This document shows, piece by piece, positions 1-43,560 of a stretch of DNA of 43,560 nt. The stretch covers positions 1 to 43,560 of IMG/VR virus record IMGVR_UViG_3300011335_000142; one strand, written 5' to 3'. The DNA is from a virus (lineage: Duplodnaviria > Caudoviricetes). The notes beneath the pieces were generated by a model, which worked only from the letters and a program-made list of their open reading frames with translations, ran no database searches and was not told the origin of the DNA. The translations under genes and the position numbers were made by a program. Numbering within the stretch: the first letter of the stretch is position 1; the number at the start of each line of letters is the position of its first letter.

Positions 1-16
1 CGGCAGGGAAACGGTA

Positions 17-376
17 ATGGAGGATTTCTGGCGGTTGGCACAACACATCGAAGCCGCCTTAGAATACTCAGCAGGAACCCACACTCTTCAAGATGTTGCG
101 CAGGGTGTAGAGGAGAACAGATTCCAGGTTTGGCCTGGAGTCAAAAGCGTAGTCATCACAGAGATCATTGTCTACCCGCGACTCAAGAATCTGCATTATT
201 TTCTTGCTGGCGGCGACCTAGATGAACTCAAGCGGATGCGACCACACATCGAGGCTTGGGGAAAGCAGATTGGTTGCACGCGAGTTACCTTGGCTGGCCG
301 TAAGGGTTGGGCAAGGACGTTTTTAGCAGATGAGGGATATGCACCGAAGTGGCATATTCTGAGCAAGGAGTTGTAG
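17..376 (+). CDS. Conserved virion-associated protein, possible GNAT-like fold (T7 gp13-like position after tail gene)
   Basis: 119-aa ORF with LAGGDLDEL and GRKGW motifs; coupled (TAATG) to the upstream tail gene; only 2 aa differences from copy 2. Confidence 0.6.
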   Translation: MEDFWRLAQHIEAALEYSAGTHTLQDVAQGVEENRFQVWPGVKSVVITEIIVYPRLKNLHYFLAGGDLDELKRMRPHIEAWGKQIGCTRVTLAGRKGWARTFLADEGYAPKWHILSKEL

Positions 377-1339
377 ATGGCGACAAGAAACCGTTACGCT
401 GAGATCATGTCTCAATTTGGACAGTCGCAACCGTTTTCGTTCTTTGGTATGCCGTCCGGTGGGTTCAACCCTTATGCATCCGACTACACCGGAGGATTCA
501 CTCCGTACCAGCGTCCTCTTCCTGTACCAACACTGCCAGTAGAGCAAGACCAATATGCTGGATTGATTCAGCAGATTGGCGGTAGTGGTGGTGGCGGCGG
601 CTACAGCAGCAGTCCAGAAGGACAAGCCGCAAGAGAAGCGCCTATGAGCGATAGCGAAAGAGCATTTCAGCTTTCCGTCAATGAAGCTATAGCCGGTGGT
701 ATTGATAATCTATCGAGATTATCTCCAGTAGCAACAGGGTTAAAAGCACTTTTTTCTCCAAGAGAAGCCTCAGATAACAGCACTGGCGGACCATCAAGAG
801 CGCCATCTCCAGCAACAATAAACGTAAGAGAAACATATCGTGGAGATTTAGGTGATCCTGGACCTGGTTGGACAAGACAAAATTTAGGTAAAGGTGAACA
901 GGTATTTACCCGTGAAGTCCCTGTAGCTAAAGCTAGTTTTTCCGATCCCGAAGGAAATTTCGACTTTGCAGCATTTGAAAGAGCAGGGTATTCCATGCCA
1001 GGAATCGGTGGTGGTCAAGGTAGAACTAGCGGTGGCTATACAGTTGGCGGGTTTAAGGCTGATTCACCAGAAGCAGCAAGAGCAGCATCCGGACAGTTTG
1101 GAATGGACCCTAGCACGCGAGGAAACTTTGCTGCTGGCCTAGCTAAAGGCGGCTACGTCTCCATGCAGCATTTGGGAGGACCTGACCCAGAGGGTCCGGA
1201 TGACGGCTACGCTGCGCTCAAGGATGGCGAGTTTGTCATCAACGACAAGGCGGTGAAGAAGTACGGTATCGAGTTGATGCAGGCCATTAACTCGGGCAAG
1301 ATTTCAAAGGGCAAGCTACGCGGCTTGCTCGAAATGTAA
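377..1339 (+). CDS. Putative internal virion/ejection protein B, copy 1 (Gly/Ser/Pro-rich, conserved C-terminal GG-V...GPDD...LKDGEFVIN...YG...IN motif)
   Basis: 320-aa ORF; the C-terminal ~60 aa resembles a motif common in phage tape-measure/ejection proteins; synteny. Confidence 0.65.
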   Translation: MATRNRYAEIMSQFGQSQPFSFFGMPSGGFNPYASDYTGGFTPYQRPLPVPTLPVEQDQYAGLIQQIGGSGGGGGYSSSPEGQAAREAPMSDSERAFQLSVNEAIAGGIDNLSRLSPVATGLKALFSPREASDNSTGGPSRAPSPATINVRETYRGDLGDPGPGWTRQNLGKGEQVFTREVPVAKASFSDPEGNFDFAAFERAGYSMPGIGGGQGRTSGGYTVGGFKADSPEAARAASGQFGMDPSTRGNFAAGLAKGGYVSMQHLGGPDPEGPDDGYAALKDGEFVINDKAVKKYGIELMQAINSGKISKGKLRGLLEM

Positions 1340-1350
1340 GGAGAAACGAT

Positions 1351-2097
1351 ATGTCTAAAGGCGGCGGCAGCACTACAAGCACCACAGCAATTGATCCTGA
1401 TCTGAAGGCGGCTTATCTAGCCAACATCGGTCAGGCCCAGAGCGTAGCGGGTGCATTACCTACTCGGCAGTTTGCAGGGTTCAATCCGCTGTACCAGGCT
1501 GGCGAGGAGATGGTCACGAATGAGGCACTGACACCGTTCACTGGCGAGTCCATCCAGCAGTTCATGAACCCCTATGAGACTGACGTTATCCAGCGTGCAT
1601 TGGCTGATGTCGGTGGCTCATTGGAGACCCAGCGTCTCAAGGACCGGCAGGCAGCTACCGCTGCACGCGCCTTTGGCGGGTCTCGCCAGGGCGTGCAGGA
1701 GTCACTCACAAATGCCGCTGCCATCAAGCAGGCGGCTGATACCGCTGCGCAGATGCGTGCGGCGGGTTACGGGCAGGCTGCTGGGCTGGCTCAGTACGCG
1801 AAGGGAGCCAACATCTCCGGCGGCCAGGCGGTGATGGGACTGGGCGGTGCGCGTCAGCAGTTGGAGCAGGCGCAGTTGGATGCCCTGCGCAACATCGGTC
1901 TGGAGAAGCTACAGATTGCAACCGGTGGACTCAGCACCCAGCTACCGAATCTCGGGATGACCCAGACGCAACCGTACTATCGGAATCAGGTGTCAGGCGC
2001 TTTGGGCGGTGCGTTGGCAGGGCAGCGTCTAGGCGGTGCGGATTACGGTGGAACCGGCGCTTTGCTTGGTGGTTTGCTTGGACTATTTGGTGGATAA
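1351..2097 (+). CDS. Putative DNA ejection (internal virion) protein C, copy 1
   Basis: MSKGGG N-terminus, FMNPY and AFGGSRQ motifs, Gly-Leu-rich C-terminus typical of podophage ejection proteins; RBS aaggag. Confidence 0.75.
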   Translation: MSKGGGSTTSTTAIDPDLKAAYLANIGQAQSVAGALPTRQFAGFNPLYQAGEEMVTNEALTPFTGESIQQFMNPYETDVIQRALADVGGSLETQRLKDRQAATAARAFGGSRQGVQESLTNAAAIKQAADTAAQMRAAGYGQAAGLAQYAKGANISGGQAVMGLGGARQQLEQAQLDALRNIGLEKLQIATGGLSTQLPNLGMTQTQPYYRNQVSGALGGALAGQRLGGADYGGTGALLGGLLGLFGG

Positions 2098-2107
2098 GGG
2101 GAACAAG

Positions 2108-3724
2108 ATGGCCTACCCGTATGACATTTACAACTTGAATCCTAGAAATGTTGGTCAGTTAGACCTGACTCAACAGCAGTTGGAGTTGATCCGGCAACAA
2201 CAAGCGATGTCTCCTTTCGCTGCTTACACACGGGCAACGCTGCCTGCTCAATCACGCTACACCTTTGAAGGCATTGCACCGAGTGCTGTACCAGGCATTC
2301 AGTCTGGTGACCTACGCTCTGCACCATCAGGCTCGCAGTACATAAACCAGACGCTGTCGGATCAATACTTGCGTTCAGCAACTGGCAATGCACCGCTGGA
2401 GCCAATGCAAGAAGCGCCATTGCAGACATTTGACGAGGCTTATGGCGATATGCAGCCACGCCGCACACTCGGCCTGCTGGGTGATATGTTTGGCGGTGCA
2501 TCCGCGCTGGATGAGTACATGACGCCAGAGCAAAGAGCGCAGCTACAGAACCAAGGCGTAATGGCAGCGGCCATGCAACTGCTTGCGGCATCAGGACCAA
2601 GCCGAGTGCCAGTAGGACTAGGCCAGGCGCTTGGTGAGGCGTATGGTGCTGGTCAGAAGGGCTACACGGCAGCGCAGCAGAATCTGCTACAGAGCATGGC
2701 AGCCAAGCAGAAGATGGATGAGGCTAAAGCCACAAAGGATATGCAAGCCACAGTGTCTACATTCCTGACGCAGAAAGCGCCAGAAGGCGTTGACGCCAAA
2801 GAGTTCAAGGCGCAGCAGTACATGAAGCTGGCAGATGTCTATGCTGCACGCAATCCTGAGCAGGCCAGTAAGTTCTTTGACATGGCGCAGAAGCTGATGC
2901 CTGCAAAAGAGGCTACGCCTGATGACATCAAGAAGCTGAATGCTTTGGGATTGCCCGTTACGCTTGAAAACTTGGCAAAGCTAAAACCGTCTGCGGCTAC
3001 TCAAGACCCAGAAAAAATTCGCATGTTGAAGGCACTTGGCTTGCCTGTTACTTTGGAAAGTTTGCGACTATTAGAACCAGATAAACAAGAGGCAAGCCCC
3101 ACAGAGATAAGGCTTTTGCAGGCTACAAATACACCTGTGACTCTTGAAAACGTAATGAACCTACGCAAGTCAGGCGCTGGTGGTGGAACTACTGTATCGG
3201 TCAACACTGGTGAAAAGGGATTCACAAACGAGTTCAAGATCAAAGATGCATTCAGCGCTGAACCGGTATACAAAGAATACCAAGGGATGAAGAGCGCGTT
3301 CTCGCAGATTCAAGAGTCACTGAAGAAGGCTAATCCTATCGGTGACGTTGCAGCCGCGACAAAGATTATGAAACTGCTTGATCCTGGATCAGTGGTGCGC
3401 GAGTCTGAGTTGGGCATTGCTATGGCTGCCAGCGGGAAGATGGATAGGCTTACCAATTACGTTGATATGTACAAGAATGGAACTTTGCTGACTCCATCTC
3501 AACGTAATGAATTCAACGCGCTTGCAACTGAATTGTTTGCAGCGTCTGCCAAAGCGTACAACGACAAACGTAATGAGTACGCTGGGTTTGGTGCTAAGTA
3601 CGGTATTGATGCCAACCAAGCGTTGGGTGCGGCTGTGATAGTGCCTCAACCAATGACAACGCCACCAGCAGCCGGTGGCGCTCCGGTGCTGACGTGGGAC
3701 CCAGTAGCAAAGAAATTTAAGTGA
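2108..3724 (+). CDS. Putative ejection protein D, copy 1
   Basis: Start at ATG 2108 after gggg RBS; Q/A-rich helical core, three internal repeats, and a KLLDPGSVVRESE motif seen in phage ejection proteins. Confidence 0.7.
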   Translation: MAYPYDIYNLNPRNVGQLDLTQQQLELIRQQQAMSPFAAYTRATLPAQSRYTFEGIAPSAVPGIQSGDLRSAPSGSQYINQTLSDQYLRSATGNAPLEPMQEAPLQTFDEAYGDMQPRRTLGLLGDMFGGASALDEYMTPEQRAQLQNQGVMAAAMQLLAASGPSRVPVGLGQALGEAYGAGQKGYTAAQQNLLQSMAAKQKMDEAKATKDMQATVSTFLTQKAPEGVDAKEFKAQQYMKLADVYAARNPEQASKFFDMAQKLMPAKEATPDDIKKLNALGLPVTLENLAKLKPSAATQDPEKIRMLKALGLPVTLESLRLLEPDKQEASPTEIRLLQATNTPVTLENVMNLRKSGAGGGTTVSVNTGEKGFTNEFKIKDAFSAEPVYKEYQGMKSAFSQIQESLKKANPIGDVAAATKIMKLLDPGSVVRESELGIAMAASGKMDRLTNYVDMYKNGTLLTPSQRNEFNALATELFAASAKAYNDKRNEYAGFGAKYGIDANQALGAAVIVPQPMTTPPAAGGAPVLTWDPVAKKFK

Positions 3725-3731
3725 GTACATC

Positions 3732-5648
3732 ATGCCTCAACTAGTCAACATTGAAGGCGTCGGGGTAGTCTCTTTCCCTGACGGTATGAGCCAGGAGGAG
3801 ATGGCCGCCGCTCTGTCTCAACTACCAGGCCAGCGCAGCGTAGCGCAGGACCTGGCACGCCAGGTAGGACTCACATCACGCGCGGCATTACCGGCTATGA
3901 CGGGTGCAGCGATGGGCGGCATGGTAGGCGGCCCTCCAGGGGCTGCCATTGGCGCTCTGGGCGTCGGCCTGGGGACTATGGCGGGTGACCCTCTGGTGAG
4001 CCTGTTCAACCGCGCCACAGGCTACAAGGTTCCTACGCCGTCGCAGGCGTTTGAGAACATTGCCACCCAGATGGGACTGCCAGCGCCTGAGACCCCGACA
4101 GAGCGCGTGGTGAGCGACATCGTCCGCGCCGGTACTTCCACAGTCGGATCGGCGCGTGGCGCTGGCATAGTCGCGCAGAACCTGGCTAACGCCAACCTGA
4201 TGCGCGGCCAGGCTGCGGGTATCCCGTCCGAGGTGTTCAACCTACTCTCGCGCTACCCAGCGCAGCAAGTGGCCGCTGCTGGTGCGGCAGGCGCTGCCGG
4301 TGGCACTCTGCGCGAGTCAGGCGCAAGCCCAGGCGCTCAGATGGGCGGCGCGATGCTGGCGGGTATGGTCGCACCTGGTAGCCCCAAATTGCCATTCACT
4401 CAGCGTGCGCTGGCAGCACCGGCAACCGTAGTGCAACCGTTTACCCAAGCTGGCCGCGATGTGATTGTGGGTAACGTGCTGAACCGGATGGCGACTAATC
4501 CAGAATTGGCGCAGCAGCGTCTTGCGAATGCTGCACCCCTAGTACCAGGCGTGCGACCAACAACTGCTGCCACAGCGTATGACCCTGGTCTTGCTGGTCT
4601 GGAAACACCATTACGGTCTGCGACATTTGACCCGACCAATTTATTCGGAGCAAGAATATCCACTAACCAAGAGGCGCTGCTGGATGCATATCGACGCCTA
4701 TCAGGTAAGCCTGGCTCCATCCCATACGCCGAGGCAAAGCGGACTGATATCACTAGGCCAATGCGTGAAGAGGCTTTTGCTGGCGTTACCGTTCAGCCGG
4801 ACATATTCCAAAGTTCAATTGGTTTGGTGGTGAACAAGGCAGTTCAGAACGTATTGGATAGCCCAGTTGGTGTACGCCAAGACGTTGAGAATGCAATGAG
4901 TTGGGCGACCAGCAGAATTGCAAAGGCTCGAAACCCTCAAGAGTTGTACGAGGTTCGTAAGGATTTGTATAATGCTGCGCAAGGCAAGTACAACCAGGAG
5001 AACCCGAGCCTGCGACTTGCCAAGGGTCAGCTTTCAGATGTCATTAAATCAATTGATGACGTGATTGAGGCCGCTGCACCTGGTTACTCTGCTTATCTGG
5101 CTAAGTACAAAAAGATGTCTGATCCTATTGACCAGATGCGATTGCTTCAAGACATTGAGGCTAAAGTTGCAACGGGTCAGCCAAACATAAGCGGGACCCC
5201 AGTATTGGCTGCTGGTCCTCTGCGCCGTCAGCTTGCAATTAGGGCAGACGAGTTAGGCACTGAGTTGTCACCGGCTGCGCAGCGCAGGCTGGACGCCATC
5301 ATCACTGAGATCAATCGTGGCATGGCGTCTACAGCACCAGGCGTAAAGGCTCCAGGGTCTAACACTTTCCAGAACATGAGCATGGGCAACATGATTGGCC
5401 GAGTGTTCAGCGAATCGTTAGCAGATAACACCACGCTGCGCACAATGACGCGCCCACTAGACTGGCTATACAAGCTGCCTGACACCCAGGTCCAGCAGTT
5501 GCTGGTGGAGGCTATGCTTGACCCTCAGACGGCGGCTGTGCTGATGAGCAAGGCCAACATGATGAAGGTGGAGCCTCTCGCTAAGTCACTGCGCGAGAAG
5601 GCAATTCGTATGGGCATGGGAAGCGCAATCGGCGCAGCACAGGAGTAA
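3732..5648 (+). CDS. Putative large ejection protein E, copy 1
   Basis: 638 aa; N-terminal V.FPDGMS.EEM motif, Gly/Ala-rich hydrophobic segments, LVEAMLDP C-terminus; synteny. Confidence 0.7.
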   Translation: MPQLVNIEGVGVVSFPDGMSQEEMAAALSQLPGQRSVAQDLARQVGLTSRAALPAMTGAAMGGMVGGPPGAAIGALGVGLGTMAGDPLVSLFNRATGYKVPTPSQAFENIATQMGLPAPETPTERVVSDIVRAGTSTVGSARGAGIVAQNLANANLMRGQAAGIPSEVFNLLSRYPAQQVAAAGAAGAAGGTLRESGASPGAQMGGAMLAGMVAPGSPKLPFTQRALAAPATVVQPFTQAGRDVIVGNVLNRMATNPELAQQRLANAAPLVPGVRPTTAATAYDPGLAGLETPLRSATFDPTNLFGARISTNQEALLDAYRRLSGKPGSIPYAEAKRTDITRPMREEAFAGVTVQPDIFQSSIGLVVNKAVQNVLDSPVGVRQDVENAMSWATSRIAKARNPQELYEVRKDLYNAAQGKYNQENPSLRLAKGQLSDVIKSIDDVIEAAAPGYSAYLAKYKKMSDPIDQMRLLQDIEAKVATGQPNISGTPVLAAGPLRRQLAIRADELGTELSPAAQRRLDAIITEINRGMASTAPGVKAPGSNTFQNMSMGNMIGRVFSESLADNTTLRTMTRPLDWLYKLPDTQVQQLLVEAMLDPQTAAVLMSKANMMKVEPLAKSLREKAIRMGMGSAIGAAQE

Positions 5649-5652
5649 GACG

Positions 5653-7200
5653 ATGGCAACAGCATACCCAGGCGGTTTGCGCAAGCGCGGTGGCTTGCTG
5701 GACTACGAGGACACCATCCAGGCGACACCACGCAATGCATTCTTTGGTGGCGTGGCTGACTTGCTAGGCCAGGCGTACAAGCTGCCGGAGATGCCGCGTC
5801 TGGGTGTACCAGGCTTGGACTTTGTGGCCGCCAACAGGAACCGCCTGATGGACTTGCTTGGCGTCGGTGATGTGCAAAAGACCGCCGAGGCTATGGCATA
5901 CGGCAACAGGCTAGGCACTGGCAGGGGCATGACGTACCAGCCACTGCCCGAGACGATGGGCGCTGCGATGGCGGTTGCGCCGTTTGCTGGTAAAGCTATC
6001 CGCGCCACAGAAGGGTTGCCGGTAGGTGCGAGCATAAAGCTGGTTGATGATGTTGCACCGCAAGCTGAAGCTATGCGCCTTGCCCAGCAACGGGCATTAA
6101 CCGCTGGTCAATCTCCAAATGTGGAAACGAGAATGCTCCAACAAGGGTTTCAGCCTGACTGGTATCACGGGACAACAGGCGACATTACAAATTTCAAAAC
6201 TGGTTTATTGGGTGAAGCTACTGGAGCGCCAAGTGCCAGAAAAGCATTTTTCTTTGCGCGTGATCCACAAAATCCACCAGCGTCAATGATGGTTAAGTCA
6301 ACAGACCAATCATCTATTGATATGTTGAAAAAAATGGGAATGTCTGATGAAGAAATTGCTAGATTAAATGCAGTATCAATGGAAGGTCATGGCGCAGAAA
6401 CAGCATCAGGTTATGCGCAAATTGGTGGATCAAGAGAATACAGAGACGCAATGCGCAAAGCCAATTTAGCGGAAAAACGCAAAGATTGGAATTCTTACGA
6501 GGAGAATATGCAAATTGCTGAAGATTCTGAAATAAAGGGTATGAATGAAAGGCAAACTCTAGTCGCTAAATATGGTGATGCTAGGGATACGATGCTAGAC
6601 TCTATACAAAATTCCATTTTTAGCAAAAAATTGCCGCAAGCAGAAGCAGAAGCATTGGATGCAAAAGTTAAACAATTGATGCCTTATGGTTGGTACAACA
6701 GTTACAGTCAACCACAAATAGATGCTTTAAAAGAAAAATTTATTAATCTTGTCGGGCAGAAATCTGCTGCTCCAGCCTTAAAACAAATAGATAATTTCAA
6801 GTCTATTAGAGCAGAAAGAGAATTGATAGAACGTACTCAGCAAGGTGGTAATGTGATGCCTGTTGCTTTGCGCTATAAAAATCCGTTAGTCTATGATTTC
6901 CAAGGGCAAGGATACAGAGATCAATCGTATGCTGATTTACTTGATCAAGCACTTGCAGGCGGTAATGATGCAGTGATTATGAAAAACACTTATGACCCAG
7001 GCGGTAGTGCTGCCAAACTTATTGATGTTGGGGCTGTGTTTAAGCCTGAGCAAGTTCGTTCACGTTTTGCTGCTTACGACCCATTGAGAGTAACCGCAGC
7101 AACTGCCGCTGCTGCTGGGTTGGCGCCACCCGACTTGCTGGCAGCAGAAACGCCAGAAGAACTAAAACGCCGTCAGATGCGCGGCTTGCTGGCTCCATAA
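5653..7200 (+). CDS. Last gene of ejection module, copy 1: ADP-ribosyltransferase-like (ART-PolyVal-type) domain protein
   Basis: WYHGT (~6160), FFFA, ASGYA, GGNVMPVALRYKNPL, DAVIMKN and AVFKPEQVRSRFAAYDP motifs in the order expected for this ART family. Confidence 0.7.
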   Translation: MATAYPGGLRKRGGLLDYEDTIQATPRNAFFGGVADLLGQAYKLPEMPRLGVPGLDFVAANRNRLMDLLGVGDVQKTAEAMAYGNRLGTGRGMTYQPLPETMGAAMAVAPFAGKAIRATEGLPVGASIKLVDDVAPQAEAMRLAQQRALTAGQSPNVETRMLQQGFQPDWYHGTTGDITNFKTGLLGEATGAPSARKAFFFARDPQNPPASMMVKSTDQSSIDMLKKMGMSDEEIARLNAVSMEGHGAETASGYAQIGGSREYRDAMRKANLAEKRKDWNSYEENMQIAEDSEIKGMNERQTLVAKYGDARDTMLDSIQNSIFSKKLPQAEAEALDAKVKQLMPYGWYNSYSQPQIDALKEKFINLVGQKSAAPALKQIDNFKSIRAERELIERTQQGGNVMPVALRYKNPLVYDFQGQGYRDQSYADLLDQALAGGNDAVIMKNTYDPGGSAAKLIDVGAVFKPEQVRSRFAAYDPLRVTAATAAAAGLAPPDLLAAETPEELKRRQMRGLLAP

Positions 7201-7553
7201 AAAGCCGCCATCAGCGGATCAACCTTGATCTTCCTGCGCTTGCTACGCTCACGCGCCAACCGGAAATCCTTGTCCTCCTGGGACTCACGCTCACGCACCC
7301 GCTGCACGCGCTCATACCGCGTATAGGCCGGTGGCATGGGAGCGTCAGTGCCTATGCCCCAAGCGTAGACCCTGGCAATCCTCCCGCTGGTGCGCGACCA
7401 GCTTGCGACGTAGACCTGGCCGCGCTCATGCATCTTCTTCATGTTGTACTCGGTGGCACGCTCAGACAGGAACACCGTAGCCGCCAGTTCTTTGCGGGTC
7501 ATGGGGCGCTTTCTCAGCGCCTGCTCAATCTGCTTTAGTCGGGTTGGCTGCAC
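7173..7553 (-). CDS. Winged-HTH DNA-binding protein
   Basis: MTRKELAATVFLSERATEYNMKKM HTH-like pattern; GTG start; converges on and overlaps the ART gene. Confidence 0.6.
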   Translation of the reverse strand: MQPTRLKQIEQALRKRPMTRKELAATVFLSERATEYNMKKMHERGQVYVASWSRTSGRIARVYAWGIGTDAPMPPAYTRYERVQRVRERESQEDKDFRLARERSKRRKIKVDPLMAAFYGASKPRI

Positions 7554-7692
7554 GTTCTACTTTCACTCTCTCCATCGTCGAGAAACGATGCCCATTGGCG
7601 CACTCATACCGACGGTAGGTTTCATTGTCGTACTTATGCCTGGTCTCCAGCACGCGGGTCCAGGCTTTGCACTGCGGTTGTGGGCAGATCAC
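7525..7692 (-). CDS. Small NrdR-like zinc-ribbon protein (55 aa, below ORF-track cut-off)
   Basis: Own translation: VICPQPQCKAWTRVLETR...RRYECANGHRFSTME; GTGA overlap with upstream gene. Confidence 0.7.
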   Translation of the reverse strand: MICPQPQCKAWTRVLETRHKYDNETYRRYECANGHRFSTMERVKVERAANPTKAD

Positions 7693-8135
7693 GAGTTGCG
7701 CTCCTTGAGTTTGGCAATGAGAGCAAGAGCGAATTGATACGTTTCACGGGTTTCGTTATACCCAGCCGTACTGTGTATCTCCTCATCTGTCAGCCCTACC
7801 CATGTGCGCTGTGGTGGGGTGGTGTAGAGAGGAACAGAACTTAATCGTGGCTCAAACAAACTAACAATGTCTTGTCCGCGCATATCTTTCCACATCCACG
7901 CCACAGGCTCCTGCGCTGGATGTGCATCAATATGCTCCAAGCATTTACTCAAAGCAAAATACAAGTTGCCATTGTCCACTTGAGAGTCTGGCGTACCGTA
8001 TTCAGCAGCAATTCTTCTGGCCTCTAGCAAATTAACAGGCTCCTGCAACTTGTCCGCAGCCGCTTTACGCTTGGCTTGAAATCCGCGCTGTGGCAATTCA
8101 AGTTTTTCAAACAACGCATCTGTATCATTTTTCAT
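7689..8135 (-). CDS. Hypothetical phage protein (QEPVAW...PLYT...WVGLTDEEI family)
   Basis: Motifs typical of betaproteobacterial phage proteins; ATGA coupling suggests a start at 8135. Confidence 0.6.
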   Translation of the reverse strand: MKNDTDALFEKLELPQRGFQAKRKAAADKLQEPVNLLEARRIAAEYGTPDSQVDNGNLYFALSKCLEHIDAHPAQEPVAWMWKDMRGQDIVSLFEPRLSSVPLYTTPPQRTWVGLTDEEIHSTAGYNETRETYQFALALIAKLKERNS

Positions 8136-8344
8136 AGCATTCCACCTTTCAAAGTTATGCAAGTGCCCTCAATCAGCGTGACCATCTGACCACCTTTGAG
8201 GGACATCTTGCGTAGGGTTTCTTTCTGGTCCTCAATTGCCTGGCGGCACTCGGACTCTCGGCTGAAGTAGCGCATCGACTGAGCGAACTCGCAGTTGCCA
8301 TTCATGCAGACAAACAGGACGGGGATGTAGAGGATGTGGATCAT
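8132..8344 (-). CDS. Small Cys-containing hypothetical protein with hydrophobic N-terminus
   Basis: MIHILYIPVLFVC...; ATGA overlap at 8341-8344. Confidence 0.55.
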   Translation of the reverse strand: MIHILYIPVLFVCMNGNCEFAQSMRYFSRESECRQAIEDQKETLRKMSLKGGQMVTLIEGTCITLKGGML

Positions 8345-8526
8345 GTCAGTTTGCACTCCTGGGTGAACAGCGCGGCGACAGTGCCGCATAGTGGTTGGTA
8401 GGTGAAGTAGCCCCAGGCCATGCAGACGGCTGCTACGACAGCCATCAGGCCGATGAAGAAGAACACGCTGGCTATCAGGCCCAGGACAATGCTGGCCCAG
8501 GACTCAATCTCATCATCTGTATCCAT
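8341..8526 (-). CDS. Small membrane protein
   Basis: 61 aa with a long hydrophobic stretch; part of a coupled leftward operon. Confidence 0.55.
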   Translation of the reverse strand: MDTDDEIESWASIVLGLIASVFFFIGLMAVVAAVCMAWGYFTYQPLCGTVAALFTQECKLT

Positions 8527-8586
8527 GATTCGTACTCCGGTGAATCAAACACAAACAGCATGGCGCAGAGCGCCAGCACGACTAGG

Positions 8587-8835
8587 CTAATTCGCCTTGG
8601 CATACGCCAACTCGGTCTGGATCGACTTCAGTTCCTGGCGCAGAATCTCGCATTCCTGGTCCATGCGTTTCTGCGTAAATTCAGCGCCACGCGCCCAGCC
8701 TGCCAGGGCAGCCTCGGTGCAGGCCGTGTGCAGCATGGTTGCCAGGTCACCGCGATCCACAATGCCAAAGTCGCCAACCGCAGGGAGGTGCGCGAACACG
8801 GTCTTCTTAATTTCGATTTCTAGAGGATTCATCAT
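8587..8835 (-). CDS. Hypothetical protein with C-terminal coiled coil
   Basis: MMNPLEIEIKK...; ATGA coupling at 8832-8835. Confidence 0.55.
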   Translation of the reverse strand: MMNPLEIEIKKTVFAHLPAVGDFGIVDRGDLATMLHTACTEAALAGWARGAEFTQKRMDQECEILRQELKSIQTELAYAKAN

Positions 8836-8918
8836 GCAAACCACCATTGTGTAAGGACGTAGGAAAGACCGGCGAGGATTGCGGCAGAGAGTGCCGCGTC
8901 AAGGATAAGTTTCTTCAT
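8832..8918 (-). CDS. 28-aa single-TM peptide
   Basis: Own translation MKKLILDAALSAAILAGLSYVLTQWWFA; ATGA overlaps at both ends. Confidence 0.55.
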   Translation of the reverse strand: MKKLILDAALSAAILAGLSYVLTQWWFA

Positions 8919-9214
8919 GCTGCTGCTCCAATCTGGTGGGTGTATTCAAGGTAGTGGTTCTGCGCCATCACTTGACGCTGCTCATTGTCCTGCTCACGGC
9001 GGCGAGGGATGAAACGCTCAACGAACCCACTGTGCGGGAGAACGAACCCGTAACTCATAGGCTCATGGAAGAAGTTGCGCTGAGAGAGTTCCGACTCGCG
9101 CCAAAACGCCCCGGGGTTCTCGCGTTGCAAGCTAGCGGCGACCTTGTCAATCTGGTGGCCTCCAAAGCAAGCGGCAGCTTTAAGCTGGCTGCGTTGGTAG
9201 TTAGTGAGTTTCAT
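8915..9214 (-). CDS. Hypothetical protein, first gene of leftward (early) operon
   Basis: 99-aa ORF with GAGG RBS on the minus strand. Confidence 0.6.
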   Translation of the reverse strand: MKLTNYQRSQLKAAACFGGHQIDKVAASLQRENPGAFWRESELSQRNFFHEPMSYGFVLPHSGFVERFIPRRREQDNEQRQVMAQNHYLEYTHQIGAAA

Positions 9215-9355
9215 TGTGATACCTCGGTTGTTGATGACGAGCGAATCATATCGCAGTTGATTACTGCATCACAAACAGCAGTTGCGAATTGCATTAGGGA
9301 AAACACCTACACATTTCGGTGTAGAATGCGTCAACAAGGAGATGATAATCTAATC
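9215..9355. promoter_or_regulatory. Divergent promoter/operator region
   Basis: Non-coding gap between divergent operons; inverted repeat TAGG-gaaaaca-CCTA (9295-9309) and overlapping ctacac-atttcg-gtgtag; TAGAAT -10-like hexamer. Confidence 0.55.
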
Positions 9356-9586
9356 ATGGAATCTACTACACAATCTGCCATCAGGGCCATACGCGAGAAA
9401 GCGGAACGGTCAGGCTTCACTCTGAGCGATGTCGCATACGCGGCAGGCATTGACAAGGCCCAGGTCTCGCGTTGGTCTACCGGCAAGGTGGTTCCGCTGT
9501 ACTCGGCGGTCATCAAGCTGCAAGAGGCTTGCGATGCCCTGGTGGAAGTCAGGCTGGCGCAGCTACAGAAGGAGAGCCAGCAGTGA
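9356..9586 (+). CDS. XRE/Cro-like HTH transcription regulator
   Basis: TLSDVAYAAGIDKAQVSRWSTGKVVP HTH pattern; first gene of rightward operon. Confidence 0.8.
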   Translation: MESTTQSAIRAIREKAERSGFTLSDVAYAAGIDKAQVSRWSTGKVVPLYSAVIKLQEACDALVEVRLAQLQKESQQ

Positions 9587-10071
9587 ACTATGTCATCGGC
9601 ATCGACCCAGGCATCAGCGGAGCCGTTGCGGTATTCGAGGATGGCAAGCTGGTCAACGTCAGCGATATGCCTACGCTGAAGGTGGAATCAGGTAAGACTA
9701 CGAAGAGCCACATCAGCGCCATCACCCTATTTCGGATGCTGGAGGGTTGGCAGCAGATGGGCAACGACCAGATGCACATCGTCATCGAGAAGGTTGGTGC
9801 TATGCCTGGTCAGGGCGTGACATCAATGTTTAACTTTGGGCGCAGCGCAGGCATCATAGAGGGCGTTGTGGCCGCCTTGCAACGTCCATATACCTATGTC
9901 ACCCCTGCCACCTGGACGAAGGCTGTAGGCCGCGCAGCGGGTAAGGATGCCAGCCGTATGCGTGCGATGGAACTGTTCCCAAGCAAGGCCGAACTGTTCA
10001 AGCGTGCCAAGGACGATGGCCGCGCAGATGCTGCACTGATCGCTTACTGGTATCTGACAAAAAATGCTTGA
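9583..10071 (+). CDS. RuvC-like Holliday junction resolvase
   Basis: GIDPG, VIEKV, GVTSMFNFG and DGRADAALIA catalytic motifs; GTG start overlapping the upstream stop. Confidence 0.88.
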   Translation: MNYVIGIDPGISGAVAVFEDGKLVNVSDMPTLKVESGKTTKSHISAITLFRMLEGWQQMGNDQMHIVIEKVGAMPGQGVTSMFNFGRSAGIIEGVVAALQRPYTYVTPATWTKAVGRAAGKDASRMRAMELFPSKAELFKRAKDDGRADAALIAYWYLTKNA

Positions 10072-10882
10072 CCCGTTCAAAATCACAGAGCCAACGTGCA
10101 TATCGTTCAGCGGTGGGCGCACGAGTGCCTATATGCTTTGGCGGGTGCTGCAAAGCAATGGTGGTTTGCCAGCAGAGGCCATTGTCTGCTTTGCCAACAC
10201 TGGCAAAGAGGATGAGGCGACATTGAAATTCGTACAGGATTGCTCTGAGCAATGGAATGTTGAGATTCACTGGGTTGAGTTTCAAGACGCTGATCCTGCA
10301 TTCAAGCGCGTGACGTTTGAGACCGCCAGCCGCGAAGGTGAGCCGTTTGAGGCGTTGATCCGCAAGCGCAATTACCTACCGAATCCGGTCACCAGGTTCT
10401 GCACCGTGGAACTGAAGATTCGCAGCATCCACAAATATCTGAAGTCGCTTGGTTGGGCGCACAACGAGTCAATGGATTGGGTTGGCATGAGAGCAGACGA
10501 GCAGCGCCGAGCCGCAAAGATCGCAGACAAGTCACGCATTCCACTGGTGACTGCTGGCATCACTAAGTCAGACATCTCGGCGTTTTGGAAGGCGCAACCG
10601 TTTGACCTGGGCCTGCCGAACATGAATGGCGTGACGATGCACGGCAATTGCGATTTGTGCTTTTTAAAAGGCGGCTCACAAGTGTTATCTTTAATTGCAG
10701 AAAATCCAAAACGTGCTATATGGTGGGCCAAAATGGAGGCATTGGCATTGGCATCCAAGCCAAGCGGTGCGGTGTTCCGTTCCGACCGGCCTAGCTACGC
10801 TCAGATGGCGGCATTCGCCGTTGACCAGCGCGATATGTTTGATCCCAACGAAGAAAGTATTGCCTGCTTTTGCGGGGACTGA
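10064..10882 (+). CDS. PAPS-reductase-like (PP-loop) protein
   Basis: SFSGGRTS, FANTGKE, CTVELK, GMRADE, GNCDLCFLK and C-terminal CFCGD. Confidence 0.85.
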   Translation: MLDPFKITEPTCISFSGGRTSAYMLWRVLQSNGGLPAEAIVCFANTGKEDEATLKFVQDCSEQWNVEIHWVEFQDADPAFKRVTFETASREGEPFEALIRKRNYLPNPVTRFCTVELKIRSIHKYLKSLGWAHNESMDWVGMRADEQRRAAKIADKSRIPLVTAGITKSDISAFWKAQPFDLGLPNMNGVTMHGNCDLCFLKGGSQVLSLIAENPKRAIWWAKMEALALASKPSGAVFRSDRPSYAQMAAFAVDQRDMFDPNEESIACFCGD

Positions 10883-10884
10883 TC

Positions 10885-11106
10885 ATGCTTGACCAACTAC
10901 GCACCATGCGCGAACACATTATCTACCTGGGAACCCAGTTAGAGAAGGAGCGCGAATCTTCAAAAGAAAAGACTGTCCTGCTCAAGCGCCTGCTCGACCC
11001 AGATGACCTGGGTCACGCGGTCACCAACGAAGTACGCAAACAAGCCTATGCAATCATCAGCAACGAACACGAAAGAGAGAGAGAAAAATGGAACGGATCA
11101 AACTAA
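10885..11106 (+). CDS. Hypothetical protein
   Basis: Co-oriented ORF filling the gap in the operon (LLDPDDLGHAV...EVR motif). Confidence 0.55.
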   Translation: MLDQLRTMREHIIYLGTQLEKERESSKEKTVLLKRLLDPDDLGHAVTNEVRKQAYAIISNEHEREREKWNGSN

Positions 11107-12143
11107 GGCCGAGCGCAGCATCACGCTGGATGGCGTGCCCCGCAAGTGTCCACCTGAGTGTCGGCATCCCTGACTCGCCTAGCGGTGAGGCTGCGCAGAT
11201 TGGCACTGCCATCCACGCGCTGGCCGAGACGTGCTGGCAGACAGAGGATGACCCGAAGAACTACATCGACAAGCTGGTGGAGGGCATCCGCATCACCGAG
11301 CAGAACGCGGAGTTTGCGCAGCTACACCTGGACACCATCAAGCGCCTGGAGAAAGACTTAGGCCGAGTCCTGGTGGAGCAACACGGGACGGTGCTTGACA
11401 CTATGCAGATTCAGCTATCAGGGACGTGCGACGTTGTCGGGTACAGCGTCAAGGACTCCATCATTGAGATCGTGGACCTAAAGACGGGACGCAACTACGT
11501 TGATGCCGACTCTGCGCAGTTGAAGATTTACGCTTTAGCGATGATGAAGGCGCTGGGCGATTTCCAGACCATCAGGCTGACCATTGTCCAGCCCCAGGTT
11601 GGCGCGAACCGGACTCACGAGATGAGCCTGTACGACTTGCTCCAGTGGCGTGACAATGAACTGATGACGGCGGTGAACAGCATTGCGACGATGAACGCCT
11701 ACCCGATACCGTCACGCGATGCCTGCAAGTATTGCCCTGCCAAGCTACACTGCCCAGCCCTGCGGGAGAAGGCTTACGAGTTGCCCTTAGCGCCCACCAA
11801 GGAACTCAGCGAGAGCGAGATCGCTACCTGGTTGGAGCAGGGCGAACTGGTGGAGGCGTTCTACGAGGAACTGAAGAAGGTGGCGACCAAGCGCCTGGAG
11901 GATGGCGCGGCAGTGCCAGGCTGGAACCTGGTCCCGAAACGCGCTATCCGCAAGTGGAAGGAAGACATCGACATCAGCGACTTGCCGATTGAAACTGCCA
12001 AACTCTACAAGAGCGAACCAATCACGCCAGCGCAAGCTGAGAAATTACTGAGCAAAGATGACCGGCATCTGCTCGACGATTTGACAGAGAAAGTCTCAAG
12101 TGGGCTGACTCTGGCAAAGATGTTGGAATCCTCCGACATCTGA
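11088..12143 (+). CDS. DUF2800/Cas4-like PD-(D/E)XK exonuclease
   Basis: PSAASRW..CP, GTAIH, GTCD, IVDLKTG, QLKIYA, CKYCP...CP. Confidence 0.85.
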   Translation: MERIKLRPSAASRWMACPASVHLSVGIPDSPSGEAAQIGTAIHALAETCWQTEDDPKNYIDKLVEGIRITEQNAEFAQLHLDTIKRLEKDLGRVLVEQHGTVLDTMQIQLSGTCDVVGYSVKDSIIEIVDLKTGRNYVDADSAQLKIYALAMMKALGDFQTIRLTIVQPQVGANRTHEMSLYDLLQWRDNELMTAVNSIATMNAYPIPSRDACKYCPAKLHCPALREKAYELPLAPTKELSESEIATWLEQGELVEAFYEELKKVATKRLEDGAAVPGWNLVPKRAIRKWKEDIDISDLPIETAKLYKSEPITPAQAEKLLSKDDRHLLDDLTEKVSSGLTLAKMLESSDI

Positions 12144-12178
12144 CTTTGGGCGCAAGCCCGTTAACTTAGGAAACTGAA

Positions 12179-12757
12179 ATGCTAAATCTTTCAAACAACA
12201 ACGGTAGTGGTAACTCTTACATCCGCTTTGCTCCCCAAGCCAACGCCTGGACGAACCGCGACGGTGATGAAATCCAACTGAAAAAGGTGGTCATGGACCT
12301 GGACTCGGTGCAGACCGGCTGGCTGATGATTGGTGCTGGTGTACGCGATTGGCAGCCAGATGAGGTGCTGGGCGCGAAGAGCCAATCACCTGGCGAGGGC
12401 TACAAGCGCGGGTTTGTCGTGACCCTGTACTCTAAGGAACTCGGCCTGGTCGATTGGAGCGCCAACGCCTACGGCCCATGCAAGGGTTTTGAGAAAATCT
12501 ACAACGAGGCCGACAAGGCTGCTGGTGACAACGAGGGCAAGCTGCCGGTCATCGAGTACGTGAACTCTACAGCCGAGAAGGTTGGCAAGGGCAACACGCG
12601 AGTGCCGAACTTCAAGCTGGTGTCTTGGGTTGCGCGTCCCGCTGGCATGAACGCGGAAGATGGCCTGGAGCAGTGGGCCGAGCCGGAGCCAGCGCCTGTA
12701 CGCAAGGCGGCAAAGCCTGCGCCTGCACCTGTGATGGATGACGAAGAGTTTTTCTAA
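12179..12757 (+). CDS. Putative single-stranded DNA-binding protein
   Basis: Position between nuclease and primase; Pro/Ala linker and acidic-aromatic tail DDEEFF. Confidence 0.6.
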   Translation: MLNLSNNNGSGNSYIRFAPQANAWTNRDGDEIQLKKVVMDLDSVQTGWLMIGAGVRDWQPDEVLGAKSQSPGEGYKRGFVVTLYSKELGLVDWSANAYGPCKGFEKIYNEADKAAGDNEGKLPVIEYVNSTAEKVGKGNTRVPNFKLVSWVARPAGMNAEDGLEQWAEPEPAPVRKAAKPAPAPVMDDEEFF

Positions 12758-12771
12758 CCAGTAGTCTGGTG

Positions 12772-12803
12772 GCCGGTGGGTTGATCTCCACCGGCTTTTT
12801 TTT
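12772..12803 (+). terminator. Rho-independent terminator
   Basis: gccggtgg/ccaccggc stem followed by 8 T. Confidence 0.85.
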
Positions 12804-12827
12804 CCTCTAAAAACTGAGAACGAGAAA

Positions 12828-14924
12828 ATGGACACTGAAACAATAGCCAAAGCCCTGGGCAACGCCAAGCAAGTGAACGGGAACTGGCTTGCGAGTTGCC
12901 CTGTACCTGGGCACGGCAGGGGCAACGGGGACAAGAACCCGTCCCTCTCCATCAAGGAAGACAATGGCAAGTACCTGTTTCACTGCCACGGTGGGTGCGA
13001 CCAGCACTCGGTATTCGACGCTGTCAGGGAGCGCAACCTATTGCCAGCGTTACAGCGCCAGGAGTACAGTCTCGCGCTCATTAAAGGTGAATTGATGACT
13101 ATGCCAACGCTGGAGCAGGAGTGGGAGTACAAGGACGAGGCAGGCGAGACGCTGTTCGTAAAGCGCCGGTTCAAGACCAACACCGAGAAGGGCAAGACGT
13201 ACTCTCTGCACAAGGTGGATGCCGCTGGCAACCGCAAGGGCAGCATGACAGGTGCGCGGATAGTGCCCTACCGCCTGCCGGAACTGCTCAACGCACGGGA
13301 AGCCGGACGCGCCATCTACCTGGTGGAGGGTGAGAAGGCAGCGGATGCCCTGGTCAGCATAGGAGCCATTGCCACTACGAGCCACGCCGGTGCAAGCCAC
13401 TGGCCGGAAGACATCACCCAATACTTTGCTGGCGCGGTGGTGATAGTGGTTCCAGACTGCGATTTACCCGGGTGGAAGTACGCCAAGCGCGTAGTGGAGG
13501 CTCTGCTGCCGGTGGCTAAAGCAATCAGAGTGCTGGACTTCAACCTACCGGAATTGGGTGACGATGCTTATGAGTGGGTTGCGGATGGCGGGGATCGGGC
13601 AAGGCTGGCAGAACTCGCCAAGGCTTTGCCGGTCATCACCGACATAGACCAGGTGGTTACGCCCGAGTGGATTGTTCCACGGGAAACGAAAGAAACTACC
13701 GAAGTTACCGTAGAACCCGATAACTTCGGTAGAACTGAAGAGCCGCCCATCCTAGTACCACGGCAACTGCTCAACATTGAGTCATGGGATGACATTGAGG
13801 ACGAGCCGGTGGAGTGGCTGATAGACAACGTACTCCCAAAGAAGGCGTTTGCAGCCCTATATGGACCGCCAGGCAGTTACAAGTCCTTTGTTGCCCTGGA
13901 CATTGCGGAGGCGGTGGCAACGGGCAGGGCGTGGATGGGGCGGGAGGTGCAAGCTGCCGGTGCGGTGCTGTACATCTGCGGGGAGGGATTCGGCGGCATC
14001 GGCGCACGCATCAAAGCCTGCAAGATGCACAACCGCACGCAAGCTGGAGCCGAAATCTACGTCATCAGGGCCGCGATAAACATGAGGAGCAGCGCCGAGG
14101 ACTTCGATCTGCTGGTGGCCTCGATAAAGGACCTGGTGGAGAAGACCGGCGTCCAGTTCGAACTGGTGCAGATTGACACCTTAGCCCGAGCGTTTGGCGG
14201 TGGCAACGAGAACAACTCAGAGGACATGGGAGCGTTTATCCACAACGCGGGAAGGATTCAGCGGATGTTGGGCTGCGCCATGATGGTCTTGCATCACAGC
14301 GGAAAGGATGCCACCAAGGGTTTGCGGGGACATAGCAGCCTGCTGGGAGCCGTGGATACCCAGTTGGAACTGATGAAGATTGACTCAGTGCCCAACCCGT
14401 CAGGCCCGATAGCTGGCAGCGGCATCCTCACCATCAGCAAGCAGAAGGATGGCCAGGACGGGGTGAAGATTGGGTTTGAGATGGTGAAGGTGGAGATACA
14501 GGGCGGGACGTTAGGCATTGCTGACGCACAGATCAGCCTGGCGGTCAGGGCATCAGACGAGGCGATTCAGCAGGAAATGCAGCAGCAAGCAGTGCAGCGT
14601 GAATCCAAACCACGCAAGCTGCAAGAGAACCAACAGGTGGCGCTGAACGCCATTCATAAGGCGTTAGAAAAGAATGGGCACATGACAAATGTGGGTGAGG
14701 AACGCCATAAGACGGTTACTGTGAACGAGTGGAAGGAGGCGTTTACCAAGCTGAAGGGTGACAGCAAGTCCATCGACAGCGACTTCTACAAGGGAAAGAA
14801 GTCGATGTTCGCATTGGAATTGGTTGGGTATTACGCAGTGACGATAGATGAAAAGGAAGTCACTTACTGCTGGGTGATTTACCCCGACAAGGACAAAGAT
14901 GAGCCGTTTGTGTCCTCATTTTGA
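12828..14924 (+). CDS. Primase-helicase (Zn finger + TOPRIM + RepA/AAA_25 helicase)
   Basis: CPVPGH...CHGGC, VEGEKAAD, PDCD..G, Walker A GPPGSYKS, IDTL, HHSGK, LRGHSSL. Confidence 0.9.
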   Translation: MDTETIAKALGNAKQVNGNWLASCPVPGHGRGNGDKNPSLSIKEDNGKYLFHCHGGCDQHSVFDAVRERNLLPALQRQEYSLALIKGELMTMPTLEQEWEYKDEAGETLFVKRRFKTNTEKGKTYSLHKVDAAGNRKGSMTGARIVPYRLPELLNAREAGRAIYLVEGEKAADALVSIGAIATTSHAGASHWPEDITQYFAGAVVIVVPDCDLPGWKYAKRVVEALLPVAKAIRVLDFNLPELGDDAYEWVADGGDRARLAELAKALPVITDIDQVVTPEWIVPRETKETTEVTVEPDNFGRTEEPPILVPRQLLNIESWDDIEDEPVEWLIDNVLPKKAFAALYGPPGSYKSFVALDIAEAVATGRAWMGREVQAAGAVLYICGEGFGGIGARIKACKMHNRTQAGAEIYVIRAAINMRSSAEDFDLLVASIKDLVEKTGVQFELVQIDTLARAFGGGNENNSEDMGAFIHNAGRIQRMLGCAMMVLHHSGKDATKGLRGHSSLLGAVDTQLELMKIDSVPNPSGPIAGSGILTISKQKDGQDGVKIGFEMVKVEIQGGTLGIADAQISLAVRASDEAIQQEMQQQAVQRESKPRKLQENQQVALNAIHKALEKNGHMTNVGEERHKTVTVNEWKEAFTKLKGDSKSIDSDFYKGKKSMFALELVGYYAVTIDEKEVTYCWVIYPDKDKDEPFVSSF

Positions 14925-15148
14925 TAGCCGACTTATGAAGTTGGCTATGAAAACATGGCAAGCTGGCTATGTACTAATGTTTGAGAAACATAGCCGACTT
15001 GTAAAAACATGGCAAGCTGGCTATGGTCAAGTCGGCCAGAAATAGGTAGTCGGATAGCCGACTTGCATAATATTGCTTAATGCAATATGAAGTCGGCTAG
15101 TCGGCTATCTCGGGATTTTGAAGTTGGCTATCAGTTGAAGTCGGCTAT
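14924..15148. repeat. Iteron-like direct and inverted repeat array; probable replication origin
   Basis: About 11 copies of AAG(T/C)(C/T)GGCTA in both orientations, a 22-nt direct repeat (14950, 15004), and an AT-rich palindrome at 15055-15099, just downstream of the primase-helicase. Confidence 0.75.
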
Positions 15149-15156
15149 TGAAGGAG

Positions 15157-15810
15157 ATGAGCATGGCATCGAGGAAACTTACGGATAGGGACGAGTTCCC
15201 GTCTGACCCTTTTAAGGTCTTCCAGCACTCGCTGATGGTGGAGATGGAACTGGCGAAGATGGAGCATGAGAAGACCTGGGGCATTGACCGAGTGATCGAT
15301 CTGGTGGATGCCGAGTTCCGCAGGAAGTTCAACGCGCAGCGGGAGCGCATCTGGGAGGCCAGCCAGGCGCGGGACGAGGAACGGCTGGAGAAGGCCATTA
15401 AGGGAATGATCGCGGCATACAAGGCGCTCACCAGGTGGGCGACTGAGGCAGGCATTGAGCAGATGCCTAGAATCGATTGCATGGAACACCGGATGGCCGA
15501 CGGGAGCCTGATGGTCATCGTGAGGGACAAGCAGATGGCGACTTGGTACGAGCAATTCCGCAAGGAGCCAGGCTCACGCTCGATCTGGACACTCGCGGAA
15601 CTCGAGGTGGTGATGACGGGTCCTACGCTGACTCAGGTACGCGGTATCAAGGCGGCGATACCAAGCGCGACAATGGTTCCCGTGACGCCGCAAGGCAGCA
15701 GCGGGTTTGAGGAGATGGAGAACGACATCGACATCAGCAAACCGTTCAAGGGCGGGAAGATGTTTGATACGAAGGCAGCAGAAAGGGCTAAGAATGAGCG
15801 CAGGACGTGA
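15157..15810 (+). CDS. Hypothetical phage protein
   Basis: ~217-aa ORF with aaggag RBS, between origin and terS. Confidence 0.65.
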   Translation: MSMASRKLTDRDEFPSDPFKVFQHSLMVEMELAKMEHEKTWGIDRVIDLVDAEFRRKFNAQRERIWEASQARDEERLEKAIKGMIAAYKALTRWATEAGIEQMPRIDCMEHRMADGSLMVIVRDKQMATWYEQFRKEPGSRSIWTLAELEVVMTGPTLTQVRGIKAAIPSATMVPVTPQGSSGFEEMENDIDISKPFKGGKMFDTKAAERAKNERRT

Positions 15811-15873
15811 TTTGTGGGACGAGGTGGTACGCAGGGTGCTTGAGACAACGAAAAACGCTTGGAGGGTCATGTA

Positions 15874-16320
15874 ATGCCTGGGAATCCGAAAGTGAGAGCC
15901 GATATTGCGCTGCTGGAGGACATCGATGACGAGTTGATCCTGTCGATGTTCGAAGAAGGGCGCAGCAAGGCAGACATATGCCGTGGCCTAGGCATAGGAC
16001 GGCGTGCGCTCGATACGTGGATAGCGGACAACGACTACGAACCTATAATTACGCGCGCGCGGGTGGAAGCGGCCTCGCATCTCGCTTGCGAGACACTCGC
16101 CATAGCGGACGGAATGGACGTGGACAACGGCCAGCGCGACGTGCAGCGCATCAGGACGCGCCAGTGGCTGGCGGAACGCTGGGACAGGAAGACGTACGGC
16201 ACTGACAAGGCGCAGGCCGTGAACATTTCCATTCAGGGTTTACGCATGGAGGCGCTGCGCCACGTCGAGGTGGTTGAGCAGTTATCCACAGACCAGATGC
16301 CAAAGTTATCCACAGAATGA
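15874..16320 (+). CDS. terS: Terminase small subunit
   Basis: N-terminal HTH, RAR..AA...E.L.IAD...RI.TRQWLAERW..K.YG.DK pattern; upstream of terL. Confidence 0.8.
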   Translation: MPGNPKVRADIALLEDIDDELILSMFEEGRSKADICRGLGIGRRALDTWIADNDYEPIITRARVEAASHLACETLAIADGMDVDNGQRDVQRIRTRQWLAERWDRKTYGTDKAQAVNISIQGLRMEALRHVEVVEQLSTDQMPKLSTE

Positions 16321-16509
16321 GTGCATTTGCTCAAGGATTAAGCAGAAACACGCATAATCACCATGTTTTCATTCACATAATGGACACTGTGTTAAGTAGT
16401 TTGCTCGCACTAAGTGCAGACGCGCAGCGAAATACTCAATGGAATCATAGGCTTACGCGCACCATAGCCCAGCGTCAGAGGGGACGCGCAGCGTGCTGAG
16501 TTATCCACA
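16282..16509 (+). promoter_or_regulatory. Three perfect DnaA-box nonamers (TTATCCACA)
   Basis: TTATCCACA at 16282-16290, 16306-16314 and 16501-16509, each in the context GTTATCCACAG. Confidence 0.6.
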
Positions 16510-16658
16510 GGCCGCGCCCTGGCCGCCGGACCGCGCCAACCCCCCCCGTGGGGCGCTGGCGGCGGGGCGGTTGTGGCAGTACCTAAACACCTACCGGATG
16601 CACGTTCCCCCTGACCCGCACCTCGCCTGACCCCCTACACCCTACCTGACAACGCACT

Positions 16659-18086
16659 ATGTCTTCCAAAAAAAATTTAGCAAATCCCGAGAACCCGTTT
16701 ATCGAGTTTGCCCTGCGCTACCGGAACGACCCAGTGCTGTTTGTCAGGGAGGTGCTGAACACCGAGCCTGATGTTTGGCAAGTAGAGTTTCTGAATCACA
16801 TCGCGGCTGGAAACCGACGCATAAGCGTACGCTCCGGCCACGGCGTGGGTAAGTCAACCGCCAGCGCCTGGGCAATGGTCTGGTATCTGTTCCTGCGGTT
16901 CCCTGTCAAGATTGTGGTTACAGCGCCAACGTCAAGCCAGCTTTACGACGCGCTGTTCGCGGAACTGAAGCGGTGGGTGAAGCAGCTACCGCCGATGCTG
17001 CAAGATCAGTTGGATGTCAAGCAGGACAGGGTCGAGGTCAAGGAGGCTCCCAACGAGGCGTTCATCTCGGCCAGGACATCACGGGCAGAGCAGCCCGAAG
17101 CATTGCAAGGCGTGCACTCAGACAACGTCATGCTGGTGGCAGACGAGGCATCCGGTATCCCAGAGGCGGTGTTCGAAGCCGCAGCAGGCTCGATGTCGGG
17201 GCACAAGGCGGTGACGCTGTTGCTGGGTAATCCGGTGCGCTCCACCGGTTTCTTCTACGACACCCACAACCGGCTGAAGGATGACTGGGTGACGATGAAG
17301 GTGTCCTGCGCCGACTCGCCCCGAGTCTCAGAGGCGTACCTGGGCGAGATGGCGGCACGCTACGGCGAGGAGAGCAACGCCTACCGGATTCGCGTCCTTG
17401 GCGAGTTTCCGCGCTCAGATGACGATACTGTCATTCCGATGGAGTTACTGGAGATGGCGCAGCAGCGGGACGTTGAGCCTAGCGCGTCAGCGCCAATGGT
17501 CTGGGGCCTGGACGTAGCGCGGTTTGGAAGTGACCGGTCGGCACTCTGCAAGCGCAAGGGTAACGCGGTGACCGAGCCAATCAAGACCTGGAAGAATCTG
17601 GACCTGATGCAACTGACCGGTGCGGTGGTCTCCGAGTACGAGTCCCTGCCACCGAGTGAGCGACCTACAGAAATCCTGGTGGACAGCATCGGCCTGGGTG
17701 CGGGAGTGGTTGACCGGTTGCGGGAGTTGAATCTGCCCTGTCGCGGCATCAACGTCTCCGAGAGTCCAGCGATGGGCGCGACGTACCGGAACCTGAAGGC
17801 TGAGTTATGGCACAAGGCCAAAGCCTGGCTGGAGGGTCGGGACTGCAAGATGCCCAAGGATGAGGCTCTGGTGGCCGAGTTGGCTATCGTCCGGTATTCG
17901 TTTACCAGTTCCGGAAAGATTCAGATTGAGGGCAAGGACGAGATTCGCAAGCGCGGGTTCCCGAGTCCTGACAGGGCAGACGCCTTTTGCCTGACGTTTG
18001 CCTCAGACGCGGTGATCGGAGCGTTTGGCGGGGCTAAAGTGTCCTGGAGCAAGCCACTGCGCAGGAATCTTCCGCGAGTAGCATAA
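16659..18086 (+). CDS. terL: Terminase large subunit
   Basis: Walker A SGHGVGKS, Walker B VADEA, GNP, nuclease GLDVARFGSD and SPDRADA. Confidence 0.95.
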   Translation: MSSKKNLANPENPFIEFALRYRNDPVLFVREVLNTEPDVWQVEFLNHIAAGNRRISVRSGHGVGKSTASAWAMVWYLFLRFPVKIVVTAPTSSQLYDALFAELKRWVKQLPPMLQDQLDVKQDRVEVKEAPNEAFISARTSRAEQPEALQGVHSDNVMLVADEASGIPEAVFEAAAGSMSGHKAVTLLLGNPVRSTGFFYDTHNRLKDDWVTMKVSCADSPRVSEAYLGEMAARYGEESNAYRIRVLGEFPRSDDDTVIPMELLEMAQQRDVEPSASAPMVWGLDVARFGSDRSALCKRKGNAVTEPIKTWKNLDLMQLTGAVVSEYESLPPSERPTEILVDSIGLGAGVVDRLRELNLPCRGINVSESPAMGATYRNLKAELWHKAKAWLEGRDCKMPKDEALVAELAIVRYSFTSSGKIQIEGKDEIRKRGFPSPDRADAFCLTFASDAVIGAFGGAKVSWSKPLRRNLPRVA

Positions 18087-18113
18087 TTGCGCATCCAACC
18101 AAAGGGGTGATCT

Positions 18114-18278
18114 ATGAAGATTGACAAGGCCGCGAAGAAGATTGCTACTGTGATGAAAGAGTACAAGTCGGGCAAGCTGCACTCTGGCATGACCAAGCGC
18201 GTGGTGAAGAATCCAAAGCAGGCGATTGCCATTGCATTGAGTTCTGCTGGCAAGTCCAAGCCGAAGGGGAAGATGTAA
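18114..18278 (+). CDS. Small basic protein (DUF6496-like)
   Basis: Own translation MKIDKAAKKIATVMKEYKSGKLHSG...KNPKQAIAIALSSAGKSK. Confidence 0.75.
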   Translation: MKIDKAAKKIATVMKEYKSGKLHSGMTKRVVKNPKQAIAIALSSAGKSKPKGKM

Positions 18279-18766
18279 TGGCTACACGCGACGTACCAGC
18301 CAAGTACCAGGCGGCGATGAATCAGATGATGACGCCTGCCAAGGAGGTGGCGAAGTGCCCTATGCCTACCCAGGACGTGGTGCTGAACCTGAAGAATCGG
18401 GCGAAGGCAATCACCACTGCCGCCTACGGTCCGGAGAATCCGAAGCTGCCCAATAAGGTTTACTGGGAGCGTAAGGCCGACACCTGGGACGTGAGCGTGG
18501 AGGATGCTAAGAAGAGCGTCTGCGGTAACTGCGCGGCTTTCAACGTGCAGGACTCGATCAAGCAGTGCATTGCGAAAGGAATTGGAAATGAAGCAGACCC
18601 TTGGGGAACTATACGACTCGCTGACCTCGGCTATTGCGAGATTTTCGATTTCAAATGTGCCGCGAATCGTACTTGTCGGGCTTGGGTCGTGGGTGGCCCA
18701 AATACGGGTGAAAATCAAGACGAGGATGAATCTTTGGATGAAATGAATCAAGCAAATGAAGACTGA
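18278..18766 (+). CDS. Cys-rich hypothetical protein
   Basis: CGNCAAF, GYC, FKCAANRTC.AW motifs; coupled to the upstream gene. Confidence 0.7.
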   Translation: MATRDVPAKYQAAMNQMMTPAKEVAKCPMPTQDVVLNLKNRAKAITTAAYGPENPKLPNKVYWERKADTWDVSVEDAKKSVCGNCAAFNVQDSIKQCIAKGIGNEADPWGTIRLADLGYCEIFDFKCAANRTCRAWVVGGPNTGENQDEDESLDEMNQANED

Positions 18767-19340
18767 AGGTTGCTCAATTTACCAACATAGAAGGGCCGAC
18801 AATGGTCAAATTTTCTATGTTGGTAAAGCATCTAATCCTTACAGGAAATTAAAAACTCAGAACAGAAACAGTCGCTGGCATGAAATAGTTAACGAGGCTG
18901 GTGGTTTTACTGCTGAAGAAATTGTCTCCAATGTTGACGAAGATTTGTCTTTGCTTGCAGAACAGGAATACATAGACAAGTTGAAAAAACTTGGCCTGCC
19001 AATTTGTAATTTAACAACTGGTGGTCAAGGCAGGTCTGGATGGAACCCAAGTGAGGAAACTAGAAAAATCTGGTCTGAGCAAAGGAAAGGCAGAGTGCCT
19101 CACAACAAAGGAAATAAAAAGCCAGTAGTTGTAAAAACACAAGAAGAAAAAGACGAAATAAAAAGAATTCGGGCAGAAAAAGTATCCAAAGCATTTAAGG
19201 GGAAAGAACCGTGGAATAAGGGACTTTCCTATGAATGCTTGGGTAGAAAAGGAAAAACTCCTTGGAACAAAGGCCAAAGAGTTGTCGGTTCTAAAAGATG
19301 GAAAATTGAACAAATGAAATTAGAAAGGGTTAAGTCATGA
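18756..19340 (+). CDS. Free-standing GIY-YIG homing endonuclease with NUMOD-type DNA-binding repeats
   Basis: IYQH...FYVGK, conserved E and N-L-T-x-GG, SEETRKIWS, three P(H/W)NKG repeats; markedly AT-rich. Confidence 0.85.
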   Translation: MKTEGCSIYQHRRADNGQIFYVGKASNPYRKLKTQNRNSRWHEIVNEAGGFTAEEIVSNVDEDLSLLAEQEYIDKLKKLGLPICNLTTGGQGRSGWNPSEETRKIWSEQRKGRVPHNKGNKKPVVVKTQEEKDEIKRIRAEKVSKAFKGKEPWNKGLSYECLGRKGKTPWNKGQRVVGSKRWKIEQMKLERVKS

Positions 19341-19492
19341 AACCTGGTCTGTACGCAAACATCAACGCCAAGCAGAAGCGGATCGCGGCTGGCTCCGGCG
19401 AGAAGATGAACAAAGTAGGAAGCAAGGCAGCGCCCAGCGCAGCCGACTTCCGCAAGGCGGCTAAGACGGCCAAGCCAGCCAAGAAGAAATGA
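19337..19492 (+). CDS. Small basic protein
   Basis: Own translation MKPGLYANINAKQKRIAAGSGEKM...KAAKTAKPAKKK; ATGA coupling at both ends. Confidence 0.75.
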   Translation: MKPGLYANINAKQKRIAAGSGEKMNKVGSKAAPSAADFRKAAKTAKPAKKK

Positions 19493-19779
19493 CGGCGGCC
19501 TGGACGCGCAAGGAGGGTAAGTCGGCCACTGGCGGCTTGAACGCCAAGGGTCGCGCCAGCGCCAAAGCAGAGGGCATGAATCTCAAGCCGCCGGTGAAGG
19601 CTGGCGACAACCCGCGTCGGGCGTCATTCCTTGCGCGAATGGGTGGTATGCCTGGCCCTGAGATGAAGGACGGGAAACCGACCAGGCTCTTGCTGAGTCT
19701 GAACGCCTGGGGCGCGACATCCAAGGCAGACGCCAAAGCCAAGGCGAAGGCCATCTCCGCGAGGAACAAAGCCAAGTGA
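19489..19779 (+). CDS. Small basic protein (DUF6321-like)
   Basis: AWTRKEGK..GGLNAKGRAS...NLKPPV...RRASFLARMGG. Confidence 0.7.
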   Translation: MTAAWTRKEGKSATGGLNAKGRASAKAEGMNLKPPVKAGDNPRRASFLARMGGMPGPEMKDGKPTRLLLSLNAWGATSKADAKAKAKAISARNKAK

Positions 19780-20468
19780 TAAGCCCAATTGCCATCAGCA
19801 CCGTCCACGGCAAGAACCTGGCGGTGATGCTGGCGTCTATCCGCGAGTACTGCCCAGAGATTCCCGTGTACTTGCGCGGTCCGGCCTCGGTCCTTGACCG
19901 ATTCGACGCCGACGTGAAGATGGTCGGGACACCGAGAAATTTCGGCGAGGACTACAACGACATCATCAACTGCGCACTCAAGGATTTCGACTCTGTCGTG
20001 GTGGCGAATGACGATATTGTCCTGACGCCGTCCAGCTACCGCGTCCTGATGGATGACGTGGAAATCGTCAAAGACATGGGACTGAACCCCGGGTGGATGG
20101 CGTCTAGGTGCGATTGGGCGCGTGCGGTGCAGAATATTCGCTGGAATCCCGAGGGTGAGGCGTTTGATATGTGCCGGTTCACGTCCGAGTCAAAGATTAG
20201 GCAGACAGACGTGATCTCGCCCATATTTGCCTGGATTTGTGCAGATGCCTTTGCCCAATGCCCATTTCCACCCCTAAATTGGTTTTCAGATGACGTTCAG
20301 TGCAGCGACCTGGAGGCACTCGGGTACAAGAATTTCGTGAGCGCGTCCTATGTCCACCACGTCGGGAGCCAGACGGTGGGCGTGAACGCCGAGTCCTTAA
20401 CCAACCAGGCGATGCCCTGGCTTATGAAGCACCGACCCCAATATGTCAAACAGTGGTTTAACTCTTAA
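19776..20468 (+). CDS. GT-A (family 2-like) glycosyltransferase
   Basis: NFGEDYN, VVANDD (DxD-like), WFSDD, YVHHVGSQT. Confidence 0.7.
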   Translation: MISPIAISTVHGKNLAVMLASIREYCPEIPVYLRGPASVLDRFDADVKMVGTPRNFGEDYNDIINCALKDFDSVVVANDDIVLTPSSYRVLMDDVEIVKDMGLNPGWMASRCDWARAVQNIRWNPEGEAFDMCRFTSESKIRQTDVISPIFAWICADAFAQCPFPPLNWFSDDVQCSDLEALGYKNFVSASYVHHVGSQTVGVNAESLTNQAMPWLMKHRPQYVKQWFNS

Positions 20469-20979
20469 CCTGGGTTCCGGCAAGGACTACAGGGATGACT
20501 GCCTCAACGCGGACATCCGGCCAGACGTAGGCGCAGATTGGGTGGTGGACATCTCCGACCTCCACATTGGCGGCATCGTCAAGTGGAAGGACAACTACAT
20601 CCCCATCAAGCGCGGAGGCTTTGAGCGCATCATTGCCTTTGATGTTTTGGAGCATATCCCCAACCTGGTCAAGGCCATGACCAACTGCCGCGATCTGCTG
20701 GCTGATGGCGGTGAGATGCACATCGTCGTTCCCTACGAGTTGAGCCTGGGCGCTTGGCAGGACCCGACGCACGTCCGAGCGTTTAACGAGAATTCCTGGG
20801 TGTACTACTGCGGCTGGCACTGGTACTTGGGATGGAAGGATCACCGGTTTGACGTGACGCACCTGGACTACAAGCTGTCCGAGTATGGGAAAACCCTAGA
20901 ATTGGGACTAGACGAGTTGCTGCGCACGCCTCGGGCGGTGGACAGTATGTACGTCGTACTTAGAAAGATACCCGTATGA
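20443..20979 (+). CDS. Class I SAM-dependent methyltransferase
   Basis: LNLGSG, NADI, DVLEHI, GG.MHIVVP, DPTH. Confidence 0.8.
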   Translation: MSNSGLTLNLGSGKDYRDDCLNADIRPDVGADWVVDISDLHIGGIVKWKDNYIPIKRGGFERIIAFDVLEHIPNLVKAMTNCRDLLADGGEMHIVVPYELSLGAWQDPTHVRAFNENSWVYYCGWHWYLGWKDHRFDVTHLDYKLSEYGKTLELGLDELLRTPRAVDSMYVVLRKIPV

Positions 20980-23099
20980 ACATGAACGATATGCCAATTA
21001 CCACCGACGTGGCGGCCCAGCAGCCAATGGATGACACCGAACTGGAGGCGATCATCGGGCAAGACCTGACAGACGCCGTCAGTTATATCGATTCCGATAT
21101 ATCGCCCATTCGGGCGATGGGGACGGCCTACTACCGTGGCGACCCGTTTGGGAACGAGGAAGATGGTCGCTCCCAGGTGGTGGCAATGGAGGTGCGCGAC
21201 ACCGTCAGCGCCATGATGCCAAGCCTGATGCGGGTGTTTTTCTCCAGCGAGAACACCGTCGAATATATGCCGGAGACACCGGCAGACGTTGAGTACGCCA
21301 AGCAGGCCACCGACTACGCTAACTTCATCTTTAACTCGGACAACAACGGGTTCATGACCACCTACGCCATCTTCAAGGACAGCCTAGTCCGGAAGTGCGG
21401 CATTGCTAAGTTCTGGTGGGAGGACTCCGAGAAGGTGGAGATCACCGACTTCACCGGCCTGGACGAGCAGACCCTGCAAATACTGATGCAGGAGCAGGCC
21501 GAGGTCAAGATCATTGTCAGCTACCCCGACCCTGATGCGGATCAGATGCTGCCAAGGATTGACCCAATGACGGGTCAGATGCTGCCGCCCCCACCGCCTC
21601 CCATGCTGCACGATGTGCAACTCAAGCGCGTGACCAAGGACGGGCGCATCAAGATCATGGCAGTACCGCCCGAGGAGTTGCTGATCGACCGCCGAGCGCG
21701 GTCCTTTGACGATTGCAGCCTGATCGCGCACCGCAAGATGGCGACAGTCGCCGAATTGATTGCGATGGGCTACGACGAGGACGAGGTGCTGGACAACGTC
21801 ACAGCATCCGACCTGGACGATAACGAAGAGTATTTGGCACGCCAGCCGCTGGCGACAGCAGTCGGACAGACCGACAGCGCCAACCCTATGCAGCGGCGCG
21901 TCCTGTACATCGAGGCGTACGAGCGCATCGACTACGACGGCGATGGCATCCCCGAACTCCGGAAAATCTGCTGCATGGGTTCCGGATACAAGGTCGTGCG
22001 TAATTTGCCAGCGTCCTACATCCCATTCGTGGACTTCCCCTGCGACCCCGAGCCACACACCAGCCCCATCGAGGCGATGTCCATTTTCGACATCACGCAC
22101 GACATCCAGGAGATCAAGTCCGAGATTCTGCGCAACACGCTGGACTCATTGGCGCAGTCCATCCACCCCCGTACTGCCGTAGTTGAGGGCCAGGTCAACA
22201 TGGACGACGTGCTAAACAACGAGACCGGAGCCATCATTCGTATGCGTGCCCCTGGCATGGTGCAACCGTTCTCCAGCCCGTTTGTCGGGCAGGCCGCGTT
22301 CCCCATGCTGGACTACATTGACCAGATTAAGGAAGACCGCACCGGCATGAGCAAGGCCGCGATGGGTCTGAACGCCGACGCATTGCAGTCCAGCACCAAG
22401 GCAGCGGTCAACGCCACCATCAGCGCGTCCCAGGGCCGCATCGAACTCACGGCGCGGATGATGGCCGAGGGCATGAAGAAGCTGTTTAAGGGCATCCTGT
22501 TCCTGATGGTGACCCACCAAGACAAGCCTCGCATGATTCGCCTGCGCGACCAGTTTGTGGAGATTGACCCACGCGCCTGGAACGCCAACATGGACGTGAG
22601 CATCAACATCGGCCTGGGCAACGGCGACACCAATGAGCGCCTCCAGGCTCTGATGATGATTAGCGCCAAGCAGCAGGAGGCGCTGACGCAACTCGGCGCT
22701 CAGAACCCGCTGGTAAGCCCGTCCATGTACGCCAGCACCCTGCGCAAAATCGTGGAACTCTCAGGGTTCAAGGACTCCAGCCAGTTCTTCAACGACATCC
22801 CCGCCGACTACCAGCCGCCAGCTCCACCACCTCCAAAACCGACACCCGAAGAGGTGCTGGCAGAGGTGCAGGCTAAGTCCATCGAGGCCGACATCCAGAA
22901 GAAGGCCGCCGAGTTGGAACTCAAGCGCGAGCAGATGATTCGTGATGATGACTTCCGGCGCGACCAGTTGGCGCAGGATGGACTACTAAAGAAATACGAA
23001 ATTGAGTTAAAGTACAACGCACAAATTAGCAACGCTGAGATTCAAGCTGTCACCAGCATGAATCGAGAGGCAACCATCAACCAACCTGGAATGGCATGA
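20976..23099 (+). CDS. Portal protein
   Basis: 707 aa, YYRG...EEDGRSQVV, VPPEE, RTG, C-terminal coiled coil; head-module position. Confidence 0.9.
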   Translation: MNMNDMPITTDVAAQQPMDDTELEAIIGQDLTDAVSYIDSDISPIRAMGTAYYRGDPFGNEEDGRSQVVAMEVRDTVSAMMPSLMRVFFSSENTVEYMPETPADVEYAKQATDYANFIFNSDNNGFMTTYAIFKDSLVRKCGIAKFWWEDSEKVEITDFTGLDEQTLQILMQEQAEVKIIVSYPDPDADQMLPRIDPMTGQMLPPPPPPMLHDVQLKRVTKDGRIKIMAVPPEELLIDRRARSFDDCSLIAHRKMATVAELIAMGYDEDEVLDNVTASDLDDNEEYLARQPLATAVGQTDSANPMQRRVLYIEAYERIDYDGDGIPELRKICCMGSGYKVVRNLPASYIPFVDFPCDPEPHTSPIEAMSIFDITHDIQEIKSEILRNTLDSLAQSIHPRTAVVEGQVNMDDVLNNETGAIIRMRAPGMVQPFSSPFVGQAAFPMLDYIDQIKEDRTGMSKAAMGLNADALQSSTKAAVNATISASQGRIELTARMMAEGMKKLFKGILFLMVTHQDKPRMIRLRDQFVEIDPRAWNANMDVSINIGLGNGDTNERLQALMMISAKQQEALTQLGAQNPLVSPSMYASTLRKIVELSGFKDSSQFFNDIPADYQPPAPPPPKPTPEEVLAEVQAKSIEADIQKKAAELELKREQMIRDDDFRRDQLAQDGLLKKYEIELKYNAQISNAEIQAVTSMNREATINQPGMA

Positions 23100-23347
23100 C
23101 AGATCAAGCAATACGCTCTGGCCGCAAGGCACAGGAACTCTTAGAGGATGAGACGTTCAATACAGCAATCACCAAGATTGAGAACGAACAACTCTGGATT
23201 TTCAAGAGCAGCAAACCCGAAGAATCCGCGAAACGCGAGATGGCCTGGTCCATGTTGAGGGCAATAGACAACCTCAAGGGTGAACTCACAAAGACCATCG
23301 ACAACGCAAAAGTGGCGCAGCGTGCGCTGGAACGGGTTAGCAAATGA
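23096..23347 (+). CDS. Hypothetical head-module protein
   Basis: 83 aa helical, coupled between portal and scaffold. Confidence 0.65.
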   Translation: MTDQAIRSGRKAQELLEDETFNTAITKIENEQLWIFKSSKPEESAKREMAWSMLRAIDNLKGELTKTIDNAKVAQRALERVSK

Positions 23348-24300
23348 CAGAATCACTCAATATGGACGCAGCAGTCCAGGCACTCACGGCCATACTTCCC
23401 GACGAGGGAGAAAAGTCAACCGACGAGGCGTTATCTCAGGAAACTGAGGCGGCGGTGGATGAAGAATTGTCCGGTGATGCAGACGCATCGGACGATGAAA
23501 CACCCAGCGAACAGTCAGAGGAAGATGAGGAATCAGAGGAGAGCGAAGAGCCGCAGACTTTCACCGTCAAGGTAGATGGCAAGGAAGTTACTGTAACGCT
23601 TGACGAACTCCAACAAGGTTACTCACGCACTCAAGACTATACGCGGAAGACCCAGCAGATTGCCGAGGTGCGCAAGCAAGTCGAGCAAGAGAGCCAGGCC
23701 ATCCGCGCCGAGCGTGCGCAGTACGCTCAATTGTTAGGAGCATTGGAGCAGCAGGTTCAGCAGGCAGCAGAGCCTCAGATCGACTGGGACCGCCTCTACC
23801 AAGAGGACCCCATCGAGTGGGTGAGGCAAAAGGAGTTGGTGCGAGAGAACCAGACCAAGTACGCGGCTATTCAGAGCGAACAGCAGCGTCTTGCAGAAAT
23901 CTCACGCGCAGAACAGGCGCAGTCTATGCAGGCATTTCTTGCTCAAGAGCAAGACAAATTGATGGAAGTCCTACCCGAGTGGAAGGACCCCGCCAAGGCC
24001 AAGGCAGAGAAGGCGCTACTCATCGAATTCGGCCAGAAGGCGGGATTCCAGCCTGATGAACTGAAGAACATTTTTGACCACCGCGTCGTGAACGTGTTGC
24101 GTAAAGCGGCACTGTACGAGCAGATGATGTCCAAGCGGGGCAACATTAAGCCGGTGACCAACAATGGCCCAAGACCAGCCAAGCCAGGTGCAGCAGGTCG
24201 AGTCTCCACAACAAGCGAGTCAACGCGCGCAAAACAACGTCTTGCAAAAAGTGGCCGCGTACAAGACGCGGTCTCCGCAATTGAACTTTTATTAAAGTGA
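23344..24300 (+). CDS. Capsid scaffolding protein
   Basis: Acidic N-terminus, VKVDGKE..VTLDEL..GY.R..DYTRKTQ, Gln-rich coiled coil; directly upstream of capsid gene. Confidence 0.85.
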   Translation: MTESLNMDAAVQALTAILPDEGEKSTDEALSQETEAAVDEELSGDADASDDETPSEQSEEDEESEESEEPQTFTVKVDGKEVTVTLDELQQGYSRTQDYTRKTQQIAEVRKQVEQESQAIRAERAQYAQLLGALEQQVQQAAEPQIDWDRLYQEDPIEWVRQKELVRENQTKYAAIQSEQQRLAEISRAEQAQSMQAFLAQEQDKLMEVLPEWKDPAKAKAEKALLIEFGQKAGFQPDELKNIFDHRVVNVLRKAALYEQMMSKRGNIKPVTNNGPRPAKPGAAGRVSTTSESTRAKQRLAKSGRVQDAVSAIELLLK

Positions 24301-24307
24301 GTAAATC

Positions 24308-25270
24308 ATGGCAATCGTAACCAATACTTTCACTACCTTTGACGCCAAAGGTATCCGTGAAGACCTGTCCAACATCATCACCAATATCGCACCCGAAGAA
24401 ACTCCTTACATGAGTAACATCGGACGCGAATCAATCAGCAATTCGCTGTTTGAATTCCAAAGCGATACCCTGGCGGCAGCAGCGGCCAACAAGCAGATCG
24501 AGGGTGACGATGTCGCCTCTTTTGATGCTGTTACCGCAACCGTTCGCCTGCAAAACTACGCTCAGATTTCGCGCAAGACCATCATCTTGTCCGCGACTGA
24601 AGAGGTGGTTAATAAGGCTGGCCGTCGCAGCGAACTGGCATACCAGATCGCCAAGCGTAGCGCCGAACTGAAGCGCGACCAAGAGTTCACCATGCTGAAT
24701 GGCGCGGTGGCTGCCGCTGGTAGCACCAGCACCGCACGCGGTACTGCATCTCTGGGCGCGTGGGTCAAGACCAACGTCGATATGCAGACCAACGGCGTGA
24801 ATCCGTCGTACACCACGCTGCCATCCAGCGCACGCACTGACGGTAACGTCCGCACCTTTACTGAGACCATTCTCAAGAATGTGATTCAGCAAGTGTGGGC
24901 TGCTGGCGGCACTCCTAAGATACTGATGACCGGCCCTGTTAACAAGCAGCGCGTCAGCGGATTCTCTGGTATCGCCTCCAGCCGTTTCAACATCAACGGC
25001 GGTGAAAAGCCTGCGACATTGATCGGCGCGGTTGATGTCTACGTCAGCGACTTTGGAAACGTCAGCGTTATCGCAAACCGTTTCCAACGTGAGCGCGACG
25101 CTTGGGTGTTGGACCCCGAGTACGCCAAGATGGTTGTGCTGCGTCCTTACCAGCAAATTGAACTCGCTAAGACCGGCGACGCTGAGAAGCGTATGTTGCT
25201 GGTTGAGTGGGGTCACAAGGTGCTGGCCGAGAACGCTCACGGCCTGGCTGCTGACCTGGTTACGTCGTAA
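24308..25270 (+). CDS. Major capsid protein (DUF5309/SU10-like)
   Basis: GIREDLSN.I.NIAPEETP, NYAQI, ELKRDQE, SDFG, LAKTGDA. Confidence 0.9.
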   Translation: MAIVTNTFTTFDAKGIREDLSNIITNIAPEETPYMSNIGRESISNSLFEFQSDTLAAAAANKQIEGDDVASFDAVTATVRLQNYAQISRKTIILSATEEVVNKAGRRSELAYQIAKRSAELKRDQEFTMLNGAVAAAGSTSTARGTASLGAWVKTNVDMQTNGVNPSYTTLPSSARTDGNVRTFTETILKNVIQQVWAAGGTPKILMTGPVNKQRVSGFSGIASSRFNINGGEKPATLIGAVDVYVSDFGNVSVIANRFQRERDAWVLDPEYAKMVVLRPYQQIELAKTGDAEKRMLLVEWGHKVLAENAHGLAADLVTS

Positions 25271-25277
25271 TCAAGTG

Positions 25278-25308
25278 AAAGGGATCAGGGCAACCTGGTC
25301 CCTTTTTT
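25278..25308 (+). terminator. Rho-independent terminator after capsid gene
   Basis: aaagggatcagg-GCAA-cctggtcccttt stem-loop plus T run. Confidence 0.85.
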
Positions 25309-25313
25309 AACGC

Positions 25314-25628
25314 ATGAACAATCAAGTATTTGACGAGAACAAGGAAGCGGGGATTACCCGTTTTTGGCATTTCAACGATGAAACCGGCCAAGCAACGATT
25401 CAGACTCAGCAGGATGTCACAGCAGTCGTTGAAGCAAACAAGGCGGATTTCAATAAGGTAGATGAGCGAGCAAACTGGAAGGGCGAGTGGCATCACGTTG
25501 CCAGCATTCCAGAGGGCGTCTACTACAAACTCAAGGCCGAGGGCAAGCTGGACGATCAGGCGTACATGAAACGCTGGCTCAATGACCCCGACAACAGATT
25601 TTTCAGAACGAGACCTGGACAAGTATGA
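25314..25628 (+). CDS. Hypothetical protein
   Basis: QDV...VASIP...WLNDPDN..FRT..G motif, conserved after capsid genes in such phages. Confidence 0.7.
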   Translation: MNNQVFDENKEAGITRFWHFNDETGQATIQTQQDVTAVVEANKADFNKVDERANWKGEWHHVASIPEGVYYKLKAEGKLDDQAYMKRWLNDPDNRFFRTRPGQV

Positions 25629-26290
25629 ATAACTACATTGCAGTCTGCACCCCAGCCCGTGACATGGTCCACGCCAACTTCACCTATTGCCTGGTGAATA
25701 TGGTCTGCTACCACACGCTGAACACGACAGACGCAGTGTCTCTCAAGATCATGCAGGGTACGCTGATACAGAACCAGCGTGCTGACCTGGCGCTGGATGC
25801 GATGGGCGAGGGATGCACCCATATCCTGTTCATCGACTCCGACATGACGTTCCCGCAGGACATGGTGGAGCGCCTGCTCAAGCATGACCTGGACATTGTG
25901 GCGACCAACTGCGCACGCCGACGCATCCCTACCGGCCCGACTGCTCAGAAGTATGGCCCTGATGGCGAGCGCGAACTGGTCTACACCATGCCAGAGTCCA
26001 CCGGCATCGAGGAAGTCGGCAGCATTGGCATGGGCGTGATGCTCATCAAGCGCAACGTCTTTGAGAAGCTGACAGAGCCTTGGTTCGAAACTCCCTGGCG
26101 CACCGACAAGCGCGGCTACATCGGTGAGGACATCTTCTTCTGCCGTAAGGCGCAGGCGGCAGGGTATAAAATCTACATAGACCACGACGTGAGCAAAGAG
26201 ATCGGCCACATCGGGACGTTTGAATTCAAGCACGACCACACCTGGATGATGCGCGACATCGAGAAGGAAAAGGCAGAGCATGGCACTTAG
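25625..26290 (+). CDS. GT-A (family 2-like) glycosyltransferase
   Basis: LFIDSDM (DxD), GMGVMLIKR, GEDIFFC, IGHIG. Confidence 0.8.
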   Translation: MNNYIAVCTPARDMVHANFTYCLVNMVCYHTLNTTDAVSLKIMQGTLIQNQRADLALDAMGEGCTHILFIDSDMTFPQDMVERLLKHDLDIVATNCARRRIPTGPTAQKYGPDGERELVYTMPESTGIEEVGSIGMGVMLIKRNVFEKLTEPWFETPWRTDKRGYIGEDIFFCRKAQAAGYKIYIDHDVSKEIGHIGTFEFKHDHTWMMRDIEKEKAEHGT

Positions 26291-26900
26291 CACCTACGCT
26301 GAACTGAAAGCCTCGGTGGCCGATTGGCTCAACCGTAGCGATCTCACGTCTGCCATCACCGACTTTGTGTCTCTTGCAGAAGCACAGATGGAGCGCGTTC
26401 TGCGCACCACCCAGATGATTACCCGCGCCACTGCCACCATTGACGCCGAATACAACGCGACACCAGGCGACTTCCTAGAGGCGCGGACGTTCAAGATGGA
26501 CACCAACCCCGTCAGCCCGTTGCAGTTTGAGACTATCGACAGCCTGGATAACTTGTTGACCCAGTACACCTCCAGCGGCAAACCTTTGTTCTTTGGTGTG
26601 GTCGGGTCGCAGATTCGCGTTGTGCCTATCCCTGACTCCAACTACACGGGTGAGTTGATCTACTACAGCAAACTCGCCAAGCTGTCCGACTCCAACACCA
26701 CCAACTGGCTGCTTACCAAAGCGCCTGACGTGTACTTGTACGGGTCACTGCTCCAGGCCGCACCCTACCTACAGGATGACGCGAGAATCCAAGTATGGGC
26801 TGGCCTGTACCAGCGAGGTATTGAAGAGCTGCAAATTGCAGATGAGCGCGGAGCGACTAGCGGCGGCGTGCTGAAGTCACGCGCAAGGTCTTTCGGTTAA
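26280..26900 (+). CDS. Head-tail adaptor protein
   Basis: TYAELK.SVADWLNR.DL, NWLL..APDVYLYGSL.QA.PYL..D.R motifs. Confidence 0.8.
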   Translation: MALSTYAELKASVADWLNRSDLTSAITDFVSLAEAQMERVLRTTQMITRATATIDAEYNATPGDFLEARTFKMDTNPVSPLQFETIDSLDNLLTQYTSSGKPLFFGVVGSQIRVVPIPDSNYTGELIYYSKLAKLSDSNTTNWLLTKAPDVYLYGSLLQAAPYLQDDARIQVWAGLYQRGIEELQIADERGATSGGVLKSRARSFG

Positions 26901-26925
26901 AATTTTCCCAGTATTGGAGAACAAA

Positions 26926-27480
26926 ATGCAATCTGAACGCATCAACGGTAAAGACGCTGCAAGCGTAGCAATTTCGCGTCAGTCTTCTATGGATGAAAGC
27001 ATCGGCATCACCGGCTCTTACGAGTTGACTTGCTTTGACAAGGATGGCAATCTGAAGTGGGCCGAGCCAATCAAAAACCTGGTGGTGACGGTTGGCAAAA
27101 ACGACTTGCTGGACAAGTATTTTGCTGGCTCTGCTTACACCGCTGCTTGGTACATTGCACTAGTCGATGGAGCCTCTAGCCCGACCTATGCTGCTGGTGA
27201 CACTATGTCCTCGCACGCTGGCTGGAGCGAGGCAGTGCCTTACTCCAATTCCACCCGCCCAGCGGTAGCCTGGAACGCAGCGTCTGCTGGTTCCAAGGTG
27301 TCCACCGCTACGTCTTTCACGATCAACGCCACGGCTACAGTGGCCGGTGCATTCCTGACCACTGATAGCACCAAATCAGGCACTACGGGCATTCTGTACT
27401 CTGCTGGTAGCTTCACAGGCGGCAACCGTTCTATCGCCTCCGGAGACACTCTGAACGTCACCTACACCGCGTCGGTCTAA
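26926..27480 (+). CDS. Virion structural (tail-associated) protein
   Basis: NLVVTVGK, GDTL.VTYT motifs; beta-rich; tail module. Confidence 0.65.
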   Translation: MQSERINGKDAASVAISRQSSMDESIGITGSYELTCFDKDGNLKWAEPIKNLVVTVGKNDLLDKYFAGSAYTAAWYIALVDGASSPTYAAGDTMSSHAGWSEAVPYSNSTRPAVAWNAASAGSKVSTATSFTINATATVAGAFLTTDSTKSGTTGILYSAGSFTGGNRSIASGDTLNVTYTASV

Positions 27481-27490
27481 GGGGTCACTT

Positions 27491-27667
27491 ATGGCGTTCA
27501 AGACAGGCGACAGCGTGACCATCAAGGGCACATCCATGACCGGCACGATTGTGGTCTGTGCAGTTGTGGATGACGAGTCCACCTTGCTGTTCAAGGTCCA
27601 ATACACCGATCAATCCAACCAGGCACAAGAGCGTTTCTTCAAAGAAAACGAACTTGTTGCAAGCTGA
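27491..27667 (+). CDS. Small SH3-like (YodC/DUF2158-like) protein
   Basis: Own translation MAFKTGDSVTIKG...RFFKENELVAS; gggg RBS. Confidence 0.6.
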   Translation: MAFKTGDSVTIKGTSMTGTIVVCAVVDDESTLLFKVQYTDQSNQAQERFFKENELVAS

Positions 27668-27683
27668 CCTATAGGAGTCTTTA

Positions 27684-28949
27684 ATGGCTCTAGTCCTTGG
27701 TGATCGCGTACAGGAAACCACTACCACTACTGGTACTGGGACTGTAACGCTTGCTGGTGCTGTACCTGGCTATCAATCGTTTGCCATCGTTGGGAATGGC
27801 AATACAACATATTACAACATTACTGATGGTACGAATTGGGAAGTAGGAATTGGGACTTACACGTCTTCTGGAACTACTCTTAGCCGAGACACCGTTTTAT
27901 CTTCTTCTAATAGCGATGCACTGGTAAATTTCCCAGCAGGAAGCAAAAACGTCTTTGTGACGTATCCAGCAGAAAAAGCTGTCTATACAGATTCGCCGAG
28001 CAGTTTTGCGTTCAAGAACCGTTTTATCAACGGGCAGATGTTTGTTGCGCAGCGCGGTACATCTGGGACATCGGGCGCTGCTGTCCCTACTACTGCGCCT
28101 GTTTATCCGTGTGTTGACCGCTGGTATGCGTATGCAACAGGAGCAACCGTAACCGTAGCCCAAGTAGCTGGCTCTGGCGCAATCCAATACAACCTGCGGG
28201 CAACAGGCGCGGCATCTGTAACGGCAGTCGGTATTGGTCAGCGTATTGAGCAAGAAAACTGCTATGACATGGCTGGCAGCACAGCTACATTATCAGTAAA
28301 CATTTCTAACTCTTTATTGACCACGGTCACTTGGACTGCAAGCTACGCAACCAGTGCGGATACATGGTCAGCTAAGACCCAGATTGCTACAGGCACATTC
28401 ACGGTTACCTCTACGCTGACAAACTACAGTGCACAAATTAGCATTCCAGCGGCAGCTACAACCGGTATTGAAATATTGTTTACTGTTGGCGCTCAAACTA
28501 GCGGGACTTGGGTTATTGGTAATGCTCAGTTGGAAAAAGGCGGTGTAGCTACTTCATTTGATTACCGCGCATATGGCACAGAATTGAATCTGTGCTATCG
28601 GTACTACTACAAAATTTTACCGGGGGATGTTAATGTTGCATTTGGTGCTGGAGGATTTTCCAACACTGCAACAGTGGCTTTTGTGCAGAACAATTATCCA
28701 ATCCCATTGAGAATTACTCCGTCTGCTCTTGAACAAAGTGGGACTGCCGGTGATTATCAAATTGGTTCAACCGGAGTAAATATAAACTGCACTTCTGTCC
28801 CAATATATGTATCTTCTACGACAAAATATACTTTTTTTATACAGTTAACAAGCACTGCGGGTGGCATGACTGCGGGTCGTTATGCATACATAAAAACTGG
28901 AACTGTAACTGGCGCAAATGGATACCTTGCTTGGAGTGCTGAGCTATGA
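27684..28949 (+). CDS. Tail fibre / receptor-binding protein
   Basis: DRV.ETTTTTGTGT N-anchor, FKNR.ING...V.QRG, DRW, QLEKG.VATSF, EL.LC.RYY. Confidence 0.8.
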   Translation: MALVLGDRVQETTTTTGTGTVTLAGAVPGYQSFAIVGNGNTTYYNITDGTNWEVGIGTYTSSGTTLSRDTVLSSSNSDALVNFPAGSKNVFVTYPAEKAVYTDSPSSFAFKNRFINGQMFVAQRGTSGTSGAAVPTTAPVYPCVDRWYAYATGATVTVAQVAGSGAIQYNLRATGAASVTAVGIGQRIEQENCYDMAGSTATLSVNISNSLLTTVTWTASYATSADTWSAKTQIATGTFTVTSTLTNYSAQISIPAAATTGIEILFTVGAQTSGTWVIGNAQLEKGGVATSFDYRAYGTELNLCYRYYYKILPGDVNVAFGAGGFSNTATVAFVQNNYPIPLRITPSALEQSGTAGDYQIGSTGVNINCTSVPIYVSSTTKYTFFIQLTSTAGGMTAGRYAYIKTGTVTGANGYLAWSAEL

Positions 28950-29098
28950 AGTTCCAAATACTTATGACAGATGAAGATGGTAATGTCATATACGCCCGCA
29001 TTGACGATGACGGTAAGTGCCGCCTCACTTGCACAGAGAAACACCCAGAGTTTCAAGAGTGGATTACCCAAGGCAACACACCATTACCGGCTGACTAA
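28946..29098 (+). CDS. Putative tail-fibre assembly chaperone
   Basis: Own translation ending FQEWITQGNTPLPAD, typical of small proteins following tail fibres. Confidence 0.6.
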   Translation: MKFQILMTDEDGNVIYARIDDDGKCRLTCTEKHPEFQEWITQGNTPLPAD

Positions 29099-29100
29099 TC

Positions 29101-30138
29101 ATGTTCGGTCTTGCACCATTTGGTACACCATTTAGCGCACCAGGGAATTCGTACTCTGTTTACGCTTTCTCTGGTGGCTATGGCGGCAACTTCTACGGGT
29201 ACGGCCCGTATGGAATCAGCGTCACCAGCGATTTATTGATAGGTGGTTTTGGATACGACAAGTCTTTATCTGAGTCAGGGTCAGCATCAGATGCTGAGTC
29301 AGCAACTACAACGCTTGGCCTGACCATATCAGAAACGCTGTCAGCGTCTGACGTTCTAACCAACATTGCCACAATGGTGGCAAGCATCTCAGAGTCAGGG
29401 TCTGCGTCTGATGCAATAGACACCAGCCTGGTGGCAGTCGCATTTGCCAGCGAGTCTGTAACTGCATCGGACTCACTCAGCAGCACTATCGTATTCTTGG
29501 CGCTGGTATCTGAAAGTGCAAGCGCAGCAGACGCGCAAGTCTGCATCTTGACGATACCGGTTCAAGTGTCTGAGACAGTTAGCATATCTGATGCAATCAC
29601 AAACGTATTGCAGGCAGTGGCGTCTGTTTCAGAGTCACTCACAGCGTCAGATGCAAGCGTAGGCGCATTGGATATGGCTGTTGCTGTAGCGGAGGCATTG
29701 ACAGCATCAGAGTCAATATTTCCGACGTTCACATACCAGGTATTTAACGCTGAGTCTGTGACTGCATCGGATTCGTCAACGATGACCGCGACATTCTTAG
29801 TGGATGTCGCTGAGTCTTTGGCAGCGATAGACGCCTACGAAAACATCGGAATATTCGTAGCCAGCATCTCTGAGTCCGGTTCAGCATTGGACGATTACTT
29901 GCCAGGCTTGGATTTCCTCGCGTCAATTTCCGAGGCTGCAAGCGCACTGGACTACATCACTCAGAGGCTCAAATGGGAGCCGGAGCCAATTGCTCCAGAA
30001 ACGTGGACAGATTCCGGTACATCTACCACAACATGGATTACGCAGTCTCCAAATACGGATAGCTGGTCTATAATTTCTGACAACACCAACACTTGGACAC
30101 CATTAGGCGCAACGTCCAAGGATTGGACAACCCAATGA
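29101..30138 (+). CDS. Fibre-like virion protein with twelve 20-aa repeats
   Basis: (S/A)E(S/T/A)x(S/T/A)Ax(D/E) every 60 nt; Trp-periodic C-terminus. Confidence 0.65.
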   Translation: MFGLAPFGTPFSAPGNSYSVYAFSGGYGGNFYGYGPYGISVTSDLLIGGFGYDKSLSESGSASDAESATTTLGLTISETLSASDVLTNIATMVASISESGSASDAIDTSLVAVAFASESVTASDSLSSTIVFLALVSESASAADAQVCILTIPVQVSETVSISDAITNVLQAVASVSESLTASDASVGALDMAVAVAEALTASESIFPTFTYQVFNAESVTASDSSTMTATFLVDVAESLAAIDAYENIGIFVASISESGSALDDYLPGLDFLASISEAASALDYITQRLKWEPEPIAPETWTDSGTSTTTWITQSPNTDSWSIISDNTNTWTPLGATSKDWTTQ

Positions 30139-30146
30139 GGTAAATC

Positions 30147-31127
30147 ATGGCTGATACCACGACGACCAACTTACTCCTTACCAAACCAGAGGTAGGAGCC
30201 TCAACTGATTCCTGGGGAACGAAGATAAATACGGACATGGGGTTAATTGACTCAGTGTTCGATGCGGCTGGAACCGGAACCAGCGTCGGTCTCAATGTGG
30301 GGTCAGGGAAAAAGCTAAAGCTGGTCGGTGATGTCATTGACACCAACGGCAACGAGTTGCTGAAGGTGACGGCCACAGCGTCTGCTGTGAACGAGTTGAC
30401 ACTTGCAAATGCAGCTACTGGTAACGCACCAGCGTTATCTGCTACAGGTGGCGACACAAACATTGGCATTGCACTTACGCCAAAAGGAACTGGTGGTGTT
30501 GTATTCCCAGCGGGTGCAGTTGGTACTCCTGCCATCACTACTACCGGCGACCTCAACACCGGCATCTTTTTCCCCGCTGCTGACACCATTGCATTTGCTG
30601 AAGGCGGTGCAGAGGCTATGCGTATTGACTCCGCTGGTGCTGTTTTTATTAATGCAACGTCAGCAAGTAGTTTTTCTGCTGGTGCAAGGCTGTCAGTTTT
30701 AGGCATTGAGGGAGAATTTTCAGCAGTATTCCGTGCACCTAACACGGGAAACTATATTGTGCTTTCCTGCGATAACCCAAATGGGCAAGTCGGAAAAATT
30801 CAAACAAGCGGTTCTGCAACATCATTTTTAACCTCATCTGATTACCGCCTAAAAGAAGACATTGCTCCTATGACCGGAGCCTTGGCTAAAGTAGCTGCGC
30901 TCAAGCCCGTAACGTACAAATGGAAGGTTGACGGAACTGATGGTCAAGGTTTTATTGCCCATGAATTGCAGGAGGTGGTTCCTGATTGCGTAGGAGGCAA
31001 TAAAGACGCTGTAGATGCAAACGGGAATCCACAGTACCAAGGAGTTGACACCAGCTTCTTGGTTGCAACATTGACCGCCGCCATCCAAGAACTTACAGCC
31101 CGTGTTGTGGCGCTGGAGGCTAAATAA
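30147..31127 (+). CDS. Tail fibre with C-terminal peptidase S74 autocleaving chaperone
   Basis: [22 protein letters not shown] anchor; [27 protein letters not shown]. Confidence 0.85.
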
Positions 31128-31360
31128 TGGAATTCCAGCCAATGTTCAACTTCGTCGGTGGCGCGATCCTGGTCGCTGTTGGCTGGTGGTGTAAAGAGAT
31201 ATGGGATTCTGTCAAAGCCTTGAAGGAAGACATCAAGGCCATTGAGATTGATCTGCCCAAAAACTACGTCAGCAAGACAGACATTGAGAGCCGGTTTGAC
31301 AAAATCGACGCGACCTTGGAGCGTTTATTTGATCGGCTAGAGAACAAGGCCGACAAGTGA
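31127..31360 (+). CDS. Small TM + coiled-coil protein (lysis-cassette/holin-like)
   Basis: One N-terminal hydrophobic helix, LP.NYV.K.D motif. Confidence 0.55.
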   Translation: MEFQPMFNFVGGAILVAVGWWCKEIWDSVKALKEDIKAIEIDLPKNYVSKTDIESRFDKIDATLERLFDRLENKADK

Positions 31361-31524
31361 TTTCTCTGCTTGCCTCGGCTGAAAGCCCTTGGCCTGGCAC
31401 TGAGACAAAGACGGTTTTGGTTTGTCGTATCCCTAAGAAAGATGAGGACAAGATGCTTAGAGCAAATGAGTTTATGGACAAAGATGGACGCATCTGCCGC
31501 TGGGCGGTAGTGAACGCAAAGTAA
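31357..31524 (+). CDS. 55-aa hypothetical protein
   Basis: Own translation (GTG start) ISLLASAESPWPG...DGRICRWAVVNAK; coupled at both ends. Confidence 0.5.
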   Translation: MISLLASAESPWPGTETKTVLVCRIPKKDEDKMLRANEFMDKDGRICRWAVVNAK

Positions 31525-32014
31525 TGGACCCGTTTACCGCATTCGCTATGGCACAAGCTGCTGTCGCTGGCATAAAAAAGCCATTGCTCTTGGTAAAGAC
31601 ATCCACGGCCTATACAAAGAATTCAGCGGTTTTTATCAAGCAGCGGATACAGTTCACCTAGCGAGCAGCAAAGCCAGGATTGCAAGCATAGGAAAGACAG
31701 ATGCACAGATCAGCGCCCAGGCACTCCAGATCGCGCTGGCATCCAAGGCTTTGCGAGAGCATGAGAAGGAACTGAAGGACATACTTTTCTATAGTGGCAA
31801 TGCTCCGGTCTGGGAAGAGATGATGGCAGAGCGCACCAGGATGATCAAGGAGCGCAACACGATGGAAAGAGAAGATTCAGAACGCAAGCAAAAGGACAAG
31901 GAAGCAAAAGTGGCAATCATCATGAACACACTCTGGATTTCCGGTGCATCCGCTATCGTTGTCCCACTGATCAGCGTCACGTTTCAAGTTATCACAAACA
32001 GAGGTTTCTCATGA
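31524..32014 (+). CDS. Membrane-anchored helical protein split by a -1 frameshift at A_AAA_AAG (31574-31580)
   Basis: Frame 0 gives MDPFTAFAMAQAAVAGIKK and stops at 31661; the -1 frame continues AIALGKDIHGL... into the 31751..32014 ORF. Confidence 0.7.
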
Positions 32015-32523
32015 TTCCAATCATCGGCGCACTACTCGGCACACTGGCTGAAAACGGTCTGGGGCTGCTGTCCAGCGCTATCCAAGCCAAGGGCAAGGAA
32101 GTTGTAGAGAACACGCTTGGCATCAAGATACCCGACAACCCGACACCGGCTGATGTTGAGAAGCTGCGAGACTTGCAGTTCAAGCATGAAGAGCGCCTGA
32201 TTGAGTTGGGCATCGAGAAAGCCAAGCTAGAGTTGGCCGAGATGGAGATGCTGGCAAAGGCGGCTCAGAATGACGCCGACAACATCACAGATCGGTGGGA
32301 GGCAGACATGAACTCTGACTCCTGGCTCTCAAAAAACATCCGGCCAATGAGCCTAATTGCCATCTTCATGGGCTACTTCCTGTTCGCCATGATGTCGGCC
32401 TACGGCCTCAATGCAAACGAGTCCTATGTGACCCTGCTGGGTAACTGGGGGATGCTGATCATGGGCGCTTACTTTGGTGGCCGCACCGTAGAGAAACTGG
32501 CAGAGATGAGGAGTTCAAAATGA
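32011..32523 (+). CDS. Putative holin (GTA 3TM-holin-like)
   Basis: DSWLSKNIRPM, two hydrophobic helices, GAYFGGRT.EK; adjacent to endolysin. Confidence 0.7.
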   Translation: MIPIIGALLGTLAENGLGLLSSAIQAKGKEVVENTLGIKIPDNPTPADVEKLRDLQFKHEERLIELGIEKAKLELAEMEMLAKAAQNDADNITDRWEADMNSDSWLSKNIRPMSLIAIFMGYFLFAMMSAYGLNANESYVTLLGNWGMLIMGAYFGGRTVEKLAEMRSSK

Positions 32524-32858
32524 GCCTAAGCACTGAACAAGCAGCGTTCCTGCTGGACTTCTGCAAGCTGGTGCAGCACGCCACCAACGAAGGTTTCATG
32601 GTCACTGGTGGCGAGTTGGCGCGTACACCGGAGCAGCAGGCTATCTACTTCAAGACGGGCCGGTCTAAGACTATGAACAGCATCCACCTCAAGCGTTGCG
32701 CTGCTGACCTCAACTTCTTCAAGGACGGGAAGATCATCTGGGACAAGGCTATCCTGGCTCCGATTGGCGCGTACTGGGAGAGCCTGCACCCGAAGAATCG
32801 CTGGGGTGGAAACTTCAAGAGTCTGGTGGACTGCCCGCACTTTGAACGAAACGTATGA
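32520..32858 (+). CDS. Endolysin, peptidase M15 family
   Basis: RT.EQQ, S.H....AAD, WGG.F...D.PHFE. Confidence 0.88.
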   Translation: MSLSTEQAAFLLDFCKLVQHATNEGFMVTGGELARTPEQQAIYFKTGRSKTMNSIHLKRCAADLNFFKDGKIIWDKAILAPIGAYWESLHPKNRWGGNFKSLVDCPHFERNV

Positions 32859-33508
32859 GCGACTACACCGGCCAGATCACAACGCCAGCGCAGCCGAATC
32901 TCGGCAACCCTGGCGAGGTGTATGACCGCCTGTTCTTTAGCCAGACACTCAGCAACATCGGGAACTACGCCAAGCGCATCACAAACGCCCTGGGAGCGTT
33001 ATTCGGACCGCGTGGGGGTAAGTACCTCAACGCTCCATATGGCGCGTTCCAGGACTCCACAGACCAGGCTGCGGCCAACACCACCACGGCCTACGCCATC
33101 ACGTTTGACACCACCGACTTCAGCAATGGCGTCACGCTCTCAAACTCCTCTAGGCTGAACGTATCGCAGTCTGGCATCTACAACGTGCAGTTCAGCATCC
33201 AATTCAAGAACACCACCAATGACACGCAAGACGTAGATTTGTGGTTTAGGAAGAACGGCACAAACATTGACAATTCAAACAGTAGGTTTGGACTCAGTCC
33301 AAGAAAGTCATCAGGTGATCCATCTCACATGATTGGTGCGCTGAACTTTTTTGTCAGTTTGGCGGCCAATGACTATGTAGAGATTATGTGGCGGCCATCA
33401 GATGTAGGAGTCAGCATCGAACACTTTGCCGCCAGCAGCACGCCCACCAGACCGGCAGTACCGTCAGCCATAGTTACACTGTCGTTTGTCTCCAACCTAT
33501 CGGTGTAA
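32855..33508 (+). CDS. Tail-associated structural protein
   Basis: Beta-rich, GIYNVQFSIQF and W.RKNG motifs; upstream of tail gene. Confidence 0.6.
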   Translation: MSDYTGQITTPAQPNLGNPGEVYDRLFFSQTLSNIGNYAKRITNALGALFGPRGGKYLNAPYGAFQDSTDQAAANTTTAYAITFDTTDFSNGVTLSNSSRLNVSQSGIYNVQFSIQFKNTTNDTQDVDLWFRKNGTNIDNSNSRFGLSPRKSSGDPSHMIGALNFFVSLAANDYVEIMWRPSDVGVSIEHFAASSTPTRPAVPSAIVTLSFVSNLSV

Positions 33509-33510
33509 TC

Positions 33511-34989
33511 ATGGCACTCATTCCTCTCAAGATTCCCCCAGGCGTTTACCGCAACGGCACAGAGTACCAGGCAATGGGACGCTGGTACGACTCCAACCTG
33601 GTGCGCTGGTTTGAAAATACCCTGCGACCCATTGGCGGGTGGCGGGTGAAGTCCACGTCTGCCATGACGGGAATCTGCCGAGGCATCATCACCTGGCGAG
33701 ACAACAGCGCGGCACGCTGGGCGGCGATGGGTACTCAGTCCAAGCTGTACGCGATGAATGCACTCGGGGTAGTCAAGGACATCACTCCTACTGGATTCAC
33801 CACTGGCTCTGCTGACGCCACCGGCACAACCGGCTACGGGTACTGGACATATGGCAGCCTGTCTTATGGCACAGCGCGACCTGACACCGGATCAGTACCG
33901 GCCACCACCTGGAGCCTGGACACCTGGGGCGAGTACCTGGTGGCTTGCAGCAGCACAGACGGCAAGCTGTACGAGTGGCAGCTAGGTTTCACGACTCCCA
34001 CTATCGCGGCTGTCATCACCAACGCACCGACAAGCTGCGCGGCGCTGATGACCACCAGCGAGCGCATCATCTTTGCCCTGGGCGCATCGGGTAATCCGCG
34101 CCTGGTGAAGTGGTGCGATCAGGAGAACAACACGACCTGGACGGCGGCAGCCAACAACCAGGCGGGTGACTTTGAACTGGCAACGCCAGGGTCTCTAAGG
34201 TGCGGCAAGCGCGTGCGAGGCGTCAACATCCTATTTACTGACACAGACGCGCACGTCGCCAGTTACATCGGCCTGCCATTCGTCTACAGTTTTGAGAAGG
34301 TGGGCAGCGGGTGTGGAGTCATCTCCGCGCAGGCGGTGGCGGCCATCGACACGTCCGCGATGTGGATGAGTCAGTCGGGATTCTGGTCATACGACGGGTA
34401 CGTCAAGCCTATGCAGTGCGATGTCGGGGACTACGTCTTCAACAATATCAACTATGCCCAGGCGTCCAAGGTCTACGCCGTCCACAACTCTACCTATGGC
34501 GAGGTGACCTGGTTCTACCCGTCACTGTCCTCCACTGAGAATGACAGCTATGTCACCTACAACTACCGTGAGGGGCATTGGGCTATCGGGATGATGGCTC
34601 GCACAGCCGGAACAGATCGAGGCGTATTCGCCAACCCGCTGTTTGTCAGCACCGACGGGTACATCTACGACCACGAGGTCGGCTACACCTACGACTCGGT
34701 GGCTCCCTACGCGCAGTCCGGTCCGATTGAACTCGGGAACGGCGACAACGTGATGGCCGTCAGGTCAGTGATACCAGACGAGCAGACGCTGGGCGAGGTC
34801 CTGATCTCATTCACGGCCAGGATGTACCCAACATCGGCAGAGACAAGCTACGGCCCGTTCAGCGCGAAAGCCCCAACCGATACCCGATTCTCAGGACGGT
34901 CAGTCAAGATGAAGGTCACCGGAAACGTGCTGGACGATTGGCGGGTCGGCGTGATGCGGCTGGAGGCTACATCGGCAGGGAAACGGTAA
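33511..34989 (+). CDS. Tail tubular/nozzle (stabilisation) protein
   Basis: MALIPLKIPPG start, WSLDTWGEYL, WCDQE, beta-propeller-like, R..GR...K...WRVG..RL C-terminus; precedes ejection module. Confidence 0.75.
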   Translation: MALIPLKIPPGVYRNGTEYQAMGRWYDSNLVRWFENTLRPIGGWRVKSTSAMTGICRGIITWRDNSAARWAAMGTQSKLYAMNALGVVKDITPTGFTTGSADATGTTGYGYWTYGSLSYGTARPDTGSVPATTWSLDTWGEYLVACSSTDGKLYEWQLGFTTPTIAAVITNAPTSCAALMTTSERIIFALGASGNPRLVKWCDQENNTTWTAAANNQAGDFELATPGSLRCGKRVRGVNILFTDTDAHVASYIGLPFVYSFEKVGSGCGVISAQAVAAIDTSAMWMSQSGFWSYDGYVKPMQCDVGDYVFNNINYAQASKVYAVHNSTYGEVTWFYPSLSSTENDSYVTYNYREGHWAIGMMARTAGTDRGVFANPLFVSTDGYIYDHEVGYTYDSVAPYAQSGPIELGNGDNVMAVRSVIPDEQTLGEVLISFTARMYPTSAETSYGPFSAKAPTDTRFSGRSVKMKVTGNVLDDWRVGVMRLEATSAGKR

Positions 34990-35348
34990 TGGAGGATTTC
35001 TGGCGGTTGGCACAACACATCGAAGCCGCCTTAGAATACTCAGCAGGAACCCACACTCTTCAAGATGTTGCGCAGGGTGTAGAGGAGAACAGATTCCAGC
35101 TATGGCCTGGAGTCAAAAGCGCAGTCATCACAGAGATCATTGTCTATCCGCGACTCAAGAATCTGCATTATTTTCTTGCTGGCGGCGACCTAGATGAACT
35201 CAAGCGGATGCGACCACACATCGAGGCTTGGGGTAAGCAGATTGGTTGCACGCGAGTTACCTTGGCTGGCCGTAAGGGTTGGGCAAGGACGTTTTTAGCA
35301 GACGAGGGATATGCCCCGAAGTGGCATATTCTGAGCAAGGAGTTGTAA
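34989..35348 (+). CDS. Copy 2 of the 17..376 gene
   Basis: Differs from copy 1 at 2 aa. Confidence 0.75.
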   Translation: MEDFWRLAQHIEAALEYSAGTHTLQDVAQGVEENRFQLWPGVKSAVITEIIVYPRLKNLHYFLAGGDLDELKRMRPHIEAWGKQIGCTRVTLAGRKGWARTFLADEGYAPKWHILSKEL

Positions 35349-35350
35349 CA

Positions 35351-36676
35351 ATGGACGCATGGGATTTCAGACAGCAAGCCTTAATGGGTGGCGCTTATGC
35401 GCCCATATTGGGTAACTTCCCATCTCCTACGCGACCGCAAAGTGCAGTTGATTTAGGTCCTGATACGTCATCTACTTGGAGTTCGTCTTACCCGACAACA
35501 ACGGCAGCACCAGCGGCATCTGCTGCTACAAGCTACCGCTACAGCCCACGCACTTCTACTGGTAGACGCAACCGTTACGCGGAGATCATGTCCCAGTATG
35601 AGCAGTCTCAGCCGTTTTCGTTCTTTGGTTACCCAGAAAGCTACTCAGGCGGGTATGACGTTGCGCAACCCCAGGCAGCAGCACCCGTCACTCGCTACGA
35701 GGAGATCATGGCGCAGCCAGCTATGGGCGGTGGTGGTGGACGTGGTATGCCAGCAGATGAAGGTGGAACATTTACTGAACCCACCAGCGAGCAGGCGTAC
35801 AACGTGTCTACTCTTGGAAGAAATTTAAGGTATGTGTCTCCACTGTTTGGAGGATTAGCCTCCATGTATGGCAATTACTTGGCAAGCCAAGTGAATCCCA
35901 ATTACAGCAATGAAGGCAGAAACTATCCTGCGCCAACTGGTGGGTTTTTGAGTTCAGAAGCAGCGCCATCAGCATCAACTGGCACATTGAGTTTTGCTCC
36001 TCCAACTGAGGCGCAATATGGAGCATATCTTGCTCAACAGCAAGCAGATGCCGCAGGGCGTGAATATGGTACTGGCGCTGTACCTCCAACCATGACCCAG
36101 AATCAGTTTGCTGCGCAATATGCTGCATACGGTGCTGGACAGCAACCAGCAGCATCAACTGGTGGATTTACGCCATACAGCGGGACACAGAATGCTGTGC
36201 GTTCATATGACGCAATGGGTAGAGAAATATCACCAAATCAGGCTGCTTTGAGTGGGGCTAGTGTGGTTGTGTCTGATGCAAGATCAGCAGCAGAGGCCCA
36301 AGCTAGAGCAGATGCCGCTGCACAGGATGCACGAGTAGCGGCGTTTGATGCATCAAGAGAATCCACAAGAAGTGGCGGTGGCGGCGGCATGGGAGGCGAT
36401 GGTGGCGGTGGTGTAGCTACCGGAGGCAACAACGGTGACGCATCAGGCGGTGGTGATCGCGGAACACGCGGTGGCTTTGCGCAAGGCGGTCACGTCTCCA
36501 TGATGCACTTGCAAGGCCCGAACCCAATGGGTCCTGATGACGGCTACGCTGCGCTCAAGGATGGCGAGTTTGTCATCAACGACAAGGCAGTCAAAAAATA
36601 CGGTATCGAGTTGATGCAGGCCATTAACTCGGGCAAGATTTCAAAGGGCAAGCTGCGCGGCTTGCTCGAAATGTAA
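35351..36676 (+). CDS. Ejection protein B, copy 2 (441 aa)
   Basis: Shares RNRYAEIMSQ..QSQPFSFFG and the C-terminal ~60 aa with copy 1; the rest is unrelated. Confidence 0.7.
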   Translation: MDAWDFRQQALMGGAYAPILGNFPSPTRPQSAVDLGPDTSSTWSSSYPTTTAAPAASAATSYRYSPRTSTGRRNRYAEIMSQYEQSQPFSFFGYPESYSGGYDVAQPQAAAPVTRYEEIMAQPAMGGGGGRGMPADEGGTFTEPTSEQAYNVSTLGRNLRYVSPLFGGLASMYGNYLASQVNPNYSNEGRNYPAPTGGFLSSEAAPSASTGTLSFAPPTEAQYGAYLAQQQADAAGREYGTGAVPPTMTQNQFAAQYAAYGAGQQPAASTGGFTPYSGTQNAVRSYDAMGREISPNQAALSGASVVVSDARSAAEAQARADAAAQDARVAAFDASRESTRSGGGGGMGGDGGGGVATGGNNGDASGGGDRGTRGGFAQGGHVSMMHLQGPNPMGPDDGYAALKDGEFVINDKAVKKYGIELMQAINSGKISKGKLRGLLEM

Positions 36677-36686
36677 GGAGAACGAT

Positions 36687-37433
36687 ATGTCGAAAGGCGG
36701 CGGCAGCACTACAGCAACCACAGCAATTGACCCTGATCTGAAGGCGGCTTATCTCCGCAATGTCGGGCAGGCTCAGAGCGTTGCGGGTGCATTACCTGTT
36801 CGGCAGTTTGCAGGGTTCAATCCGCTGTACACGGCTGGCGAGCAGCAAGTCACGAATGAGGCTCTGACACCATTTACTGGCGAGTCCATCCAGCAGTTTA
36901 TGAACCCCTATGAGACTGACGTTATCCAGCGTGCATTGGCTGATGTCGGTGGCGCATTGGATACCCAGCGTCTCAAGGACCGGCAGGCGGCTACCGCTGC
37001 ACGCGCCTTTGGTGGTTCACGCCAAGGCGTGCAGGAGTCACTCACAAATGCCGCAGCCATCAAGCAGGCGGCTGATACCGCAGCCCAGATGCGTGCCGCT
37101 GGTTACGGGCAGGCGGCTAACCTGGCTCAGTACGCCAAGGGTGCGAACATATCCGGCGGCCAGGCGGTGATGGGACTGGGCGGTGCGCGTCAGCAGTTGG
37201 AGCAGGCTCAGATGGATGCGTTGCGCAACATCGGCCTGGAGAAGCTGCAGATTGCCACTGGTGGACTCAGCACCAGCTTGCCAAACCTCGGCATGACGCA
37301 ATCTCAGCCGTACTACAACAACCCGTTGTCAGGCGCTTTGGGTGGTGCATTGGCAGGACAGAGATTAGGCGGTGCAAACTATGGTGGAACCGGCGCGCTG
37401 CTAGGTGGTTTGCTTGGATACTTTGGTGGATAA
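36687..37433 (+). CDS. Ejection protein C, copy 2
   Basis: Same length as copy 1, about 18 substitutions by manual count. Confidence 0.8.
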   Translation: MSKGGGSTTATTAIDPDLKAAYLRNVGQAQSVAGALPVRQFAGFNPLYTAGEQQVTNEALTPFTGESIQQFMNPYETDVIQRALADVGGALDTQRLKDRQAATAARAFGGSRQGVQESLTNAAAIKQAADTAAQMRAAGYGQAANLAQYAKGANISGGQAVMGLGGARQQLEQAQMDALRNIGLEKLQIATGGLSTSLPNLGMTQSQPYYNNPLSGALGGALAGQRLGGANYGGTGALLGGLLGYFGG

Positions 37434-37443
37434 GGGGAACAAG

Positions 37444-39273
37444 ATGGCAACACTGTCAGATTTTTATTATGGTGACCCATACGCATTTGATCCATTAAGC
37501 CAGTATTACCTTGGTAGTGGGGTTAGAGATACAAGGCTCCTCCAGAACTATCGGCCAACGACTAGATTTATGTCGCGTGGGAAAGAACCTACGAGTTTAT
37601 ATTCCTCCAATTTGGGAACCTATGTTCCTACCCAAATGGGAGACTTCACTCCTAGCGCTGGACTGATGGGCGAGATGCAGCCGCTATCGAATCAACCGGA
37701 AGACGTATTCCAAACTCCAAACCAGCGCGGGTTTCAACCTGGCGGCTCAATGATGCCGACTGCGCAAAATGTTGTCGTTGAGGACGTGATGCCGCAGGAC
37801 AACCCCAACTATCGTCCTGATGCAGAAGCTGCACCACGCCGCACACTCGGACTGCTGGGTGATATGTTTGGCGGTGCATCCGCGCTTGACGAGTACATGA
37901 CGCCAGAGCAGAGAGCGCAGCTACAGAACCAGGGCGTAATGGCTGCGGCCATGCAACTGCTTGCGTCATCAGGCCCGAGCCGCACGCCCGTGGGACTCGG
38001 CCAGGCGCTTGGTGAGGCGTACGGTGCTGGACAGAAGGGCTACACGGCAGCACAGCAGAATCTGCTCCAGAGCATGACGATGAAGCAGAAGATGGATGAG
38101 GCTAAAGCCACAAAGGGTATGCAAGCCACAGTGTCTACATTCCTGGCGCAGAAAGCACCGGAAGGCGTTGACGCCAAAGAGTTCAAGGCGCAGCAGTACA
38201 TGAGGCTCGCAGATGTCTACGCTGCAAGCAACCCAGATCAGGCCAGCAAGTTCTTTGACATGGCGCAGAAGCTGATGCCTGTACGCGCAAAGGTCAGCGG
38301 TCCTCCCATTGAGGTAACTGGACCTGATGGCAAGCCAATTCTTATTCAGCAAAATGAATACGGCGACTACACCACGCTGCAAGGTTTTGGACCTAAGCGT
38401 AAGGTTGTGCTGCAAAACGTAGATGGCGTTATGACGGCAATTAACGAGTCTGAACTTCAAGGTGGCGAGAAGTTTGGCACTGGAATCAGTGCAGTCGAAC
38501 AGGCACGCATTGACAATGAGAAGAAACGTATTGAGATGGAAGGCACTCGGTTGGGGTATGACCGTGAGCGTATTGACCTTGATAAGAAACGCTTTGAGGA
38601 AGTCGAAAAGGCGAAGCTGGGAATGGAGCGTGAACAGCTTGGCATGGCCCGTCAACGTCTGAATTTGAGCCTACAAGAGTTCCAGCGTGGATCGTATGAC
38701 CGCGTGCAGAACGAGGATGGCGTGTTCTACGTCCCGAAAGTGCCTGGCCTGCCCGTGATTCAAATTGCTGGCCCTGGTGGCGTACCGCTGAAGGGTGCTG
38801 CTGGTGGCAAGCCCACAGAGGCAGAGCAAAACGCTGCCGGTTTCGCGCAGCGTATGGAGCGCGTAACCGGAATCATCGACGCACTGCCTGTAGCGGCAGC
38901 GCCAGGAATGGGTTCTGCCATTGCAGGCGCTATCCCGCTTGTTGGCGGCGTGGCACAGCGTGGAGTTCAAAGCGAACAGACTCAGCAATTCCAGCAGGCG
39001 GCTAACGATTGGATACGCGCAAAGTTGCGTAAGGAATCTGGCGCTGCGATTGGCAAGGATGAGATGGATGCAGAATTTAGAACGTACTTCCCGCAAGTTG
39101 GTGACGGTCCAGCAGTCATTGCTCAGAAGGCAGCGGCTCGGCGTGTTGCTACTCAGGCTATGAAGACGGCGGCAGGGAAGTCATATGTGCCATATGTTCC
39201 TGAAGTACCAGCGCCAGCAGCCGGTGGCGCTCCGGTGCTGACGTGGGACCCAGTAGCAAGAAAATTTAAGTGA
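37444..39273 (+). CDS. Ejection protein D, copy 2
   Basis: Shares central PRRTLGLLG...MAQKLMP block and final PAAGGAPVLTWDPVA.KFK; carries an LRKESGAAIG..E motif in place of the copy-1 C-domain. Confidence 0.75.
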   Translation: MATLSDFYYGDPYAFDPLSQYYLGSGVRDTRLLQNYRPTTRFMSRGKEPTSLYSSNLGTYVPTQMGDFTPSAGLMGEMQPLSNQPEDVFQTPNQRGFQPGGSMMPTAQNVVVEDVMPQDNPNYRPDAEAAPRRTLGLLGDMFGGASALDEYMTPEQRAQLQNQGVMAAAMQLLASSGPSRTPVGLGQALGEAYGAGQKGYTAAQQNLLQSMTMKQKMDEAKATKGMQATVSTFLAQKAPEGVDAKEFKAQQYMRLADVYAASNPDQASKFFDMAQKLMPVRAKVSGPPIEVTGPDGKPILIQQNEYGDYTTLQGFGPKRKVVLQNVDGVMTAINESELQGGEKFGTGISAVEQARIDNEKKRIEMEGTRLGYDRERIDLDKKRFEEVEKAKLGMEREQLGMARQRLNLSLQEFQRGSYDRVQNEDGVFYVPKVPGLPVIQIAGPGGVPLKGAAGGKPTEAEQNAAGFAQRMERVTGIIDALPVAAAPGMGSAIAGAIPLVGGVAQRGVQSEQTQQFQQAANDWIRAKLRKESGAAIGKDEMDAEFRTYFPQVGDGPAVIAQKAAARRVATQAMKTAAGKSYVPYVPEVPAPAAGGAPVLTWDPVARKFK

Positions 39274-39280
39274 GTACATC

Positions 39281-41191
39281 ATGCCTCAACTAGTCAACAT
39301 TGAAGGCGTCGGGGTAGTCTCTTTCCCTGACGGTATGACCCAGGAGGAGATGGCCGCCGCGCTGTCTCAGCTACCTGGTCAGCGCAGCGTAGCGCAGGAC
39401 CTGGTGCGCCAGGTAGGACTCACCTCCCGCGCAGCATTACCGGCCATGACGGGCGCTGCAATGGGTGGCATGGTAGGTGGCCCTCCAGGTGCTGCCATTG
39501 GCGCTTTGGGCGTCGGCCTGGGGACGATGGCAGTTGACCCTCTGGTGAGCCTGTTCAACCGCGCCACGGGCTACAACGTCCCCACCGCGTCGCAGGGGTT
39601 TGAGAACATTGCCACCCAGATGGGACTGCCAGCGCCTGAGACCCCAACAGAGCGCGTGATGAGCGACATTGTTCGCGCCGGTACTTCCACTGTCGGATCG
39701 GCGCGTGGCGCTGGCGTAGTCGCGCAGAACCTGGCTAACGCCAACCTGATGCGCGGCCAGGCCGCGGGTATCCCGTCCGAGGTGTTCAACCTACTCTCGC
39801 GCTACCCAGCGCAGCAGGTGGCCGCTGCTGGTGCGGCAGGCGCTGCCGGTGGCACTCTGCGCGAGTCAGGAGCCAGCCCAGGCGCTCAGATGGGCGGTGC
39901 GATGCTGGCGGGTATGGTCGCACCTGGTAGCCCTAAGCTGCCGTTCACTCAGCGTGCGCTGGCAGCACCGGCCACCGTAGTGCAACCGTTCACCCAAGCT
40001 GGCCGCGAGGTGATTGTGGGTAACGTGCTAAACCGGCTGGCGACCAACCCAGAGGCCGCACAAGCGCGTTTGGCTGCCGCTGCACCCCTAGTACCAGGCG
40101 TGCGTCCTACAACTGCTGGCGCGGCATTTGACCCTGGCCTGGCGGCGTCTGAGACGGCTATAAGGGCGCTGGATCAGTCTGGCGCTTTCCCATCTCAAAT
40201 TAGCGGTAACCAGCAGGCTCTGCTGGACGCATACCGCCGACTGTCTGGTGGACCAGGCTCAGTCCCCTACGCCGAGACAAAGCGTGCGGGGATCACCGGC
40301 CCTATGCGTGAGCAGGCGTTTGAGGGACGCGCACCTGTCACGGCAGACGCTATCGAGGCGCAGATTCAGTCAACCATGAGTGACCCCATGAAGCAGCGCG
40401 GCGTGGTGCTGGACGCCATGCAAGAGGTGCGCAGGCTCATCAACGCACGCAAGGGTCCAGATGGCACTCTTGACCCTGCCGCGCTGTACAGCGTGCGCAA
40501 GGACATTGCCGATATGATGTCCGGACGTCTGCAAGGCGAGAAGGCCAACCTACGCCTAGCGCGTGGTGAGTTAGCAGACCTGCTTCCCGTCATCGACAAC
40601 ACGATTGACTCTGGCGCTCCAGGGTTCAAGGCGTACATGGAGAAGTACGCGAAGATGTCGGGTCCTATCGACCAGATGCGCCTGCTGCAAGACATCGAGC
40701 GTCGCGTCACCACCGGCCAGCCTAACGTGATGACGGGTGAGCCGGTGCTGGCCGCTGGCGCGTTGCGTCGGCAACTAGCTACTCGCGCAGAAGAGATCGG
40801 CGCAGAGTTGTCACCAGCAGCGCAGCGCAGGCTGGACGCCATCATCACTGAGATCAATCGCGGGATGGCGGCCACAGCGCCAGGTGTAAAGGTTCCAGGC
40901 TCCGACACGTTCCGCAATATGTCGATGGGCAACATGATTGGAAAAATCTTCAGCGAGTCGATGGCAAGCAACACGACGCTGCGCACCATGACCCGTCCGC
41001 TGGACTTCCTGTACAAGCTGCCTGATGACAAGATTCAGCAGTTGCTGGTGGAGGCTATGCTTGACCCGCAGACGGCGGCTGTGCTGATGAGCAGGGCCAA
41101 CATGATGAAGGTGGAGCCTCTCGCTAAGTCACTGCGCGAGAAGGCAATTCGTATGGGCATGGGAAGCGCAATTGGCGCGGCACAGGAGTAA
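39281..41191 (+). CDS. Ejection protein E, copy 2
   Basis: Near-identical ends and diverged middle relative to 3732..5648. Confidence 0.78.
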   Translation: MPQLVNIEGVGVVSFPDGMTQEEMAAALSQLPGQRSVAQDLVRQVGLTSRAALPAMTGAAMGGMVGGPPGAAIGALGVGLGTMAVDPLVSLFNRATGYNVPTASQGFENIATQMGLPAPETPTERVMSDIVRAGTSTVGSARGAGVVAQNLANANLMRGQAAGIPSEVFNLLSRYPAQQVAAAGAAGAAGGTLRESGASPGAQMGGAMLAGMVAPGSPKLPFTQRALAAPATVVQPFTQAGREVIVGNVLNRLATNPEAAQARLAAAAPLVPGVRPTTAGAAFDPGLAASETAIRALDQSGAFPSQISGNQQALLDAYRRLSGGPGSVPYAETKRAGITGPMREQAFEGRAPVTADAIEAQIQSTMSDPMKQRGVVLDAMQEVRRLINARKGPDGTLDPAALYSVRKDIADMMSGRLQGEKANLRLARGELADLLPVIDNTIDSGAPGFKAYMEKYAKMSGPIDQMRLLQDIERRVTTGQPNVMTGEPVLAAGALRRQLATRAEEIGAELSPAAQRRLDAIITEINRGMAATAPGVKVPGSDTFRNMSMGNMIGKIFSESMASNTTLRTMTRPLDFLYKLPDDKIQQLLVEAMLDPQTAAVLMSRANMMKVEPLAKSLREKAIRMGMGSAIGAAQE

Positions 41192-41195
41192 GACG

Positions 41196-43560
41196 ATGGC
41201 AACAGCATACCCAGGCGGTCTGCGCAAGCGCGGTGGCTTGCTGGACGAGTTTATGGCTCCAGACTACAGCTACCTTGCACGCAGGGCAGAGTTAACGCCC
41301 AAGCAGCGCGAGTACGCCGCGAATGCACCGATAGATTTTCTGCGGGGTACGTTTGCTGGTCTGCTTGGAGCACCGGCTGATGTTGCGAACATCCCGCAGT
41401 CGCCAATGCCAATGGAGCAATTCGGTGAGTACAGCTACGCGCCAGCGCAAAAGATTCCATACGGGTCTGAATATTTCCTAAAGAATCTTCCATTGGCTCC
41501 GGCAGAAGATAACCCGCTGGGCAGAGTTGCCGGCCAGATTGGATCATTCGCCCCAATGGTTCCGGTGCAAGCTGCACGCATGGCCGGTAAGGGTGCGATG
41601 GCCGCGGGACGTGCTGGTGAGCGCCTAGCGGAGCGCGTTGTGCCGCAAGTTATGGAACGTGGTGGCCTGCTGAGTGAGATGGTTGGTGCTATGGGTCAGG
41701 GGACTACGTCAGGAATGGTCGCAAAGAGTAGCCCGGCTCTTGATTTAACTGGCGCTTTACGGCCTGGCAAAGCACCAGTAAGAGGCGAGACAAGCAAAGA
41801 ACTTGTACGTCAACAGAAGAAATTGTTATCTGATGATGAAAAAGAAATTCTAGATACCCTCAAGCAAAAGTACCCTGATTTTGCAAGTGCATCTAAATTT
41901 ATGACAGGGCAAGAAGTCCAGAAGTTAATTCGCTCTGAATCAGCGGTGAAAGAAGTAAGCCAATTGCTGTCAATACTTCCTAACGCCAAGGAAATGTCTT
42001 CAATGGCTAAAGCTGGGCAACCGAAGCAGGGTTGGTACAGGGCGTCTACGCAAGCAATTATCGATGTATTTGGTGCTGATGATGCGCCAAGGTTTGCGTC
42101 ATTGCTTGCAGCACTGTCACCGCAAACAAGCGTAGAGATGAATTTACTCAATACGCTGAACACCTGGAAAAATTGGACTGCTGCTGGCCGCCCAACTGAT
42201 CCTAGGGCCATCAAGGAAATTATGGGCCGCAGTGTGAGTGGCACTAAGGGCGAAGAGTCAATTTTGGGTGCATGGGAAAATAACGCATTCAGATCTCTCT
42301 CAGCGCCAGATCCTACAAAAGTCACTTTGTCCGGTCCTAAAGTAGATTCGTTCTACAAAAATCTTGCTGATGATGTCTACAAGGTAACAAACGACGCATG
42401 GATGGCGAATGCTCTTGGAGTAAATCAAAATCTGTTCAGCGGATCTCCTACAGCATTGCAGCTTGCAAAGGGTGATCCTGGTCTGACTCCTGGATACATT
42501 GCCACCAACGCCAGACTTAGGCAAGGCGCTCAACAAGCTGGGATGTTCCCATCGGAAGGCCAGGAAACAATTTGGTCGCTTGCGATGCCCTTGATGGAGG
42601 GCCAGACATCAATGGGATTGCCAGCCAGGGCAATACTGGATCAGGGTAAGTTGACGCCAGATATTATTCGAGGAACTCCTGATTTCTCTACTTTGCTCAA
42701 CCAAGGTAACTATCAGGATATTTTGCGTCGCGCTGGGTATGAGGAACAATTGGCGGCATTGAAACCATATGAGTGGAGTCCATCAAATGTCCAACTATCC
42801 ATGTCTGAACAACGTGATATTGATTCACTTGCAAAAAGACTTGAAGAATTGCAAGGCTTTAGGCAAATGGAGTCCCGCGGGAAAGTAATTAGCCTGCCTC
42901 GAAATCCGCAAAATCTACCCGACAGGGCGATTGGTGCTGAAACCTACGAAATGATACCTTTCCTAGGTAGCGGCCACCTTGAAGAATTGATAAATCAACC
43001 GGCTGGATCACGCGCAAACTTTTCATCTCGCGCTGCTTCAGCATTCCAAGACGTCCAAGGACGAGACATTTTGTCCAGGTCTTTGCTGGATGAAAACGTA
43101 CTGAAAACAAGAGGTATGCAAGGCGCATACCGGCCACCAGGTGGAGTTCCATTTGTAGGGCCAGCATCGGAAACTGGATTACGCGCTCCGACATTAGCAA
43201 AAAATCCAATTGAAACCAATACTGGTTTTGCCAATCGTTTTGAAGTGCCGGTGACATACGCCAGCCCAGTGTCAAAGGTTGGTCCGGCTTTGAATTACCC
43301 ACAAATACCTAGAAAAACTCAAGAGAAACTTGGCGCTGTAGCTGCTACCAGGGGGCTACTTACGGCCCAGGGTGGATCGCCTTACAACGTGCAAGTGCCA
43401 TATGCCAAGGGTGAAAGTATGTTCTTCCCATTGGAGAAGAAAGTCGGCGAAGATGAAATTAGGTATGCCTACAATTTGGCCGGAGATGAAATACCTTTAG
43501 CAGATTATGGAACTGGTGTTGCGGGGTTAAATTTTGGTAAGAGATTGCCTGCTGCTGATA
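41196..43560 (+). CDS. Last gene of ejection module, copy 2 (3'-partial, at least 788 aa): HhH-GPD DNA glycosylase-like domain protein
   Basis: Own translation is open to the window end; GWY (42030), LLAALSPQT (~42102), LSGPKV (~42327), VTNDAW (42384), QETIW (42561). Confidence 0.7.
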   Translation, partial: MATAYPGGLRKRGGLLDEFMAPDYSYLARRAELTPKQREYAANAPIDFLRGTFAGLLGAPADVANIPQSPMPMEQFGEYSYAPAQKIPYGSEYFLKNLPLAPAEDNPLGRVAGQIGSFAPMVPVQAARMAGKGAMAAGRAGERLAERVVPQVMERGGLLSEMVGAMGQGTTSGMVAKSSPALDLTGALRPGKAPVRGETSKELVRQQKKLLSDDEKEILDTLKQKYPDFASASKFMTGQEVQKLIRSESAVKEVSQLLSILPNAKEMSSMAKAGQPKQGWYRASTQAIIDVFGADDAPRFASLLAALSPQTSVEMNLLNTLNTWKNWTAAGRPTDPRAIKEIMGRSVSGTKGEESILGAWENNAFRSLSAPDPTKVTLSGPKVDSFYKNLADDVYKVTNDAWMANALGVNQNLFSGSPTALQLAKGDPGLTPGYIATNARLRQGAQQAGMFPSEGQETIWSLAMPLMEGQTSMGLPARAILDQGKLTPDIIRGTPDFSTLLNQGNYQDILRRAGYEEQLAALKPYEWSPSNVQLSMSEQRDIDSLAKRLEELQGFRQMESRGKVISLPRNPQNLPDRAIGAETYEMIPFLGSGHLEELINQPAGSRANFSSRAASAFQDVQGRDILSRSLLDENVLKTRGMQGAYRPPGGVPFVGPASETGLRAPTLAKNPIETNTGFANRFEVPVTYASPVSKVGPALNYPQIPRKTQEKLGAVAATRGLLTAQGGSPYNVQVPYAKGESMFFPLEKKVGEDEIRYAYNLAGDEIPLADYGTGVAGLNFGKRLPAAD

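Follow-up and report, generated by a model that had tools for sequence, protein, structure and literature searches.

The locus in the viral record

The window analysed here is a whole IMG/VR entry of 43,560 nt, classed as linear and derived from a freshwater phage. It carries two versions of a gene that starts 4 nt past the stop codon of gene E, at the end of the structural operon. We call this position the slot, and the two encoded proteins W1 (allele 1) and W2 (allele 2). The products of genes B to E are presumed to be ejection proteins, based on synteny with P22-like annotation in relatives and on weak family matches, and searches of Pfam and PHROG with gene E returned no family. The features of the locus are as follows.

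3732..5648, + strand: allele 1 of gene E (638 aa), the final large gene in the presumed ejection module; ORF
5491..5703, + strand: junction block of the E 3' end, 4-nt spacer and leader, 97-98% identical between alleles
5653..7200, + strand: slot gene allele 1, a complete 515-aa ORF (W1) with leader, TPRN-type adaptor, predicted split ART-PolyVal domain and a tail ending RGLLAP
5653..5703, + strand: 17-codon leader, copy 1; ORF translation
5692..5701, + strand: GGCTTGCTGG, left copy of a 10-nt direct repeat, coding for GLL of the leader
5710..5997, + strand: TPRN-type N-terminal adaptor, residues ~20-115; alignment
6160..6270, + strand: predicted ART-PolyVal N-piece, residues 170-206, with invariant H172 and aromatic F200/F201; Pfam, hhalign and invariant columns
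6271..6846, + strand: mostly helical insert (~190 aa) splitting the predicted ART, residues 207-398; W1 model
6847..7089, + strand: predicted ART-PolyVal C-piece, residues 399-479, with invariant D458; hhalign and Pfam
7183..7192, + strand: GGCTTGCTGG, right copy of the repeat, coding for GLL of the C-terminal tail RGLLAP
7193..7691, no strand assigned: conserved right flank of the slot; identity to the flanks of relatives
7205..7217, - strand: terminator-like hairpin and T-run of the converging minus-strand unit; consensus match only
39281..41191, + strand: gene E, allele 2 (636 aa), 79% amino acid identity to allele 1
41196..43559, + strand: slot gene allele 2 (W2), at least 788 aa, open to the window end; ORF
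41196..41246, + strand: 17-codon leader, copy 2; ORF translation
41196..41735, + strand: first ~180 aa of allele 2, comprising the leader and a PDYS-type adaptor; low-confidence model
41979..42857, + strand: modelled HhH-GPD-like helical domain with DUF7178, W2 residues ~262-554; Pfam and VIA-align
42339..42395, + strand: invariant Lys (W2 K382) to invariant Asp (W2 D400), LSGPKVDSF...VTNDAW
42900..43559, + strand: first part of the C-terminal alpha/beta domain in allele 2, truncated where the window stops; model of the relative L006

The peptide MATAYPGGLRKRGGLLD is encoded at both 5653-5703 and 41196-41246. These segments are identical at 50 of 51 nucleotides, and the sole difference is a synonymous TTG/CTG change in codon 9. 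The leader forms the end of a ~210-nt block that is 97-98% identical between the alleles by sliding comparison, whereas the preceding 900 nt of E are only 50-80% identical, and therefore the leader identity is not due to chance. Homology ends exactly at 5703/41246, past which identity falls to ~0.5-0.57 per 60-nt bin. GC content is 0.43 and 0.47 in the payload parts, compared with 0.544 for the whole window and 0.58-0.60 for the adaptor parts. Thus, the first-pass annotation was right that both genes begin with the same leader and then switch to unrelated, more AT-rich sequence.

That annotation also treated the two genes as copies. Both leader-bearing genes are indeed present, but the first 5.7 kb of the window is a diverged homologue (83-98% nucleotide identity) of 34973-41246, and relatives, as contigs or genomes, measure 35.7-37.2 kb and each have a single slot. 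Moreover, in two public runs in which the copy-1 allele is present, contigs also cover the copy-2 payload. Because of these findings, the likeliest reading is that the assembler merged co-occurring strains and that the copies are alleles of a single locus, rather than two genes of one genome. For a ~35-kb phage, the record amounts to about 1.2 genomes.

The slot is a hot spot of domain exchange

Relatives of E are encoded at 47 viral loci, of which 43 are readable past E, and the C-terminal 250 aa of E show a mean column identity of 77% (29 sequences). A co-oriented gene follows E at 40 of the 43 readable loci; the other three (L007, L016 and L048) have none. Clustering yields 12 payload classes and six N-terminal classes in 18 combinations, with five payload classes pairing with at least two N-terminal classes. 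A tree of E C-termini (40 rows) shows 23 changes of payload class and 14 of N-terminal class. Identical or near-identical E proteins are followed by differing payloads or by none, as in the sets L015/L016/L017 and L038/L044/W2. Pfam families among the slot payloads are GNAT, PBECR5, ART-PolyVal and DUF7178, and no fusion of E with a payload was found.

These findings establish the last gene of the presumed ejection module as a hot spot of enzyme-domain exchange behind shared N-terminal regions. The exchanged domains comprise a predicted split ADP-ribosyltransferase (ART), a modelled DNA-glycosylase-like fold and at least 10 others. The earlier proposal of a polymorphic, exchangeable slot is borne out by the genes collected downstream of E homologues: many unrelated payloads occur, five classes of them behind the identical leader (exact at seven viral loci), and not one or two fixed C-termini.

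Conserved sequence borders the slot on both sides. After differing payload genes in L006, L038, L004, L044, L053, L054 and L056, the right flank is 83-92% identical, and in L007 it comes directly after the E stop codon. The terminator-like hairpin is kept within this flank. The 10-mer GGCTTGCTGG occurs in the window only at 5692, 7183 and 41235.

Predicted payload domains

The suggestion that copy 1 encodes an ART holds in a more specific form, since sequence comparisons identify its payload as a predicted ADP-ribosyltransferase of the ART-PolyVal type (H172, aromatic 200/201, D458) that is split by a helical insert. The N-piece matches positions 9-38 of Pfam PF18760 (E = 2.7e-5; hhalign 86.6%), and the C-piece aligns with compact ART-PolyVal domains (hhalign 98.4%, E = 7e-15). 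The W1 score of 25.4 bits is below the Pfam gathering cut-off of 31.2. ART-PolyVal matches are found in 53 of 57 payload-1 relatives. Pfam matches in relatives fall into two pieces, the C-piece matching profile positions 47-132. Matched ranges are listed for 10 relatives. Nine of these cover part of the profile (the N-piece in six, the C-piece in three), and the listed match in the tenth, P0117, is an extra, complete ART domain. The W1 model is poor in the ART core and places helices at residues 261-394 of the insert (block pLDDT ~66-91).

For allele 2, a full-length relative (L006, 912 aa, 95% identical) was used for modelling. Its residues 1-172 are mostly below pLDDT 50, compared with 82.8 for the whole model. 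W2 residues 270-460 match Pfam PF23802, the DUF7178 family (E = 5e-9). With VIA-align, the top matches to L006 model residues 240-545 are HhH-GPD glycosylases, led by 3n0u_A (Z 9.9, rmsd 3.9, 184 of 209 residues aligned), and HhH-GPD-superfamily enzymes account for ~22 of the 50 structural matches listed (Z 9.9 to ~6); all are below Z 13, where helical models can match through a common arrangement. Invariant columns K373 and D391 of L006, equivalent to W2 K382 and D400, are 18 residues apart, the same spacing as K120 and D138 of E. coli Nth. HhH-GPD was not detected by Foldseek against PDB, by Pfam or by hhalign against Nth. Thus, the HhH-GPD assignment of the first-pass annotation stands at the level of fold and Lys/Asp spacing, but not in Pfam or profile comparison: the model of the payload shows a fold like that of HhH-GPD DNA glycosylases, together with an additional alpha/beta domain. 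The latter (L006 model residues 560-890) has high pLDDT and weak, mixed structural matches (Z ~6). Some longer proteins join the DUF7178 module to ART-PolyVal (7 of 120 listed) or to SLT or cell-wall hydrolase domains, and structural neighbours in BFVD are polyvalent-type phage proteins. No cultured phage carrying either payload was found by tblastn.

Adaptors and the G-L-L motif

Two adaptor types, TPRN and PDYS, of ~100-170 aa stand behind the leader. A TPRN profile matches 582 representative clusters at E <= 1e-3. Among the best 150 of these, the region is N-terminal in 148, and 131 of the proteins fall into 31 payload clusters. A domain scan of 115 TPRN proteins yielded ART-PolyVal (26), LPD23 (11), GNAT (6) and ParB_N (1), with no match in 70. 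Of 33 slot proteins, 30 have the motif G-L-L within their first 60 aa (shuffle mean 1.27), and of the 27 complete ones, 13 have it within their last 20 aa (shuffle mean 0.36); these counts are not phylogenetically independent. Its codons vary, and the same motif ends the B and C proteins of the module.

Proposed role of the slot gene

We hypothesize, with moderate confidence, that the gene right after the last large ejection gene is an accessory, rapidly exchanged effector whose product is packaged in virions and enters the cell with the injected DNA, and that the window holds two alleles of this one locus. Gene context and domain repertoire point indirectly to packaging and injection as likely, and the slot domain families are those predicted to be injected in passages of Iyer et al. 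2017 (PMC5512222). Slot proteins have three parts: a poorly structured, G-L-L-rich N-terminal adaptor of ~100-170 aa and of several types, an exchangeable payload, and often a short C-terminal tail, again with G-L-L. Payloads, adaptors and whole genes are swapped between close relatives, and the conserved left flank, with the leader, and the right flank would supply homology for cassette exchange. The link between payload and ejection proteins would be made by the adaptor rather than by the 17-aa leader. An injected ART would modify host proteins, and an injected glycosylase-like enzyme would act on DNA or nucleotides, in either case for takeover or counter-defence.

A different role for the leader was proposed in the first-pass annotation, alongside that of recombination anchor: it would serve as a constant trafficking N-terminus. 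The 17 residues would then be a packaging signal like the T4 capsid targeting sequence, a constant address for any enzyme. Five payload classes stand behind identical residues, the leader is more conserved than most of E, and T4 employs N-terminal propeptides of 10-19 residues in this manner, as parts of PMC9026906 describe. However, the leader is confined to one nine-row clade of the E tree and to 2 of 240 payload homologues among those listed, and the same payloads, at 59% and 76% identity, sit behind other N-termini. Close relatives begin MGLLDEF..., lacking the first 13 residues. The leader appears as a clade-specific extension, belonging to the conserved left flank, ahead of two different and far more widespread adaptor regions, as the alignment of the TPRN type illustrates. 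Only two continuations are seen after it, and because one of the two adaptor regions always comes next, it is never fused straight to an enzyme. Nor was a prohead protease recognised among the genes of the window. These observations make a signal function improbable; the leader is probably a lineage-specific add-on, and its position in the 97-98% identical block fits a recombination anchor.

Two further readings concern the protein as a whole. It could be the product of an ordinary late accessory ('moron') gene, unpackaged and acting in the producing cell or after lysis (superinfection exclusion, toxins), with N-termini that serve another purpose or reflect linkage. Convergent operon junctions are typical places for accessory genes, and the slot is such a junction, lying between the late operon and a converging minus-strand unit that has a terminator-like site. 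Three loci without a slot gene, payload GC foreign to the genome, and the failure to find an E fusion are also consistent with this. We nevertheless judge it rather unlikely given the start 4 nt past the E stop, the N-terminal position of the adaptor in 148 of the 150 listed proteins, a domain repertoire equal to that of polyvalent proteins, and G-L-L motifs common to other module proteins. Alternatively, the slot protein might be a core structural ejection protein whose variable C-terminus fits the channel to host envelopes, rather than carrying enzyme cargo. It belongs to the module by position, it shares a poorly structured N-terminus with many ejection proteins, and other phages have the DUF7178 module joined to cell-wall hydrolase domains. 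Yet close relatives have empty slots, which suggests that phages without the gene are viable, and the E C-terminus of empty-slot L016 is identical to those of payload-bearing L015 and L017. Furthermore, the payloads belong to cytoplasm-type enzyme families (ART, GNAT, RNase-like PBECR5 and ParB_N), and we regard a structural role as very improbable.

Comparison with known systems

The proposed injected effectors resemble several known proteins. At the level of modelled fold, W2/L006 residues ~240-545 match HhH-GPD glycosylases (EndoIII/Nth, OGG, AGOG, MagIII, MutY) and the queuine salvage enzyme DUF2419, but the domain has no sequence or profile similarity to them and forms part of a ~730-aa module that also contains further helical and alpha/beta domains. 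Among T4 internal proteins and Alt, a short N-terminal peptide is likewise common to unrelated proteins delivered from the head, one of them an ART, and related phages differ in the set that they have (portions of PMC9026906). The T4 signal targets the scaffold core and is cleaved by the prohead protease gp21, a gene for which was not identified in the window, whereas the slot leader is restricted to one clade and a long adaptor always comes after it. Alt also belongs to the R-S-E clade of ARTs, not to the H-Y-D clade (as stated in PMC5512222).

MuF polymorphic toxins, as outlined in sections of Jamet et al. 2017 (PMC5576092), similarly join a constant, virion-associated N-terminal part to variable C-terminal toxic or enzymatic domains, and their delivery by phage has been proposed. 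They are known from temperate prophages of Firmicutes, whereas the slot phages are from freshwater. No MuF domain was found with Pfam; the slot gene follows the ejection genes instead of lying in the packaging module, and no immunity gene was identified.

The closest known concept is the polyvalent proteins of phages and conjugative elements described by Aravind and colleagues (Iyer, Burroughs, Anand, de Souza and Aravind 2017, PMC5512222). According to portions of that paper, these share with slot proteins ART-PolyVal, PBECR5, LPD23, ParB, GNAT and metallopeptidase-like domains, a location among virion genes, high mosaicism and predicted injection with DNA. The DUF7178 module of allele 2 also occurs together with ART-PolyVal in proteins of 1000-1580 aa. 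The terms 'glycosylase' and 'helix-hairpin-helix' are absent from the main text of PMC5512222, whose supplements may list the domain as an LPD. Polyvalent proteins combine 2-15 disparate domains, as parts of the same paper report, whereas slot proteins mostly have one recognisable payload and differ further in their shared, dedicated N-terminal adaptors and their fixed genomic slot after the ejection genes.

The two slot alleles share a short start and then diverge

The gene directly downstream of gene E, the last large gene of the presumed ejection module (proteins B to E), is referred to here as the slot gene. Two versions of it are present in the window, and the analysis makes use of the following features:

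5491-5703: block of ~210 nt shared with the second version, 97-98% identical
5653-5703 (+): 17-residue leader of allele 1
5653-7200 (+): slot gene, allele 1, encoding a 515-aa protein (W1) with payload 1
7193-7691: right flank of the slot
41196-41246 (+): 17-residue leader of allele 2
41196 onward (+): slot gene, allele 2, encoding at least 788 aa (W2) with payload 2 and open at the window end

The first-pass annotation described a shared 17-aa start followed by divergence, and this is borne out. Both slot genes begin with MATAYPGGLRKRGGLLD, identical at 50 of 51 nt with one synonymous difference, and homology between the alleles stops exactly past codon 17. The leader forms the 3' close of the near-identical block, and the preceding 900 nt are 50-80% identical. 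The GC content is 0.43 and 0.47 in the two enzymatic parts, 0.58-0.60 in the N-terminal regions and 0.544 in the window as a whole.

The two copies appear to be alleles of one locus

The window record (complete, 43,560 nt) is classed as linear by IMG/VR. It encodes a Sf6-type small terminase, a large terminase, a SU10-type portal (E 2e-199), capsid and adaptor proteins, together with a scaffold, tail fibre genes, a holin, an M15 peptidase, a primase/helicase-like protein, a PD-(D/E)XK nuclease, a Holliday-junction resolvase and a PAPS-reductase-like protein. Positions 1-5.7 kb and 34973-41246 are diverged homologues that align in five blocks at 83-98% nucleotide identity, and relatives (contigs of 35.7-37.2 kb, plus a circular genome of 36,472 nt) carry one copy each of the slot region. 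In two public runs with allele 1, contigs also cover the payload of allele 2, in pieces of 1,473 nt with 68 differences and 2,509 nt with 34; the slot region in these contigs is highly fragmented and branches at the allele boundaries. No RNA run was listed among the public runs with this sequence. Because the record exceeds one genome length, its relatives have a single copy, and both alleles occur in the same runs, the two copies are read as alleles of one locus. The record would then comprise ~1.2 genome lengths, with two co-occurring strains joined by the assembler.

The window ends (1-5703 versus 34973-41246) would be diverged alleles of the whole module. Protein B has 320 aa at the first end and 442 aa at the second, and protein D has 538 and 609 aa. 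Gene E is a mosaic between the alleles, with a 5' end that is 92-98% identical, a middle at 50-80% and a last 160 nt at 97-98%. A contig from run X9 departs from the window at 41223, inside the leader after about codon 9, into AT-rich unrelated sequence, suggestive of additional variants with a breakpoint inside the leader. The last ~50 aa of protein B (377-1339 and 35348-36676; ...DGEFVINDKAVKKYGIELMQAINSG...) gave matches to tape-measure PHROGs at their C-terminal ends (E about 1e-6), in contrast with the podovirus-type genome. Elsewhere, an ORF at 18756-19340, between the large terminase and portal regions, has a weak NUMOD3 match and an N-terminus that looks GIY-YIG-like by eye, and is probably a homing endonuclease. 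Two further ORFs with weak Pfam matches occupy unusual locations: a methyltransferase-like ORF (20443-20979) immediately ahead of the portal, and a glycosyltransferase-like ORF (25625-26290) in the capsid/adaptor gene interval.

The slot is a replacement hot spot

Homologues of E were identified at 47 viral loci, in four of which E runs off the contig. A co-oriented gene lies at or near the E stop in 40 of the remaining 43 loci and is lacking in 3. Slot proteins cluster into 12 payload classes (proteins of at least 300 aa, with six shorter or truncated rows excluded) and 6 N-terminal classes, which occur in 18 combinations. Payload 1 is also found behind MADNLQATPRN... at 59% identity, and payload 2 behind MATQGFINPNIQRQG... 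at 76%. On a tree of the E C-terminus, a very conserved region with a mean column identity of 77%, 23 changes of payload and 14 of N-terminal class were counted, and rows with identical E differ in slot content. The slot is a true replacement hot spot, and the proposal that it is exchangeable holds: it accommodates many unrelated payloads, not one or two fixed C-termini. Five of the classes stand behind the leader itself, namely the ART, a 551-aa protein of unknown type, a class like that of locus L015, DUF7178 and class 1, the last in two forms that are 40% identical to each other. A defined slot with natural swaps offers a ready-made comparative experiment.

The left flank of the slot is a near-identical block made of the E 3' end and the leader. 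The right flank recurs behind different payloads at 83-92% identity and opens with a minus-strand terminator-like hairpin; at L007, one of the loci without a payload, it abuts the E stop. The 10-mer GGCTTGCTGG has three occurrences in the window, at the ends of both leaders and of the allele 1 coding region; a direct repeat that encodes G-L-L thus stands on either side of the variable part of allele 1. From this arrangement we infer that cassettes would be exchanged by homologous recombination at the conserved flanks. No fusion of E to a payload emerged when 240 listed payload homologues were compared by phmmer with proteins B to E and the stabilisation-like protein, or from a search for longer proteins containing E; the tool itself rates a negative of the latter kind as weak evidence.

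The three empty slots (L007, L016 and L048) have converging minus-strand genes directly after E (7914-7950 in L007), and the E C-terminus of L016 is identical to that of payload-bearing L015 and L017. Two other relatives have a small additional gene separating E from a slot-type gene (L050, MW202879, 10676-12579; L039, 7695-9511); one of these genes is annotated as a high-potential iron-sulfur protein and has no Pfam match. About 150-170 nt separate the payload stop from the right flank in L006 (10560-10725) and L038 (8276-8430), an interval with an apparent small minus-strand ORF preceded by GGAG.

An adaptor behind the leader is the widespread constant part

The first-pass annotation took the leader to be the constant functional N-terminus of the slot proteins, and this part of its claim is not supported. 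A degenerate DNA pattern search matched the 17-residue leader at 7 viral loci, and L044 carries it minus one Gly. All leader-bearing rows fall within one 9-row clade of the E C-terminus tree (support 100), and among the matches listed only 2 of 240 payload homologues have the leader. Only two continuations follow it, YEDTIQATPRN..., which leads into the TPRN adaptor, or EFMAPDYSYL.... Proteins closely related to allele 2 start with MGLLDEF... and lack the first 13 residues of the leader. Alignment places the leader as an extension ahead of a conserved ~110-aa region with the motif TPRN..GLL.DA..DP.RTQQMQG..GLLES..MAYGEPLT..VAP.

A profile search with this TPRN region recovered 582 representative clusters, 399 of them at E <= 1e-10, and in 148 of the best 150 of the 582 the region begins within residues 1-47. 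The 131 usable TPRN-bearing proteins among these best 150 form 31 payload clusters under a reciprocal-coverage rule (single-linkage without this rule chained 116 of the 131 into one cluster). Pfam searches of 115 TPRN-bearing proteins matched ART-PolyVal in 26 (11 above the cut-off), LPD23 in 11, GNAT in 6, ParB_N in 1 and metallopeptidase-like families in 3 (below the cut-off), with no match in 70. Thus, as judged from these alignments, a clade-bound leader extends a widespread adaptor, and the constant part relevant to function is predicted to be the adaptor, not the leader. The adaptor family marks hundreds of candidate cargo proteins, most of which belong to no known family. If the adaptor is sufficient for loading, it might become a tool for protein delivery by podoviruses.

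A G-L-L motif is common to these regions and to other proteins of the module. Of 33 unique slot proteins, 30 have it within their first 60 residues (shuffle mean 1.27), and of the 27 that are complete, 13 have it within their last 20 (shuffle mean 0.36), counts that are not phylogenetically independent. The corresponding counts for the 29 other window proteins are 1 and 0. The codons for G-L-L differ between lineages, so it is the peptide that is conserved, not the DNA. At about 13 of the 23 loci examined, protein C ends in GGLLG.FG; protein B ends in RGLLEM, and W2-family proteins of other phages end in (K/R)(K/R)xGGLAxLR, which resembles the RKRGGLL of the leader. One possible role for the motif within the module is as a signal for docking or processing. 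Window proteins with a C-terminal G-L-L include those ending at 1339, 2097 and 7200.

Payload 1 is a predicted split ART-PolyVal domain

W1 matches ART-PolyVal (PF18760) at 25.4 bits, under the gathering cut-off of 31.2, and only over residues 170-205 (profile positions 9-38). More than 370 environmental homologues of W1 were identified; those listed are 50-75% identical to it over the best local alignment, and conservation in the family is concentrated in the payload region (residues ~136-497). ART-PolyVal is matched at E <= 0.01 by 53 of 57 aligned relatives. The match range, listed for 10 relatives, is a partial profile, positions 4-39/66 or 47-133, except that the tenth relative, P0117, has an extra complete ART domain instead. 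When compared with 11 compact ART-PolyVal domains by hhalign, both the C-terminal piece of W1 (399-479; probability 98.4%, E 7e-15) and the N-terminal piece (170-206; 86.6%, E 4e-6) were matched. Since the profile matches come in two pieces and hhalign aligns both, payload 1 is a predicted ART-PolyVal domain that is split by a mostly helical insert of ~190 aa.

In H-Y-D ARTs, as described in the main text of PMC5512222, the His lies in strand 1, the Tyr in strand 2 and the Asp in strand 5. Residues H172 and D458 are invariant in the W1 family and align with the ART-PolyVal His and acidic positions, and the Tyr position is an invariant Phe (F200/F201), where compact domains have Y, W or F. D448 was considered as the acidic residue and set aside, as the profile alignment points to D458. 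The AlphaFold model of W1 has a pLDDT of 56.7, and its ART core is unreliable. A PDB sequence-profile search with the W1 family gave nothing meaningful, and tblastn of the payload against 50,697 phage records gave one weak Helicobacter-prophage match only.

Payload 2 resembles HhH-GPD glycosylases in modelled fold and Lys/Asp spacing

W2 matches DUF7178 over residues 270-460. The full-length version of this payload protein, in L006, has 912 aa and is 95% identical over the 788 residues of W2. The family has more than 410 homologues; DUF7178 is present in all but three of the 120 listed, behind dozens of different N-termini. Proteins of 1000-1580 aa join the module to ART-PolyVal (7 of the 120 listed), SLT, Hydrolase_2, LPD23 or PcfJ-like domains. 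A Protein Atlas search returned DUF7178 clusters only, tblastn of the payload against 50,697 phage records returned no match, and no mention of DUF7178 was found in the literature searched.

The AlphaFold model of the L006 protein (pLDDT 82.8, pTM 0.77) is confident for residues 175-890 and of low confidence for 1-172. Foldseek against BFVD matched it to polyvalent-type phage proteins, down to E 1e-19; against the PDB it yielded spurious whole-chain RND pump matches only, none at E <= 0.001. VIA-align against 48,161 chains placed the OGG protein Tm1821 (3n0u_A) at the top for residues about 240-545, with Z 9.9, which is below the Z >= 13 that the tool advises for helical models, an rmsd of 3.9 and 184 of 209 residues aligned. 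Next came EndoIII-3 (8a5g, Z 8.5), the queuine salvage enzyme DUF2419 (7ugk, Z 8.2) and AGOG (1xqp, Z 7.9); 2abk scored Z 7.2, and NTHL1, MIG, EndoIII, MagIII, MutY, Mag1, OGG1, ROS1, AlkA and MBD4 were also matched. It is because the HhH-GPD superfamily recurs consistently (about 22 of the 50 rows listed), not because of any single score, that an HhH-GPD-like fold, helical and two-lobed, is proposed. The W2 family also has an invariant LSGPK...VTND motif in which Lys and Asp are 18 residues apart (G371-P-K373 and D391 in L006; K382 and D400 in W2), the same spacing as between K120 and D138 of E. coli Nth (K-12 record). In the superfamily, the hairpin Gly precedes a catalytic Asp, and bifunctional enzymes also use a Lys.

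The glycosylase-like payload of the first-pass annotation is thus supported in its modelled fold and in its Lys/Asp spacing, but not at the family level. There was no Pfam match of W2 to HhH-GPD (PF00730) at E <= 0.01, a PDB profile search with the family gave nothing meaningful and no HhH-GPD, and hhalign against E. coli Nth gave a probability of 0.5%. Structural matches and a motif without a significant profile match therefore make payload 2 a candidate HhH-GPD-like protein at the fold and motif level only. This modelled fold would provide an assignment for DUF7178, a widespread phage domain of unknown function. Structural matches of the C-terminal alpha/beta domain (560-890 of the L006 model) are weak and mixed.

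Proposed role and delivery

Proteins injected with phage DNA act ahead of any phage gene expression, which makes them prime candidates for roles in counter-defence and host takeover. To our knowledge, few such proteins are known outside T4, P1, N4 and T7. Literature searches on ejection proteins and virion ARTs of phages, judged by title and abstract, found no locus of this kind.

Our main reading, which we consider moderately probable, is that the slot holds an accessory gene for an effector, which would travel with the ejection proteins by way of the adaptor and would act on host proteins or nucleic acids straight after injection. Four indirect points suggest delivery with the DNA: the position of the gene at the end of the structural operon and its close coupling to E; the domain repertoire of polyvalent proteins; the fusion of the DUF7178 module to lysozyme-type domains in other phages; and the motifs common to the rest of the module. 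The earlier interpretation is therefore supported in part: for its polymorphic slot, its ART and, at the fold and motif level, its HhH-GPD-like payload, but not for the packaging function given to the leader.

A wider and distinctly more tentative proposal, which we regard as rather improbable, is that the G-L-L-bearing adaptors are the portable address of a very large, previously unrecognised effector-loading system, through which these podoviruses could place nearly any enzyme on their ejection apparatus. DUF7178, among the commonest cargoes, might then enter the cell as a glycosylase of the HhH-GPD type and target host DNA, modified bases or nucleotide signals during the first seconds of infection.

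Comparison with known systems

Two functional parallels to the slot system can be drawn. The T4-type capsid targeting sequence (PMC9026906) is a short propeptide at the N-terminus that suffices for packaging and is cleaved off by a prohead protease. The 17 residues shared by the two alleles are confirmed; no prohead protease gene is among the annotated genes of the window. MuF toxins (PMC5576092), which carry an N-terminal MuF domain, are a second parallel, and MuF had no Pfam match at E <= 0.01 in either allele and none in a scan of 26 slot proteins.

The closest known concept is that of polyvalent proteins, defined in the main text of PMC5512222 as combining two or more disparate activities in one polypeptide and predicted there to be injected with the DNA; the glycosylase-like fold is not named in that main text. 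By comparison, W1 has one recognisable enzymatic domain, and W2 has a glycosylase-like domain plus the alpha/beta domain. Longer W2 relatives join DUF7178 with ART-PolyVal, SLT or Hydrolase_2. As for polyvalent proteins, the slot gene is encoded with virion genes, closing the structural operon. Unlike polyvalent proteins, slot proteins have a dedicated adaptor family, carry mostly single payloads and sit at a fixed slot.
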